A stretch of DNA of 64,000 bases from an uncultured Gammaproteobacteria bacterium (GCA_963764725.1 CAVXTM010000018.1:224001-288000), one strand, 5' to 3'; shown: positions 1-64,000, counted from the stretch's first letter. Translations and numbers: made by a program. The notes: generated by a model from the letters alone, not told the origin.

Positions 1-1073
1 CCGCTCTCATCGGCCGCTACGAATCCCTTTCTAAAGTATTCGGGAACAATGGCGGTGATGGGGTGCACCTGGCTTTGAAAGTCTCGCACGTGAGCGAGTG
101 AATACCGGTTGTCTTGAGCGCGCAGCGGAAACCATTGCGTGATGCGTCCGCGCGAATCGCCGGTTAACAGCGAGATCCCGCCGCTTAAATACGCCAGTGC
201 CGTGATGCGCGCGCCATTGGAGACCGCGTTTACCCGATCGATCAGGTGTGGAGTGTTCGTAATGTCATAGTAGAGCAGGAATCCCTCCGCGCTCGCCAAC
301 ACCAGATCACGTTGTTTGACGCTTAACGCAAGGTGGGCCACCCCGCCTTCGGTGGCGGGAATGATCGCCGCCTTGCGCTCGACAGCCGTCGTCTCACCAA
401 GCAAGGAACGCGAGGTCTTGAAGCTCACGAGGATTTCTTGCCCCCCCTCAGTCACTGCGGCGAAGGTGGTCTGATCCCCATGCGACTGCACCGCGAGGCG
501 GGTGAGGGCCTGGCTTCCCTCGGAGATCTTGAGCGGTGCCGGGCCGAGCGGATAGTGCACACGCGGGGTGATTTGCCGCTTATCCCCGGGGTAGGTATTT
601 AAGTACTGGGCTTGGAACAGCAAAGCACGGCCGTCCGAAAGGCCCACGGCGACGGCCCCTTGACTCGGCTCCCCGGCCGCGACGGCGGTGATCTTAGCGC
701 CTACGGGGATAGGCAGCCGCTTAGAGTCGAGCACGCGGCCGTCACCGGTCGCGAAAAAGATCACTTCCCCGCGCGCTGTAAGGCGCAACCCGATTTCCGC
801 GTATTCCTCGGTCCCAAGATACAAGGTCTCGGCATCGGCGCCTCCGGGAACGCCGTACTCGGCCCGCGCTTCGAGCGCGGCCGGACGGAACATCGGCAAC
901 ACGACGGAGAGCAGATAAACAAAGATCAACAGGACGGCGACGATGACGCAGATCCCCCCGAGCGCCATGACGTGCCGCAGCCAACGGTCCTTGACGAACC
1001 GCCAATTGCGTAGCCGCGATGCCGCGCCGGCACCCTTGATCGCCTCTAGGTTATTCAGGCTGGCCTCGTTCAC
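1..1073 (-). CDS. pstC: Phosphate ABC transporter permease PstC, long form with periplasmic domain; runs off the window edge
   Basis: Manual translation from GTG at 1073: MNEASLNNLEAIKGAGAASRLRNWRFVKDRWLRHVMALGGICVIVAVLLIFVYLLSVVLPMF; lies directly downstream of pstS. Confidence 0.8.
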   Translation of the reverse strand, partial: MNEASLNNLEAIKGAGAASRLRNWRFVKDRWLRHVMALGGICVIVAVLLIFVYLLSVVLPMFRPAALEARAEYGVPGGADAETLYLGTEEYAEIGLRLTARGEVIFFATGDGRVLDSKRLPIPVGAKITAVAAGEPSQGAVAVGLSDGRALLFQAQYLNTYPGDKRQITPRVHYPLGPAPLKISEGSQALTRLAVQSHGDQTTFAAVTEGGQEILVSFKTSRSLLGETTAVERKAAIIPATEGGVAHLALSVKQRDLVLASAEGFLLYYDITNTPHLIDRVNAVSNGARITALAYLSGGISLLTGDSRGRITQWFPLRAQDNRYSLAHVRDFQSQVHPITAIVPEYFRKGFVAADES

Positions 1074-1124
1074 GCGGCGTCTCTTAGGATTTATTGATAG
1101 TTTACGCCGATACCCGGTAGGTAC

Positions 1125-1153
1125 AAAAAAGCGGCCTCGCCGAGGCGAGGCCG
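1125..1153 (-). terminator. Intrinsic terminator-like hairpin between pstS and pstC
   Basis: Minus strand CGGCCTCGC-CTCG-GCGAGGCCG followed by C and T6. Confidence 0.65.
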
Positions 1154-1199
1154 AGGTCTCCTACCTGAGAAGGTCTCTTGGTAGCAGCCTTTACAGCGA

Positions 1200-2198
1200 T
1201 TATTCAGCGCTTGCCTGCGCCGACTCTGACACCAGAGCCAGTTGCTTTTCGGCGATCGCGGCCGGAAGCGGTATGTAACCATCCTTAATCACCACGCCCT
1301 GGCCAATTTTGGCCAGCACCATCTTGAAGAATTCACCCTCGAGCGGCGGTAACGGTTTATTGGGGTGCTTATTCACGTACACGAACAAGAACCGCGAGAG
1401 CGGATACTTGCCGCTCACGGCGTTTTCCGAGGTGGCCGGCACGAGCTCGCCGCCATCCGTTTTGGCCAACGGTACCGACTTCACGCCCGAGGTCTTGTAG
1501 CCGATGCCCGAGTAGCCGATACCGTTCAGCGACTTGGTAACGCCCTGGACTACCGAGGCCGAGCCGGGTTGCTCGTTGACGGTGTCCTTGTAGTCGCCCT
1601 GGCACAATGCGTTCTCCTTGAAGTATCCGTAGGTCCCGGACACGGAATTGCGTCCGTACAGCTGTATGGGCCGCGCGGCCCACTCACCGGTTAATCCGAG
1701 CTGGCCCCAATTCACCACATCCTCGTCGTAACCGCACTTGCGCGTCGCCGAGAAAATAGCGTCGAGCTGCGGTATCGAAAGACCCTGGATAGGGTTGTCT
1801 TTATTCACGTACACGGCGAGGGCGTCGATCGCTACTGCCACCCCCGTGGGTTTATAGCCGTATTTTCCCTCGAAGGCCTCGATCTCCACGTCTTTCATCG
1901 CCCGGCTCATCGGTCCGAGGTTCGCGGTCCCTTCCGTCAGCGCGGGCGGCGCGGTCGAAGAACCCATGCCTTGGATTTGAATGTTGACATTGGGATAGAA
2001 CCGCTTGAACTCCTCCGCCCAGAGGGTCATAAGGTTATTGAGCGTGTCCGACCCGACGCTAGACAGGTTGCCGGAAACGCCGCTGGCCTTCGTATATTCC
2101 TTGAGGTTCGGATCGACCGTATCGACGGCGCGCGCGATCGGTCCGGCGGTAAGGCCCGCCATTAAGGCCACGCTCACGGTGGCTTGACGCAGTTTCAT
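1200..2198 (-). CDS. pstS: Phosphate-binding periplasmic protein PstS
   Basis: Signal peptide; motifs [35 protein letters not shown]. Confidence 0.95.
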
Positions 2199-2231
2199 AA
2201 GCTTGGCTCCATAGTCTCAAAACGAAATGTT

Positions 2232-2276
2232 AGTATGGGAGGGTTCTATTACCGTTTGGTTACAGGTTGATGTCGG
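2232..2276 (-). promoter_or_regulatory. Pho box (PhoB sites) with -10 element for pstS
   Basis: Minus strand 11-bp-periodic CCGACAT-caac-CTGTAAC-caaa-CGGTAAT, then 10 nt, then CATACT; resembles the CTGTCAT-N4 repeat consensus. Confidence 0.65.
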
Positions 2277-2434
2277 GCCTGCTCAGAGCCTTGGGGTTCT
2301 TAGCCAGTATTTTGAGAGCGCACTCGCCTAGGTTAACATCAGCGGGATTGGGGCGGGAATGTAAACGGATTGCAACTTGAGTCAGCACCCTCTTGCCCCA
2401 GCCCCGGCAATCGCCGATCCCATGCACTAAAAAT

Positions 2435-4540
2435 ATGCTAAATCAAGATGCCGCTTTAAGCGCCGCCCCGGTCACGACCATCGATGCCAAACACCCGGAT
2501 TTCTACATCAACCGTGAGCTGAGCTTCATCGAGTTCAACCGCCGCGTCCTCGATCAAGCCCGCGATGACAGCATACCGCTTCTGGAACGGCTAAAATTCC
2601 TGTGCATCGTCAGCAGCAATCTCGACGAGTTCTTCGAAATCCGCGTCGCCGGGCTCAAGCAACAAGTGGCTTACGGCGCCGCCCAAACCGGGCCGGATAA
2701 CCTGAGCCCCCAGGAACAACTCAAACGCATCGCCGAGATCACCCGCGCGCTCATCAAGGATCAGTATGCGGTCCTGAACGATTTCCTGTTTCCGCAGCTG
2801 GCGGCGAGCGGTATCCGCTTTCTGAAGCGCTCCGATTGGAGCGCCCGCCAAGAAGGCTGGGTCAAACGCTTCTTCAATCGCGAATTGCTTCCCGTATTGA
2901 GCCCGATCGGTCTCGATCCGGCCCATCCGTTCCCGCGCATCCTCAATAAAAGCCTCAATTTTATCGTTTCCCTCGAAGGCAAGGATGCTTTCGGCCGCAA
3001 CAGCGGCATCGCCATCGTGCAGGCCCCGCGCTCGTTGCCACGCCTGGTCGCGATCCCGGAAAGCCATTCGGAGGGACCGTATGATTTCATTTTTTTGTCG
3101 TCCATCATCCACGCCCACGTGGGCGATCTGTTTCCTGGGATGCGCGCTACGGGATGTTATCAATTCCGCGTGACCCGCAATAGCGATCTCCTGGTGGACG
3201 ACGACGACGTGGACGACTTGCTGCGGGCGCTCGAAGGCGAGCTTCCTTCACGGCGATTCTCCGACGCCGTACGCCTGGAGGTGGCCGATGATTGTCCCGC
3301 CGACATGACTCATTTCCTCACCGATCAATTCAACCTGGGCGCGGACGATGTTTACCAGTGCAACGGTCCGGTCAATCTCATGCGGCTACTCGCCATCGAC
3401 GAGCTGATCAACCGGCCCGAGTTGAAGTATCCGGGCTTTGTGCCGAGTCAACCGGCGCGGCTCGCGCGCAATACGGACATTTTCGACGTGATCCGCAGAG
3501 GTGACGTGCTGCTCCACCATCCTTTCGAGTCGTTCGCGCCCGTCCTCGATTTCGTCCGTGCCGCGGCCAGTGATGCCAACGTGCTAACCATCAAACAAAC
3601 CCTGTACCGCACTGGCGCCGACTCCGCAATTGTCAAGGCACTGGTCGATGCGGCGCGAGTCGGCAAGGAAGTCACGGTTGTCATCGAGTTGCGGGCGCGT
3701 TTCGACGAGGCGGCCAATATCGAGCTTGCGAACGATCTGCAAGAGGCTGGGGCGCACGTCGTCTATGGGGTCGTCGGGCACAAGACGCATGCGAAGATGA
3801 CCTTGGTCGTACGCCGCGAAGGGCGGCAGTTACGGCGCTACGTACACCTTGGGACCGGTAACTACCATGCGCGGACGGCGCGTCTTTACACCGACTATGG
3901 TTTGCTGACCTGTGATACCGACATCGCCGAGGATGTGCACAAGATTTTTCACCAATTGACCGCGCTCGGCCGCCCGGGCAAGCTCAAACGCTTGCTGCAA
4001 TCGCCCTTCACCCTACACAAGACCATGCTCGAATGCATCGAGCGTGAGGCGCGCAACGCGCGCGAGGGCCGGCCGGCGCGCATCATCGCGAAGATGAACG
4101 CCCTGTCCGACGAACAGTGCATCCGCGCGCTTTATCACGCTTCGCAGTCCGGCGTTAAGATTGATCTAATCGTGCGCGGCATCTGCTGCCTGCGGCCAGG
4201 AATCAAGGGGGTCTCGGAAAATATCCAAGTGCGCTCCATCGTCGGCCGCTTCCTGGAACACAGCCGGGTGTTTTACTTCTTCAACGACGGCGAGGAACAG
4301 GTTCACCTCTCGAGCGGCGATTGGATGGCACGTAATTTCTATAGGCGCATCGAGACCTGTTTCCCGATCGACGACAAGCGGCTCAAACAGCGCGTGATCC
4401 AAGAGAGCTTGACGGCTTATCTCGCGGACAATAGCCAGGCGTGGGTATTGCAAAACGATGGGAGCTACAAGCGTTGCGCGCCGGGTGCGCATAAGCCGCG
4501 GGCGGCGCAACAGAGCTTACTCGAGACGTTGTCCGAGTAA
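2435..4540 (+). CDS. ppk1: Polyphosphate kinase 1
   Basis: YINRELS, SNLDEFFEIRVA, KTHAK, GTGNY, RFLEHSR; ATG 2435 preferred over TTG 2393. Confidence 0.97.
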   Translation: MLNQDAALSAAPVTTIDAKHPDFYINRELSFIEFNRRVLDQARDDSIPLLERLKFLCIVSSNLDEFFEIRVAGLKQQVAYGAAQTGPDNLSPQEQLKRIAEITRALIKDQYAVLNDFLFPQLAASGIRFLKRSDWSARQEGWVKRFFNRELLPVLSPIGLDPAHPFPRILNKSLNFIVSLEGKDAFGRNSGIAIVQAPRSLPRLVAIPESHSEGPYDFIFLSSIIHAHVGDLFPGMRATGCYQFRVTRNSDLLVDDDDVDDLLRALEGELPSRRFSDAVRLEVADDCPADMTHFLTDQFNLGADDVYQCNGPVNLMRLLAIDELINRPELKYPGFVPSQPARLARNTDIFDVIRRGDVLLHHPFESFAPVLDFVRAAASDANVLTIKQTLYRTGADSAIVKALVDAARVGKEVTVVIELRARFDEAANIELANDLQEAGAHVVYGVVGHKTHAKMTLVVRREGRQLRRYVHLGTGNYHARTARLYTDYGLLTCDTDIAEDVHKIFHQLTALGRPGKLKRLLQSPFTLHKTMLECIEREARNAREGRPARIIAKMNALSDEQCIRALYHASQSGVKIDLIVRGICCLRPGIKGVSENIQVRSIVGRFLEHSRVFYFFNDGEEQVHLSSGDWMARNFYRRIETCFPIDDKRLKQRVIQESLTAYLADNSQAWVLQNDGSYKRCAPGAHKPRAAQQSLLETLSE

Positions 4541-4565
4541 GGCTAGCCGGTGACGCGCTGACATA

Positions 4566-5201
4566 ATGGATGAGTTAAGTTTCGGCGCCGAAATGGCCTA
4601 CGGTCATTGGCGTACGGTGGCCTTTAGCGCGCTCGCTTGGACGCTCGCCATCTATTACTTCATCCGGCCTCGGGCTTTCCAGGAGATTTGGCGCTTCGCT
4701 CTATTATGCGTGTTCCTGATCGACGAGTTCGTTGAGCTTTACGGCTACCCGCTGACGCTCTATATCTTTCTAGACAACCTGGTTCAACATCCATCTGCCG
4801 ACATGCTCGCGCATCAAGCGGGGGACTTGTGGCGGATCCTGTTCAACGTAGGAACGCGCTACGAGGCCTTCGACTTCTTCCATCTGATCGCGGGCGTTTT
4901 TATTTTCGGCGGGCTCATCGCGTTGTTTTATGCCTTCACGGTGCTCAGGGCATCTCTGGAAAGCGGCTCTCCGGCGACGACCGGACCCTATCGCTGGGTC
5001 CGGCATCCTCAGTATCTCGCGCTGTTCTCGATCCTGCTGGGATACGTGATTCAGGGTCCAACCTTGATCACTCTGTTGCTGTTCCCAACCCTTATATACA
5101 GTTATGTGAGCTTAGCGAGGAAAGAGGAACAAACCGTCCTCAAAACCTTCGGTCACGCTTACCGCATTTACCTGGAGCATACGCCGGGATTCCTGCGCTG
5201 A
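4566..5201 (+). CDS. ICMT/PEMT-family membrane methyltransferase
   Basis: Hydrophobic protein with TTGPYRWVRHPQY and EE...FG..Y..Y...P.F motifs. Confidence 0.8.
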   Translation: MDELSFGAEMAYGHWRTVAFSALAWTLAIYYFIRPRAFQEIWRFALLCVFLIDEFVELYGYPLTLYIFLDNLVQHPSADMLAHQAGDLWRILFNVGTRYEAFDFFHLIAGVFIFGGLIALFYAFTVLRASLESGSPATTGPYRWVRHPQYLALFSILLGYVIQGPTLITLLLFPTLIYSYVSLARKEEQTVLKTFGHAYRIYLEHTPGFLR

Positions 5202-5217
5202 GAGGTTATCACGCTTT

Positions 5218-6228
5218 CTAAACAAGGAATCGGTGATCCCGCCATTCCGCCACACCCTGGGCCACCGGGGTCAACAACCGGTCGCGCAAACCCTTCTTGC
5301 GTTGATAGGTAAGCTCGTACAGATCCGCCTGATTGGCTGCTTCCTGCAGGTAATCGTCGCTGGTGCGTATGGCGTCCACCAGTTTCAACGCCAGCGCCTG
5401 GACTCCATACCAATGTTCGCCGGTGGAAACCTTATCGATATCTACCGTGCCGCGATGATCCCGGACGAAGGCCTTGAACAAGGCATGGGTCTCCTCGATA
5501 TCGTCCCGGAACTTGGCGCGGCCTTTATCGGTATTTTCACCGAACATGGTCAGGGTACGCTTAAATTCTCCCGCCGTGATAAGCTCAAATTCGATATCGT
5601 GGTTCTTAAGCATGCGGTTGAAGTTCGGAAGTTGGCCAACAACGCCGATGGAACCGACGACGGCGAATGGCGCCGCGATGATCTGATCAGCCACGCAAGC
5701 CATCATATAACCGCCGCTGGCCGCGACCTTGTCGACGCACACCGTTAGCGGGACGCCTCGGTCTTTGATTCGTTGGAGCTGGGACGCCGCAAGCCCATAG
5801 CTATGCACCAACCCCCCGGGGCTTTCCAACAGTATCACGACCTCGTCGCGTTCCGTCGCCAACATGAGCGCCGCCGTGATTTCCTCGCGCAAGGCCGATA
5901 CCGCTAGGGCGCGCGGATCGCCGTGAAAACGCAACACAAATACGCGCTTCTTGAACGCGTGTTGGGCCGGTAGTTTTTGCCCCTGCTTCTTTTTGGCCTT
6001 GAATTCCTTGAGCGCCTGTTTAAAAGCGCGCCGTGGTAATATGACCGACTTTAAGGTCAGAGCCATGGTTTCGTATCGGTCATTAAGGTACTTGACCTCC
6101 AGGCGTTCCTCGTGACTCGCTCGACTGCGTTGAATTATGAACACAATGAAAAGAGACACGCCAATCAGAAGAACGAGGAGCGTGATCAGTTTGGCGGAGA
6201 AGAGCCCGTATTCAGACAAAAAATCCAT
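5218..6228 (-). CDS. sohB: S49 protease SohB
   Basis: Start MDFLSEYGLF; LESPGG..HSYGLAASQL and VDKVAASGGYMMAC. Confidence 0.93.
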   Translation of the reverse strand: MDFLSEYGLFSAKLITLLVLLIGVSLFIVFIIQRSRASHEERLEVKYLNDRYETMALTLKSVILPRRAFKQALKEFKAKKKQGQKLPAQHAFKKRVFVLRFHGDPRALAVSALREEITAALMLATERDEVVILLESPGGLVHSYGLAASQLQRIKDRGVPLTVCVDKVAASGGYMMACVADQIIAAPFAVVGSIGVVGQLPNFNRMLKNHDIEFELITAGEFKRTLTMFGENTDKGRAKFRDDIEETHALFKAFVRDHRGTVDIDKVSTGEHWYGVQALALKLVDAIRTSDDYLQEAANQADLYELTYQRKKGLRDRLLTPVAQGVAEWRDHRFLV

Positions 6229-6435
6229 GGAGTGCTCCTGAATGTTGAGGTTTTGGCCGGCTAGCCTACGCAGTATCCCTGTGGTACACGCTCGCTCCGA
6301 AATGCTTGACGTCGCCGAGGGAGCACCGCGGAACACCCGCGAAAGAGGATCATAGCAAATGTCTGTCGGCTCGCCATTTGAAACTTATTCCCGGCGGCCG
6401 TAGCACAAGGGCTCGTACCCCGTGGCCCAGGACTT

Positions 6436-7359
6436 GTGACTTCAAAGCATCTTTCGGTTCCATTTCTGCTTCTTATCTTGGTGGTCCGGCCGCCTGACGC
6501 AGTCTCGGAACCGCCCCCTTACGGCACCGAAGCCGTGGCCCGGCGCATCGATATCGGCGGCCGTTATCTTAATATCGCCTGTCTGGGGCACGGTCGGCCG
6601 ACAGTCATCCTGGATCATGGGCTCGGCGGCTCGTCACGGGACTGGCGACACGTTCAACGCGGGCTCGCCTCGACAACGCGCGTATGCAGTTACGACCGCG
6701 CGGGATACGGCCACAGCGACCTGGGCCCCGGACCCCGCACGAGCAGTCGGATCGCATCCGAGCTACGCACCTTGTTGGACCGCGCCGAAATTCCCGCGCC
6801 TTACATATTGGCTGGCCATTCGTTCGGCGGGTACAACATGCGCGCATTCGCGAATCTCTTTCCGGATGAAACGGCAGGGCTGGTGCTCGTCGATTCACCG
6901 CATGAGGAGCAAGCGGATAGGTTCTTTCAAATCGAAGCGATGCGCCGCTTGGATCCTTACGGTTCGCTCCAATATCTCTGGGACTCCGAGATTCTCGGTT
7001 CCTTGTCGGCTATTGACCTGAAGCCATTCGCGAGGCTCCTCAACGCTGGTTCGGCTTCAATGCAAGCGATATTCAGCGAGATCACCGGATTCGCGGAAAG
7101 CAGCCGCGAGCTTCGCTCGTATTCCAGCCCCGACAAGATACCCGTCGTGGTCATAGCCCACGGCCGGCGGGTGCTAGCGGGCGGGGCGCTAAGCGATCAA
7201 CTGGAAGATCAGTGGCTTTCTCTGCAAAAGGATCTCGCATCCCGTTTCAAACACCATCGCTTCATCGTTGCGGAGCACAGCGGTCATACTATTCCTTTGG
7301 AGCAGCCCGACCTGGTCATCGATGCGATTAAACGCTTGATCCTTGATCACCGCCGGTAG
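6436..7359 (+). CDS. Alpha/beta hydrolase
   Basis: HGLGG, YDRAGYG, GHSFGG nucleophile elbow, C-terminal SGH. Confidence 0.88.
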   Translation: MTSKHLSVPFLLLILVVRPPDAVSEPPPYGTEAVARRIDIGGRYLNIACLGHGRPTVILDHGLGGSSRDWRHVQRGLASTTRVCSYDRAGYGHSDLGPGPRTSSRIASELRTLLDRAEIPAPYILAGHSFGGYNMRAFANLFPDETAGLVLVDSPHEEQADRFFQIEAMRRLDPYGSLQYLWDSEILGSLSAIDLKPFARLLNAGSASMQAIFSEITGFAESSRELRSYSSPDKIPVVVIAHGRRVLAGGALSDQLEDQWLSLQKDLASRFKHHRFIVAEHSGHTIPLEQPDLVIDAIKRLILDHRR

Positions 7360-7417
7360 ACGCCTCGCTACCGCGGCTTTAGTCGCCTTAACCTTAACGC
7401 CTAGGCGTTGAACGTAC

Positions 7418-8299
7418 ATGCAAACCCAGTGCAAGCATCTGCCTGACGACACCGCCGAAAACGCCCGCGGTGAGCGCGCATCGCGGCGGGTTCTAACTCT
7501 AACCGCGGCGATGACTGTCGTCGAGGTCACCGCTGGCATGGCCTACGGATCCATGTCCCTGCTCGCCGACGGCTGGCACATGGCGACACATGCGGCCGCT
7601 CTCGGAATTACCGCGTTCGCATACGGATTCGCGCGCCGCCATGCTGCCGACCAGCGCTATACGTTCGGTACGGGAAAAATCGGCGTCCTCGCGGGTTTCG
7701 CGAGCGCTGTCGCCCTCTTGGTTGTTACAGCCGTGCTTGCTACGGAATGCATCTTGAGGTTAATCGAACCAACGCCGATTCGATTCACCGAAGCAATACT
7801 CGTGGCGGCGCTAGGCTTAGGGGTCAATCTCGTGTGCGCCCATTTTCTAAGCGATCCTCCGAGTCACGACCATAGTCTTCGCGCCGCTTACCTACATGTG
7901 CTGGCCGACGCGCTCACTTCGGTGCTCGCGATTGCCGCACTGCTAGCGGGAAAGATGTTCGGGTGGATCTGGATGGACCCCTTGATGGGGATTACGGCTG
8001 CCGCCTTGATCACGCGCTGGAGCGTTCAATTACTACGAGAGACATGCACGCTTCTTCTGGACATCGCGCCCGACCAAGAAATGCTCGCGGCCATCCGGCG
8101 CGCTATTGAATCCGACCACAGCACCCGTATCACGGACCTGCATGTCTGGAACATCAGCCCGCGCCAGTTGGTGGCCATGGTATCGATTGAAAGCCAGAAG
8201 GCTAAGCCTGCCGCTTATTACCGCAGTTTGTTATCCCGGTTTGGCGAGTTGTCCCACGTCACAATCGAAGTCAACAAACATCGCGACGATCAAGTCTGA
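7418..8299 (+). CDS. CDF-family divalent metal efflux transporter (DmeF-like)
   Basis: SMSLLADGWHMATH, AAYLHVLADALTS, DLHVW. Confidence 0.88.
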   Translation: MQTQCKHLPDDTAENARGERASRRVLTLTAAMTVVEVTAGMAYGSMSLLADGWHMATHAAALGITAFAYGFARRHAADQRYTFGTGKIGVLAGFASAVALLVVTAVLATECILRLIEPTPIRFTEAILVAALGLGVNLVCAHFLSDPPSHDHSLRAAYLHVLADALTSVLAIAALLAGKMFGWIWMDPLMGITAAALITRWSVQLLRETCTLLLDIAPDQEMLAAIRRAIESDHSTRITDLHVWNISPRQLVAMVSIESQKAKPAAYYRSLLSRFGELSHVTIEVNKHRDDQV

Positions 8300-8347
8300 G
8301 TCGTCGCGCGCCGAGCTAGTCCCTGCGCCGCAGTGCGTAACCCGCTC

Positions 8348-8905
8348 CTATGCGGTCTGCGCTTTCCGGTGCCTCTGCCGTAATACAAAGAAGACCACCC
8401 CGCCAATCGCCGCGAGCCCGAGCACGGTATAGATCGCATTCGTTCCAACGCCCTTCGGCACCACCTGGATCGGTGCCTTGAGCACCAAGGGACGCGCATC
8501 GCTCATGGTTAGAACGGCTATATATTTCTTCTCGGGCTCGAAATTCGCCTCAAGATCAATCGTGCCCTGCGGGAATACTTTGGTCGGCAAGTGCGCGATG
8601 GTCTTGATCACGCCACCGATCTCCCCGGTTTCACCCATCTCGACGATCCTTAGCTCAGCGGGTTTTGAGCGCATCTCCGTTTCCACCAGGTCGAATACCA
8701 AAATCGTTTTCCCAGGCGACGGTAAATCCCAGCAATGCTCTTCACCTCCCGTCGCTTGCTGATAGGCGGTAAAGTGCATTGTGTACTTTCCCAAGCTAAC
8801 GACGCAGGTATCGAATTCTATCGCGGTGCCTCCGTGCGCGAAGGCCGGGTTCGCGGTAAGGGATCCAAGGCCCAGTAGCGCCCCAATCATGATCCTATTT
8901 AACAT
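8348..8905 (-). CDS. pmoD: PmoD/AmoD-family periplasmic copper protein with C-terminal anchor
   Basis: Signal peptide followed by HGG, C-x8-MHFTAYQ, EHCWDLP, C-terminal TM; immediately downstream of pmoB. Confidence 0.82.
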   Translation of the reverse strand: MLNRIMIGALLGLGSLTANPAFAHGGTAIEFDTCVVSLGKYTMHFTAYQQATGGEEHCWDLPSPGKTILVFDLVETEMRSKPAELRIVEMGETGEIGGVIKTIAHLPTKVFPQGTIDLEANFEPEKKYIAVLTMSDARPLVLKAPIQVVPKGVGTNAIYTVLGLAAIGGVVFFVLRQRHRKAQTA

Positions 8906-8971
8906 GTTACCTCCAGTCCTCGACTAAATATTTGCCGGATGAACTACTTACTTTACGTTCATTCGCACCCT

Positions 8972-9002
8972 AAAAAAAGCCGCCCCCATTGCTGGGGGCG
9001 GC
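8972..9002 (-). terminator. Intrinsic terminator after pmoB
   Basis: Minus strand GCCGCCCCCA-GCAA-TGGGGGCGGC followed by T7. Confidence 0.85.
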
Positions 9003-9077
9003 GCACATCGATTTGCGGGTAAACTCGCCCCTTATAATTATTTTCGGGGCAACCGCTTCGTCACCTTAACTGGACGA

Positions 9078-10319
9078 TTAGGTGAACCTCGGGAGCAACG
9101 GTCCGCCAACTGGAGTCATCGAACGGAAGCCGCTCGAATCCACGAAGAATAGCAGACCACCGAAGCGGCTGTCCGGATCGTAGATCACGTCGGCGATACG
9201 CTCATTTTCCCAAGCCGCATCGGTGCCCGTTATGGTCAACAATTTAGACTGTCCCGGCTGTATCGGGGTATTGTCGTCGACCGACAAACCTTCCGGCGCG
9301 AGCAACTGCGGCGGATAGTTGGTCGTGTCCTTATACACCGATCCGTTCAGGAAGCGAATGCCCGCCGTCTCGAACTCCGCCACCTGGATGGGGTTCGTGC
9401 CGCGGTTGTTGACCCGCACCTTCAGGACGACGGAACGACCGGGAACACGGTAAGTCGCTTGCTCCACCGTGGCCTCCACCGCAGGTGTACCCTCGGGTAT
9501 CGGATTCATCACGCCGATGACGCCCGCCTGCAGCGGTATCGTGATCGGATATTGGCTATTACCCGAATTGTAGCCGAACCAGGTGATCACGATCGTCGCC
9601 ACCATGAACCCTAAACCTACCTTCACATCGGTGGGCGAAACGATGCTCTCATCCCCAGCCTGCCGTGCCATAAAACGTGGAACGAATAGGGGTTTGGCCG
9701 CCCAATACGCGATCCACGCGATGCCGAAGAATATCCAGAAGAAGCTCCATCCCCAGATGCCTGCCGTGCCCACCTTCTCGATGTCTTCGGTGTTGCCGGT
9801 GAGCGTGGTGATAATGTGTTTATAGTCTGACATGTTACCTTCGATCTGCACCCACTTGCCGGGACCGATGATCGGACCCGCGGCCTCCACGTTCATCATG
9901 GTATGGACGTGCCAACGGCCGGGACGGCGCGCTTGCATCACCACCTTGAACATGTAGTTCTTGCCGAGCTCCAGGTTGACTGAACGCGGTACGAACTGCC
10001 CGCCGATATACGACTCGACGCGCGTCAATACCGGTCCGGGAATACCGATGTTCAGGAACGCCGGTGAGGTTTCGGGGTTGGCCGTGGTTTCCGGCCAGTT
10101 CTTGAACACGTGTATCTTACCGGACACGGTCATCTTCTCGTTCACGCGGAGCTTGTCCGTCGACCAGTTCAGGTCATACCAATGGAGGGTCCTCATCCGC
10201 AGGAACGCTTGCTGCGACTTTTCGCCATGCGCCGACGCTTCCGGTGCATAGAGACTCGTCGCGGCCACGGCTACGGCTAAGCCCGCCGCGGCCCAGGTTC
10301 TTATTGCTGATTTACTCAT
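9078..10319 (-). CDS. pmoB: Copper membrane monooxygenase subunit B (PmoB)
   Basis: Signal peptide then HGEKSQQAFLRMRT, WHVHTMM (CuB His), DPDSRFGGLLFF. Confidence 0.95.
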   Translation of the reverse strand: MSKSAIRTWAAAGLAVAVAATSLYAPEASAHGEKSQQAFLRMRTLHWYDLNWSTDKLRVNEKMTVSGKIHVFKNWPETTANPETSPAFLNIGIPGPVLTRVESYIGGQFVPRSVNLELGKNYMFKVVMQARRPGRWHVHTMMNVEAAGPIIGPGKWVQIEGNMSDYKHIITTLTGNTEDIEKVGTAGIWGWSFFWIFFGIAWIAYWAAKPLFVPRFMARQAGDESIVSPTDVKVGLGFMVATIVITWFGYNSGNSQYPITIPLQAGVIGVMNPIPEGTPAVEATVEQATYRVPGRSVVLKVRVNNRGTNPIQVAEFETAGIRFLNGSVYKDTTNYPPQLLAPEGLSVDDNTPIQPGQSKLLTITGTDAAWENERIADVIYDPDSRFGGLLFFVDSSGFRSMTPVGGPLLPRFT

Positions 10320-10377
10320 GTTATTGCCTCGTCTGTATTTTAATTTATGACGTTTTTTCCGCCCTACTTCGATCCGC

Positions 10378-11121
10378 TTAATATTGATCTATGAACCTGG
10401 TCGTGGAGTACCAGCGGCCGAAGAAATGCCAGATAAAGTAGATGAGTATACAAATGAACCCTGAGAAGAATGCCGACACCGGCACCACGTCCTTCCCGAA
10501 GGTTCGCAACGTCCCTTTCTCGACGAAGCGGATGTACTCCGGCGTACCCGTGCGGACATAATGATAGCCTTGTATGTCGGCGATCGTCATGACCATACCG
10601 TTATACTCGACCGGCTGATGCAAGACGGCCAGCATCGACCAATTGCCCGGGTAGAATATCAGACCAAAGGCGAGGCCGCCGACGACGGCCGTGATCAAGA
10701 AGCTCTTCGACCACAGCAAGATTACGTCAAGGATGATCGCCCCTGGCACCAGCGTGGCTGCCCAGACGAAGTTGATCGGGAAATAGGTCCAACCCCAGAA
10801 ATTGAAATACCTATTAACCCACTCGCCGAAGAGCAGGCCCAGGATGGTGAAGGTCGCACCCAAGGGTAGGCGCAGTTTGTCCCACATCCAATACTGCACC
10901 GCTGCAGGGAAGGTGATGCACATGATTGGCGTCACGGTCACCCACAGACGGCGATCCTTCCAGTCGGTCCAGAAGTCCCAGTCGCCCATGGTCAGCATGG
11001 CGTGGACGTGAAATCCGCCGGTGAACACCAGGAAGGACAGGGCAAGGACCAACCAATCCGCTGTCCTCGAGGCCTGGATGATCTCGGCCTTGGTAAATAC
11101 AGTTGGTGAGAGAGAACTCAT
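10378..11121 (-). CDS. pmoA: Copper membrane monooxygenase subunit A (PmoA)
   Basis: GDWDFWTDWKDRRLW, YFNFWGWTYFP, YVRTGTPEYIR, EKGTLRTFGKDV. Confidence 0.95.
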   Translation of the reverse strand: MSSLSPTVFTKAEIIQASRTADWLVLALSFLVFTGGFHVHAMLTMGDWDFWTDWKDRRLWVTVTPIMCITFPAAVQYWMWDKLRLPLGATFTILGLLFGEWVNRYFNFWGWTYFPINFVWAATLVPGAIILDVILLWSKSFLITAVVGGLAFGLIFYPGNWSMLAVLHQPVEYNGMVMTIADIQGYHYVRTGTPEYIRFVEKGTLRTFGKDVVPVSAFFSGFICILIYFIWHFFGRWYSTTRFIDQY

Positions 11122-11316
11122 TATGTTTGCCTCCTCGTTTTGGAATTATTTTCTACTACTTACAACGCGAAAAGCCTTGTAGCCTCACGCTCCCGCTACC
11201 GGTGGTCGGTTTGGGAGCGGGCCGCTGCTCAGGGATCTCGTCGAGATCCCCTCCGCAACGGCCCATTCTCGCTACTCAGCTTTTCTTGTCGTTTTTTTTT
11301 CGGCGATGATCAGCCC

Positions 11317-12081
11317 TTAAGCACTCTTAAGCGCAGGTCCCGCCAGCTCGCTCAGGCGTCCGAAGATCTGTGACAACAGACCCATCAACCCAAGCGCCAT
11401 CCAGCCGAAGAACACGAAGCCATAGTGCAACGGGGCTACGAACAGTTCTTCCATCCACCAGAAGGTATGACCCCACTCGTTGAGGCCGACGTTCGGTAGA
11501 ATCATGAAGGGCCCGACCACTACGACCAGGTAGGGCAAGGACACACCCTTTGAGAACATCGGTATCCTTGTGCGAGCATACATGAACGCGCCCCAACCCG
11601 TGATGATGTAGATCGGGTAGCTCATATAGAACTCGATGACATGGCTTGGGGTGAAGTCCGTGTCACGGATCACCGTTTGATGCCAGGTTCCATCCTGCTC
11701 GGTGTAGAAGCTGGCGCCCCAGTAAATCGCGATTCCGTAGGCCAACAACCATACCAAGTGATGGAAGTGCCGATGCATTTCCTCGCGTGGCGTTACCGCG
11801 TCCATATCCCGAGTACGGGTCTTCCACAGGAAGGCACCGATATAGGAGAAGAACACGATCTCCAGGACCCATTCCGTGTATAAGAAATTCATCCAATAAG
11901 TCTTAAACTCAGGCGCGAAAGCGTCCAGCCCGGCCGACCACCCGTAAACCTCTTCATACCAGCGCACAAAGAGATTAAAGAAGGTGAATCCGCCGATCAT
12001 CAGCCACAGATTCCTGTGATTGAGGAAACCGGCCTTTTCCGCGGTTACAGCTCTTGATATAGCACTAGATGATGCTGCCAT
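11317..12081 (-). CDS. pmoC: Copper membrane monooxygenase subunit C (PmoC)
   Basis: EQDGTWHQTVIRDTDFTPSH, NEWGHTFW.MEELFVAPLH; ATG 12081 preceded by GGAGG. Confidence 0.95.
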   Translation of the reverse strand: MAASSSAISRAVTAEKAGFLNHRNLWLMIGGFTFFNLFVRWYEEVYGWSAGLDAFAPEFKTYWMNFLYTEWVLEIVFFSYIGAFLWKTRTRDMDAVTPREEMHRHFHHLVWLLAYGIAIYWGASFYTEQDGTWHQTVIRDTDFTPSHVIEFYMSYPIYIITGWGAFMYARTRIPMFSKGVSLPYLVVVVGPFMILPNVGLNEWGHTFWWMEELFVAPLHYGFVFFGWMALGLMGLLSQIFGRLSELAGPALKSA

Positions 12082-12216
12082 TTTATTGCCTCCTACTTTT
12101 TGGTTTACTACCCACTCCAACCCGGCGCTGCCCCGGGTGTGAAGTTCTTCTCTCGGCTTTAGTATTTGTCCCGCTCTGTCTCGACGCTGAGATAAAAGAA
12201 CGCCGAAGATTGAATA

Positions 12217-12244
12217 AGTCTACCAAGCCAGGCAAGTATGTCAA
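12217..12244 (-). promoter_or_regulatory. Putative sigma70 promoter of pmoCAB
   Basis: TTGACA-16 nt-TAGACT on the minus strand, ~135 nt upstream of pmoC. Confidence 0.6.
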
Positions 12245-12468
12245 GCGAGCCAAACGCATATTTCCACACGGTCGAAACCGCGCGGTTGCTTACCTGTTTT
12301 CCTGCCGAGAAACACATTATAAGGCTAATTGGTGATGGATTAACGACTTGGAAGATCCTAGAAATCAGGTCGCTCAGCGTAGATGCGGTAGCGGGCTCGC
12401 AAGCCTTTTCCGGGACGGGAAAAGTAAACGAAATTTAATCTTGTATGTAATCCCACGGGCACGGGGAC

Positions 12469-12903
12469 TCAGGCCGTGGCGATGTAGTCCCGGAGCGCGC
12501 TCGCCTCGGCTTCGATTTCTTCCATGCGGCCTTTCACGGCGTCACCCACGCTTACAATCCCGCACAGCCGCCCGTCCTTATCGGTGACCGGGAGGTGCCG
12601 GACGCGGCGATCCGTCATCATCGCCATGACCTTGAGCAGGGAGTCTTGAAGGCTGCAGGTCACGACGTCGATGTGCATTAGCGCGTCGATTGGCATAAGC
12701 AGTACTTCCGCACCATGCGCGGAAAGCCCGTGCACGATATCGCGCTCGGAGAGCACCGCCCGCGGGCGTTGTTGGGGATCGCAGACGACAATCGCGCCGA
12801 TACGCTCCCGCATCAGCAGCTTGGCGGCATCGGCGATCGTCTCATCCGCGCCTACCGTGACGACGCGCGCGCCCTTGGTCCGAAGAATATCTTCTACTTT
12901 CAT
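12469..12903 (-). CDS. CBS-pair domain protein
   Basis: IGAIVV, LSERDIV, RVRHLPV, GIVSVGDAVK. Confidence 0.9.
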   Translation of the reverse strand: MKVEDILRTKGARVVTVGADETIADAAKLLMRERIGAIVVCDPQQRPRAVLSERDIVHGLSAHGAEVLLMPIDALMHIDVVTCSLQDSLLKVMAMMTDRRVRHLPVTDKDGRLCGIVSVGDAVKGRMEEIEAEASALRDYIATA

Positions 12904-13027
12904 ACGCTACCCCGCTCGGCACCCACCGTGCCTATCTGGTGTTGTTTTAGCACAAATCGGCTGCGATTCCGCTCAAGAATATCGCGGCAAACGATTATAA
13001 ACCGCCGGACGGGTGCGGAGGAGGCGA

Positions 13028-14191
13028 TCAAGAAGAGATTACGCTCGTATAAACCCGCTCGAAATCCTCGACCACACGCTCGGCATCGTAGGTCCGTACC
13101 GATTCGCGCGCGTATTCACCCATTCTTTCGCGCCGTCCAGCGTCTAACAGCAACGTGGCAATGCCCCCGGCCAGCGCGCGCGGATTGCCGGGCTCTACGA
13201 TGAACCCATTGCCGCCTTGGCGCAGGATCTCCGGTACCCCGCCGGCGTTCGCGCCGACAACCGGCAGGCCCAAGGCCATCGCTTCCAGAAACACCAGCGG
13301 CTGCACCTCGGTGGTGGATGCGGAAGCAAAGACATCAGCGGCGGCGATGTGGTCCACGAGGTCCTGCCCAGTTAATATTCCCGCCCAGATCACATGGTCC
13401 GCTAACCCCAGCGCGTGGCCCAGGGCCTCCAAGTGGGAGCGGTCCTTACCGTCCCCGATCACCAAAAGGTGGGCATCCACGCCGTTTTGCCTCAGGTGAC
13501 TAAAGGCCTCAAGTAAAACATCCACGCTTTTTTGCTGCACCAGCCGCCCGACGTGAACGGCCGTTGGCCGGGTCATGCCGAAACGGCGCTTAAGGTCCGG
13601 TTTCGACGCGCTCCCCGAAAAGCACTTTAGACTGATCGGGTTGGAGACGACGTGCACCGGCTGCCGCATTCTGTGGCCGAGAAGCTCCCGCTTTAGGGCT
13701 TCGGCGGGCGTGATGACGGCGTTGCAGCGGTTGTAATAGAAGGCTAGATACCGCCGGGTGAGATCCTTTGCAAGCGCGAAATCGAGCCCGAAGTTATTTA
13801 GGTACTCGGCGAGAAACCCGTGATGGGATCCGACGAGCGGGCATTTCAACAGCTTCGCAACCCACACCGCCTCCACGCCCATCGTAAAGATCGTATGCAG
13901 ATGAATAACATCCGCTTGGAAACGGCGCACGGCGTTCAGCGGTCCCACCAGCGAGGGCACGCGCGCCTGAATATGCGCGAATCCCGGAAGGGCCACGGAG
14001 GGAAACGGGTGAACCGGGATGCGCGCATCCAGATCGGACGTCGCGTGACCGTTCGCGAGCTTACTCACATCCATCGTAAAAACCGCCACGGAATGGCCGC
14101 GTTCCACCAACTGGTTGGCGGTTGTTACGATCGATCGGACCACTCCATTGATCTGGGGCAGAAACGTGTCGGTAAAAATCGCGATTCGCAT
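13028..14191 (-). CDS. GT4 glycosyltransferase (diacylglycerol glycosyltransferase-like)
   Basis: MRIAIFTDTFLPQINGV, GRLVQQK, E..PLVFLEAMALGLPVV. Confidence 0.88.
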   Translation of the reverse strand: MRIAIFTDTFLPQINGVVRSIVTTANQLVERGHSVAVFTMDVSKLANGHATSDLDARIPVHPFPSVALPGFAHIQARVPSLVGPLNAVRRFQADVIHLHTIFTMGVEAVWVAKLLKCPLVGSHHGFLAEYLNNFGLDFALAKDLTRRYLAFYYNRCNAVITPAEALKRELLGHRMRQPVHVVSNPISLKCFSGSASKPDLKRRFGMTRPTAVHVGRLVQQKSVDVLLEAFSHLRQNGVDAHLLVIGDGKDRSHLEALGHALGLADHVIWAGILTGQDLVDHIAAADVFASASTTEVQPLVFLEAMALGLPVVGANAGGVPEILRQGGNGFIVEPGNPRALAGGIATLLLDAGRRERMGEYARESVRTYDAERVVEDFERVYTSVISS

Positions 14192-14228
14192 CGTGTATTC
14201 GAGTCCCGGATCAGCGCGACTTGACACC

Positions 14229-17160
14229 TCAAGCGGATCCCAATTCTAGCTGGTCGTTTAGATTCTGACACGAGCGGTACAAGGTGAGCACCTCGGGCGC
14301 CGCGGAAAACGAGGCGATCACCTGCTCGAAGGGGCACCCCGGGGCGAGCAGCTGCGGCAACTCTTGCGACAGCTCCAAGATATGCACGCCATGCTTTCTC
14401 GCCGCCACCAGATAATACAGATAATGCACGGCGCGGATGGCGAGCTTGGGGTCTTGCAAGGCGTCGAGAATGGGGGTCAGGAAGGCGAGCTGCAATGAAC
14501 GTGAGCGCGTGTCCACGAGCCATTGATCGCCTTGCCGGCAGCACACCATTGGCAGAGCCTTGATGGTCTCGGGGTCGCTGAAACCGATCTCGGGCCACGG
14601 CGTCTCCGGAGCGAGCATGCCGAATAATCCGGCGAACGCTTTTTGATAGCACCAGGCGAGGCTGGATGCCACCGCATCGTCAACCGGCGCGGTCTCGGGA
14701 TTCGAAAAAACACGCAGCTTCGGTAAGAGCGCCCGGCGAATATCGCCGACAGAGGCGTCTCCGGGGCCATTCACCAGCACCCGGTAGCCCAAACCGGCAA
14801 TGAGCACGACCCGCGAAAGGGCCTCGAAACGCGGCAATTCATCGAGCAGGCGCTGGAGCGCTCGCGGCTCGATTCCCGTCTGCGTCCAGGCCAGGAACGC
14901 GATGAGGTTGCCCGTGATGTAGGTGTTTCCGGAGTGCCGCCAGGCCTCCAGCACCGCGGCGGCCCGTTCCTCGGTAATGGTCTCGCCGCGGAAGCACTCT
15001 CCCGCCATGCGGTAGATATGGGAGTTGAACGCGGTGACACCGAAGTCCTCAACATTTCGCCAGCGTAGACACAGGACAAAGTACTGGGCCAGGAGAAACT
15101 CCTGCCAACTTCGGTGACTGAAACGCACGTTGTTCGGGCCCGTCGACACGAACACCGTGCGTTGCAGAATGGCTCCCGCTCCCTCGGCAACCTGGCGGAA
15201 TCCGGCGATGATATCGGCGGTCTCCGCTCAGGACCCCCAGCGTGCGAAAATGCCCTTCCCAGCGTTCCCCCGCCCTCTTCGCTTCCTCGCTTAACGCCCC
15301 CGCGTCGGCCTCGCCGCGATGGGTGGAGAAAAACAGCCAGGCGATCAAGCTGAGCGCATGGAGCAAGTGGTCGATCTCCGTCGCCTCGCGCCCTGGTAGG
15401 CGCAATCCGACGAGATTGCTGCGCCGTAACACCGTTCGGATCGTCTGGTCCATGATTGCGGCTGGGGTGAGCCATTGCGTCTGGCTGAGATCCTCCATTT
15501 CGGGTTCGAAGTTGGAAAGGATGAGCGGCGTGAGCACGAGATCCAGCAGGTTTCGGTCTTGCACGTACGGTAACCAGCCTTGGCAGGCTGGAAAAACCTC
15601 GCTTGCCTGGGCAATGCTGAGCCGCAAGACCTCATGCACGTCCTTGGGATCGCTCGCCAAGCGCTCCAGCCCGTGGAAACCGCTACGGATGGCGACCACC
15701 ACGGAGAACCGCCGGTTCTCACCATAGCGGGCGCACACGTTTCTCAACATAGCGACAAAGAACGACAATCCGATGGCGGGGTGATTGACCAGGAAATCAT
15801 CCACGCCGTCCAGAATCACCGCGGTGGCGCGGGTGTGAAATGATTGCTCGACCCAGCCGGTGTCGATCGGCTGATCGGGATAGAGACTGCGCGCCCAACG
15901 CGCCCACCAAGCCCATAATGCGTCCCAAGCGCTCTCGTCCAGCGCTTCCTCTTTCGCTAGATTAATCTGCTGCATAGGGATAAGCAGTGGGAAAGGCGTC
16001 TCATCGCGCGGATCGGCAAGGTAAAGTCGTCCTAGGCGCCAGGCCACCCTGCGTGCGACGGCCGACTTCCCGACGCCCGCTCCGCCAGTGATGACCAGGC
16101 GCTGCGAGCCTCCGCTACGCGCGAGGAGTTTATCAACGACCAGCTCGCAGACGTCGCTCTGACTTCCTTGTGAAACGCTACGTTTCTGCAGGGAAATGCG
16201 TCCGTCGGCCCGTTCATCGGGCTTCCCGATCAAGGTCTGTACTCCCGTGACACGATTCACCTCGGCGATCCGCATCAAGCTGCGTTCTACCAGGTCGAGC
16301 GCGAAATGGCGGATATAGCGGCCAGCGAACCGCGCCGTAATCGTCACTATCGGATCATTCGCGTGCTTCGGCACCTTGACGGAACCGTGGGTACCGCGAA
16401 AATAGATGTTGCGTTCCTGAGGATTCGCCTCGATGGGAACGGAAAGGTCCGATTTGGCGAATAAATCGTGGACTACAGGGGCAGGAAGATCCAATGCTGC
16501 TGCGTGCTGTATTTGCCCGATGAATTCGCGCTCCAGCGCAAGCAACCAAGGGTTTTGTCTGCGCAACGCCGGTAAGATGTCGTTTCTGCCCCAGTCCTTA
16601 TCGCCCTGGGTGATGAACCGCACGCCGTAGAGAAACGGCAGCAAGACCGGGTAAAGGATAAGCTTATAGAGCCAAGCGCCACCGCCGGTTAGGATGCGAG
16701 AGCCGCCCGCATGCGGGACCGCGATATTGATCACCCTCCGAGTGCGTAACCATACCGATTGCGAGCTGGCGAAGTCGAAGCGCCGATTCTGCATTTGCTC
16801 TTGAATTGCCCGGTAAGCATCGCGCAACATATGCTTGACGACCAGTCCGCCGGTGCTGTGGGTGACGAATAAGAGGTGACGATAATCGCCGAATTGCGTC
16901 TCCAGCCAAGTCCGCAAATCGTCGGATGCTTGAGGAATGCTGCTCCGCTGCCAGAGCTGCGCCGGATACTGGAACGAGGCCACCTCCGTGTCCTGTCCCG
17001 CGGTTTCGAGAACCCATTCGGGCATTCGGCCCCACGTATCGCTACAGTCCCCGAAGATGCCGTGTGCGAAAACGATCAGCACCCCCGGGCCTCGCCCACC
17101 GCTTCGGCGCACGGGGGTGTGCACCACGCCATAGCGGCCCGTCTCGGTCCAAAAGCTCAT
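14229..17160 (-). pseudogene. Alpha/beta-hydrolase-NACHT (STAND) protein split by one frameshift near 15225-15240
   Basis: HGIFG and THSTGG (hydrolase); GGAGVGKS (Walker A), ILDGVDD (Walker B); FSHRSWQEFL in the second frame. Confidence 0.7.
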
Positions 17161-17188
17161 GTCAGACCGCCTTGCCGCCCGCCCTCAT

Positions 17189-17213
17189 AAAAAAGGGAGG
17201 CAAGTTGCCTCCC
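17189..17213 (-). terminator. Intrinsic terminator after the outer-membrane barrel gene
   Basis: Minus strand GGGAGGCA-ACT-TGCCTCCC followed by T6. Confidence 0.8.
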
Positions 17214-17240
17214 TCTCTCCCTCTTAAATGTAACAACGGA

Positions 17241-18314
17241 TTAGAAGGTGAACCCGAGATAACCACCGATGGTCCAGAAATCGAAGTCTTTGTCCGTACT
17301 GCCGAAATTAGCTTGACTAAGTAGAGGAGCGAGGGCCGGGGTTTGAGAAATTTCCCTTCTCAGCACCGCCTCGGTATCGTTCTCCGTGTTGCTTATGCCG
17401 GCCACCAGGTGGTAACGGCCGTCGATCCCGAACTTGAGCCCGGGGATGATCTCGTACTCGACACCGGCCCCGAACTGCACCCCGACGTCAAGGTAGGTTG
17501 CTCCGTCCGAGGGCGGGCTGATGACATGGAAATCGAGCCCCGCGGGGATGATCCAAGGCCGGAGCTTGCTGCCTTGCATGAACTTGATCTTGGGCGAGGC
17601 GCTCACGGTGAACATCGTTTGCACCTGATCACCCGTGATCAAGCAATCGCCAGGGCCGTTAAGCTGCAAGACACCGAAGTGTGGCTGGCCCGTCAGCAGC
17701 GAGCACTCGGCGGCGGGCACGACGAGCACCGCGTCCTCGCCCCCGAAGTTTTTATACTCGAGGCTGATCTCACCGAGGGCCTCGGCACCCGGAAAGAGCC
17801 CCCAGAGGTCATCGGTCATGCTATGCTCGATAGCGGCACCGACATACCAGCCATCCTTCGCATCTTGCGACGGAAAGCCCAACAGATCGGCGAATCCATC
17901 CACGTTATGGACATCCGTGAACGACTCGAATCCGCGCGCATCGCCCACGTAGTCCGTGTAACCGCCGCGGAAGAACACCAGGTTCTTATTCGTGCGTTTC
18001 GGCGGCGCCGTCTCGACCTTGGTGACCCGCTCTTCCAGCGCCTTGTGCTCGCTCGTGTCCTGAGCGTCCATATCCTCCAGCTGTCGTTGCTGCGCGCCCT
18101 CACCCGCTCGCATATCCTGAAGCTCCTGCTGCAGCGCCCTCATCTCCTCCTGCATCTTTTGCAGGCGATGCTGCAACTCGCCCACCCGATCCTGGGCGGC
18201 TGCCGTTTGCGGATAGACAGACGCTACCGCCGGTAACGCGAGCCCGGCGACCATACCGTGTAATAAATTTTCCCACCCTCGTTTCATAGCGACCCCCTTG
18301 TTTATGTGAACCAT
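17241..18314 (-). CDS. Outer-membrane beta-barrel protein with N-terminal coiled coil
   Basis: Signal peptide, heptad-rich segment, amphipathic strands, C-terminal YLGFTF. Confidence 0.75.
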   Translation of the reverse strand: MVHINKGVAMKRGWENLLHGMVAGLALPAVASVYPQTAAAQDRVGELQHRLQKMQEEMRALQQELQDMRAGEGAQQRQLEDMDAQDTSEHKALEERVTKVETAPPKRTNKNLVFFRGGYTDYVGDARGFESFTDVHNVDGFADLLGFPSQDAKDGWYVGAAIEHSMTDDLWGLFPGAEALGEISLEYKNFGGEDAVLVVPAAECSLLTGQPHFGVLQLNGPGDCLITGDQVQTMFTVSASPKIKFMQGSKLRPWIIPAGLDFHVISPPSDGATYLDVGVQFGAGVEYEIIPGLKFGIDGRYHLVAGISNTENDTEAVLRREISQTPALAPLLSQANFGSTDKDFDFWTIGGYLGFTF

Positions 18315-18376
18315 AGCGCTTTGGTTTCTGTTGTAATAATGCTACATCGCCGATAAACCAAACGTAGGTGAACCTT

Positions 18377-18406
18377 AGCCTACAAAAAGCTCCGTGTATC
18401 TGTCAA
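18377..18406 (-). promoter_or_regulatory. Putative sigma70 promoter of the barrel gene
   Basis: TTGACA-18 nt-TAGGCT on the minus strand. Confidence 0.4.
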
Positions 18407-18503
18407 GAGTGTTCAAAACCTACGCGACCCCGCTCCTGTTCATAGGTCATAAACAACACCCTGGCAGAAAACACACTTTCGCTGTTGGATCTATGCAACC
18501 CGC

Positions 18504-19877
18504 TCACAGGGCTTTCACCCCCTGGATGAGCTCCGAAGCCATCTTCTGTCCGTCCCCGTAGAGCATGCGGCAGTTGTCGGCGTAAAAGAGCGTGTTCTCG
18601 ACGCCCGAGAAGCCTGTCCCCCGGCCGCGCTTGATGACAATGACGTTCCTGGCCTTATCGGCATCGAGGATCGGCATTCCGTAGATGGGACTCGACTTGT
18701 TGGTGCGCGCATCGGGATTCACCACGTCGTTGGCACCGATAATCAAGGCCACGTCCGCTTGCGGAAACTCGGCATTGATTTCCTCGAGGTCATAAATCTT
18801 ATCGTAAGGCACCCCGGCCTCGGCCAACAGCACGTTCATATGCCCCGGCATACGGCCCGCCACCGGGTGGATGGCAAACTTGACCTTCACGCCACGCTCC
18901 TCCAAAAGCACGGTCAGTTCCCAGATCTTGTGCTGGGCCTGGGCTACGGCCATACCATATCCGGGAACGATGATTACCCTCTCCGCGAAGGCCATCATCA
19001 CCGCAACGTCGCTGGCCTCGATGGCCTTCATGCTGCCCGCCATCGCCTCCGTGCTTATTTGGGTCTCGACTGTGCCGAGACCGGAAAACAACACGTTGGT
19101 GAGCGAGCGGTTCATGGCCTTGGCCATCAATTGCGTGAGCAAGGTACCGGCCGCGCCCACCACGGTACCCGCGATGATCATGGCGGCGTTGTCGAGCACC
19201 AAGCCTTCGAAAGCAACCGCGAGTCCCGTCAAGGCGTTATAGAGCGAGATGAGCACCGGCATGTCCGCACCGCCGATGGGCATGGTCATGATCACGCCGA
19301 AAGCGAGCGCGAGCAGGAAAAACACCAGGATGATGGCAACGAACGGCTTGCCTATCACCATGAATAAACCGAGCGCCCCGAGAGCGCCCAGCACGTAGAT
19401 ATTAATCTGCTTTTGCTTGTCTTTCGGGAACAACCCACCGCGCTTGACCAGGTCCTGGAGCTTGCCGAAGGCAACCAGCGAGCCCGAGAACGACACGGCG
19501 CCGATCGCTCCACCGATCGCGGCGAGCCCGAGGGCGACAAAGCCATGCGTCTCGCCCTTCAGCAGCTCCACGGCGCCGATGGCCGCCGCGGCCCCCCCGC
19601 CCATGCCGTTGTACAAGGCGATCATCTCGGGCATCGCGGTCATCGGTACGCGTTTGCCCGAGACCCACGCGGCGCCGGAGCCGATCGCGATGGCCGTGAT
19701 CATCAGGAGGTAGTTCTGCATGCCGGACCAAAAGAAGGTGATGAGGATCGCGACCCCCATACCCGCGCCGGCCCACACGATCCCATCCCGTGCGGTAACG
19801 GGCGAGCTCATGCGCTTTAATCCCAGAATAAACAGGACCGCGGCGCTAAAGTAGGCGAGTTGGATGAGCGTATTCAT
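18504..19877 (-). CDS. pntB: NAD(P) transhydrogenase beta subunit
   Basis: PIGGADMPV, VPGYGMAVAQAQ, HPVAGRMPGHMNVLLAEA, GANDVVNP. Confidence 0.97.
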   Translation of the reverse strand: MNTLIQLAYFSAAVLFILGLKRMSSPVTARDGIVWAGAGMGVAILITFFWSGMQNYLLMITAIAIGSGAAWVSGKRVPMTAMPEMIALYNGMGGGAAAAIGAVELLKGETHGFVALGLAAIGGAIGAVSFSGSLVAFGKLQDLVKRGGLFPKDKQKQINIYVLGALGALGLFMVIGKPFVAIILVFFLLALAFGVIMTMPIGGADMPVLISLYNALTGLAVAFEGLVLDNAAMIIAGTVVGAAGTLLTQLMAKAMNRSLTNVLFSGLGTVETQISTEAMAGSMKAIEASDVAVMMAFAERVIIVPGYGMAVAQAQHKIWELTVLLEERGVKVKFAIHPVAGRMPGHMNVLLAEAGVPYDKIYDLEEINAEFPQADVALIIGANDVVNPDARTNKSSPIYGMPILDADKARNVIVIKRGRGTGFSGVENTLFYADNCRMLYGDGQKMASELIQGVKAL

Positions 19878-19886
19878 TGGTTTTCC

Positions 19887-20183
19887 TTACTTGTTCTTCT
19901 TGCTGCTCTTAAACATTTCGAGCATACGTTCGGTCACCACATAACCGCCAACCACATTACCGGCGGCTAGGGTTACACCAATAAACCCGATCGCCAACTC
20001 GAGCGTGCTGCTGGGATCCGCTTTACCCAAGGCGACCATGGCGCCGACCAGCACGATTCCGTGCACGAAGTTCGAGCCGGACATGAGCGGGGTATGCAAA
20101 ATCACCGGGACACGGCTGATGACCTCGTAACCCGTAAAGGCCGCCAGCATGAAGATGTAAAGTGCCACGAAGCCCTCGATCAT
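19887..20183 (-). CDS. pntAB: NAD(P) transhydrogenase alpha subunit part 2
   Basis: LHTPLMSGSN, NVVGGYVVTERMLEMF. Confidence 0.93.
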   Translation of the reverse strand: MIEGFVALYIFMLAAFTGYEVISRVPVILHTPLMSGSNFVHGIVLVGAMVALGKADPSSTLELAIGFIGVTLAAGNVVGGYVVTERMLEMFKSSKKNK

Positions 20184-20185
20184 TG

Positions 20186-21313
20186 TTATTCTCCTTCGAC
20201 TAAAGCGCGAGTTGGACCGTGTTTGATGTCCCCATCGCGTGTTAAGGTGCTGTCGCGCAAGACTTCGTCATCCCAATCGGGCTCAAGCTTGCCGTCTTTG
20301 ACCATCAGCGCCACCAGATGGAACATGTTCTTAGCGTACAGTTCGCTCGCATGCGCCGGAAGCGTGCTCGGCATATTGACCGGCCCGCAGATCTCCACAT
20401 CGTGAAATTTTACGCCCTTGTCCGGTTTTGTCAGTTCACAGTTTCCGCCGCTTTCCGCGGCCAAATCGATGATCACGGACCCGGGTTTCATGGCTTCCAC
20501 CATGGCTCGTGTAATGATTTTTGGGGCCGGACGGCCGGGAATCGCGGCGGTCGTAATAACCACGTCGGCTTGCCCCACGTGCTTAGCAATCAGCTCCTGC
20601 TGCCGTCGCTTTTCCTCTTCGGTAAGCTCCCGGGCATAGCCACCGGCGGCGTCAGCTTGAATGTCCATTTGGACGAATTTGGCTCCCAGAGACTGCACCT
20701 GCTCCTTGGTGGCCGGCCGTACATCGTAAGCCTCCACGATCGCGCCTAAGCGCCGAGCCGTCGCGATCGCCTGCAGGCCGGCGACGCCCACGCCGATGAT
20801 GAGAAATCTTGCCGGACGGATGGTCCCGGTCGGCGTGGTGAGCATCGGCATGAACTTGCTGAGCCGGTAAGCGGCCATGAGCGTCGCTTTATACCCTGCC
20901 ACCGACGCCTGCGAGGACAGCGCATCCATCGACTGGGCCCTGGAAATTCTGGGAATAAGCTCCATGGCCAAGCTTGTGATCTTACGATTCCGAAACACCT
21001 TCACGAGCTCCGCGCTCTTATGGGGCGCCATGAATCCCACGACCATACCCCCTTCTCGAAGCCGGTGCGCCTCTTCGATCGTGGGAGGCTGGACTCTAAG
21101 CACGACATCCGCCTCGCGGTAAAGCCGCTCGGCGTCCTGGACTACCGTGGCGCCGGCCGCCGTATACGACTGATCTGGCTGATACGCGGCCGCGCCTGCC
21201 CCTTCTTCGATAAGGACCTCGACCCCAAGCTTTCCAAAGCGCGCGACGACCTCGGGAACGATCGCGACACGCTGTTCTCCGGCCGCGCATTCTTTGGGTA
21301 CGGCGATCTTCAT
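20186..21313 (-). CDS. pntAA: NAD(P) transhydrogenase alpha subunit part 1
   Basis: MKIAVPKE, PRISRAQSMDALSSQ, GVGVAGLQAIATA, DLAAESGGNC. Confidence 0.95.
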   Translation of the reverse strand: MKIAVPKECAAGEQRVAIVPEVVARFGKLGVEVLIEEGAGAAAYQPDQSYTAAGATVVQDAERLYREADVVLRVQPPTIEEAHRLREGGMVVGFMAPHKSAELVKVFRNRKITSLAMELIPRISRAQSMDALSSQASVAGYKATLMAAYRLSKFMPMLTTPTGTIRPARFLIIGVGVAGLQAIATARRLGAIVEAYDVRPATKEQVQSLGAKFVQMDIQADAAGGYARELTEEEKRRQQELIAKHVGQADVVITTAAIPGRPAPKIITRAMVEAMKPGSVIIDLAAESGGNCELTKPDKGVKFHDVEICGPVNMPSTLPAHASELYAKNMFHLVALMVKDGKLEPDWDDEVLRDSTLTRDGDIKHGPTRALVEGE

Positions 21314-21577
21314 AAGTCTTCCCCTATTGTTCTTCTGTGAGGATGCGTTTTATTGTCATTCAAACGCGCCCCGGCGGCCTCGTTTCCGGACCTCGGATGC
21401 GGTTCGAAACTTCTCTCCTTCTAATTTAACGAAAATACTGTAGACTTAGCAATTGTTGGCGAAACGCCAACCTGCCTATTGAGAAATGAAGGACGATTGC
21501 CTATCCTTTAGTTGCTCCACCTTAACCCAGGTGGTGGCCTATCAATAAAAAACCGAAATTGTGAGGAGGCATTTATT

Positions 21578-21733
21578 ATGACTAGCATTCTCAAGCTTCT
21601 GGCCTTTGCGTTGCTTTCATTGAACTTAGGGGCTTGCGGGTATGACCCGCCCGCATCGTCTAACACCCAGGGTTCGACGAACGCGCCTATGAGTGAAGAG
21701 GACCAAGCAAAGCAACCATCCGTCAATCAGTAA
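21578..21733 (+). CDS. Small lipoprotein (51 aa)
   Basis: GAGGAGG SD, ATG 21578, lipobox LGAC, polar tail. Confidence 0.65.
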   Translation: MTSILKLLAFALLSLNLGACGYDPPASSNTQGSTNAPMSEEDQAKQPSVNQ

Positions 21734-21830
21734 GACATCGCGCTGAACACGTTGGGGGACTCTAGCCTTAGAGTCCCCCGGCGCTTTCCAGCACTTTCTG
21801 CCAGGAGATCTTTCGCTAGAGCTTAGCGAT

Positions 21831-22619
21831 TCAATTGATGGGTCCCTTGGTTTTTTTCCCGGCGCCCGCCGGGCGGTTAAAACAGAAAACCCCAAGAAGA
21901 GCCCCGGCGAATCCGGCCGTGAGCACCATACCGACCGAGCCCGCGCCCCAGCCGATCGGGTAGGTGTCCACGTTGATGGTGGCCGTCAAGCCGGGAATGC
22001 TCGGCAGGTCCATATCTCCCGCGCCCGCTTTGAGTTGCGCCTTCAAGCCCTTTTCGGTGTGTTGTGACATATCGCAATGCACGAAATACGTCTTGTCGCC
22101 GCTAGGCACGATAAACGTCCCGCTTTTCTCACCCGGCCCCGTGACTTCGAGGTGAAACATCCCTTGGGGATGGATATATTTCGGTAGCCCGTGCAGCATC
22201 CATTGATGGCGGATATCGTCATCGTTGACGAAGGTTACGGTCACCCGGCTACAGGGACGCACGTTCCATTGTTGCTGGTCATAGGCAAACATCAGCCCCG
22301 GGAAGCGGCGTGCATACTTTCTGCCCGCATGCACGGTAAACTTCACGTCCTCGGTGATTTGCGGGCAGTCTTGCGGTAATCGATCCTTATTTTCGCCCAT
22401 CACCGCCCCTTGCATATCCATGGACATGCCGGGGTGGTGATGATGTGCGTGTGCATCGGTACCCGCAGCGGGGGTGAGCGCGGGTTGCCGATAGTCAGAG
22501 GTAGCGGTGACTTTTTGCACGCGGGGTGCCTCGGTGTTCCCGCTCGTGCTCGCCCGCCATACCACCACGGCCACGACGGCCAACCCACCCAGGGCAAGTA
22601 GCACTACGCGCCGATGCAC
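21831..22619 (-). CDS. Membrane-anchored cupredoxin-domain protein
   Basis: His/Met-rich HAHHHHPGMSMDM; HQWMLH...HCDMSQH....L type-1 Cu ligands; TM segments at both ends. Confidence 0.75.
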   Translation of the reverse strand: MHRRVVLLALGGLAVVAVVVWRASTSGNTEAPRVQKVTATSDYRQPALTPAAGTDAHAHHHHPGMSMDMQGAVMGENKDRLPQDCPQITEDVKFTVHAGRKYARRFPGLMFAYDQQQWNVRPCSRVTVTFVNDDDIRHQWMLHGLPKYIHPQGMFHLEVTGPGEKSGTFIVPSGDKTYFVHCDMSQHTEKGLKAQLKAGAGDMDLPSIPGLTATINVDTYPIGWGAGSVGMVLTAGFAGALLGVFCFNRPAGAGKKTKGPIN

Positions 22620-24302
22620 CTACGCCGTCCCTCCGCGTTTTAAGCGCAGCCGCACGAACACGATGACACCCGCGAGAAGCAGCCCCGCCGCGACGGCGAG
22701 TAATAGCGGACCTCCCAGAGCCGGATCGGTAGGCGCCGGATCGCCGAGGACGCCTTCTTTATCGATCGTGCCCCACACCGGGACCTTGCGCTGGTAAAAC
22801 TCTTGGGTGAAGAACGGCGCCAACTCCATGCCGTGCATCACGGGCAAGCCCCCCTTACCCAGGAAGGACCGGTAGGCAATCAAGGTGATGTTCCCACCGG
22901 GGAACTGCCCATGGTTGGTGATGGCCTTCTCGGCGTGGTCATGCATCATCCACACGCCCGGCCCGTAGCTATGCAGCCCATCATCGACGGTGCTCAGCTC
23001 CAAGTCATAGCGTTGCGCCGGGCTTAAATCAAAGACATCGCGCGTGATCCATGCTTGCCGATTGTGCAACACCCCGTCGTAATGGGTGATCGTCGGTTTA
23101 TGGCCGTGGGTGTGAATCGCGATCCCACGATCATCACCGCCGTTGGCCATGCGGATCTTCACCTTTTCGTTCGCATCCACGACGATGAGGGATTCGCGCA
23201 AGGTGTAGGGAAACGAGCGCCCATTGAGGAGGAAATACTCGGGCGTCGCCTGGGTGACATCGTACTCGCGCGTTGTCAAGACGCCGATAAGCCGCGGGTC
23301 GTTCGCGGTTTTGATGAGGTCGTGCATTTCCTTGTCAACCTCCTGATAGATGAGATCATACTCGCGCGCGTAAGACTCCTTGACGGCCACCGAGGGATGG
23401 CGCACATGCCCCGCCCCGATGTTCAAGGTTTGCAGCCAGTTGTTGGGGCGGTTCTCCTCGACCACAAAAATCCCCATCAAGCCCATGCCGACATGGATGG
23501 GCGCCTGTTCGTGGCAATGATAAAGCTGCGTGCCGGGTTGCCTTGGCGTGATCTCATAGGTAAAGCTCTCTCCCGGCATCACCGGGATGTGGCTGGTCTC
23601 GGAGACGCCGTCGTTGCCGCGTTGCTCCCCATGCAGGGGATGGTCGAGGTAGTAGGGGTGGTCAACCCCGTGGAGATGAATGGTATGCGGTAGGTAATGA
23701 GTATTCTCGAGCGTGATCCTCACCCGATCGCCCACTTCGACCCGGATGGTGGGCGAAGGCACCCGCAATATCTCATTAGCTTCGTAGCTTTCGAAATTCT
23801 TGGTCGCCATGCCGTGGGCTTTCGGCACAAAAACCCAAAATCCCGGCTGGATCCCGGGCGCGATCGAATAGGCGGGCACGGGGAAGGCGACATCGGGCGA
23901 TCGGCCATTGAGCTCGGCGACCTCGAGACGAATATGCACATCGTCCGGATCACCGTCGCCGTCGCGGTCGTTTTCCAACACCACGGTGTCCGGGGAGAGC
24001 CCCGACTTCATCAGCGTATCCATGGAAACGTTGTTCGTGCCCTTGACGAAGGCCGCGACCGCGTCAGGATTGTCGGGCGTGCAAAGCGGAGACTCTTCAA
24101 TCGTCGTGCCCTCGATCACCTTCGCCTCCCGCCATTCCGGGCGCTCGTCGGGACAAGGCAGCTCACCGGTACTCGGCGCGGCCGTCGTACTCGTGGGCCC
24201 ATACTGGTAAGAGGTCGGGAGAAAGCCGGGAACGAACCAAACCATCACCCCGGCCAGGATGACCACAACCACAAAAACCATTAACCAACGGTTCCGGTTC
24301 AT
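22620..24302 (-). CDS. Membrane-anchored two-domain multicopper oxidase
   Basis: HTIHLHG and YHCHEQAPIH (domain 1); IHTHGH and MHDH (domain 2). Confidence 0.85.
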   Translation of the reverse strand: MNRNRWLMVFVVVVILAGVMVWFVPGFLPTSYQYGPTSTTAAPSTGELPCPDERPEWREAKVIEGTTIEESPLCTPDNPDAVAAFVKGTNNVSMDTLMKSGLSPDTVVLENDRDGDGDPDDVHIRLEVAELNGRSPDVAFPVPAYSIAPGIQPGFWVFVPKAHGMATKNFESYEANEILRVPSPTIRVEVGDRVRITLENTHYLPHTIHLHGVDHPYYLDHPLHGEQRGNDGVSETSHIPVMPGESFTYEITPRQPGTQLYHCHEQAPIHVGMGLMGIFVVEENRPNNWLQTLNIGAGHVRHPSVAVKESYAREYDLIYQEVDKEMHDLIKTANDPRLIGVLTTREYDVTQATPEYFLLNGRSFPYTLRESLIVVDANEKVKIRMANGGDDRGIAIHTHGHKPTITHYDGVLHNRQAWITRDVFDLSPAQRYDLELSTVDDGLHSYGPGVWMMHDHAEKAITNHGQFPGGNITLIAYRSFLGKGGLPVMHGMELAPFFTQEFYQRKVPVWGTIDKEGVLGDPAPTDPALGGPLLLAVAAGLLLAGVIVFVRLRLKRGGTA

Positions 24303-24502
24303 AGGGCGATATTCCGGCTTAGAATCCTAACTGACACTTACGTTCAACAATATCGCTCCGTTGGTGCGTTCCTAATCGAAAACAACGCACTAAGCCAGTG
24401 GAGCAACATGGCCATACTGCGGGTAACACGAGGACGGAACCGGGCACGGCGGCGCGCAACCTCCTTGCCCGTTCCGGATTTTAAGAGGGGTTGCGCTTGA
24501 GG

Positions 24503-24616
24503 TTAATCTTTCATCACGTAACGATAAAAGTAATAAGCGCCTACGACAAGGGCCACGAATACAACGATTCCGACCGGACTCTTCAGCATCTCAACTGCGT
24601 CAAGAATTCCACCCAT
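24503..24616 (-). CDS. 37-aa single-TM small protein missing from the ORF track
   Basis: MGGILDAVEMLKSPVGIVVFVALVVGAYYFYRYVMKD*, with AAGAGG SD and an upstream promoter-like sequence. Confidence 0.6.
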   Translation of the reverse strand: MGGILDAVEMLKSPVGIVVFVALVVGAYYFYRYVMKD

Positions 24617-24687
24617 GGTGTTGAACCTCTTTTAATTCCTATCTGTACTTTTAAGTGATGCCGCAGAACCTGCTGCGTACCCTGCCC

Positions 24688-24715
24688 ATCTTACTTGGCC
24701 GTGATTCGATGTCAA
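24688..24715 (-). promoter_or_regulatory. Putative sigma70 promoter for the small protein / multicopper oxidase unit
   Basis: TTGACA-16 nt-TAAGAT on the minus strand. Confidence 0.55.
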
Positions 24716-24776
24716 GAATCTTGCTTCCTCGCGGGCGGACTTGTTCGCGATCAGAAGGTCCGAGCAGCGCGCCCGC

Positions 24777-25157
24777 TCAGGCGGCTTGCATCGGTATCGA
24801 ATGACCGATGCGCGTTATCTTGTTACGGTCGTCCAGATAGATGAGCGTCGGTTGGTGGACGGCCGCCTCTTCACGCTGCAATCCGGCATAGGCACAGATA
24901 ATCACCCGATCGCCAGGGCTCGCCTTATGCGCTGCCGCACCGTTGATGGAGATCACCCGCGAACCCGGTTCTGCCCGGATCGCGTAGGTCGTGAAGCGCT
25001 CGCCGTTCGCGATATTGTAGATATGGATCTGCTCGTACTCGCGGATCCCGGCGGCGTCAAGCAAACGCGCGTCAATCGCACAGGATCCCTCATAATCAAG
25101 TTTCGAATGCGTAACACGAGCACGGTGGAGTTTCGCTTTGAGCAAGGTGATATACAT
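24777..25157 (-). CDS. panD: Aspartate 1-decarboxylase
   Basis: [33 protein letters not shown]; ATG 25157. Confidence 0.96.
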
Positions 25158-25206
25158 TGCGTCCCGAGCCAGTGAGAGTTTGACCGCGATTATGGCGTAA
25201 AGGTCG

Positions 25207-26070
25207 CTATCGTTCAACAAACTTGCGCGCTGCAAGGTTGTCAATGAGGCGCGTCTTACCGAGCCAGGCGGCCGCTAAGATCCTGAGATCGCAATCTTCT
25301 GGAGCGGGTTCCATGAGATCGCTGGCGCGCCTGACGGCAAAGTAATCAGCATTGAATCCGGCTTCCTCCAGGCGCGCGCGACCACGCCGTTGGACGGACT
25401 GAAAACTCGGCGCCGCACTCGTCAGCGCGTCACGGGCCTCGCAAAGCGCCTCGTACAAACGCCAGGCGATCGCTCTTTCTGCATCCGTGAGATACCCATT
25501 CCGTGAGCTCAGCGCGAGACCGTTGGGCGCGCGCGCGGTCTCCACGGCGTGAATCTCTACCTCGATACATAAATCCGCGACCATGCGTTTGATCACCAGC
25601 AACTGTTGGTAATCCTTTTCGCCGAAGACGGCGAGATCGGGCCGCACCAGATTCAGCAGCTTCGTAACGACGGTCGCGACCCCGGTAAAATGCCCGGGCC
25701 TAGACGCCCCGCACAACATAGTATCCAATCCGGGCACGCGGACCTCGGTGTGCCGATCGAGGCCGTTGGGATACAGTGCGGCCACCCCGGGAACAAACAG
25801 AACATCGGCCCCCGCTGCGTCGAGAAGCGCGCGATCCTGTTCAAAGGTACACGGATAACGATCGAGGTCCTCGCCGGCCACGAACTGCATGGGATTGACA
25901 AACACGGTGGCAACCGTTCGGCTCGCAAGGCGCTGGGCCTGTTCGACCAGGGCCAAATGCCCGCGGTGCAGGTTCCCCATCGTGGGCACGAGCGCAATCC
26001 GCTGACGCTGATCGCGCCAAGCTTTGATGATCTCCTTAAGCTCTGCGATCCGAGCGACGCTAAGGATCAC
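25207..26070 (-). CDS. panC: Pantoate-beta-alanine ligase
   Basis: [34 protein letters not shown]. Confidence 0.97.
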
Positions 26071-26870
26071 TCGAAACCGTGCTCTGCGCCGGGAAACTCG
26101 CCGCGCTTAACCGCCCCGGCGTAATCGCGAAATGCCTCCTCGATCCCAGCGCGCCCGGCAAGAAAGTTCTTCGCGAATCGCGGCAGCCGCTCGCTGATTC
26201 CGAGCATATCGTAGACAACCAGCACCTGTCCGTCACAGCCGGGACCGGCGCCGATGCCGATCACCGGAATCGTCGCCGCGGCGCTGATTTCGGCGGCAAG
26301 CGGGCTGGGCACGCACTCGAGCACCAGCATCGCCACCCCGGCGCTCTCGAGCGCCTGTGCGTCTCGTTTAATCATTTCGGCGTCCTCGGGATCACGGCCC
26401 TGAACGCGATACGCGCCCAGCTTATTAATCGATTGCGGCAGCAATCCCAGGTGCCCGCACACCGGGATACCCCTAGCGCCAAGCAACTCGACGGTGGCCG
26501 CTAACCAGGCGCCGCCTTCTAGCTTTACCACCTGCACACCCGACTCCCCGAGGAAGCGGCCCGCGTTTCCAAGCGCTTGGTATGGTGTGGCATAACTCAT
26601 GAACGGCATATCGACCACCACGAGCGGCCGTTTCGCCCCTCGGCGCACGAGTTGCGCATGATAGATCATGTCGTTCAAGCGCACGCCAAGCGTGCTGTCG
26701 TGGCCTTGCACCACCATCGCAAGCGAATCGCCCACCAGCAGGATATCGACGCCAGCTGCGTCGGCGAGCCTGGCGAAGCCCGCATCGTAGGCGGTGAGGC
26801 AAGCGATTTTCTCGCCGCGCCGCTTCATCTCGATCAGATCCGAAGTGGAAATTGAAGTGATTGCGCCCAT
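26067..26870 (-). CDS. panB: Ketopantoate hydroxymethyltransferase
   Basis: LTAYDA, LVGDSL, KLEGG, GHLGLLPQ, DGQVLV. Confidence 0.97.
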   Translation of the reverse strand: MGAITSISTSDLIEMKRRGEKIACLTAYDAGFARLADAAGVDILLVGDSLAMVVQGHDSTLGVRLNDMIYHAQLVRRGAKRPLVVVDMPFMSYATPYQALGNAGRFLGESGVQVVKLEGGAWLAATVELLGARGIPVCGHLGLLPQSINKLGAYRVQGRDPEDAEMIKRDAQALESAGVAMLVLECVPSPLAAEISAAATIPVIGIGAGPGCDGQVLVVYDMLGISERLPRFAKNFLAGRAGIEEAFRDYAGAVKRGEFPGAEHGFE

Positions 26871-26884
26871 CCAATCATCTGCCG

Positions 26885-27382
26885 CTAAGGCATGCTTGGC
26901 GCGCGGCCGGACAATCGTTCGATACCCCTCCCGTCACAATGCCTTAGGAGCTCGGCGAGCGGTCCGAGCCCCGGAACCTCAAGGTCCGGGGCAATTTCAT
27001 ACAGCGGGTACAGCACGAAAGCCCGCTCGCTCAGTCCCGGATGCGGGACCGTCAAGTCGGGCCCGGTGATACGTTCGGCGCCGTAAAGAAGTATGTCAAT
27101 GTCCAAGGTCCTGGGTCCCCAGCGAACGCCACGCGCGCGGCCGTGCCGGGCCTCGACCGCTTGCAACGATGCCAATAGATCGTAGGCTGTCTGCGCCGTC
27201 TCGATGGCCGCGACCGCGTTGATGTAATCGGGTTGATCCGGCGGCCCCATGGGCGCACTGCGATAGAAGGAGGATTGAGCGACTATGCGAGTCTCGGGTA
27301 GCCTCGCGATGGCCAAGATGCCCTGCGTTACTTGCGCACCGGGATCGGCAAGATTACTGCCCAGACCGACATAAGCGATCAC
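26885..27382 (-). CDS. folK: HPPK (start approximate)
   Basis: YVGLGSNL, PDYINAV, RWGPRTLDIDIL, VPHP...ERAFVL. Confidence 0.93.
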   Translation of the reverse strand: MIAYVGLGSNLADPGAQVTQGILAIARLPETRIVAQSSFYRSAPMGPPDQPDYINAVAAIETAQTAYDLLASLQAVEARHGRARGVRWGPRTLDIDILLYGAERITGPDLTVPHPGLSERAFVLYPLYEIAPDLEVPGLGPLAELLRHCDGRGIERLSGRAPSMP

Positions 27383-27419
27383 GAAGCTTGCGGCGCGCGG
27401 GCCGTTGCGCCTGGCATCG

Positions 27420-28730
27420 CTAACGCTGGCGACGACGCCTCTTCGCCGGGGCGGTCTTGCCTGCCGCCGAAATAAGCTCGCCCCGGCGGACTTCCTTGGC
27501 GCTTTGGAATTCAGTCCACCACTCGGCCAATTCGGTGACCTCCTCGCCCGCCTCCGCGCGCAGCACCAAGAAATCATAGGCCGCCCGAAAGCGCGGGTGG
27601 CTCAGCAACCGAAACGGTGTTCCACCCACCCGCCGGGTAAGACGCGGTTGTAGCGCCCAGATTTCGCGCGTCATCTGCGTGTAGCGGCGCGGCATGGCAA
27701 TGCGGGAGACCTGCTGGGATATCACCGTGTCCGATGCAAGCTGATCGGCCTCAGCGGGCGATAATTCGCGGGCTCGGTGCTCATCGGCGAGCCTCCGCAT
27801 GGGATCCCAGAGCAAAGCGGCAATTAGAAAAGCCGGGGTGACGGGTTTTCCCTCCGCAATGCGGCGATCGGTATTTTGCAGGGCACGGGCCAGAAACATA
27901 TGCGGAAATCCGCCTTCCTCTTCGCTTAAGCAGGCTTCTACTTGGGGGAACAACTCACGGAACAGGCCATAGTGACGAAGTTGCTCGAATGTTTGGACGG
28001 CGCATCCTCCGAGAAAGAGCTTCAAGATCTCCTCGAACAAGCGTGCCGGTGGGATCTCCGAGAGCAGCGGCGCTAGCTCGAAGATCGGTGTTGCAGTCTG
28101 AGGATGGATATTGAATCCCAACTTGACCGCAAACCGCACGGCCCGCAACATTCTTACTGGATCCTCGCGGAAACGCTGCTGCGTGTTGCCGACGACCCGG
28201 ATCTGTCCCGCTTTGATGTCGTCCATCCCGCCCACGTAGTCAACGACCGAGAAATCCTCGATGTTGTAGTACAGGGCATTCACCGTGAAATCACGCCGCC
28301 AGGCATCGTTATCAATATTGCCGTAGACGTTGTCGCGCAGGATCCGTCCGTCCTCGGTAACGACACGGCCATCTTCTTCCGCCGCGTCGGCGCCCCGAAA
28401 GGTCGCAACTTCAATGATGTCCCTGCCGAAATGCACATGCGCCAAGCGAAAACGGCGGCCGATCAAGCGGCAATTACGAAATAGCTCCCGCACCTGTTCC
28501 GGAAGCGCGTCGGTTGCTACATCGAAATCCTTCGGCTCGCGGCCGAGGAGTAAATCGCGCACACTGCCGCCCACGAGGAAGGCTTGAAAGCCGGCATTAT
28601 TCAAGCGGTAAAGAACCTTGAGCGCGCGCTCATCGATATTGGTCCGCGAGATGATATGCCCAGATCGCGGTATGATCCGCGGGGTTATCGGGATCTTGGC
28701 GACCTTGGTTTGCATCGCTACGTCAAGCAC
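27420..28730 (-). CDS. pcnB: Poly(A) polymerase I
   Basis: VGGSVRDLLLG..PKDFDVAT, LIGRRFRLAHV, RRDFTVNAL, EDPVRMLRA. Confidence 0.96.
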   Translation of the reverse strand: MLDVAMQTKVAKIPITPRIIPRSGHIISRTNIDERALKVLYRLNNAGFQAFLVGGSVRDLLLGREPKDFDVATDALPEQVRELFRNCRLIGRRFRLAHVHFGRDIIEVATFRGADAAEEDGRVVTEDGRILRDNVYGNIDNDAWRRDFTVNALYYNIEDFSVVDYVGGMDDIKAGQIRVVGNTQQRFREDPVRMLRAVRFAVKLGFNIHPQTATPIFELAPLLSEIPPARLFEEILKLFLGGCAVQTFEQLRHYGLFRELFPQVEACLSEEEGGFPHMFLARALQNTDRRIAEGKPVTPAFLIAALLWDPMRRLADEHRARELSPAEADQLASDTVISQQVSRIAMPRRYTQMTREIWALQPRLTRRVGGTPFRLLSHPRFRAAYDFLVLRAEAGEEVTELAEWWTEFQSAKEVRRGELISAAGKTAPAKRRRRQR

Positions 28731-28834
28731 GGGATTGTCACCTCGGTTGGGATGGCCATTGTTTCAAAGGCATAGACGATGCGTATAATACACCGCGCGC
28801 GGCGCCGATGCTGTAACTGCCCTTCTCCCAGCCT

Positions 28835-28910
28835 GCTCCCTTCGTCTAGCGGCCTAGGACGTCGCCCTCTCACGGCGAAAACAGGGGTTCGATTCCCCTA
28901 GGGAGCGCCA
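28835..28910 (+). tRNA. tRNA-Glu (anticodon CTC)
   Basis: GCTCCC acceptor stem pairing with GGGAGC, followed by GCCA; anticodon arm TCGCC-CT-CTC-AC-GGCGA; GGTTCGATTCC T-arm. Confidence 0.95.
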
Positions 28911-29519
28911 AAGTGTTGATCCGCTTGCGAGATGGCTCCACTCCATGACACTTTTCATGATCAAGACTGGCGCAATCAAAGAAAACCGTCGCGTAATTAT
29001 TAGCTTATACACTGGCATTTCTATTGCTTAAAGCAACACGGGGGCGGGGTGCAACCACGGAAGGGGCCGGGCGTCAGGAAGACTCCCGCTCTCCCTTCCC
29101 CCCTCCCTGCACTTCGCCCCCACCTGCGCGTTGCGTGAGCGCTGTCTTGAACCAACGCGGCGATCCACTCGACACCGTATCACTGAACTCCAAGCTGGCC
29201 CTTACCTTTTCCGGACGTAACAACGCGACCCTTGTTCGGATCATGGACTTGAGCGGCGAAGCTCGAGCGCGTGGTCTCTATTGATCCCGCACGGCGGTAC
29301 GTGTTAAAAAACAGCATTACACATCCATTAATGCGCCCGGCCCAGGGTTGCGATAGGGGAAGACAATCGTCGGGCAGGGGAAAAAATGACGCCGTGCCAT
29401 TACCGAGCCACGCGCGCAAACAGCAAGAAAGAACGATAACCACGGCTCTTGAGACCGATCATTCTACGCAGCCGAACCTGCCGGACATCCGGTGTTAACC
29501 GCGATCGGGGAGAATCGAA

Positions 29520-30662
29520 TTGATGTCCGCGCACTCCGGCGTCCGGCATGCGACTGCCTACGGGAATCCATCCAAGCGCGACAGACCGGTGCTGGTGACA
29601 GGCGCTTCGGGCCACCTCGGCGCCAATCTGGTGCGCCGGCTGCTCGATGAAGGGTATCCGGTCCGTGTTCTTCTGCGCGAGGGTAGCGATAGAGCCGCCG
29701 TGGAAGGCTTGGCGGTCGAGCGCGTTTTCGGCGACCTGCGGGACTTTCCCGCCACCCGTGCCGCCGTCGCCGGGTGCGGAAGGATCTATCACTGCGCGGC
29801 CAAACTCTCGACCATCGAGGGGGATGCCCGGCACCAGCGGGAGATCTATGAATGCAACGTGATCGGGACGCAGCAACTGTTGCGCGCGGCGCGCGAGGCA
29901 TGCTTAGAACGGGTCGTTGTCACCGGTTCCTTCAGCGCCGTCGGGTACGAACTCGACGCACCCTCCGCGCCGAGCAATGAAACCATGCAGTTCTATCCCT
30001 TCGAGCGCAGCATGCCTTACGAGCGCTCCAAGGTCCTGGTCGAGCACGAATGCCTGAAAGCTGTCATCGACGGCCTCGATGTCGTGGTGGCTACGTGTTG
30101 CGCCATCATCGGCGGCAATGATTTCCGGCCCTCGCGCCTGGGCCGGACCCTGTGCGACTTTGTCAACGGGAACCTCCGCGCTTACCTCCGCGGCGGCTTC
30201 GAATTCGTGGCGGCACGCGATATCGTGGAAGCTCACCTGCTCTGCATGGACAAAGGCCGGACGGGACACAAGTATATTTTTAGCACGGAGTTCCTGATGC
30301 TCGACGAGCTCCTCGATTTGTTCACGGAGATCTCGGGTGTGGCGGGCCCCCGCCGCCGCCTTCCGGCACCTCTGATGCTGGCCTGCGCCGAGATGGCGAG
30401 CGCCTACCTAAGCCGCTTCCACCCCGGCGTTCAGCAGCGTTTGACGCCGGGCGCTATCCGCTTGCTGCGCAAATGCCGGCACGCCGATCTCACCAAGGCC
30501 CGCACCGAGCTCGGCTACCGGCCGACGAGCATCCGCACCGCGGTGGAGGAAGCATACGCTTTTCATTATGCGCGGGGCGCTATTCATCATGCCGCGGCGC
30601 GGGCGCCAAGCCGCCCGGCCGGTAGCGAACCAGCGGTGGCCCACCGCATGGCCTTGCCCTAG
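29520..30662 (+). CDS. Extended SDR / 3-beta-HSD-like enzyme, probable sterol C-4 decarboxylase/reductase (SdmB-like)
   Basis: VTGASGHLG, YERSK catalytic motif; adjacent to a Rieske oxygenase in the sterol operon. Confidence 0.75.
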   Translation: MMSAHSGVRHATAYGNPSKRDRPVLVTGASGHLGANLVRRLLDEGYPVRVLLREGSDRAAVEGLAVERVFGDLRDFPATRAAVAGCGRIYHCAAKLSTIEGDARHQREIYECNVIGTQQLLRAAREACLERVVVTGSFSAVGYELDAPSAPSNETMQFYPFERSMPYERSKVLVEHECLKAVIDGLDVVVATCCAIIGGNDFRPSRLGRTLCDFVNGNLRAYLRGGFEFVAARDIVEAHLLCMDKGRTGHKYIFSTEFLMLDELLDLFTEISGVAGPRRRLPAPLMLACAEMASAYLSRFHPGVQQRLTPGAIRLLRKCRHADLTKARTELGYRPTSIRTAVEEAYAFHYARGAIHHAAARAPSRPAGSEPAVAHRMALP

Positions 30663-31812
30663 ACCTGAGGCTGCGACGATCAGCGGACAGCGCCTTCCAG
30701 CCAACTCTTCTCCGCCTACCTTCGCGGAGGCTCGCAATGCGCGCCAAAAAGTCCGTGCGGCCGGTCTGGATCCGAACTACTGGTATGCGGTGGAGATCGA
30801 TGAGCGCATCCTGCCAGGCCAGGTAACCGAGGTGGTATTCTGGAAGCGTTCCATCGCTCTCTTCAAAGGCCGGGACGGACGCGTGCGGGCGATCGAGAAC
30901 CGCTGTGCGCATCGCCAGTTGAAGCTGTCGCTGGGCGGAGTCGATGACTGCCAACTGGTGTGCCTCTATCACGGCTGGACATACGACGGGGAGGGGCGCG
31001 TGGTCCGCATTCCCCACGATCTATTCGGGCGGCGCATGCCGGAGTTTCGCATCGCGAGCTTCCCCGTGCGCGTGCGCTATGGGCTCGTGTGGCTATTTCC
31101 GGGCGATCCGGCCCTGGCCGCGGAACGGCCGATCCCGGAAATCCCGGAGCTCGAAGGACCGGATCGATGGGCCTGTCGGCCGCTCAGTTTCATCTGGCGC
31201 GCGCATCATTCCATGATCATCGATAACGTCAGCGATTTCACCCATGCACACTTGCACCGCAAGTACCGCCCGTTCGACGATGCGCGCCTGGTCCGCTGTG
31301 AAACTGCCGGTGACAGCGTTCACGTAGCCTACGACACCCGCGTGGGACGGGGCCGGATCTCCGGATTGTTCGTCGACCGCGACCGGATCAACACCAACCA
31401 CATGCGGCTCTGCTACCAGTATCCTTACCAGTGGTCCAACACAGATGACAAGATCAAGCACTGGCTGTTTGTCCTCCCTATCGACGAGCGCACGACGCGG
31501 ACTTTTTTCCTGTTCTATTTCGAGTCGCTCAAGATCCCGTGGACGGCGGTCCGCATCCCGCGCGCAGCCATGGATTTTGTACTGAGGCTCGCTAACCGCA
31601 TGCTGATTGCACCGCTATTGGACCAGGATCGCGGCGCGGTCGAGGCTGAGCAGGAAGGCTACGAAGTGCACTGGGACGCGCCGATCGCGGAGATCAACCC
31701 AGCCGTCCGGGCCTTCCAGGAGGTCACCATCCGAAAATGGCAGGCCCATCTCGACCGCTTAGCGCCGCAAGCGAGTGTCCGCGCAACGCCAACCATGCAG
31801 CGAGCTCCGTAG
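30589..31812 (+). CDS. Rieske non-heme oxygenase, probable sterol C-4 methyl oxidase (SdmA-like); start uncertain
   Basis: CAHR...CLYHGW Rieske motif, DNVSDFTHAHLH Fe site; sterol operon context. Confidence 0.78.
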   Translation: MPRRGRQAARPVANQRWPTAWPCPRPEAATISGQRLPANSSPPTFAEARNARQKVRAAGLDPNYWYAVEIDERILPGQVTEVVFWKRSIALFKGRDGRVRAIENRCAHRQLKLSLGGVDDCQLVCLYHGWTYDGEGRVVRIPHDLFGRRMPEFRIASFPVRVRYGLVWLFPGDPALAAERPIPEIPELEGPDRWACRPLSFIWRAHHSMIIDNVSDFTHAHLHRKYRPFDDARLVRCETAGDSVHVAYDTRVGRGRISGLFVDRDRINTNHMRLCYQYPYQWSNTDDKIKHWLFVLPIDERTTRTFFLFYFESLKIPWTAVRIPRAAMDFVLRLANRMLIAPLLDQDRGAVEAEQEGYEVHWDAPIAEINPAVRAFQEVTIRKWQAHLDRLAPQASVRATPTMQRAP

Positions 31813-31826
31813 AGGCCTGCACGTAG

Positions 31827-32918
31827 ATGAGCAGCCTGAACACTGGCACCAGCTTGGAGGCCCTGGCCGGAGTCTCGGCCTTCGTGATTCTCTTGTTCGT
31901 CGGCTCGCGGCTGCTTCCGGGCCCGGAAGCACAGGGCGCGCCGCTACCCTCGGGCGGGCGACTCGCCTACCGCCTAAATGGACTACGGGTCTTCCTCCTG
32001 AGTGCTCTGGCGGCGGCGCTCGGGCAGCTACTCGGCTGGTGGTCCCTGTCCGTACTTTACCACCAGTTTCTGTCGATTTTTCTCGCGGCCAATATGTTTG
32101 CATTCGTGCTCACGGGAATCGTATTCCTCCGCGGCAAGCCGCCGTCCGCGCAGAAGGGTCAAAATCCTCTGGCGGAGACCTTGCGCGGGCTGTTCCTCGG
32201 CATCGAGTTGAACCCGCGGCTCGCCGGCGTCGATCTCAAGCTCTTCAGCTATCGTCCGTCGCTAATCGGGCTCGCGTTGCTCAATGCTTCGTTCGCCGTC
32301 GCGCAGTACGAGATTTACGGGACACTGTCCGGCGCAATGGCTCTGTATGAGATCTTCACCCTGATCTATATCGGCAACTACTTTCAATTCGAACACGGCA
32401 TGCTCTATACCTGGGACATTGTCGCCGAGCGTTTCGGTGGGATGCTCATCTGGGGTGATTACGTGCTCGTCCCCTTCTTCTATTCCCTGCCGGGCTGGTT
32501 TCTCATCCACCGGCTCGATCCCCTGCCGGCCTCTGCCGCGGTTGCCCTCACGGCGCTGTTCCTCTTCGGCTTCTGGCTGTTCCGCGGCGCCAATGAGCAG
32601 AAACACCGTTTCAAGGCCGACGCCAGCGCTCGGATTTGGGGGCGGCCCGCCGAGACTCTTGGCGGCCGGTTGCTGGTCTCTGGCTTTTGGGGCATCGGGC
32701 GGCATCTCAATTATTCAGGCGAGATTTGCATCTACCTGGCCTTCGCGCTCACTACCGGCTTCGATTCGGTCCTACCCTATTTGCTTCCGGCCTGGCTCAT
32801 CGCGCTCTTGATCCACCGCGCCCGGCGCGACGAGCGCCGCTGCTACGCGAAATACGGGACGCTCTGGACCCAATACACGCAAAGGGCACGCTTTCGCATG
32901 CTACCCTTCGTCTATTAA
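31827..32918 (+). CDS. ERG4/ERG24-family sterol reductase (probable Delta14-reductase)
   Basis: G.ELNPR, DLKLF, DIVAERFGGML.WGD, LLVSGFWG..RH.NY.GE, RARRDE.RC..KYG. Confidence 0.88.
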   Translation: MSSLNTGTSLEALAGVSAFVILLFVGSRLLPGPEAQGAPLPSGGRLAYRLNGLRVFLLSALAAALGQLLGWWSLSVLYHQFLSIFLAANMFAFVLTGIVFLRGKPPSAQKGQNPLAETLRGLFLGIELNPRLAGVDLKLFSYRPSLIGLALLNASFAVAQYEIYGTLSGAMALYEIFTLIYIGNYFQFEHGMLYTWDIVAERFGGMLIWGDYVLVPFFYSLPGWFLIHRLDPLPASAAVALTALFLFGFWLFRGANEQKHRFKADASARIWGRPAETLGGRLLVSGFWGIGRHLNYSGEICIYLAFALTTGFDSVLPYLLPAWLIALLIHRARRDERRCYAKYGTLWTQYTQRARFRMLPFVY

Positions 32919-32921
32919 CTC

Positions 32922-34316
32922 ATGGAACCCCAAGCTTATCCCGTCGCCACCGACACGCTTCCCCCCAGGCCGATCCCGCGAGTGCGCGGCGGACTGCCCG
33001 TGCTGGGCCACGCTCTGGCCTTTCAGCGTGATCCGCTGAGCCTGCTGGAGCAGGCCTGGCGGGCGCATGGAGAGGTGTTCCAGTTCCGGCTTGGCGGGCG
33101 CGAGGTCGTTATATTTGCCGGACCCGAGGCCCACGATGCTTACTTCCGCGCCCCGGACGATCAGTTGGGCGCGCGCGAGGTCTATCAGTTCACGGTCCCA
33201 ATCTTCGGCAAGGGTGTTGCTTACGATGTCGCGCCCGAGCGCATGGCCGAGCAACTGAGCTTCCTCGCGCCCCTGATGCGGGGCGGACCCATGCACGCTT
33301 ATGCCCGCCTCATAGATCAGGAGATCAAAGACTACACCGCAAGATGGGGGGACGAAGGCGAGATCGACCTCCCGGTGGTCACCAACGAGCTGACGGTGAA
33401 CATCGCCAGCCGCTGCCTGCTTGGGGAGGAGATCCGCACGCGTCTCGATACCGGCTTCGCCCGCCTGTACCACGATCTCCAGCGAGGAATCAATACCTTG
33501 GGGTTCTTTTTTCCGCGCCTGCCGATCCCTGGCCATATACAGCGAGACCGGGCCCGCCGCCAAGTGGCCTCCCTGATGCGCGGCATCCTAGCCGAGCGGC
33601 GGCGAACCGGCACGCGCCCGGGCGACTTCATGCAGGCGCTGATGGAAGCGCGCTATACCGATGGCAGTGCGCTCGGCGATGAGGAAATCACCGGCCTCTT
33701 GCTCACCGTGCTGTTCGCGGGTCAGCACACGAGCAGCGTGCTCGCGGCCTGGGTCGGAATCGATCTGCTGCGGCACCGCCAGTACCTGGCCGCGGTCCTG
33801 GCCGAGATCCAGGCCGTTTATGGCGAGGGCCAGACCTTAAGCCTGGATACGCTGAAGAGCCAATTGGCGCTGGAGCACGCCGTCCGTGAAGGCGAACGCC
33901 TGCATCCGCCGCTCATCCTGCTGGTGCGCAAGGCCCTCGGAGACATCGAGTATCACGGCTTTCGCATTCGAGCCGGGACCCTGGCCATGGTCTCGCCGGC
34001 GCTCTCGCACCGTCTGCCCACGGTCTTCAAGGACCCCGAGCGCTACGATCCGGATCGTTTCGGCCCGCCGCGCGAGGAACACAAGCAAGGGACCCATGTG
34101 CTGATTGGCTTTGGCGGCGGCCGGCACCGTTGTCTCGGGATGCACTTCGCGTACATGCAAGTCAAAGCCCTGTGGAGCCTGTTACTGTCGCGCTTCGATC
34201 TCGATCTGATCTCCCCGCCGCCCGCACCGGATTATGGAAGCTGGGTCACCGGACCACGGCCGCCGTGCCGGGTTCGGTACCGGCGCCGCCCCGTATCGCT
34301 CGGCCCCAACCTATGA
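32922..34316 (+). CDS. cyp51: Sterol 14-alpha-demethylase, cytochrome P450 CYP51
   Basis: Y.F..PIFGKGV.YD, AGQHTS I-helix, EGER (ExxR), FGGGRHRCLG heme motif. Confidence 0.92.
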   Translation: MEPQAYPVATDTLPPRPIPRVRGGLPVLGHALAFQRDPLSLLEQAWRAHGEVFQFRLGGREVVIFAGPEAHDAYFRAPDDQLGAREVYQFTVPIFGKGVAYDVAPERMAEQLSFLAPLMRGGPMHAYARLIDQEIKDYTARWGDEGEIDLPVVTNELTVNIASRCLLGEEIRTRLDTGFARLYHDLQRGINTLGFFFPRLPIPGHIQRDRARRQVASLMRGILAERRRTGTRPGDFMQALMEARYTDGSALGDEEITGLLLTVLFAGQHTSSVLAAWVGIDLLRHRQYLAAVLAEIQAVYGEGQTLSLDTLKSQLALEHAVREGERLHPPLILLVRKALGDIEYHGFRIRAGTLAMVSPALSHRLPTVFKDPERYDPDRFGPPREEHKQGTHVLIGFGGGRHRCLGMHFAYMQVKALWSLLLSRFDLDLISPPPAPDYGSWVTGPRPPCRVRYRRRPVSLGPNL

Positions 34317-37300
34317 CAAGGTCGAGGGTCCCACACTTCGACGTCGCCGTGGTTGGCGCGGGACCGGTCGGCGCGGTCGCGGCCCTGGCCCATGCGCGCC
34401 GCGGGGCACGGGTCGCACTGTTCGAGGCCAATCCGAGATCGGCGCAACGTTTGGCCGGAGAGTGGCTGCATCCCCCAGCCATAGAGGTACTGCGACAGAT
34501 CGGCATCGATTTGCCCACCGCGATCCCGGAGCACTCGGCCGGTCAGGGTTTTGTGGTGTTTCCGGACGACGGTTCCTCGCCCTGCCTGCTGCCCTATGCT
34601 GGCGGGGCACCGGGACTCAGTTGTGAGCACAGCGCGCTGGTTGGGACCCTGCGAGCCGCCGCCGCCGCGCACCCCAATGTGGACTATCTGACTTCGGCAC
34701 GGGTGCGCCGTATCGAGGATCACAGCGTACGCTATGTGCAGCGGGGTGGAGTGGGCTCGATCGTGGCCGGCCGCATTGTGGGGGCGGATGGACGCCGCTC
34801 CATTGTCCGCGCCAGCCTCGGCCTGCCGGTCGATCACGCCATCTGCTCGCGTATGGTCGGCCTATTGCTTCGCGACGTGGAGCTCCCGTTCGAGGGTTTT
34901 GGGCATGTGTTACTCGGTGGCCCCGGCCCGGTCCTTGCCTACCGCATCACCCCGCATGAAGTGCGCCTGATCCTGGACGTACCTGTGCACCGCCGCGGAC
35001 GCCAGGAGCGCGCGGCTTACCTGTGGGAGGGCTATGCGGCAGTCTTGCCCAGCGCCCTGCGGCCGGGCTTTCGCGCGGCCCTCTTGGAGGGAGCCTTCGA
35101 GGGCGCCGCCAACGAAATCAGGGCGCGCAGTGACTACGGCCGCGATCACGTGTTTCTTGCCGGAGATGCCGTCGGCCATCACCATCCCTTGACCGCGGTC
35201 GGGATAACCCTGGGCTTCGGCGATGCTCTGTGCCTAGCCGAGTGCCGGGATCCGGCGGATTATCGGTCTCGCCGGCGCCAGGCCACGCGGGTCGCCGAGC
35301 TGCTGGCCGTGGGCCTCTATCAGGCGCTGACCGAGAGCAGCGAAGAAGCCGACGCCACTCGCCAAGCCATTTATCGGATGTGGCGCAAGAGCAACGCTGA
35401 ACGCACGCGCACGATGCGCTATCTCGCCTGCCAAGACACGCGGACCGCCCTGTTTGCGTGCTCTTTTGTCCGTGCCATCGCCCATGCCCTGTCAGCGATC
35501 GTCAGCGAGGCGCTATGGCGTAGCGAGTGGTCTCATGCGGCAACGGTGGCCCGGGCGCTGGGCGGGCGCCTGCACTGGCTCCTGCGCGGGATCCTACCCA
35601 CCCAATCCGGCCGCGCCTGGGCTCTCGCGCCGGAGGGTCATGGGAAAGGAACCGCGTCCGCGCCCATCGTGGGCGACGCCGGCCCCCGGCTCGTGGCAGA
35701 GGATAATAAAGAGCTAGAGGATACCGAAGCCGGCCCGGCACTTAGACTTGCTGTCACCGCGCTCATTCGCCAGCAGTCGCCGGGCGGCGGCTGGGAGGGA
35801 GAGGTCATCTGGTGCCCGATGCTGGCGGCGCAGTACGTGCTCATGTGCCATATCACCGGCGTCTCGATCGCGCCTGGGCGAAAGGCGTCTCTGTGCCTTC
35901 ACTTCCGCCGCACGCAATTGGCCTCCGGACTCTGGGGCCTGCACCCGCAGTCCTCACCCTACCTCTTCGTGACTGTCCTCGTTTATGTCGCCGTGCGTCT
36001 GTTAGGGGTGAACCGGGAGGATCCTCTGCTCGGCCCCGCGGCCCGGTTCATCGCGGCCGAAGGCGGGGTCACGGCCATCCCGAGCTGGGGTAAGTTCTGG
36101 CTCGCGCTGCTGAACCTCTATGATTGGGACGGCCTCAACCCGCTGCCGCCCGAGGCCTGGCGGCTGCCCCGCTGGATGCCCTTGCACCCGGGCCGGTTCT
36201 ACTGCCATACCCGGCTCATCTACCTGGCGATGAGCGTGATCTACGCGTCTCGCTTTCAGACACCCTGCACACCCGTGATCGAGGCCTTGCGCACGGAGTT
36301 GTACCCCTTGGGTCATAAGCACGTTGGCGCGAGTCGCAGGGCGCTGCGGCCGGGGGATCTGGTTGCGCCCCCGACGCTCTGGCTTCGAGGGCTCTTTGCG
36401 CTCGGTGCGCTCGTGGAGCGCTGGCACCCTGCCGTGCCGCGGCGGACCATCGTCGAGCGGCTGCGCGAGCGGATCCGCTGGGAGCTGCGGACGACCGATC
36501 ACACCAGCATCTCGCCGGTCAGCGGTTTACTCAATATGATCGCACTCTGGATCCACGACCCCGGAGACCCCGATCTGCTCCGTGCGTACGCCCGCTTCGA
36601 AGGCTGGATTTGGGAAAATGATAAGGCGGGGACGCGGGTTACCGGCGCGCGCAGCGCCTCCTGGGACACCGCTTTTGCGGTGCAGGCGCTGGCGGTCGCC
36701 GGGGTGCATCCCGGTTCCGGGGAGGCCAAGGCACGGGGCGTGGCCTTTCTCCGCAGTCAGCAGATCCGGCAGACGTTCGGCGGGATCGACGAGAACTTCC
36801 GGATCGACCCCAAGGGCGGATGGTGTTTTGCGGGCGTGTGGCACGGCTGGCCGGTGAGCGACTGCACGGCCGAGGCGGTGCTGGCGCTGCTCGCGGCCCC
36901 CGGAGCGCCGCCGGACCCGGAAGCCCTCGGCGAGGCCGTTGCGTTTATCCTGCGCTGCCAGAACACCGACGGCGGCTTTGGCACTTACGAGGCGAGCGGC
37001 ACGCGCTGGGCGCTGGAATGGCTCAACCCCGCGGAGATGTTTGCCGACTCCATGACCGACCGTTCCTGGGTCGAGTGTACAGCCTCCTGCATCGCCGCTC
37101 TCGCCGCGGTCGGGGAACGCTGTCCGGATCTCATGGCGCCAGCGATCGAACGCGCCATCGGGCGCGCGGCGCGCTGGGTTTATGCCAGCCAGCGGTCCGA
37201 CGGAGCGTGGCCCGGAGCCTGGGGGGTGTACCTCATCTACGGTACCTTGTTCGGCGTGCGCGGCCTGCTGGCCGCGGGCACACCGGTCTATCACCCTTCC

Positions 37301-37687
37301 ATCCGCAAGGCCTGCCGGTGGCTCTTGGCGCGCCAGCGGCCCGATGGCGGCTGGGGCGAGCACCACAGCGGTTGTCTGACCGGCGTTTACAAAGAACACT
37401 CGGAGAGCCAGATTATCCAGACCGCCTGGGCGCTGCTGACCTTGCTCGAAGCCCGTGAACCCGACTGGGCCGCTATCGACCGGGGCGCCGCTTACCTCTC
37501 GCGCAGGCAAGACGCACGCGGCCAATGGCCGGCGCAAGACATGGCGGGCGTCTTCTTCCGCACGGCGCTCCTCGACTACACACTGTACCGCGCTTACTTT
37601 CCAGTTTGGGCCCTGGGCCTGTACCAGGCCCGGTGCGCGGAGCGCGCGGCGTTCGCACCGCCGGCGCCGCAAGCGATCCGGGCGTAA
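34313..37687 (+). CDS. Squalene epoxidase-oxidosqualene cyclase fusion (~1124 aa)
   Basis: N-half VGAGPVG, RLAGEWLHP, GADG, GDA...HPLT..G; C-half QW repeats, FYCHTR, GWPVSDCTAE; ATG 34313 overlaps the cyp51 TGA (ATGA). Confidence 0.88.
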   Translation: MTRSRVPHFDVAVVGAGPVGAVAALAHARRGARVALFEANPRSAQRLAGEWLHPPAIEVLRQIGIDLPTAIPEHSAGQGFVVFPDDGSSPCLLPYAGGAPGLSCEHSALVGTLRAAAAAHPNVDYLTSARVRRIEDHSVRYVQRGGVGSIVAGRIVGADGRRSIVRASLGLPVDHAICSRMVGLLLRDVELPFEGFGHVLLGGPGPVLAYRITPHEVRLILDVPVHRRGRQERAAYLWEGYAAVLPSALRPGFRAALLEGAFEGAANEIRARSDYGRDHVFLAGDAVGHHHPLTAVGITLGFGDALCLAECRDPADYRSRRRQATRVAELLAVGLYQALTESSEEADATRQAIYRMWRKSNAERTRTMRYLACQDTRTALFACSFVRAIAHALSAIVSEALWRSEWSHAATVARALGGRLHWLLRGILPTQSGRAWALAPEGHGKGTASAPIVGDAGPRLVAEDNKELEDTEAGPALRLAVTALIRQQSPGGGWEGEVIWCPMLAAQYVLMCHITGVSIAPGRKASLCLHFRRTQLASGLWGLHPQSSPYLFVTVLVYVAVRLLGVNREDPLLGPAARFIAAEGGVTAIPSWGKFWLALLNLYDWDGLNPLPPEAWRLPRWMPLHPGRFYCHTRLIYLAMSVIYASRFQTPCTPVIEALRTELYPLGHKHVGASRRALRPGDLVAPPTLWLRGLFALGALVERWHPAVPRRTIVERLRERIRWELRTTDHTSISPVSGLLNMIALWIHDPGDPDLLRAYARFEGWIWENDKAGTRVTGARSASWDTAFAVQALAVAGVHPGSGEAKARGVAFLRSQQIRQTFGGIDENFRIDPKGGWCFAGVWHGWPVSDCTAEAVLALLAAPGAPPDPEALGEAVAFILRCQNTDGGFGTYEASGTRWALEWLNPAEMFADSMTDRSWVECTASCIAALAAVGERCPDLMAPAIERAIGRAARWVYASQRSDGAWPGAWGVYLIYGTLFGVRGLLAAGTPVYHPSIRKACRWLLARQRPDGGWGEHHSGCLTGVYKEHSESQIIQTAWALLTLLEAREPDWAAIDRGAAYLSRRQDARGQWPAQDMAGVFFRTALLDYTLYRAYFPVWALGLYQARCAERAAFAPPAPQAIRA

Positions 37688-37725
37688 TCGCCGACGCCAT
37701 TATCTGTGCTTACGTACAGCAGCTT

Positions 37726-37844
37726 GGATTCCAACCCAATGCGTCTAATATTCATTGTGGACCTCCTCGCTCGTTGCTTGGAAACAGATTCGACTTCCAT
37801 TCTGGCACATCGATGCCGAAGAGTCGGGGAGGTTCATGTCATTC
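37726..37844 (-). mobile_element. IS110-family (IS1111 group) left-end remnant
   Basis: Subterminal IR-like ATGAACCTCCCC (37826-37837), GAGGAGG SD and truncated transposase start MNIRRIGL at 37755. Confidence 0.55.
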
Positions 37845-37867
37845 GTTAACGCCCTCGGAGAGTACTG

Positions 37868-39137
37868 ATGTCATTTCCAGCACATGTGTTCCGGGTTCTG
37901 ATCGCTTCGCCCTCCGACGTGACTGACGAGCGAGAGATCGCAGTGCGCACCATCCAGGAGTGGAACGACCTGAACGCCGCCGAGCGGCAGGTGGTTATTC
38001 TGCCGATCCGCTGGGAGACGCATTCTGCGCCCGAGTACGGCAAACGACCCCTGGAGATCATTAACCAACAAATCGTTGACCATGCGATCTTCTGGTAGGT
38101 ATCTTTTGGACTAAAGTTGGAAGTCCCACCGGCGTTGCGGACAGTGGGACGATCGAAGAGATTGAGCGGGTTGCGCTGAACGGAAGACCTGTGATGCTCT
38201 ATTTCTCCCAGACGAAGCAAGACCCAGACAAGATCGATATAGAGCAACTCAGTAAGCTGCGAGAGTTCAAGAAGAAGACGTTCCCCAACGCTCTCATCGA
38301 AACCTACTCCGATCCCACTGAGTTCAAGGGGACTTTGTCTCGACAGCTTGAGCTGCAGCTGAGGACTCTCTTGGCTGCCGAAATGGGGGGCGCTTCGGAG
38401 GATTCAGCTGTCCCTCCAGTGACCGACATTGTCCTCCACTTCGCGGACGCTGAGAGTGGGAAGGACATTGGGACAACACTTGCGCTTGAGGCGCGCTTTA
38501 TCGAAGTGACCAATTTCGAGGACGTACCAGAGTACGTGCCACCTGAGGAAAAGCGCAATGCCTTGGCAGCCGCTTTGACAGCAGAGGCTGCAACAGCAGC
38601 GACTACCTCTCCACTCTATACTCGGGACCCAACAAGAACTACTTCCGCCAGCTCATAACCTATCACGTCGTCCAGAGCTTTTTCCGGCCCATTCGATTCT
38701 GGCTAACGAATCGCGGAGGTGTAGGAGCGCGGGATGTCTATCTCGACATCAACATACAGTCGAAATCGCGAAACCTGGTTGTCCTATCCAAGGATAGTGT
38801 TCCCACTACTCCGCCTTCCAAGACTGGATCGACCATTGGACTTCTCTCGACCACACACCCCACAAAGCCAGAGGAGGTAATCCGAACTCCTGGTGATAGC
38901 TGGCGCACGCAGATGGAGTTTAAAGCCCTCCAACCCAAGAGGGAGATCAGCCCCATTGCACGGTTTGTGATTGGTGCAAAGGAAAGCTGCGATGTCACCA
39001 TCGCTGCCAGAATTTATGCGGACACGCTGGCGGAGCCAGTTGATCAGGAACTGCAACTTCGATTGAATGTTACCCGCCTATCAATCAAGGCGGAGGAGGT
39101 TATGCAAGATATCGCGGGGCAGTCCAGCGAGCGCTAA
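37868..39137 (+). pseudogene. DUF4062/NDT-like domain gene in a probable integron cassette, two frameshifts
   Basis: RVLIASPSDV..ER, RWE, IFWT..GSPTG...SGT.EE spread across shifted frames; the stop codon overlaps the attC R'' site. Confidence 0.6.
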
Positions 39138-39227
39138 CCTGCCGTTCAGCCGGAGCGCCCAAGAGCGGCGCTCTTGGGTTCCCGTCGCGCTTCGCGCGAC
39201 GGCGCCCGGTTAACGGCGGCGTTTAAG
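39132..39227 (+). repeat. attC recombination site
   Basis: CGCTAAC-CTGCCG-TTCAGCCGG ... CCGGTTAA-CGGCGGC-GTTTAAG imperfect hairpin with an unpaired C; matching GTTAACG core at 37845-37851. Confidence 0.65.
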
Positions 39228-39391
39228 CCGCTGGGCGGTTGCGAATACCTTGTCTCCTGCTCGGACACACGAAGGCCCTAGTTAGTGAACGCCGCAGACA
39301 AGATTGCTCTCGCATCTGCCGCTTTTGCCGCAGCGAGCTTTCTCGCCGCCCTGCTTGTCTACTTGGCTCAGCCCGCGACCGCACAAGTATC

Positions 39392-39421
39392 GTAGGTCGG
39401 GTTAGCGCAGCGTAACCCGAC
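39392..39421 (+). repeat. GTAG-type REP element
   Basis: GTAG-GTCGGGTTA-GCGCAGCG-TAACCCGAC hairpin beside a RAYT fragment. Confidence 0.7.
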
Positions 39422-39434
39422 AAACCCAATCGGA

Positions 39435-39650
39435 TCATTCATACCCTATTCCTTCAAAATCCATCGCACCCCGTCCCCAATCCGCCGGATAAACCTCAGC
39501 CTCGACATATCGGCGAAAGCTGGAATACGGCCATTCCATCGCGGATGCAACGAGCCCGTGCTTTACCGGGTTGAAATGAACGTACTCGACATGCCGGGTA
39601 AAATCGGCTTCATCCCGCAACGCATGTTCCCAATAGCGATGTTGCCATAG
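39435..39650 (-). pseudogene. C-terminal fragment of a REP-associated tyrosine transposase (RAYT)
   Basis: LWQHRYWEHALRDE.DF.RHVEYVHFNPVKHGLV....WPYSSF. Confidence 0.8.
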
Positions 39651-39730
39651 GCGGCGCCTACCCTACCAAACTACATCACCGGTTTCATCCGCTAGCGGCA
39701 TCGCGAGGAACGGCCCACCCATACAAGTGG

Positions 39731-40024
39731 TCAGGCCGCGAGCTTCAACTCAACCTTGAGTCCGGCGCGGGTGGCGAGGGTGATGAGCATGTCCAGGCTG
39801 AACTTGTCCCACTTGCCTCGCACCAGATCAGAGACGCGCGACTGCCCGATCCTAAGTCGCTCCGCCGCCTCCGTCTGAGTCCAACCATGCTCCTCTATCA
39901 AAAGTCGCAGGCGCGCCATGAGGTCGGCCCGCATTGCTAGGATAGCTGCTTCTTCGGGTGGGAAGCCTAGATCGAGAAACACATTGCCGGAAGATTCGGT
40001 TATGCGTATGTCATCGTCGTGCAT
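39731..40024 (-). CDS. XRE-family HTH antitoxin (HigA-like)
   Basis: SSGNVFLDLGF, TQTEAAERL.IGQSRVSDL..GK..KFSLDML. Confidence 0.88.
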   Translation of the reverse strand: MHDDDIRITESSGNVFLDLGFPPEEAAILAMRADLMARLRLLIEEHGWTQTEAAERLRIGQSRVSDLVRGKWDKFSLDMLITLATRAGLKVELKLAA

Positions 40025-40027
40025 GAC

Positions 40028-40342
40028 TCAACCCCCTATCCCCTGGTAACGCCTGCGTGCCAACTCGATATCTTGCCGGCGCGTGCGCCGCGTTTTCTTC
40101 TGGAAAGCATGGAGTACATAGACCGCCTCTGCAAACTTGGCCACATAGATGACGCGCCACTCGCCGAGCACATGGACGCGGATCTCGTAGACGCCAGGTC
40201 CCACGTCCGCCATGGGTTTCGAGTCGGAGGGTGTCGCCCCGTGCTGGACTTGCCACAATTCGAATCCCGCTGCCCGCCGGGCTTCCGCAGGAAAGGCACA
40301 CAGATCGTCATGGCTAGCCCCGACGAACTTGAGTGGCTTCAT
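40028..40342 (-). CDS. RelE/HigB-like (Gp49-type) toxin
   Basis: MKPLKFVG.S.DDL..FP, GVYEIRV, RVIYVAKF.EAVYVLHAFQKKT; toxin-first order. Confidence 0.88.
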   Translation of the reverse strand: MKPLKFVGASHDDLCAFPAEARRAAGFELWQVQHGATPSDSKPMADVGPGVYEIRVHVLGEWRVIYVAKFAEAVYVLHAFQKKTRRTRRQDIELARRRYQGIGG

Positions 40343-40349
40343 TAAGGAC

Positions 40350-40378
40350 ATTATCCAAGTATTTTGATACCCGCTCAA
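40350..40378 (-). promoter_or_regulatory. TA promoter with palindromic operator; probably leaderless
   Basis: TTGAGC-17 nt-GATAAT, 7 nt before the ATG; imperfect palindrome TATCAAAATACTTGGATA overlapping the spacer and -10. Confidence 0.55.
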
Positions 40379-41102
40379 GGCGCATATCGGCGGGATTGCC
40401 TGTGCCGGTACCTCAAGGCATTTTAGTCCCTTATCCATGAAATCTTGTGCAAAAAAGCAAAGAGTGTCATGCATGAGCGGTATTGAGAGCAGGCATGACT
40501 ACATACTCTCGGATAGCGAGTGCGCTGCTGAGCACACGACGACCGAATGTCGTGAGGTAGTACTTGTAGCGATGTCCAATCTTTTTGATGAGGCCATGGG
40601 TGCGCAAGCGTTTCAACCAGTAGGAGGCACGGCCGGTGGAGAGATCCCGGAGATGGGCTCGGAGATCGGAGGCGCGAAAGCCGCTGATGTTCCACTCCCC
40701 GCGGGCGAGGGTGATAAAAAGGCTATGATCTTCACGGAGGAAGAGATTGAAGCCCCGATAGGAGCGGTCTTTCTCTCGTACAGGTTTGGCCATTTTGTCG
40801 ATGGCGTGCAGAGCTGCATTGGGGTTATCGATGCTGGCCATGAAGCTGAGATAGCGTTCATTGGCAGCATGCATCAGCTCTCGCAGATCGGGGAGGCTAT
40901 AGATGTTTTTTCGCAGGGGTGCGAGTTTGAATTGCTTGCGCCCATTGCGTTGTTCCACCCAACGGTGGTGTTTGAAGAAGGAGACATCGTTGGCGGTGCA
41001 TTCCACCCGAGCCATGAGACTGAATTTATCGTAGAGCTTGAGGCTTGCTGGTCCCATATGATGGCGGATGCGTGTACCCTGAATGCGGGTGTGAAAATCG
41101 TT

Positions 41103-42481
41103 GAGGTACCATCAAAGGGTGTGTAAAAAGGTGAAGGCGATGTACCCTTTCTGTAGTAATTAACAAAGAACGGGCTGGCAGGCCCGAGAGAAAGGAGCAC
41201 ACCGCCATGAAGAAGCAAAGCACCGAAGGAGTGGGTAGGTCAAGTGTGGTATGGGAGAATCTCGAGGAATGGGTCCGTGGGCGGATTCAAGGGTATTTGC
41301 AAGATCTGCTCGAAGAGGAAGTCACCGTGTTCTTAGGGCGAGAGAAATCGGAGCGTCGGGCGGAGATAGACGGCCCGGGCGGGTACCGCAATGGGTATGG
41401 GAAGGTACGGAAGTTGGGCCTCAGCTGTGGGACGGTGGAGCTTGCGAGGCCGCGGGTGCGAGGGGTGGAGGAGCGCTTTGAGAGCAGGTTGTTGCCTTTA
41501 TTTGTCCGCCGCACGGAGACGGTGGCGGAGTTACTTCCCACGTTGTATCTCCATGGGTTATCCCTGGGCGACTTTGAGCTTGCGCTGCGGGGGCTGCTCG
41601 GGGATGGGGCGCCGCTTTCGGGGGGTTCGGTGGCGCGGCTGAAAGCGAAGTGGGCGGGGGAATATGCGCTTTGGAATCAACGGCCTCTCGCGGAGTTGGG
41701 GGTCGTTTATTTGTGGGTAGACGGGGTGTATGTCAAGGCGGGATTGGAGAAGGAGAAGGCCGCGCTCTTAGTGGTCGTGGCGGGCCTGAGCGATGGGCGC
41801 AAGGCCTTTTTAGCCATCACCCCCGGGTTTCGGGAATCCACCGAGAGTTGGTCGGCGGTGTTACGGGATTTGAAGAAACGTGGCCTACGTGCACCGCGCC
41901 TGGTGGTCGGTGATGGACATCTGGGGATTTGGGGTGGACTGGCCGAGGTGTATCCCGAGGCCGAGGAACAGCGCTGTTGGAATCATCGCATTTTAAACCT
42001 CTTGGATAAGCTTCCGAAGAAACGCCAGGCCGAAGCGAAAGCGCTGCTCTGTCCGATCCCCTATGCCCCTACCCGCCAAGAAGCGGAGAAGGCCAAAGCG
42101 ACCTTCCAACGCTGGTGCCGTCAACAAGGCTTCCAAGCCGCCGCTGAGCTTCTCGATCACGACTGGGAGCGCATGGTGGCGTTCTACCGCTATCCCAAAG
42201 AACACTGGATCCACTTGCGAACCACCAATCCGATCGAATCGCCCTTCGCCGCTGTGCGGCTACGTACCAATGCGGCCAAGCGGTTCAAGAAAGTCGATAA
42301 CGCCACCGCCCTGATCTGGAAAATCATGATGGTCGCTGAAACGACTTTCCGCCGGCTCAACGCCACCGAGCTACTGAAAGACATCTATAACGGCGTCGCA
42401 TTCGCCGATGGAATACGAACAAATAATGACACCATCAGAAAGGCCGCCTGAACTTATTTACACACCTCTTGACGGAAGCTC
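41103..42481 (+). mobile_element. Intact IS256-family insertion sequence
   Basis: Imperfect 28-bp IRs (GAGGTACCATCAAAGGGTGTGTAAAAAG / GAGCTTCCGTCAAGAGGTGTGTAAATAA); 8-bp target duplication AAATCGTT at 41095-41102 and 42482-42489. Confidence 0.93.
41207..42451 (+). CDS. IS256-family transposase
   Basis: GYRNGY, YLWVDGVY, VGDGHLG, QRCWNH, RTTNPIES. Confidence 0.95.
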   Translation: MKKQSTEGVGRSSVVWENLEEWVRGRIQGYLQDLLEEEVTVFLGREKSERRAEIDGPGGYRNGYGKVRKLGLSCGTVELARPRVRGVEERFESRLLPLFVRRTETVAELLPTLYLHGLSLGDFELALRGLLGDGAPLSGGSVARLKAKWAGEYALWNQRPLAELGVVYLWVDGVYVKAGLEKEKAALLVVVAGLSDGRKAFLAITPGFRESTESWSAVLRDLKKRGLRAPRLVVGDGHLGIWGGLAEVYPEAEEQRCWNHRILNLLDKLPKKRQAEAKALLCPIPYAPTRQEAEKAKATFQRWCRQQGFQAAAELLDHDWERMVAFYRYPKEHWIHLRTTNPIESPFAAVRLRTNAAKRFKKVDNATALIWKIMMVAETTFRRLNATELLKDIYNGVAFADGIRTNNDTIRKAA

Positions 42482-43527
42482 AAATCGTTACCGGCCTCCC
42501 CGCTGAAGGCCGAGGTGAGTTTGCGTCCCAAGAAGGTGGCGACGTGTTCTGCCTTGAGGGCATGCACGGCGGTACGCACGATGGCTTGATAGAGGGGTTG
42601 GAAATCGGCTTGGCGGTGGAAGATGACATCGGTCGAGAAAGCCAGGGCCAGGGAGTGGCCCTGCTTGGCGCGCCGAGGATGCAACTCCACCTGCATGAAG
42701 CTCCAGTGATAACCAGCGCGAAACTGACCCAAGATAGGACAGAAGCTTTTCGCCCATCGGTCCAAACGCCGATGCAAGCCTTTGGGATCGAGGCTATCGG
42801 CAAGCGCCTGAGCCTGTTGGGGATCGCCGATGGACAAGAAGGCATTATCGGCGCGCTCAAAGGCGATCCCTGTCTTGGTCAGTCGTTGGGCTAACCAGTG
42901 ATGGCCGTTCAAATAGACCTGCAGGCGAAACGGTGCCCAGGTGGGTACTCGGACATAACAGAGCCCGAAGATCTCATCGATGAAATAGAAGTAATAATGC
43001 AAACACTTGCCCGGGGTAGACTTCAAACGGGTCGTATGCTGAAGCTTGTCATGCCAGGGGCGATACGAAGGACAGGCCTCCATCGCCGAGAAGATATGCA
43101 CCAGCCCCGGGTGCTCACCGCGCAAAGCCAAAATCGCTTTGATCCGTTCTTCTTTACGAAACGCCTTGTAATGACGGATGAATTCAATTTCCAACGAAGC
43201 CTCAGCGGCCAGCCGCTCGGCATGGGGTCCGAAGCGCCTCGCGCAGCGGTTCTGCCCAGCGGGGATAGTCAAACAGACGCATACCCCGGACACCCAAATA
43301 CCGGGCCATAGCCTCGGCATGGGCGATCTCCGGAAGCGTGCCAGTGATCACGATGCGGTCAAAGCAACAAAGCACCGCGGCGATCTTCGCTTGATGGCGT
43401 TCAACAAAGGGAGTTCATGGCGACGACCCATCTCAGTTCTTATTGCCCATCCGCCAGAATAGTACATTCAACACTTTGGTTCCGGCTATGCCGGGTTAGG
43501 ATTCTTAGATCGACTGAGACCGACTTT

Positions 43528-45033
43528 TCACACCGGCCGTTTCACCTTGTCGTAGGTATCCATGAAGACACCTTCCGCCTGGTATTTCTGCCTGACGCTG
43601 TCATAGAGGGAGCAGTCGAACATCCGGCGATATTCATCGCGAGTCAGTTCCGATACCGCGTACAGACACTGGTAACCGCCATGCGCTATCGCGAAAGCCT
43701 CCATCCCGCGGACGGCGCGCCGAGAATCGTAGGGCTCGCCGCGTCGAACCGCCCCCGGGGCACCGTAAACACCGACATCCACGAACATCTCCTCGTCGCA
43801 GGCTTCCTGGGACGGCTTCAAGAACCCCTGAGGCTGGGTGCGGAATGTCCGGTGCGGACAAAGCCACAGCGGGTAGCACTCGAAGTTCGTGTGGAAAAAC
43901 TCGATTGTTTCCGTAAGGTGCCTGATCGGCACCAGCATGTCCTGACACACGTGCCGGTCCTCATAATAGGCGCGGATCGACTCGCCCTGGGTAAGTTTTA
44001 GAAAAGAAACCTTGGGCGGCATCATCCATCCGAGGAGGTAACGGAACAGAAGATGATTGCCGAACGGGATGATGAGCTCCCCTTCCCAGAAGATACTGCG
44101 CGTGTGCCGATGGTAGTACTGCCGCAGGGGAATAGACTCCTCGCCGCCGCCTCGCTCCACGAACGACTCGCAGTGTTTGTAAAACCATGGCTTGAACCAC
44201 CAGCCGATGGCATTCACTTTGGAGTGGTCCGGGCCGGCGGCGAAATCGCCGGTCATGATTACACCGGAGTCCCGGCCGTACAGAATGCCCTCGACAAACT
44301 CGGGCGGATCCGGACGGCAAACCTCCCGGGCGAACACCTCGCAGGCCTCGTTGAGGCTATGAACAGGGTGATAACCGAGTCGCACCCAAGGCTTGCAAGG
44401 GATGATGCGCAGCTCCACTGCGACCAGGATGCCCAGCGCCCCGTACGACCAGGGCAGGGCATGGAATAGATCCGCATGGACCTCGCGGGTAGCGCGAACG
44501 AGCGTGGCGTCCCCTATCACCACCTCGCAAGCCTCGACGATATCGGCGAACAGCCCGTACTTGTGGGATGAGCCTTCGATGCCGAATCCCAGGATTAACC
44601 CACTGACCGTTAAATCGTCGAGCTCCGGGACCACCGGCAAGGTCCATCCCTTGGGAACGAGATAACGGGTGAGCTGGCCGATGGTCGCTCCGGGCTCGAC
44701 CCGGAGGATGGCCCGTTCCGTATCGATTGCCAGGATATCGTAGAGATTGACCCGGATGGTGTTGTCGCGGCGCTTGTAGCGGGCGATCCGCATCGAGACG
44801 TTCATCCAGGATTTGCGCGCCGTGCAGAGGGGCTGCCGGCCGCCGGCTGTTCGCCACTGGCGCACCTGTGCTTGGATATCGCGCACGCGCTCCGTGTGCC
44901 CTTCGGGGGCGCTCTTCAAGCCTCGGTAGTACCAGTTCCGGATAGCCCAATAGAGGTCGAACAGCACCGACAGGGGCAAGACTACGAGCACTACGAACAG
45001 CCAGCGATATCGGACTAGTACATCGGTCAGCAA
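43528..45033 (-). CDS. Delta24-sterol reductase (DHCR24/DWF1-like FAD oxidoreductase)
   Basis: LCTARKSW, VVPELDDLTVSGL..G.GIEGSSHKYGLF, IPLRQYYHRHTRSIFWE, YPLWLCP; TTG start. Confidence 0.9.
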   Translation of the reverse strand: MLTDVLVRYRWLFVVLVVLPLSVLFDLYWAIRNWYYRGLKSAPEGHTERVRDIQAQVRQWRTAGGRQPLCTARKSWMNVSMRIARYKRRDNTIRVNLYDILAIDTERAILRVEPGATIGQLTRYLVPKGWTLPVVPELDDLTVSGLILGFGIEGSSHKYGLFADIVEACEVVIGDATLVRATREVHADLFHALPWSYGALGILVAVELRIIPCKPWVRLGYHPVHSLNEACEVFAREVCRPDPPEFVEGILYGRDSGVIMTGDFAAGPDHSKVNAIGWWFKPWFYKHCESFVERGGGEESIPLRQYYHRHTRSIFWEGELIIPFGNHLLFRYLLGWMMPPKVSFLKLTQGESIRAYYEDRHVCQDMLVPIRHLTETIEFFHTNFECYPLWLCPHRTFRTQPQGFLKPSQEACDEEMFVDVGVYGAPGAVRRGEPYDSRRAVRGMEAFAIAHGGYQCLYAVSELTRDEYRRMFDCSLYDSVRQKYQAEGVFMDTYDKVKRPV

Positions 45034-45164
45034 GTGCGTAGGCTCAGCAACTGATTATTCAGTTTTCTCTTGGCGTTTAGTACATTTTCAGCAATGCGAA
45101 AGAATGCTGCAATCACGGTATACACGGAATTAATTAAAAGCCCTGGTCTATATATAATGTTCTC

Positions 45165-47021
45165 ATGACCATATCGAGAACCGCGCTAGTAATGACTGCT
45201 CTTGTGAGCGCTTGCGCGGGCGGTGGGATCGTTTATTTCGGGCTGCGCGCCGCGAGTACCGGGATCGCGGATCCCCTTTCGCCCCCGGTGCGTGATTTCG
45301 CCCTACTCGATCAGGACGGCCGTTTTCATCAGTTGTATCGGCTCACGAACGCCAAGGCGGTCGTACTATATATTCACGGCCTCGGTTGCACCACGGTGCG
45401 CGACAGCCTGCCGGCGCTGAAAGCGCTGCGCGCTACTTACGCCAAACAAGGCGTGGAATTCATGTTGATCAATGCGAACCCGCAGGACGAACGCAAAGCC
45501 TTAAAGATGGAGGCAGCGCGACTCCATCTCGACATTCCCATCTTAAAGGACGAGGCGCAACTCGTGATCCAGTCCCTGCAAGCTGAGCGGACCGGCGAGG
45601 CGATCCTGATCGATACCAAGACGTGGGCCATTCGTTACCGGGGGCCGATCGATGATCGCATGCATTACGGCTCACAACGGCCCGCAGCGACGCGACACTA
45701 TCTCAATGATGCGCTCGCCGCGGTGCTCGACAAGGAGACCGTGACGGTCGCTCAAGCGCCGGTCGTCGGCTGTGTGCTCAACATCGAGCCGCATGGGCAC
45801 GCGCTCTCCTACACGGGCGACGTCGTACCCATACTCCGCGACCGGTGCATAGACTGTCATCGCGCGGGAGGCGTCGGTCCCTGGGCGATGGACCGCTACG
45901 AGACTCTGCGTGGTTGGTCGCCGATGATGCGCGAGGTCATCATGACCAAGCGCATGCCGCCCTGGCAGGCGGATCCGGCGGTCGGCGAGCTCTTAGCGGA
46001 CCGATCCCTGCGTACCGAGGAACAAAAGACTTTGGTGCGGTGGATCGATGCCGGCGCGCCGCGCGGCGACGGGGCGGACCCCCTGGTTGCACAGCCACCC
46101 GAGGGTGTGCAAGACTGGCCGCTGGGAAAACCTGATCTGGTAATCAAACTTCCCGAGCAGAAGCTGCCCGCGCAGGGCGTTCTGCCCTACCGCTGGTTCA
46201 AGATCCCGGGGCCGATCGACAAGGATCGTTGGGTACGCGCGGTGCACCTCAAACCCAGTAACACCGCCGTCATGCACCACGGGTTCGTGATGGTCCAGTA
46301 TCCCGCGCGGCACAAAGATCGCGAGCCCGCGTGGTTAGAAGGCCGAAACGGGTTCTTTGCCGCCTATGTTCCCGGCTTGGATGTGCAACCGATGCCGAAA
46401 GATTCGGGTCAGTGGTTACCCGCAGGATCGACCTTGGTGTTCCAAATCCATTACATCACCATCGGCGCGCCGGCATCGGATCGGCCGGTATTGGGCCTCT
46501 ATTTCCACCGCGCGCCCCCGCCGAGGGAATACGCGGTCGCCAGCGCCTCGAACAGGGACCTGCGCATCCCGCCCTTCGCCGCGAATCACATCGAAATCGC
46601 GGAGACGACCTTCAGCGAGCGCGTGATGCTCTACGGCTTGTATCCCCATATGCACTATCGCGGACGGCACTTCGATTACGTGGCTCATTTCCCGGACGGC
46701 CGGTCGCAGCGGTTGCTGTCGGTACCGAATTATTCGTTCGGCTGGCAGACGCTCTATCGTCTCAAAAAACCGCGGGAGATCCCGGCCGGAACACGGATCG
46801 TCGCGCGCGCGGAATTCGATAATTCAGAGCAGAATCCCGTCAACCCGGACCCCGCACAAGAGGTGCGGTGGGGGCTCGATAGCGATGATGAAATGCTCGT
46901 CGGCTACCTCATGTACACCCGTGAGCGCGATGATTTTCCTCGACGCCTCAACGATATGGCAAGTAGCGCCGCAGGGCGTAGATCGGTTTCTCATACCAAT
47001 GCCAGATCGCAGTTGCCATGA
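45165..47021 (+). CDS. Redoxin + heme c + copper type II (PHM/DBH-like) monooxygenase multidomain protein
   Basis: N-terminal TM; AhpC/TSA-like domain (RYRGPIDD); CIDCH; MHH, QIHY, PHMHYRG and DEM copper ligands. Confidence 0.72.
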   Translation: MTISRTALVMTALVSACAGGGIVYFGLRAASTGIADPLSPPVRDFALLDQDGRFHQLYRLTNAKAVVLYIHGLGCTTVRDSLPALKALRATYAKQGVEFMLINANPQDERKALKMEAARLHLDIPILKDEAQLVIQSLQAERTGEAILIDTKTWAIRYRGPIDDRMHYGSQRPAATRHYLNDALAAVLDKETVTVAQAPVVGCVLNIEPHGHALSYTGDVVPILRDRCIDCHRAGGVGPWAMDRYETLRGWSPMMREVIMTKRMPPWQADPAVGELLADRSLRTEEQKTLVRWIDAGAPRGDGADPLVAQPPEGVQDWPLGKPDLVIKLPEQKLPAQGVLPYRWFKIPGPIDKDRWVRAVHLKPSNTAVMHHGFVMVQYPARHKDREPAWLEGRNGFFAAYVPGLDVQPMPKDSGQWLPAGSTLVFQIHYITIGAPASDRPVLGLYFHRAPPPREYAVASASNRDLRIPPFAANHIEIAETTFSERVMLYGLYPHMHYRGRHFDYVAHFPDGRSQRLLSVPNYSFGWQTLYRLKKPREIPAGTRIVARAEFDNSEQNPVNPDPAQEVRWGLDSDDEMLVGYLMYTRERDDFPRRLNDMASSAAGRRSVSHTNARSQLP

Positions 47022-48003
47022 GGAGTGAAATCGCAAAGCCCCCAGCGACAACGCCGATCTGCTGGGGCAGTGGAAGCTTGAGATCGAGGGAGTTGAACAA
47101 AGTCATGGCGATCAGATGCACGAGATACAGCGTATAGCTCATGGTGCCGAAGTACACCAAAGGTCCGAAGCTTAGCACGCGCACCACGAGGTGGGACTCA
47201 GGCAGCGACCACAAGCCCCAAATGAAGAATCCCATACTCAATGCAATCGGCGTCTGGTAGTGAGAGGTCGAGAATTGTAGAAAGCCGCTTTGGCCCAGCG
47301 AAAACTCGATGCCGATCAAACTCAGTATCGCGATCATCGAGAGGCTCAAGGTCCAGGGCGGGGAGAACCGCGGCAGCCTTTGCTGATACTCGAGCCACGA
47401 GAAAATACATCCCCAGACGAAATATTCCGCGCACACCGGTAAGAGTGTCCCGTAGAACGATTTCGGATAACGAGACATGAACCAGAAACGCGCCGCGATG
47501 CTCATGATCAGCACGGAAAATAACATCGTGGTCCGATAGCGCGGGGGCGTGATGTAAAGGAGCAGCGGATAGACAATATAAAATTGCTCCTCGACGCTCA
47601 AGGACCAGAGATGCATCGATTCATCGCGCCAACCCTGTAAGAACCACTCGTCGAATGCCGCGCTCGGAATCAGGCTCAGGGCAAAGAGTTTGATATTGAA
47701 AAGGTAGGCGAGATAGTACGCCGGGTAGGTGAGTGCTTCCATGCCGATCAATAGCAATACCACGAGATAATAGGCTGGGCATATCCTCAAGATTCTTCGG
47801 GTATAGAAAACCTTGAGCTTGGTAAGCACGCTCGGGTGATCGGCGGACAAAAGCACGTTGGTGATGAGAAAACCGCTCATCACGAAGAAGACGGGTAATG
47901 CATAGCCCAGGTAACCCACGTGAAAAGGGTTCGGCGCGTAATGAGTGGCAAAGACCATCAGGAATAAAACAAAACGCAAGCCGTCGAGCTGGTGTTTTCT
48001 CAT
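46948..48003 (-). CDS. Acyltransferase-3 (OafA-like) membrane O-acyltransferase
   Basis: LDGLRF, FFVMSGFLIT, RRILRI.PAYY, HLWSLSVEEQFY, SYTLYLVH. Confidence 0.9.
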   Translation of the reverse strand: MRKHQLDGLRFVLFLMVFATHYAPNPFHVGYLGYALPVFFVMSGFLITNVLLSADHPSVLTKLKVFYTRRILRICPAYYLVVLLLIGMEALTYPAYYLAYLFNIKLFALSLIPSAAFDEWFLQGWRDESMHLWSLSVEEQFYIVYPLLLYITPPRYRTTMLFSVLIMSIAARFWFMSRYPKSFYGTLLPVCAEYFVWGCIFSWLEYQQRLPRFSPPWTLSLSMIAILSLIGIEFSLGQSGFLQFSTSHYQTPIALSMGFFIWGLWSLPESHLVVRVLSFGPLVYFGTMSYTLYLVHLIAMTLFNSLDLKLPLPQQIGVVAGGFAISLLMATAIWHWYEKPIYALRRYLPYR

Positions 48004-48061
48004 ATTGATTTCGTCCAGAGTTAGCTACCACAGAGCGCCGCCGGAGCATGATCAACAACAC

Positions 48062-48301
48062 CTACGCTCCAAGGGCGGCCAGGACATGCTTGAGGCTGTG
48101 GCCTCTCAGCCAACCGCTCAGATAATACATCTCGAAGCCAATGTTGGTGATTACATCGCCGAAATGCGGAATTTCAAAGAAGACCCACTGGTCGGCGAAA
48201 TCATGGTAGTTGGGATCCTGCGGGATCGGGTCAATAAATAAGGCGGCGAGTGACGTCAAGGCGCCGGGGGCGATGACAGCCACGATCCGCCAGCGCGACA
48301 T
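48062..48301 (-). pseudogene. Internally deleted ceramidase-like (CREST) membrane protein remnant
   Basis: N-terminal PIPQDPNYHDFADQ...DVITNIGF joined directly to C-terminal GHSLKHVLAA. Confidence 0.5.
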
Positions 48302-48321
48302 CTGCGCCTGGCCGGCATAAA

Positions 48322-48786
48322 TCAGCGTGCTGCTGAAAACTCCGGCACGGGCTCGCCCATCCCAGCTCGCAAGAAGATCAGCGCGCCGGCCCGTGTCGTG
48401 AGTGCAGGGTGGGCGGCGCCCTTGGGCGCAAAGTGATAATCGCCCGCGCGGACGGTGATTTCGCCGAAGGTGATCTCTCCTTCCAGCACCAGGCATTCCT
48501 CATTGGCGGCGTGGAGATGCGGAGGGAGAGTGACACCGGCTTCCAAGCGGGCCAGCAAAGAATTCGCGCGACCGTTTTCATCTCGGTGCAGGATCTTGAA
48601 TCGGATCCCGGGCCCGAAGTCCATCCAACCTTCGGCCGAGCGTATCGTGCGTAGCTGCGTGAGCGGATGCTCGGCACGTACGCGCGCCGTGATCCTCTCG
48701 TGCAAGCCGGCCGGCGGCTGCATCGGGGCTAGCGCATCGGCCCACTGCGTGAATAGCTCGGTATCGAATAGATCTTCGTCATTCAT
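48322..48786 (-). CDS. ChrR-like cupin anti-sigma factor
   Basis: PPHLH...EECLVLEG...GDYH..P.G..H; directly downstream of an ECF sigma gene. Confidence 0.8.
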   Translation of the reverse strand: MNDEDLFDTELFTQWADALAPMQPPAGLHERITARVRAEHPLTQLRTIRSAEGWMDFGPGIRFKILHRDENGRANSLLARLEAGVTLPPHLHAANEECLVLEGEITFGEITVRAGDYHFAPKGAAHPALTTRAGALIFLRAGMGEPVPEFSAAR

Positions 48787-48789
48787 AAC

Positions 48790-49548
48790 TTACACGACCG
48801 GAGCGCCTTCTTGAGCCGCACCGCAATGTTCCGGCCAAGGCCACATTCCACGGGCCTCTGCGGCCATTAGCTGCTCTTTCATCAGTTGCATTGCCCGCCG
48901 CAAGACCGTCTTCACAGTACCGAGAGGCGTCGCGGTGTAATCCGCGATTTCCTGATGGCTGAACCCCTTAAAATAGCTCAGGACCAACATTTGCCGCTCG
49001 TTCACGCTAAGCGCCTCGAGCGCCGCGCGCACGAGGCTATGCTCCTCAAGGCCGCAGAGGGCATCCAACGGATCGGCGGCTACATCCGCGTCCTCGCACG
49101 GCATCTCGGACGACAGACAGATCTCTGCCGGATTACGGCGGCGTAGCAAATCAATCGCGCGGCTGCGGCAGATCGTGTACAGCCAGGTCATGATCTTTCC
49201 ACGGTTGGGATCGTAGGCGCCGGCGCGTCGCCAAACGTGCAAGTACACGTCTTCCGTGACCTCTTCGGCATCGTTCCGTTGTCCCGTGATACGCAAGGCC
49301 AAAGCAAAAACGCGACCTGCCGTCGCCTCGTAGAGCGCGGAAAGTGCCGCTTCTTCTTTGCCGGCGATACCCGAAAGCAACCCGCGCAAGGCGATCTCTT
49401 GGGTATCGAACTCGATCGTCTCCGAACCGGCGTTCACAGTTGCATTATAACACCCGAACCCACTCTGCGCGCCGGATGCGGCCCGAGAAGGCAGGCGGCC
49501 AGACTGACCGTTGCTGCGCGACGTCCGGTATTCGTCTGCTGCGTTCAC
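48790..49548 (-). CDS. ECF RNA polymerase sigma factor
   Basis: DAEEV.EDVY..VW, WL.TICRSRAIDLLR, LSYF.GFSHQEIA....PLGTVKT. Confidence 0.9.
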   Translation of the reverse strand: MNAADEYRTSRSNGQSGRLPSRAASGAQSGFGCYNATVNAGSETIEFDTQEIALRGLLSGIAGKEEAALSALYEATAGRVFALALRITGQRNDAEEVTEDVYLHVWRRAGAYDPNRGKIMTWLYTICRSRAIDLLRRRNPAEICLSSEMPCEDADVAADPLDALCGLEEHSLVRAALEALSVNERQMLVLSYFKGFSHQEIADYTATPLGTVKTVLRRAMQLMKEQLMAAEARGMWPWPEHCGAAQEGAPVV

Positions 49549-49557
49549 TATCCTCAG

Positions 49558-49584
49558 TACGAGACGGAGGGCATTTTTGGATGT
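49558..49584 (-). promoter_or_regulatory. Possible autoregulatory ECF promoter
   Basis: ACATCC-17 nt-CGTA just upstream of the sigma gene, resembling RpoE-ChrR-type promoters. Confidence 0.4.
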
Positions 49585-49737
49585 TTCGCGGTGGTTCTCG
49601 ATGGAATTCTCCTCCTACCGCTACGATGGCTCGCATCGCAGGACAGATCGAAGCCCATAGTGGATGGGTTAAACTAGGGCGCGTGAGAATTTCCGCCGAT
49701 GGCCGGGTAGCGATACTAGACAAAAGGGTCCACTAAA

Positions 49738-50004
49738 ATGTCTGAAACAAAGTTACGGGAACATCTCGAAAGGTTGAGGGAACAAGTGAACGATCTCGGT
49801 GCAGGGAAACCCGAATCGATAGAGCGGCTAAACCGGCTTATTACGGACATCGAAAGTCAATTGGAAAATCGAGGTAACCAGACCCAGAATGAGGACCTCA
49901 TCGCCAATGTACAAGGGGCAATCCGGCATTTCGAAGTCGAGCATCCTCGGGCGACGGCGATTTTGAACGACATCATGGTTGCGCTCAGCAATATCGGGAT
50001 TTGA
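49738..50004 (+). CDS. DUF4404-like small helical protein
   Basis: C-terminal FEVEHP.AT.IL..IM..LSNIGI. Confidence 0.75.
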   Translation: MSETKLREHLERLREQVNDLGAGKPESIERLNRLITDIESQLENRGNQTQNEDLIANVQGAIRHFEVEHPRATAILNDIMVALSNIGI

Positions 50005-50029
50005 GGGAGTGCCCGCCACAATCGGCGGG

Positions 50030-50950
50030 GTGAATATACCAGTGAATGCCAGGAAAACCGCCGAAACGGCACGCATTCAACGCATCACCCTCTACCCGAT
50101 CAAGTCACTCGACGGCGTCTCCGTGGCGGAGACGCGCATCGCCCCGGGTGGGAGCCTTGAACATGATCGTGCCTTTGCCGTCGTGGATGCCCAAGACAAG
50201 TTTGTAAACGGCAAGCGCTTCGCCGAGGTGCATCGGCTGCGCGCGCACTTCGATCTGGACACACACATGGTCACGCTTGCGGATTCAGGGACGAGCGCGC
50301 CGCAGCGCTTCCGGCTAGACCGAGACCTGGAACGGATGGAAGCGTGGCTGAGCACGTTTTTCGGCTTCTCGGTAACGATCCGGCAGGACCCGCGGACCGG
50401 CTTCCCCGACGACACGGACGCCTCGGGACCGACCGTGATCAGCGCGGCGACGCTGGCGGCGGTCAGCGCCTGGTTCCCCGGCGCCACACCGCAAGATATG
50501 CAGCTTCGTTTCCGGACCAATCTTGAGATTAGCGGTGTTTCCGCATTCTGGGAAGACCGTCTGTTCGGGAAGCCCGGCACGCTGGTGGATTTTAACGTCG
50601 GGGGGGTCGCTTTCGAGGGCGTCAATCCCTGCCAGCGCTGTGTCGTACCGGCGCGCGACCCGCGGAGCGGGATCGAGGAGTCGGGCTTCCAGAAAACCCT
50701 GGCCATGAGACGCGAACAGACGTTACCCGACTGGGCGGCCCGCTCGCGGTTTAATCACTACTACCGCCTCGCCGTCAATACCCGGATCCCGCCCTCTGAA
50801 GCCGGCAAGACCCTTCGGGTCGGGGATGAAGTCACGATCCTTGGAGTACGCCCGCGAATGATGAATAGGAATCCCCAGGCGGCGATCTATCGGCCTATAG
50901 GTTCGATCTGCACGGCACCGAGGGACAGGAGTGTGGGCTTTCATGGGTGA
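50030..50950 (+). CDS. MOSC domain protein (start approximate)
   Basis: YPIKSLDG, DRAFAVVD, RFRTNL, PCQRC.VP. Confidence 0.85.
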   Translation: MNIPVNARKTAETARIQRITLYPIKSLDGVSVAETRIAPGGSLEHDRAFAVVDAQDKFVNGKRFAEVHRLRAHFDLDTHMVTLADSGTSAPQRFRLDRDLERMEAWLSTFFGFSVTIRQDPRTGFPDDTDASGPTVISAATLAAVSAWFPGATPQDMQLRFRTNLEISGVSAFWEDRLFGKPGTLVDFNVGGVAFEGVNPCQRCVVPARDPRSGIEESGFQKTLAMRREQTLPDWAARSRFNHYYRLAVNTRIPPSEAGKTLRVGDEVTILGVRPRMMNRNPQAAIYRPIGSICTAPRDRSVGFHG

Positions 50951-50998
50951 CCCCGAACTACGATAACTTTCGCAATGCTGCGGGTGCCTTTTCGACCG

Positions 50999-53900
50999 TT
51001 ACGCGATCCCCACAGCCGACTCGGCCCGCGCGGGCGTTCGTGCCTCGTGTTCGGTCCGCTCGTTCGGCCGATGCTCGGCTGCGAGCAACGAATAGAACAC
51101 CGGCACTACGAACAGGGTAAACAGCGTGCCGACAATCATGCCCGCGACCAGCACGATCCCGATGCTGTTGCGAGCCGCGGCTCCCGGCCCGGATACCAGC
51201 ACCAGCGGGAGGTGCCCAAAGACGGTGGCAGCGGAGGTCATGAGCACCGGGCGCAACCGGGTCAATGACGCCTCGCGCAGCGCGGCCGCCTTCGAGAAAC
51301 CACGGGACTGCAGTGTGTTCGCGAACTCCACGATGAGGATGCCGTTCTTCGCGATCAGTCCCACCAGCGTGATCAGCCCAACCTGCGAGTAGATGTTGAT
51401 CGTGGTCAGGTCCAGGAAGCTGAACACCAGCGCGCCGCAGATCGCTAGCGGCACCGAGCCCAGCAGCACGATCAGCGGATCGCGAAAGCTTCGGAACTGC
51501 GCCGCGAGCACCAGATAGATGAGGACGACCGAGAATCCGAGCGTGACGGTAAGCGCCGACCCCTCGCGGCGGATCTGACGCGACTCCCCGGCGTGATCGA
51601 GGACGACGCTCGGACCACCAGCGGCCGCAGCCGCGACCTCGAGGACGCGCAGTCCCTCTTCTTTGGTCACGCCGGGATTGACGCCGCCGAAAATGCGCAC
51701 GGCGTTGCGCTGCTGGAAGCGGTTCAGCGTGCGCGGCGCGGTGCTCGTCTCGATGTGCGCGAACGTCGACACGGGCACGAGCTGGCCATCCGGCGTCTTG
51801 ATCTTGAGGTCGAGCAGTGGGCCGAGCGTCGCCCGGTCTGCTTCGCCGATCTGCGGGATGACCTTGTAACTGCGATCGAAGAAGTTGAACCGGTTCACGT
51901 AATCGCCGCCGAGCAGCGTGCCGAGCTCCTGACCGACGCCAGCGAGGTCGAGTCCGAGATCGGCGAGGCGCTCGCGATCGAGCACGACTCTAGCCTCGGG
52001 CAGGTCGATCTTGAGGTCCGTATCGACGTATAGGAATTTGCCGCTCTGCCAACCGGCGTCGAGCACTGCCGCGGCTGTCTCTAGCATCTGCTCGGGCGGC
52101 GCGTCGCTCTGCAGGACGAGTTCGACGTCGTACTGGCCAGGGGTCGGCAACGGCGGGTCCAAGCGCGGGAATACGCGCAGGCCGGGGATCTGCGAAACGG
52201 CGCCGTACACTTCGCCGAACATCTCCTCGGTCGAGCGCTCGCGCTGCGTCCAGTCCTTGGCGACCAGACCTCCGAAACCGCCCCACGCCGCGGTCAACGA
52301 CCACATGAAGTCGGTTTCGGGAAACGAGGCTATGGCGCGCTCGACCTGCAGGGAATCGCGGTTAGTTGCGGCCAAGGTCGAGTCAGGCGCGGCCTCGAAG
52401 AACAGACTGATGTGGCTTTGATCCTCGACCGGCGCGAGCTCCTGGCGCGAGAAGGTGTATAGCGGCCAGGCCGCGGCCGCGACCAGCAGCCAAACCACAA
52501 CGATCGCCCAGCGCATACCGAGCGTCCCTTCGATCATCCATGCGTATCCGCGGCTGACGTACTCGAAGCCGCGGTTGACCCATGCGGTCAGCCGGCCTTC
52601 CTTGCCGTGCGCATGCACGAAGCGCGAGCTCATCACCGGCGAGAGCGTGAGCGCGACGAAGCCCGACACGACGACCGCGGCGGCGAGCGTGATCGCGAAC
52701 TCCAGGAACAGCGAGCCGGTCAGGCCGCCCTGGAATGCAATCGGCGTGTACACCGCCGCGAGTGTGATGGTCATCGCGATGATCGGGCCGCGCAACTCGC
52801 GCGCGCCGATCAATGCAGCCTCGGTCCGCGACTTGCCGAGGCGCACGTGCCGCTCGACGTTCTCGACGACCACGATAGCGTCGTCGACCACCAAGCCCAC
52901 GGACAGCACGATCGCGAGGATCGTGAGCAGGTTCAGGCTGAAGCCGAACGCGATCATGACGATCGCGGCGCCGATGAGGGAGACCGGCATCGCGACGAGC
53001 GGCACGAGGGCGGTGCGCACCGAGCCCATGAACAGGAACACGACGAGCGCGACGATGGCGATCGTCTCGCCAAGCGTTTTCGTGATCTCCTCGAGGGCGT
53101 CTCGCATGAACATCGTGCCGTCCCAGACCAAACGCATATCGATGTCCGCGGGCAGCGTCGGCCGGATGCGTTCCATCTCGTCGCGCAGCCCCCGCGCAAC
53201 TTCGATCTCGTTCGAGCCGGGAAGCGGCCAGACTCCTAGATAGACGCTCTCACGGTCCTTGTACTTGGCGACCATGGCGGCTTCTTCCGCCCCGAGCTCC
53301 ACCCGCGCCACATCCGAGAGCCGCACCGTCGCTCCGTTGCGATCGGCGACGATCAGGTTCTCGAATTCCTCCTGGGCGCGCAGGTCGGTGTTTGCGAGGA
53401 GATTGACCTGGACGAGGTTGCCCTTCGTCCGGCCGACCGCCGCGAGGAAGTTGTTTCGCTGTAGCGCCGCATGCACGTCGCCGGGCGAGAGATTAAGCGC
53501 TGCAAGGCGATCAAGATCGAGCCAGACGCGCATCGCGATCGCCTGGCTGCCCTCGAAGCTGACGCGTTGCACGCCGGACAAGGTCGAGAGCTGCGGCTGC
53601 AAGCTGCGCGAGAGCCAGTCGGTCAGCGCGGGGACCTCTCGCTCGCTCGATGTGAAGCCTATATAGAACGTCGCGTACGGCCGATCGGCGCGCTGCACTT
53701 CCACCACCGGCGGCTCGGCTTCCTCCGGCAACTCGGAGCGAACCTGCTGCAGGCGCGCGGTCACTTCCGCGAGTGCCGCCGTGCTGTCGTGGTTGACCTT
53801 CAGGCGCACGGTGACGGTGCTCACGCCGGCTCGGCTGGTGGACTCGAGGTGGTCAACGCCACTGATAGCCGACACGACCCGCTCGATCGGCGTGGTGAGA

Positions 53901-54088
53901 AAGCCGCGGACGGTTTCGGCACCGGCGCCGGTGTAGACCGTTGTGATCACCACGGAGGAGCTTTCGATGCTCGGAAACTGCTGCACCGGAAGGGTGAACA
54001 ACGCTCGTGCACCCACCAGCACGATGACGAGATTGACGACCACCGCCAGCACGGGGTGTTTGATGAAAACGTCGGTGAAGGAGCGCAT
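50999..54088 (-). CDS. HAE1-type RND efflux permease
   Basis: GLVVDDAIVVVEN, GLIAKNGILIVEFA, RLRPVLMT; 1029 aa. Confidence 0.93.
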   Translation of the reverse strand: MRSFTDVFIKHPVLAVVVNLVIVLVGARALFTLPVQQFPSIESSSVVITTVYTGAGAETVRGFLTTPIERVVSAISGVDHLESTSRAGVSTVTVRLKVNHDSTAALAEVTARLQQVRSELPEEAEPPVVEVQRADRPYATFYIGFTSSEREVPALTDWLSRSLQPQLSTLSGVQRVSFEGSQAIAMRVWLDLDRLAALNLSPGDVHAALQRNNFLAAVGRTKGNLVQVNLLANTDLRAQEEFENLIVADRNGATVRLSDVARVELGAEEAAMVAKYKDRESVYLGVWPLPGSNEIEVARGLRDEMERIRPTLPADIDMRLVWDGTMFMRDALEEITKTLGETIAIVALVVFLFMGSVRTALVPLVAMPVSLIGAAIVMIAFGFSLNLLTILAIVLSVGLVVDDAIVVVENVERHVRLGKSRTEAALIGARELRGPIIAMTITLAAVYTPIAFQGGLTGSLFLEFAITLAAAVVVSGFVALTLSPVMSSRFVHAHGKEGRLTAWVNRGFEYVSRGYAWMIEGTLGMRWAIVVVWLLVAAAAWPLYTFSRQELAPVEDQSHISLFFEAAPDSTLAATNRDSLQVERAIASFPETDFMWSLTAAWGGFGGLVAKDWTQRERSTEEMFGEVYGAVSQIPGLRVFPRLDPPLPTPGQYDVELVLQSDAPPEQMLETAAAVLDAGWQSGKFLYVDTDLKIDLPEARVVLDRERLADLGLDLAGVGQELGTLLGGDYVNRFNFFDRSYKVIPQIGEADRATLGPLLDLKIKTPDGQLVPVSTFAHIETSTAPRTLNRFQQRNAVRIFGGVNPGVTKEEGLRVLEVAAAAAGGPSVVLDHAGESRQIRREGSALTVTLGFSVVLIYLVLAAQFRSFRDPLIVLLGSVPLAICGALVFSFLDLTTINIYSQVGLITLVGLIAKNGILIVEFANTLQSRGFSKAAALREASLTRLRPVLMTSAATVFGHLPLVLVSGPGAAARNSIGIVLVAGMIVGTLFTLFVVPVFYSLLAAEHRPNERTEHEARTPARAESAVGIA

Positions 54089-54129
54089 GCCGATGCCCTT
54101 ATAGCCGTGCCTCTTTCTGCGTCAGCCGA

Positions 54130-55242
54130 TCATCTGACCCTGCTCGCGAGCGCTGCGGGGTCGCTCACAATCGCGACGAGCGTCCCATCGATCAACTTGA
54201 AAGATCCCGAAGCGGCCACCTGCTCACCGGCGGAGAGTCCCGCCAGGATCACGATCTCGTCGCCGAGCATCGCCCCGCTCTGCACAGCCCGCAGACGCAC
54301 TCGGAGTTTGCCCTCGTTGTCCGGCGCGAGCACGAATACATGGTCGCCGCCCGGTCCCTTGCGCAGCGCGCTCGCCGGGACCGCGATGCCCATGCGCGGC
54401 GGGCCCACGGGAACTCGGACGCGCACCGAGGCGCCCGGTGCCGGCACGTTAGCGGCGCCCTCGATCCGCGCGCGCACCAAAGCGTTGCGGGTCGAGGGGT
54501 CGATGCGCGCGTCGACTGCGACGGTTTTCGCCGCGATGGGGTCCCCGTCGCGGGTCGCGAAAACGTCAACGCTGTCGCCCTCGCGCAGTCCCGCGGCGAC
54601 GAGCTGCGGGACCGAGAAGTCCACATGCACCGCGTCGTCGACGCCTTGCAAGGTCGTGAGGCGCGTGCCCTCTTCCAGGTATTGGCCGGGGTGCAGGTCG
54701 GCCATTCCGACGCGCGCGCGGAACGGTGCGCGGATCGTCTTGCGGGCCATGATCGCCCTGGTGCGCGCGATCTGCGCCAGCGCGACGTCGCGCTCCGCGC
54801 GCGCGCGATCCACGTCCGTCGCGGACGCAACACTGTTCTGGCCCAGACGGTGCATGCGGCGGAGCATCGTCTCGGCCAGGGTGGCTTGCGCCTGCTGCGC
54901 CTTCAACTCGGCCTCCTCGACAGAGACGTCGAGGGCGACAAGCACGGCGCCCGCATCGACGACTTGCCCAGGCGTGAGCATGACTTGACGGACGGTGCCG
55001 GGGAGCTCGTTGCGCAGGGTGATCGAGCGCAGCGCCAAGACCGTCCCGATCGAGGTCGTCGTCCGGCGGTGTTCACGTTCCTTCGCGACGGCGACCGTCA
55101 CCGACTCCATCGGTTCGGGCTGGTTCGCGGAGATCGCGTCTGATTCCTGAATAGACGCGTACTTCCACGCGGCGAGGCTGCCGCCGGTCCCAACGACAGT
55201 CACGAGGAGCAGAAAGGATCCGATTCGACCACGGCGAACCAT
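54130..55242 (-). CDS. RND periplasmic adaptor (MFP)
   Basis: Start MVRRGRIG overlapping the tetR stop; TIRAPF, DFSVPQ, DPSTRN. Confidence 0.9.
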   Translation of the reverse strand: MVRRGRIGSFLLLVTVVGTGGSLAAWKYASIQESDAISANQPEPMESVTVAVAKEREHRRTTTSIGTVLALRSITLRNELPGTVRQVMLTPGQVVDAGAVLVALDVSVEEAELKAQQAQATLAETMLRRMHRLGQNSVASATDVDRARAERDVALAQIARTRAIMARKTIRAPFRARVGMADLHPGQYLEEGTRLTTLQGVDDAVHVDFSVPQLVAAGLREGDSVDVFATRDGDPIAAKTVAVDARIDPSTRNALVRARIEGAANVPAPGASVRVRVPVGPPRMGIAVPASALRKGPGGDHVFVLAPDNEGKLRVRLRAVQSGAMLGDEIVILAGLSAGEQVAASGSFKLIDGTLVAIVSDPAALASRVR

Positions 55243-55862
55243 CAGCGGTGTCCTCCTACGCCTTTTGCGGCGTGGACCTTGGCCTCGGGCGAGCACACCG
55301 GCAGCGAGCGCGCGAGCATGTCCTCCAGCGCGATCCGAACTCGAACGACCAGGTCTTGATTCACTGCGGCCAGCCCCAGCACCCAGTAGAGCCATAAACC
55401 GTCGATCGCCGCGGCGACGGCCTCGCCGACGCCCGGAGGCAGGCCGTCTTCCGCGACGCGCCGATGGAGCTCGCTGTAGACTGCGCGCATCGGCTCGATC
55501 AGGGAGGGGTTTTGCGCCAAGGCCGCGAAACACGCTGACGAGCTACGCTGGAGCTCCCCCGTCCAGCATTGGGCATCCGAGAGGCAGTGGTCCAGCAGAG
55601 CCCGCGCCATGCGCCCGGGTCCTTCCGAAGTGCGTTCATAGGCTTCCATGTAACACGCTCGCCAATTGTCCGCGGAGCGTGTGACCAGCGCTTCGACGAG
55701 GCGGTCCTTGGTCGGGAAGTGATGCAGCAAACCGCCCTTGCTCATGCCCGCTTCGGCAGCGACGGCATCGAGCGTCAGGTTGGCGATGCCCTGGCGCACG
55801 ACCACTGCTTCCGCGGCGTCCAGTAGTGTGTCCCGTAACTTATTCGTGTCCGCTCGTTCCAT
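55242..55862 (-). CDS. TetR-family regulator
   Basis: LTLDAVAAEAGMSKGGLLHHF.TKD; ATG 55862. Confidence 0.92.
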   Translation of the reverse strand: MERADTNKLRDTLLDAAEAVVVRQGIANLTLDAVAAEAGMSKGGLLHHFPTKDRLVEALVTRSADNWRACYMEAYERTSEGPGRMARALLDHCLSDAQCWTGELQRSSSACFAALAQNPSLIEPMRAVYSELHRRVAEDGLPPGVGEAVAAAIDGLWLYWVLGLAAVNQDLVVRVRIALEDMLARSLPVCSPEAKVHAAKGVGGHR

Positions 55863-55869
55863 AAGGCTC

Positions 55870-55911
55870 ACAATACCGTCCGGACGGTCTGGTGTCAACC
55901 GTCCGGACGGT
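55870..55911 (-). promoter_or_regulatory. tetR promoter with two palindromic operators
   Basis: Perfect ACCGTCCGGACGGT at 55875-55888 and 55898-55911; TTGACA-17 nt-TATTGT. Confidence 0.82.
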
Positions 55912-55934
55912 CTTTCTTCCGTGCCTGTGACACA

Positions 55935-56095
55935 GAGGTGCGGCTGGGAATAATGGACACTTTCGATCTGTTAGATTGAGGATCAACAGGTGTGAATTGG
56001 AACGAAACAGGTTTATACGGCGGAATTTCAAGCTGAGGCGGTGCGTCTGGTGGTAGAGTAAGGGCTGTCTCTGGCAGGTACAGCACGGCGCATGC
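55935..56095 (+). mobile_element. IS3-family left-end remnant
   Basis: IRL-like GAGGTG...GAATAATGGACAC followed by decayed OrfA KQVYTAEFQAEAVRLVVE*GLSLA. Confidence 0.6.
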
Positions 56096-56175
56096 CAATC
56101 CTAGTTCCCGTGGCGCTGCTGTCTAACGCACGCTACGCCACGTGCAAATTGCAGCTGTCGCGTCGTTCACCCAAA

Positions 56176-56523
56176 TCAATACTGACCAGGCTTTGAAAAC
56201 GATATGAATGATCGATGCCGGATTCGAGATCCAGAAGCCATCAACAAACCCTCCGGTTGGGGTTCTATTTCATCGCAGCGCACGACACCACCCGCGGCCT
56301 TGAAATGAGCTGAAGCGACCGCGACATCGTCGGTAACAATCTCCAGCCAGAGTTCCGCCTGGCTGAGTCCCGTCACTCGATCGATCCAGAGCTAGTTCGA
56401 TCCAAACTCGAAGCCCACCGCGGAAAGATACGAGCACGTCCCGATTGAACTGCACTGTTGCGCATATTGATGAGAGGGAACTTTCAGGGCGATATTGCGA
56501 GTTCGGATGTCATTCGTCTGCAT
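56176..56523 (-). pseudogene. Frameshifted VOC/glyoxalase-like gene
   Basis: Fragments FNRDVL and AELWLEIVTDDV...GVVRCDEIEP in different frames. Confidence 0.45.
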
Positions 56524-56572
56524 ACCAAACCGCGCCTTCTCGAACAAGGTCGAGCGAATTTTGTTGGACGCA

Positions 56573-57349
56573 TTATAGCAGCCCCCTTCTCTGCCGCATG
56601 GCTTCGTAGAGGCAGATCCCGGCGGCGACGGAGACGTTCAGGCTCTCGATCGCGCCGGCCATGGGAATGTGGACGAGGCGGTCGCTGCGCTCGCGGGTTA
56701 GGCGCCGGAGGCCTTTTTCTTCCCCCCCCATCACCAAGGCCGTCGGTCCGCGCAAATCCAAACCGAATAAGCTGTCACTAGCGTCCCCGGCCGTCCCGAT
56801 GACTTGCAGGCCATACTCTTTCATCTCGTCGAGCGCCGCCGCGAGGTTTCCGACCTGAATTAAGGGCACCGTTGCCGCCGCTCCGCTGGCGACCTTTTGC
56901 ACCGCCGCGGTCAGTCCCACCGCCCGGTGGAGCGGCACGATCACGGCATGGGCGCCAGCGCCATCGGCAACGCGAAGGCACGCGCCCAGGTTGTGCGGAT
57001 CCTGGACCCCATCGAGCACCAGGAGTAGCAGCGGCGCCGCGCCTTCGGTCAGCAGCGTTTTTAGGTCACGCGCGCGCGGCACCCGCGGATGACGGCAGCG
57101 TAACACCGCCCCCTGATGGCGAACGCCGGCCGCTAGCCGATCGAGCGTTCGGGAGGCCGCCCCCTGCACGGCAAGCCCATGTCGGGCCGCGAGTTTCAGG
57201 AGATCGCGCAGGCGTGGATTCGGCGGCCCGGTCTCGATCCATAGCTCGAGTGCGTGCTCCGGCGCGGCCGTCAAGACCTGGCGCACCGCGTGGATCCCGC
57301 AGACGATGAGGTCCCGCTCGGCCACATCCCGCGCCCCCCGTTTGGACAT
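56573..57349 (-). CDS. rlmB: 23S rRNA Gm2251 methyltransferase
   Basis: GIHAV, LDGVQDPHNLGAC, GEEKGLRRL, SLNVSVA. Confidence 0.95.
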   Translation of the reverse strand: MSKRGARDVAERDLIVCGIHAVRQVLTAAPEHALELWIETGPPNPRLRDLLKLAARHGLAVQGAASRTLDRLAAGVRHQGAVLRCRHPRVPRARDLKTLLTEGAAPLLLLVLDGVQDPHNLGACLRVADGAGAHAVIVPLHRAVGLTAAVQKVASGAAATVPLIQVGNLAAALDEMKEYGLQVIGTAGDASDSLFGLDLRGPTALVMGGEEKGLRRLTRERSDRLVHIPMAGAIESLNVSVAAGICLYEAMRQRRGLL

Positions 57350-57384
57350 GATTGCCGCGCCCGGCTTGCGTTATACCCGTTTCA

Positions 57385-59550
57385 TCACACGAGATCGAAG
57401 TCGATGCGCCGGCCATCGAGGTCCACGCGTACGACGCGCACCGATACCTCCGTCGCGATCCGGTAACTGCGTTTACTGTGCTCGCCCCGAAGCTCATGAC
57501 GAAGCGGATCATGATGGTAGTAATCGTTCTTTAAGGAGGTGACGTGCACCAGGCCTTCCACGTAGATGTCCTTGAGCTCGACGAAGAAGCCGAAACCGGT
57601 CACCGCCGTGATGATGCCCGCGTATACTTCGCCGATCTTATCTTGCATGAACTCGCACTTGAGCCACGCCACCGCATCGCGCGTCGCCTCATCGGCGCGC
57701 CGTTCGGTCAGGGTGCAATGGTCTCCGAGGCTTCCCAACTGCTCCGCCCCATAACGGAACTCCTGGGATGGTTTTTTCGCCAGCAGGTGGTGAATCGCGC
57801 GGTGGACCAAGAGGTCCGGATAGCGCCGGATGGGGGAGGTAAAATGGGTGTAGGCGTCATGGGCGAGGCCGAAATGACCGGCGTTCACCGGGCTATAAAC
57901 CGCCAGCCGCAAGCTCCTCAGCATTAGCGTTTGAATCAAATGCGCGTCGGGCCGTCCCGCGGTTTCCGCGAGCAGAGCCGCGTAATCGCGCGGTTCGGGT
58001 TGCGCCCCGCCACCAAGGCTAAGCCCAAGCTCACCGAGAAAGGTGCGCAGATCATCGAGCTTTTCCCGCGCGGGCGGTTCGTGGATGCGGTACAGGCACG
58101 GCAGCCCGCGCTCTTCGAGGAACTCCGCCGCAGCGACATTGGCGGCGATCATGCCTTCTTCGATGAGGCGGTGGGCATCGTTGCGAACCGTGGGGACAAT
58201 ACGCTCGATTTTTCGCGCCGTGTCGAAAATGATCTTGGTTTCCGTGGACTCGAAATCGATGGCCCCACGCTCGTCGCGCCGCCGGCGGAGCTGACGGTAG
58301 AGTGAGTAAAGCTCATCGAGATGCGGTGTCAACGCTCGAAAGCGATTTCGCAACGCGCGTTGACGCTCGGCCACAATGGCATTGACCTCGTGATAGGTCA
58401 AACGCGCGGCCGAGCGCATGACCGCCTTGCGAAATTGATAGGAATGAACACTCCCGCGCGCCCCGACGTCCATTTCGCATACCAGGCACAAGCGATCAAC
58501 CTCCGGATTAAGGGAACAGAGACCGTTCGACAGCGCCTCGGGCAACATCGGGATCACTCGGTCCGGGAAATAAACCGACGTGCCCCGAAGATGAGCCTCG
58601 ACATCGAGCGCCGAGCCTGGTGCGACGTAGTGCGCCACATCTGCGATCGCGACCAGCAGGCGCCAGCCGTGCGCGGTACGCTCGCAATAGACGGCATCAT
58701 CGAAATCGCGCGCGTCCTCCCCATCGATCGTGACCAGAGGCAGCGATCGCAAGTCGAGCCGGCCGGCCCGGTCCCGCGCGCGCACCGTCTTGCCGAGACC
58801 GGCGGTCTCGGCAAGCACTGTCTCGGGCCAGGTATGCGGCAGATCGTAGGCGCGGATGGCGATGTCGATCTCCATGCCGGGCGCCATGTGATTGCCCAGG
58901 ATTTCGCTCACCCGGCCGATCGGCTGACGCCGCCAATCAGGTTGCCGCACGATATCGACCATGACGATCTGACCGTGCTGGGCGCCCGCCGCGGCATCGC
59001 CGGGGATCAAGATATCTTGATGGAAGCGTTTATTGTCGGGGGCGACGAAAGCCACGCCTCCCTCGCTGAAGAAGCGGCCGACCAAACGCTGGTTGGCCCG
59101 TTCCAAAACCTCGACGAGCGCGCCCTCGGTGCGGCCGCGGCGATCCTTGGCGACCACGCGTACCACGGCGCGATCGCCATGGAGCAAGCTGCGCATTTGC
59201 CGGCCGGAGAGGAACACGTCTTCGCCGCCATCTTCGCGCACCAGAAAGCCGTAGCCATCCGGATGAGCCGTCACCCGCCCCGCCAGCAGGTCCATCTTGG
59301 CCACTGGACCGTAGGCTTCCCGGCGATTGAGAATCACTTGCCCTTCGCGTTCCATGGCCTTGAGCCGCCGCGACAGGGCCTGCAATCCCTCCGGCGTGAC
59401 GACCTCGAGATCGCGCGCGATTCGCTTATGCGTCCTCGGCCCGCTGCAATCGCCGAGGTAATGCAAAATTAACTCACGGCTCGGGATCGGCTTTTCATAG
59501 CGCTCGGCCTCCCGTTCCGCGTGGGGATCTTCGATGCGCCGCTTTCTCAT
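57385..59550 (-). CDS. rnr: Ribonuclease R
   Basis: PIPSRE, TIDGEDARDFDDAV, HFTSPIRRYPDL, C-terminal S1 domain. Confidence 0.97.
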   Translation of the reverse strand: MRKRRIEDPHAEREAERYEKPIPSRELILHYLGDCSGPRTHKRIARDLEVVTPEGLQALSRRLKAMEREGQVILNRREAYGPVAKMDLLAGRVTAHPDGYGFLVREDGGEDVFLSGRQMRSLLHGDRAVVRVVAKDRRGRTEGALVEVLERANQRLVGRFFSEGGVAFVAPDNKRFHQDILIPGDAAAGAQHGQIVMVDIVRQPDWRRQPIGRVSEILGNHMAPGMEIDIAIRAYDLPHTWPETVLAETAGLGKTVRARDRAGRLDLRSLPLVTIDGEDARDFDDAVYCERTAHGWRLLVAIADVAHYVAPGSALDVEAHLRGTSVYFPDRVIPMLPEALSNGLCSLNPEVDRLCLVCEMDVGARGSVHSYQFRKAVMRSAARLTYHEVNAIVAERQRALRNRFRALTPHLDELYSLYRQLRRRRDERGAIDFESTETKIIFDTARKIERIVPTVRNDAHRLIEEGMIAANVAAAEFLEERGLPCLYRIHEPPAREKLDDLRTFLGELGLSLGGGAQPEPRDYAALLAETAGRPDAHLIQTLMLRSLRLAVYSPVNAGHFGLAHDAYTHFTSPIRRYPDLLVHRAIHHLLAKKPSQEFRYGAEQLGSLGDHCTLTERRADEATRDAVAWLKCEFMQDKIGEVYAGIITAVTGFGFFVELKDIYVEGLVHVTSLKNDYYHHDPLRHELRGEHSKRSYRIATEVSVRVVRVDLDGRRIDFDLV

Positions 59551-59578
59551 TGACTACCCATTGTGGCTTCGGTAGATT
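59550..59578 (+). promoter_or_regulatory. Putative tRNA-Leu promoter
   Basis: TTGACT-17 nt-TAGATT, overlapping the rnr start codon on the opposite strand. Confidence 0.5.
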
Positions 59579-59590
59579 GCCGACTCCCTC

Positions 59591-59677
59591 GCCGAGGTGG
59601 CGAAATTGGCAGACGCGCAAGGTTCAGGTCCTTGTGGGGGCAACCCCGTGGAGGTTCAAGTCCTCTCCTCGGCACCA
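59591..59677 (+). tRNA. tRNA-Leu (anticodon CAG)
   Basis: GCCGAGG/CCTCGGC acceptor stem with ACCA end; CAAGG-TT-CAG-GT-CCTTG; long variable arm; GGTTCAAGTCC. Confidence 0.95.
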
Positions 59678-59696
59678 TTGTTCTTTAAGCAAATCA

Positions 59697-60998
<1,302 letters not shown>

Positions 60999-61085
60999 CT
61001 AAGCTACGTTATTTCCTACCCATGTAGAACATCGGTCACCTGCCACTGACCGTCTATGCAGTTCAACATCTTGTTACACCCGAGT

Positions 61086-62207
61086 TCAGCGAGCGCCCCC
61101 GGCTTGGCCGGGCAAGGCGTAGACCACGCGCCGGCCGCCTCGCCTTAGGTCCGCGACGGCCGCGGCTAAGCGGACATCTTCCGACCAGGGCGCGAAGACC
61201 GCGTCTTGCACCGCCCCGGCAGCGGCGCCCGAGCCAACCAGCAGTTTCAGATCGGTGCTAAAGCCGGTCGCCGGCCGCGCCCTGCCGAAGACGCGGCCGA
61301 TATCGTCGTACCTGCCGCCCTTCGCGAGGGCCTGGCCCTGACCCGGGACATAGGCCGCGAATATCACGCCGGTATGGTAGTGATAACCGCGCAGTTCCGC
61401 GAGGTCAAAATGCAGCTCGACGGCGGGCGCGCGCTCTGCGAGGAGACGCGCGATTTCCCGCAATTCGGCAAGCGCCTCGATGACGCTCTGGCTTGCACCG
61501 GCGAAGACCTCTCGGGCTTGCACCAAGATCGATTCCTCGCCGTTAAGCGCTGGGAGCGCGCGCATCAACCCGGCGGCCCGCGGGGCGATGCTCCAATCGT
61601 TTAAATAACGGTTGATCTCCGGACAAGCCTTGCGCTGTAAAGCATCGAATAAGGTGCTTTCCTGATCGCGATCAAGCGCGGCCTCCCGCGAGAGGCCGCG
61701 AAAAATGGCCATGTGGCCAAGATCCAAGAGCACCGAATCGAAGCCCGCCTCGGCCAGGGTGTCGAGCATAAGGCACATCACCTCGACATCGCTTTCTAAA
61801 CCCCGATGCCCGTAAAGCTCCGCTCCTATTTGAAAGGGATTACGTGATCCCGCGAAGGAATTCGGCAAGGTATGCAGCACGGGTCCGAGATAGCACAAGC
61901 GCGTGGGCGCATCGCGTCGCAAGCGATGGGCGTCGATACGCGCGACCTGCGGGGTCATGTCCGCCCGCACGCCCATCAGCCGGCCGGTCAGTTGATCGGT
62001 AAGCTTGAAGGTCTGGAGATCCAGATCATGCCCCACCCCCGTCAACAGGGATTCCAAATATTCGATGAGCGGGGGAATGACCAAGTCGTAACCCCAGCTA
62101 TGGAAGAGATCAAGGATCCTGCGGCGTAACGCCTCGAGGCGCTCGGCTTGGGGAGGTAATACCTCATCCACGCCCTCGGGCAGGAGCCAGCGGTCCTCTA
62201 GAACCAT
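61086..62207 (-). CDS. hisZ: ATP phosphoribosyltransferase regulatory subunit; C-terminus probably frameshifted (true stop may be 61016)
   Basis: WLLPEGV, RADMTPQVARIDAH, QIGAELYG, GGRYD, ATGFS. Confidence 0.93.
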   Translation of the reverse strand: MVLEDRWLLPEGVDEVLPPQAERLEALRRRILDLFHSWGYDLVIPPLIEYLESLLTGVGHDLDLQTFKLTDQLTGRLMGVRADMTPQVARIDAHRLRRDAPTRLCYLGPVLHTLPNSFAGSRNPFQIGAELYGHRGLESDVEVMCLMLDTLAEAGFDSVLLDLGHMAIFRGLSREAALDRDQESTLFDALQRKACPEINRYLNDWSIAPRAAGLMRALPALNGEESILVQAREVFAGASQSVIEALAELREIARLLAERAPAVELHFDLAELRGYHYHTGVIFAAYVPGQGQALAKGGRYDDIGRVFGRARPATGFSTDLKLLVGSGAAAGAVQDAVFAPWSEDVRLAAAVADLRRGGRRVVYALPGQAGGAR

Positions 62208-62211
62208 GGGC

Positions 62212-62400
62212 TCAATGAAAACCGACCAGGAGCAAGACGCCGAGCAGCATACAGGTCAGCCCCGCGAAGCGTAGCGTTGCATCGTCTAAGCGGGCCGCCT
62301 GCACCATGAAGCGCCGAAAGGCGTCGGGGTTCAAAAAAGGGGCGATGCCTTCGAGGACCAGCATCAGGCCAAGGGCAACCGCGAATTCTTGCCACATCAC
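62212..62400 (-). CDS. DUF2065 (YjeT-like) small membrane protein
   Basis: ALGLMLVLEGI.PF, LR..GL; canonical position after hflC. Confidence 0.85.
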   Translation of the reverse strand: MMWQEFAVALGLMLVLEGIAPFLNPDAFRRFMVQAARLDDATLRFAGLTCMLLGVLLLVGFH

Positions 62401-62478
62401 AGCGTTAACCGTGCCTTAGCTTGCGCGAACGGTCCGGCGCCGATGGGGGGGGACGGGAGGGGACGGCGAAAGCGGCGC

Positions 62479-63342
62479 TTATGGGCTTGCCGGGCTCTTA
62501 AAATAGTTGAAGAAATCCGACGTCGGATCGAGCAATAAAATATCCTGATTCTTGCCGAAGCTTTTCTTGTAAGCGTTGAGGCTACGGTAAAAGGAATAGA
62601 ACTCTTCATTGCGTCCATAGCCGCCGGCGTAAGTCTCGGCGGATTTGGCGTCTCCCTCGCCGCGGGTCTGTTCTGCTTCCCGGTACGCGTCCGCCAAGAT
62701 CACCGTGCGATCACGGTCCGCGGCGGCGCGAATGCGCTCCGCCGCCTCGGCCCCTTCGGAGCGAAGCTGGCCCGCGACCCGCGCGCGCTCGGCGCGCATG
62801 CGGTCATACACCGCGCTGCTCACGTCGTCGGGAAGGTTGATGCGCTTGGTGCGCACATCCACCACCTTCACCCCGAACTCATGCCCCTTCTCGCGCGCCG
62901 CTTTGGTGACGATGTCGGTGACATCGCCGCGAGTCTCCGCCACGACTTCTTTCACGGTGCGCTTACTGAACTCCTGGCGCAGACTATCGTTTATTTGCTG
63001 AAACAGGAGGTCGCGAGTGAAGGCCTCATCACCCCGGGTGCGTTTAAAGAAGGTTTCCACGTCTTCGATCCTCCACTTAACGAACGCATCGACGATGAGG
63101 AATTTTTTCTCCTTGGTGATGAACCGCGCCGGCTCGGATTCTAAATACATCAAACGCCTCGGGAATCTACGCACCGTATTCACCACCGGGATCATGAAAT
63201 GCAATCCGGGCTCGAAATCCGAACGCTGTATTTCCTCGAACTTGAAAAGAATCGCAAACTCCCGCTGGTCCAAGGTGAAAAGCGAGAACCACCCTATAAT
63301 CGCAATCAACACCAGCGGTACTATAATCTTAGCGTCAAGCAT
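62479..63342 (-). CDS. hflC: Protease modulator HflC
   Basis: PGLHF..P, VD.FVKWRI, VYDRMRAER, FYRSL.AY. Confidence 0.95.
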   Translation of the reverse strand: MLDAKIIVPLVLIAIIGWFSLFTLDQREFAILFKFEEIQRSDFEPGLHFMIPVVNTVRRFPRRLMYLESEPARFITKEKKFLIVDAFVKWRIEDVETFFKRTRGDEAFTRDLLFQQINDSLRQEFSKRTVKEVVAETRGDVTDIVTKAAREKGHEFGVKVVDVRTKRINLPDDVSSAVYDRMRAERARVAGQLRSEGAEAAERIRAAADRDRTVILADAYREAEQTRGEGDAKSAETYAGGYGRNEEFYSFYRSLNAYKKSFGKNQDILLLDPTSDFFNYFKSPASP

Positions 63343-64000
63343 TAACGTGTCCTGCGGATCCGCCGTTCATCCCGTTCCGGCAGCTCCCGCTCGGAGACCA
63401 AAGGCTCGGGCTCCGGGAGCGCGTTCGATTCCGTCACAACGGCAGGAGAATTTAAACGCTCTCGATGCTCGAATAGTTTATCGAGCGGTAAATAGACGAG
63501 GTTATTACCGCCTTCGGTATCCAATAACACCTTCGGGGCGTTCGAGAGCACCGATTCCATGGCATCGAGATACAAGCGCTCTCGGGTGATCTGGGGCGCT
63601 TTTTCGTATTCCACCAAGAGCTGTACGAAGCGGCTGGCGTCGCCTTCGGCCTCGGCGATCACCCTCGCCTTATAGGCGTGCGAATCCGCCAACACGCGGG
63701 CTGCGCTGCCGCGCGCCTTGGGGATGATGTCATTACGATAGGTCTCGGCTTCGTTGATCTGACGTTGTTCATCCTCGCGTGCTTTGATGGCGTCGTCAAA
63801 GGCGCTCTTGACCTCCTCGGGGGGTTTCGCCGCTTGCATGTTGACGCTGGTGACTACCATCCCTGCCTGATAAGTATCCAGTAGACTTTGGATATCGACT
63901 TGTATTTGGTTTGCTACCGCGCCGCGCCCCTCGGTGAGCACGAAATCCATGTTGTTCTTGCCGATGACCGCGCGTATCATGCTCTCCGTCGCCTGCTCGA
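63342..64000 (-). CDS. hflK: Protease modulator HflK (5' part outside the window)
   Basis: PPEEVKSAFDDAIKARED, APQITRERLYL, YLPLDKL. Confidence 0.93.
   Translation of the reverse strand, partial: EQATESMIRAVIGKNNMDFVLTEGRGAVANQIQVDIQSLLDTYQAGMVVTSVNMQAAKPPEEVKSAFDDAIKAREDEQRQINEAETYRNDIIPKARGSAARVLADSHAYKARVIAEAEGDASRFVQLLVEYEKAPQITRERLYLDAMESVLSNAPKVLLDTEGGNNLVYLPLDKLFEHRERLNSPAVVTESNALPEPEPLVSERELPERDERRIRRTR

What the first reader, a model, noticed from the sequence alone, without database searches (positions are those of the whole stretch)
29520..45033. Compact sterol-biosynthesis gene cluster in a pmoCAB-bearing bacterium
Seen: five tightly linked genes (SDR, Rieske oxygenase, ERG24-type reductase, CYP51, SQE-OSC fusion) plus a convergent DHCR24. 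Known: these cover squalene epoxidation, cyclisation, C-14 demethylation and reduction, bacterial SdmAB-type C-4 demethylation and Delta24 reduction. Sterol synthesis is rare in bacteria, and Methylococcus capsulatus has separate SQE and OSC and a ferredoxin-fused CYP51, unlike here. No squalene synthase, Delta8-7 isomerase or C-5 desaturase is in the window. Inference: the products would be side-chain-saturated 4-methyl (or desmethyl) Delta8-type sterols. If the host is a USC-gamma-like soil or cave methanotroph, this may be an undescribed sterol pathway and lipid biomarker source.
Basis: partly seen in the sequence, partly recalled or inferred. Interest (0 to 1): 0.88.

Follow-up and report, generated by a model that had tools for sequence, protein, structure and literature searches.

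The report
Sterol operon in atmospheric methane oxidiser
An uncultured soil and cave bacterium that lives on atmospheric methane carries an intact set of genes for making sterols, of a type already seen in sponge-associated bacteria but apparently not yet remarked on in this lineage.

Summary
Window 29520-37687 (+) holds a tightly packed operon: SdmB-like SDR, SdmA-like Rieske oxygenase, ERG24-type C-14 reductase, CYP51, and one 1124-aa squalene epoxidase::oxidosqualene cyclase fusion. A convergent DHCR24 homologue lies at 43528-45033. It sits 17 kb from pmoCAB on a 716-kb contig. The closest named records are USC-gamma MAGs (USCg_Taylor, Lehman Caves, Frasassi). Three of them share the pcnB, tRNA-Glu, operon junction, so the contig is not chimeric there. 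All six genes are intact and under purifying selection (dN/dS 0.12-0.27). The "undescribed pathway" reading is overstated. The same colinear five-gene cassette occurs in 53 of the 80 best fused loci, across at least five phyla, mostly sponge-symbiont MAGs. The literature already describes such "clusters of steroid genes" and mentions fused SMO/OSC. The enzymatic steps are those known from Methylococcaceae. What seems new is the host: no searched paper links USC-gamma with sterols. The cassette resembles the sponge-symbiont type (about 60% identity) more than Methylococcales enzymes (about 42%). The 5.8-kb gap before DHCR24 is a toxin-antitoxin pair plus nested insertion sequences. Verdict: a new member of a known kind, of moderate interest.

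The parts
28835..28910 (+). tRNA-Glu(CUC). Conserved left border of the operon, downstream of pcnB (27420-28730, -).
   Evidence: ARAGORN, Rfam. The same tRNA lies between pcnB and SdmB in L023, L024 and L025. No tRNA-derived direct repeat lies beyond the cluster.
29520..30662 (+). SdmB-like NAD(P)-dependent SDR: C-3 dehydrogenase/decarboxylase-reductase partner for C-4 demethylation.
   Evidence: Pfam Epimerase and 3Beta_HSD. NF052578 SdmB 307.9 bits, below the cut-off of 600 but above HpnA at 237.5. GxxGxxG at residue 28 and YxxxK at residue 167. dN/dS 0.13-0.19.
30568..31812 (+). SdmA-like Rieske oxygenase (4-methylsterol monooxygenase). The true start is probably downstream of 30568.
   Evidence: Rieske plus VanA_C. 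NF052579 398.3 bits, below the cut-off of 600. It is the only strong copy in the genome. The family match starts at residue 58. Rieske CxH...CxxH at residue 113.
31827..32918 (+). ERG24-type sterol C-14 reductase.
   Evidence: ERG4_ERG24 263.9 bits. Best solved relative is 4quv, Delta(14)-sterol reductase, E 2e-78. It is the only real family member in the genome. RHLNY motif at residue 292.
32922..34316 (+). CYP51 sterol 14-alpha-demethylase, without a ferredoxin domain.
   Evidence: p450 only. The 57 best solved relatives of 58 listed are CYP51 / sterol 14-alpha-demethylases. Heme motif FGGGRHRCLG at 397 and GQHTS at 267.
34313..35602 (+). Squalene epoxidase (SQE/SMO) domain of the fusion protein, residues 1-430.
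   Evidence: SE and FAD_binding_3. Human SQLE 6c6n E 2.4e-23. The model matches 6c6r with TMt 0.84. GAGPVG, DGRRSIVR and GDAVGHHHPLT motifs.
35603..35725 (+). Disordered linker of the fusion protein, residues 431-471.
   Evidence: AlphaFold2 pLDDT below 50 over residues 431-471.
35726..37687 (+). Oxidosqualene cyclase domain of the fusion protein, residues 472-1124.
   Evidence: SQHop_cyclase_N and _C. TIGR03463 681 bits. Human OSC 1w6k E 1.6e-131, with VSDCTAE conserved and Val at the position of human V453. Model TMt 0.85 to 1w6j.
37688..43527 (.). Accessory insert between the operon and DHCR24. It holds gene fragments, a HigA/HigB-like pair (39731-40024 and 40028-40474, both -), and a ~1.7-kb multi-copy element (40423-41102 plus 42482-43500) that is itself split by a 1379-bp Mutator/IS256-family IS (41103-42481, transposase 41207-42451 +).
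   Evidence: HTH_37 and Gp49. Transposase_mut 180.8 bits. Repeat copies elsewhere in the genome. In L017/L106 and L026, DHCR24 follows the fusion gene directly.
43528..45033 (-). DHCR24-type sterol Delta24 reductase, convergent with the operon.
   Evidence: FAD_binding_4. 50-61% identity at 99-100% coverage to proteins named delta24-sterol reductase or 24-dehydrocholesterol reductase-like. Protein-atlas lead at 0.98. Present in 10 of 10 other genomes of the family that were searched. dN/dS 0.14-0.19.

Best explanation
This is a functional sterol-biosynthesis locus of a USC-gamma (genus USCg-Taylor) atmospheric methane oxidiser.

Proposed pathway (inferred from family functions):
1. Squalene comes from an SQS-like enzyme encoded beside the hopene cyclase on the same contig.
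2. The N-terminal domain of one 1124-aa protein epoxidises squalene.
3. Its C-terminal cyclase domain cyclises the product. Val at the human-V453 position predicts lanosterol.
4. CYP51 removes the 14-alpha-methyl group.
5. The ERG24-type reductase saturates Delta14.
6. The SdmA/SdmB pair removes a C-4 methyl. One methyl is the likelier outcome, because the genome has a single SdmA and SdmB.
7. DHCR24 saturates Delta24.

The predicted products are 4,4-dimethyl- and 4-methyl-cholesta-8-enols, with or without Delta24, made alongside hopanoids.

The five operon genes are one translationally coupled unit. They belong to a cassette that moves horizontally among bacteria and is best known from sponge symbionts. 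The USC-gamma family probably acquired it before its genera split. DHCR24 was joined to it separately.

Shown here: gene identities, intact frames and motifs, conservation, purifying selection, cassette distribution. Inferred: each catalytic step, the products, and the horizontal origin.
For: Identities:
- Pfam, NCBIfam and PDB matches.
- Motifs are intact.
- The OSC catalytic VSDCTAE is present, with Val at the human-453 position. The V453 = lanosterol rule comes from the PMC4919349 passage.

Genuineness:
- The locus is inside a 715,629-bp contig that also holds pmoCAB and SHC.
- The same pcnB, tRNA-Glu, five-gene order occurs in L023, L024 and L025 at 91-96% amino-acid identity.
- The fused gene is in 7 of 8 other same-genus genomes.
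- DHCR24 is in 10 of 10 other family genomes searched.

Selection: dN/dS is 0.12-0.27 for all six genes. The one exception is 0.33, on an 87-codon remnant in L026.

Fusion protein:
- AlphaFold2 gives pLDDT 86 and pTM 0.88 over the whole chain, with only residues 431-471 disordered.
- The two halves match human OSC and SQLE.

Cassette and origin:
- 53 of 80 loci are colinear.
- Cluster GC is 0.655 against 0.594 for the genome, in the top 1.3% of 4067 windows.
- None of 26 other-family genomes of the class had an OSC-level match. The best were SHC-like at 27-30% identity.
- Identity to the Methylococcales-derived solved CYP51 and C-14 reductase is about 42% (hand count). Medians to sponge-type cassettes are 60-61%.

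Squalene and hopanoids: SQS-like, SHC (819 bits) and HpnG.

Weak hint of expression: contigs of a relative about 94% alike from one metatranscriptomic library cover 29 of 30 bins.
Against: - No lipid or enzyme data exist for this lineage.
- SdmA and SdmB score well below NCBIfam's equivalog cut-offs (398 and 308 against 600), so C-4 demethylase activity is inferred from homology and cassette context only.
- No redox partners (ferredoxin or reductase for CYP51, SdmA and SQE) were identified.
- The C-14 reductase aligns only from residue 91 of the 427-residue solved homologue.
- Of the three OSC product-determining positions, only V453 is of the lanosterol type. The other two are Ala and His.
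- In this genome, mobile DNA separates DHCR24 from the operon by 5.8 kb.
- The RNA-library contigs do not prove transcription, as the tool itself warns.
- Horizontal origin rests on composition, distribution and identity levels. No named Methylococcales sequences were in my tree.
- No att-like repeat flanks the cluster.
Confidence: 0.7

Rival explanations
1. The cluster works, but the end products differ from the Methylococcus-like 4-methyl sterols. Possibilities are full C-4 demethylation (cholest-8-enol or zymosterol-like), parkeol or another cyclisation product, or accumulation of lanosterol.
For: - Two of the three OSC product-determining positions are not of the lanosterol type: Ala for T381 and His for C449.
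- SdmA and SdmB are divergent from the characterised Methylococcales proteins.
- Three FA_hydroxylase proteins of unknown role exist elsewhere in the genome.
Against: - In the bacteria tested, V453 correlated completely with lanosterol (PMC4919349 passage).
- The genome has a single SdmA and SdmB, whereas one M. capsulatus pair removes one methyl (PMC10202945 passage).
- The FA_hydroxylases give only weak OlsE-like matches of 53-87 bits.
Confidence: 0.17
2. The pathway was inherited vertically from a methanotrophic gammaproteobacterial ancestor shared with Methylococcales, and was not acquired as a mobile cassette. The fusion and the loss of the ferredoxin domain are then lineage-specific changes.
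For: - Both lineages are pMMO-bearing Gammaproteobacteria with the same set of enzymatic steps.
- The best solved relative of the CYP51 is the Methylococcus-type entry, 380.8 bits against 348.9 for the next group.
- No att repeat or integrase lies at the cluster.
- All three genera of the family carry the cluster.
Against: - Identity to sponge-type cassettes of other phyla is 60-68%, against about 42% to the Methylococcales-derived solved enzymes.
- Order and spacing of the genes match cassettes in Chloroflexota, Nitrospirota, Acidobacteriota and Rhodothermota.
- The OSC domain nests in the clade of fused proteins, away from most stand-alone bacterial OSCs.
- The cluster's GC is an outlier.
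- The cluster sits at a different genomic place in the sister genus (L114).
Confidence: 0.15
3. The cluster is an assembly or binning artefact, or a decaying relic that makes nothing.
For: - Mobile elements lie next to the cluster.
- One related record (L026) has only a 90-residue remnant of the C-14 reductase and a fragmented DHCR24.
Against: - The contig is 716 kb and also holds pmoCAB.
- Three named MAG records have the identical junction.
- All frames are intact, with dN/dS of 0.12-0.27.
- Catalytic motifs are kept.
Confidence: 0.03

Closest known systems
'Clusters of steroid genes' (CSGs) of sponge-symbiont bacteria (Kelly et al. 2022, PMC9531527) and the sterol gene clusters of sponge-symbiont metagenomes (Brown et al. 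2023, PMC10070321). I saw passages only.
   Same: - Same gene order: ERG24, CYP51, then LSS.
- In my own comparison, SdmB and SdmA lie upstream at the same spacing in 50 non-USC-gamma loci.
- The SMO/OSC fusion is shared (for the literature mention, for the loci).
- Identities to the window are 53-68% (medians).
   Different: - The host is a free-living soil and cave methanotroph, not a sponge symbiont.
- No sterol methyltransferase was found, although the control for that search rang nowhere.
- A DHCR24 at 50-61% identity to eukaryote and myxobacterial types is linked here. Only 3 of 80 loci had a DHCR24-like gene nearby, at 40-43% identity.
Methylococcus capsulatus / Methylococcaceae sterol pathway (SMO, OSC, CYP51fx, C-14 reductase, SdmA/SdmB, BstABC transporters).
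   Same: - Both hosts are pMMO methanotrophs that also make hopanoids.
- The enzymatic steps are the same, so the expected 4,4-dimethyl and 4-methyl sterols are the same (passages in PMC4919349, and PMC10942540).
   Different: - SMO and OSC are fused here.
- CYP51 lacks the ferredoxin domain.
- SdmA and SdmB fall below the Methylococcales equivalog cut-offs.
- Identity to the solved CYP51 and C-14 reductase is about 42%. The organism of those entries is recalled, not given by the tool.
[quoted passage not shown] Bst homologues elsewhere in the genome were not tested.
Myxobacterial sterol/cholesterol pathways (Enhygromyxa salina, PMC10202945). I saw passages only.
   Same: Uses SdmA/SdmB-type C-4 demethylation. 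DHCR24-family proteins from Myxococcales MAGs are 55-58% identical to the window's.
   Different: No ERG25-27, EBP or further desaturation-modifying genes were found here. The SMO/OSC fusion and the compact five-gene operon also differ.

Membership tests
Bacterial sterol cassette of the sponge-symbiont ('CSG') type: SdmB-SdmA-ERG24-CYP51-SMO::OSC | Colinear gene order and orientation, with the ERG24-CYP51-cyclase core. | tested here: met
   The same order and spacing occur in 53 of 80 loci, 50 of them outside USC-gamma. The ERG24-CYP51-LSS order is described in PMC9531527.
Bacterial sterol cassette of the sponge-symbiont ('CSG') type: SdmB-SdmA-ERG24-CYP51-SMO::OSC | Squalene epoxidase and oxidosqualene cyclase in one polypeptide. 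| tested here: met
   A single open frame of 1124 aa. 119 of the 120 best listed homologues are of fused length, 1086-1168 aa, and carry both sets of domains; the other is a 644-aa partial. The OSC domain lies inside the clade of fused proteins.
Oxidosqualene cyclase (lanosterol-synthase type) | Catalytic Asp in the V-x-D-C-T-A-E motif, and Val at the human-453 position. | tested here: met
   Alignment to 1w6k shows VSDCTAE conserved and Val at position 453, but Ala at 381 and His at 449. The rule is from PMC4919349. TIGR03463 scores 681 bits, below its subfamily cut-off of 851; TIGR01787 scores 500, above its cut-off of 323.
CYP51 sterol 14-alpha-demethylase | P450 fold with heme-ligand Cys and the CYP51 I-helix signature; closest relatives are CYP51s. 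| tested here: met
   FGGGRHRCLG and GQHTS motifs (the signature wording is recalled). The best 57 of the 58 listed PDB matches are CYP51 entries.
Methylococcales-type SdmA/SdmB (NCBIfam equivalogs NF052579 and NF052578) | Score at or above the curated equivalog cut-off of 600 bits. | tested here: not met
   SdmA scores 398.3 and SdmB 307.9 bits. They are homologues, not members of the Methylococcales equivalog. Function is inferred from homology and from cassette context.
Methylococcus-type sterol system | CYP51 fused to a C-terminal ferredoxin (CYP51fx). | tested here: not met
   464 aa with a p450 domain only. The alignment to the 551-residue chain 6mcw ends at chain residue 450.
Methylococcus-type sterol system | bstABC sterol-transporter genes co-localised with osc/sdmAB. 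| tested here: inconclusive
   The flanks hold pcnB, a tRNA, a toxin-antitoxin pair, ISs, DHCR24, a redoxin-like gene and an acyltransferase. The RND pump at 50999-54088 scores as a multidrug type, with HpnN at only 29 bits. I had no Bst models or sequences to search with (searches were wrong guesses).
DHCR24 (sterol Delta24 reductase) | FAD_binding_4 domain in a protein of about 500 aa, with full-length similarity to named DHCR24s. | tested here: met
   FAD_binding_4 over residues 55-181. 50% identity to a fungal '24-dehydrocholesterol reductase-like protein', and 53-59% to many proteins that JGI names delta24-sterol reductase. No solved DHCR24 was available for comparison.
Any sterol-producing pathway | Sterol products detected. 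| not testable with these tools
   No culture or lipid data are available.

The most novel reading that the evidence does not exclude
Sterol synthesis was recruited twice, independently, by pMMO methanotrophs. Methylococcales carry their own system: separate SMO and OSC, CYP51-ferredoxin, and Bst transporters. The USC-gamma atmospheric methane oxidisers instead captured a horizontally mobile five-gene cassette with a bifunctional, substrate-channelling SMO::OSC enzyme, shared with sponge symbionts of many phyla, and then added a eukaryote/myxobacterium-like DHCR24. If so, sterols have a specific role in pMMO-bearing membranes. 13C-depleted 4-methyl sterols in dry soils, biocrusts and caves would then be a lipid tracer of the atmospheric methane sink.
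Probability: 0.35. Interest if true: 0.65.

Novelty: new member of a known kind. Interest (0 to 1): 0.45.

Why it matters
USC-gamma bacteria are uncultured yet are held to be major consumers of atmospheric methane in upland soils and caves. A complete, conserved and selected sterol pathway predicts a diagnostic lipid class (4-methyl and 4,4-dimethyl sterols, alongside hopanoids). That class could be followed by 13CH4 lipid-SIP or compound-specific isotopes where DNA-based tracking is hard.

The finding also adds a free-living, non-marine host to a cassette so far discussed for sponge symbionts. That matters for reading steranes as eukaryote markers.

The fused SMO::OSC is conserved across phyla. 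AlphaFold2 predicts it with a confident overall arrangement (pTM 0.88). I found no biochemical study of it, which makes it a tractable target for testing substrate channelling. None of this changes current concepts. It extends them to a new lineage.

Tried and rejected
- **Integrase-type island at tRNA-Glu.** No tRNA-derived direct repeat lies beyond the cluster; the only direct repeats were two chance-level families. I dropped the idea of a recent island insertion.
- **Promoter and terminator scans** of 28700-40500 gave counts at shuffle level: 3 against 2.4, and 12 against 7.9. They were not used.
- **Bst transporters.** I guessed the neighbouring NCBIfam numbers NF052580 and NF052577, hoping they were Bst models. 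They were an acyl-CoA synthetase family and a thiosulfate-transporter family. The Bst question stays open.
- **Sterol methyltransferase** (PF08498) was not found, but the control rang in no genome, so this is not evidence of absence.
- **FA_hydroxylase proteins** (3 loci) gave only weak OlsE-like matches. I could not assign or exclude an ERG3/ERG25-like role.
- **Solved structures for DHCR24.** Only distant FAD-linked oxidases matched, which was uninformative.
- **Read laying.**
  - All four runs are contigs, so they show no starts, ends, strand or expression level.
  - The bin 29004-29307, between the tRNA and SdmB, had no cover in the metatranscriptomic run X19. I draw nothing from that.
  - Small internal 'skips' in X17 and X12 contigs at 85% likeness probably come from other strains.
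- **The look-up of sequencing runs.** No run held half or more of the words. Shares of 0.24-0.43 in cave, soil and biocrust runs point to relatives, not to this strain. I name no habitat from shares I did not lay.
- **AU test.** It did not reject the sister genus's stand-alone OSC being sister to the nine nearest fused proteins (p 0.458). Its exact position is open. Only its exclusion from the larger fused clade is rejected (p 0.0004), and that group was named after I saw the tree.
- **Complex prediction** was not used: the two domains together exceed its 1000-residue limit.
- **Literature.** The supplements of PMC8237579, PMC10070321 and PMC9531527 were not seen. Their trees or tables may already list USC-gamma MAG sequences.

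Full report
**What is there.** Window 29520-37687 (+) carries five back-to-back genes (ORFs).
- An SDR: Pfam Epimerase 111 bits, 3Beta_HSD 57.6 bits.
- A Rieske oxygenase: Rieske 68.4 bits, VanA_C 48.7 bits.
- An ERG4_ERG24 reductase: 263.9 bits.
- A P450: 201.3 bits.
- One long frame with squalene-epoxidase and FAD_binding_3 domains followed by both squalene/oxidosqualene-cyclase domains (all Pfam).

NCBIfam names the first two as relatives of SdmB (307.9 bits) and SdmA (398.3 bits). Both fall below the equivalog cut-off of 600. The P450's best 57 of 58 listed solved relatives are CYP51s (E 8e-113 downwards). The reductase's best solved relative is a Delta(14)-sterol reductase (4quv, E 2e-78). 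The cyclase half matches human lanosterol synthase (E 1.6e-131), and the epoxidase half matches human SQLE (E 2.4e-23).

The fusion gene most likely starts at the ATG at 34313, which overlaps the CYP51 stop as ATGA. Gaps between the other genes are 3 and 14 nt. The SdmA frame overlaps the end of SdmB, and its true start is uncertain because the family match begins at residue 58. Catalytic and cofactor motifs are intact.

The convergent gene at 43528-45033 (-) has only a FAD_binding_4 Pfam match. It is nevertheless 50-61% identical, over about 100% of its length, to proteins that sources name delta24-sterol reductase, including eukaryotic ones. pmoCAB lies at 9078-12120 (-).

**Host and integrity.** The window is C18:224001-288000 of a 4.21-Mb, 19-contig, 97%-complete genome. 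The contig is 715,629 bp long. The closest named public records encoding the fusion are:
- 'Chromatiales bacterium USCg_Taylor' (91%),
- 'Lehman Caves 20pBin3' (93%),
- 'Frasassi PCtopBin12' (93%),
- 'Gammaproteobacteria bacterium SD8037' (91%).

A preprint places those cave MAGs and USCg-Taylor in USC-gamma, GTDB order JACCXJ01 (10.1101/2024.08.23.608578, passages). In L023, L024 and L025 the order pcnB(-), tRNA-Glu(CUC), SdmB, SdmA, C14R, CYP51, SQE::OSC matches the window at 91-96% amino-acid identity. The feared chimeric join at the tRNA is therefore excluded.

The fused gene is in 7 of 8 other same-genus genomes; the eighth is 89% complete. DHCR24 is in 10 of 10 other family genomes searched. 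Both counts include genomes flagged unpublished. All six genes show dN/dS of 0.12-0.27 against relatives.

**The gap before DHCR24.** The stretch 37688-43527 is accessory DNA. It contains:
- short gene fragments;
- a HigA/HigB-like pair (HTH_37 and Gp49);
- a ~1.7-kb element with ten or more copies in the genome (40423-41102 plus 42482-43500);
- a 1379-bp Mutator/IS256-family IS (41103-42481; four other full copies) that splits that element.

In L017/L106 (an unpublished handle), DHCR24 directly follows the fusion gene in convergent orientation. The public record L026 has the same arrangement in decayed form. The six genes were thus one locus before the insertions.

**Rest of the pathway in the genome.**
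- An SQS-like gene (TIGR01559, 97 bits, below cut-off), a squalene-hopene cyclase (TIGR01507, 819 bits) and HpnG lie at C18:344518-348358. That is about 83 kb downstream on the same contig.
- No EBP match was found.
- The genome has a single ERG4_ERG24 member and a single SdmA-like gene.
- No sterol methyltransferase was found, but that search's control was silent.
- Three FA_hydroxylase proteins give only weak OlsE-like matches.

**Mechanism.** The fusion protein folds with mean pLDDT 86 and pTM 0.88. Only residues 431-471 are disordered. Its halves superpose on human OSC (TMt 0.85) and human SQLE (TMt 0.84), and no solved entry spans both. A pTM that high is not expected if domains making up 38% and 58% of the chain floated freely. 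I therefore infer a defined interface that would hand oxidosqualene from epoxidase to cyclase. I had no PAE map, so this remains an inference.

Aligned to human OSC, the catalytic VSDCTAE is kept. Val stands at position 453, Ala at 381 and His at 449. These three residues are invariant in 65 fused proteins. In tested bacteria, V453 tracked lanosterol and I453 tracked cycloartenol (PMC4919349, passage).

The steps after cyclisation follow from the established functions of CYP51, ERG24, SdmA/SdmB and DHCR24. The predicted products are those reported for aerobic methanotrophs: 4,4-dimethyl- and 4-methyl-cholesta-8,24-dienol and -8-enol (PMC4919349, passage). Removal of a single C-4 methyl is inferred from the single SdmAB pair and from the M. 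capsulatus precedent (PMC10202945, passage).

**Comparison with what is known.** The fusion is common.
- 119 of the 120 best listed homologues of the fusion protein are 1086-1168 aa long and carry both domain sets.
- 463 stretches in the one-genome-per-species collection encode relatives. That scan used two motif patterns typical of this family.
- Among the 80 best loci, 70 have enough upstream DNA to show a cassette. Of the 80, 53 carry SdmB-SdmA-C14R-CYP51-fusion in the same order, orientation and near-identical spacing.
- By phylum the counts are Pseudomonadota 38/48, Chloroflexota 6/8, Nitrospirota 2/2, Acidobacteriota 2/2, Rhodothermota 2/2 and unassigned 3/7.
- Cyanobacteria (0/3) and Binatota (0/2) hold the genes rearranged.
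- Most record names point to sponge symbionts.
- Median identities to the window are SdmB 66%, SdmA 68%, C14R 61%, CYP51 60% and fusion 53%.

The literature already has this:
- Kelly et al. 2022 describe ERG24-CYP51-LSS 'clusters of steroid genes' in 115 of 537 Ircinia MAGs from 10 phyla, with signs of horizontal transfer. They suspected that unannotated SdmA/B lie within them (PMC9531527, passages).
- Brown et al. 2023 mention trimming 'fused SMO/OSC homologs' and show sdmAB-containing clusters (PMC10070321, passages).
- Hoshino and Gaucher state that most steroid-producing bacteria use SdmA&B (PMC8237579, passage).

The locus differs from the Methylococcus system in several ways:
- It has the fusion.
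- Its CYP51 has no ferredoxin domain (CYP51fx in the PMC7947880 abstract).
- Its Sdm scores are below the equivalog cut-offs.
- It is only about 42% identical to the solved Methylococcales-derived CYP51 and C-14 reductase (hand counts; source organisms recalled).
- No transporter genes lie beside sdmAB, whereas bst genes are said always to co-localise with sterol genes in sterol-producing methanotrophs (PMC10942540, passage).

**Origin.**
- Cluster GC is 0.655 against a genome mean of 0.594, in the top 1.3% of 4067 windows. DHCR24, at 0.604, is genome-like.
- None of 26 genomes from other families of the class had more than SHC-like matches at 27-30% identity.
- In a 56-row OSC-domain tree, the USC-gamma sequences sit inside a clade of 24 fused and 3 stand-alone proteins (SH-aLRT 97). 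That clade is apart from most stand-alone bacterial OSCs and from the eukaryote-length group.
- In the sister genus the cluster lies elsewhere in the genome.
- No att-like repeat was found.

I read this as an old horizontal acquisition by the family, with moderate confidence. No named Methylococcales sequences were in the tree.

**Is it in print for this lineage?**
- Searches for 'upland soil cluster' plus sterol gave 2 papers, and neither concerns USC sterols.
- 'USC gamma' plus sterol gave 0 papers.
- Searches combining Methyloligotroph, JACCXJ01 or USCg-Taylor with sterol or oxidosqualene found no paper joining a lineage name with either lipid term.
- Three USC-gamma genome papers contain no occurrence of sterol, hopan- or squalene (PMC13333085, 10.1101/2024.08.23.608578 and PMC12871462).
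- Supplements were closed and might list these MAGs in gene trees.

**Expression.** One metatranscriptomic library (X19) holds contigs of a relative about 94% alike, over 29 of 30 bins. These include contigs that bridge the SdmB/SdmA and the CYP51/fusion junctions. The tool warns that this does not show transcription. I count it as a weak hint only.

**Verdict.** This is a real, intact, conserved sterol locus in a USC-gamma methanotroph. It is a new host for a known cassette and a known pathway, not a new pathway. Interest is moderate (0.45). Its value lies in a testable lipid-biomarker prediction for atmospheric methane oxidisers, and in pointing to the uncharacterised SMO::OSC fusion enzyme.

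Noticed in passing
L114 (G011:C285) 12142-17459; L115 and L116 (G013): In the sister genus the epoxidase and cyclase are separate genes. Three inserted genes lie between them: a PNPOx/CREG/DUF2470 protein, a 125-aa ORF and a PIN-domain toxin. The stand-alone cyclases nest inside the clade of fused proteins. Excluding them from that clade is rejected (AU p 0.0004, with the group named after the tree was seen). This looks like a secondary fission of a fused gene.
   Followed up: partly
window 40423-41102 plus 42482-43500; intact copy at L121 (G000:C18:212347-214035): A ~1.7-kb element is present in ten or more near-identical copies across the genome. Its 520-aa ORF has no Pfam or NCBIfam match, so it may be an unclassified insertion sequence. 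In the window a 1379-bp Mutator/IS256-family IS interrupts it.
   Followed up: partly
L026 (record JBOGSE010000040.1) 2213-2473 and 7272-7964: A related fused cluster (72% identity) keeps only a ~90-residue remnant of the C-14 reductase, and its DHCR24 is broken into several frames. This may be pathway decay in that lineage, or poor assembly.
   Followed up: no
window 45165-47021 (+): A 618-aa protein joins an AhpC/TSA-redoxin N-terminus to a copper type II monooxygenase C-terminal domain, next to DHCR24. The adjacency recurs in one relative (L104, an unpublished handle). Its function is unknown.
   Followed up: no
window 39731-40474 (-): A HigA-like (HTH_37) and Gp49/HigB-like toxin-antitoxin pair lies beside a 61-aa fragment. 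From recall only, that fragment looks like the C-terminus of a REP-associated tyrosine transposase. It had no Pfam match.
   Followed up: partly
window 43528-45033 (-): Outside the USC-gamma group, one of the closest full-length relatives of the DHCR24 is a protein from a eukaryote data set (Mesostigma, 61%). It ranks ahead of Myxococcales MAG proteins (55-58%). This could be contamination of that data set or a real affinity.
   Followed up: no
window 9078-12120 (-): The pmoCAB genes pass NCBIfam's 'bacterial ammonia monooxygenase' AmoA/B/C equivalog cut-offs as well as the generic CH4/NH3 monooxygenase models. From recall, this fits the closeness of USC-gamma pMMO to Nitrosococcus AMO.
   Followed up: no
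G000:C12:350000-384000: A wrongly guessed family search revealed a run of very long open frames (1149-3069 aa) with adenylate-forming domains. This is probably a non-ribosomal peptide synthetase region.
   Followed up: no
window 40001-42000: A GC-skew spike (+0.19 against about -0.05 elsewhere) coincides with the nested insertion sequences.
   Followed up: no
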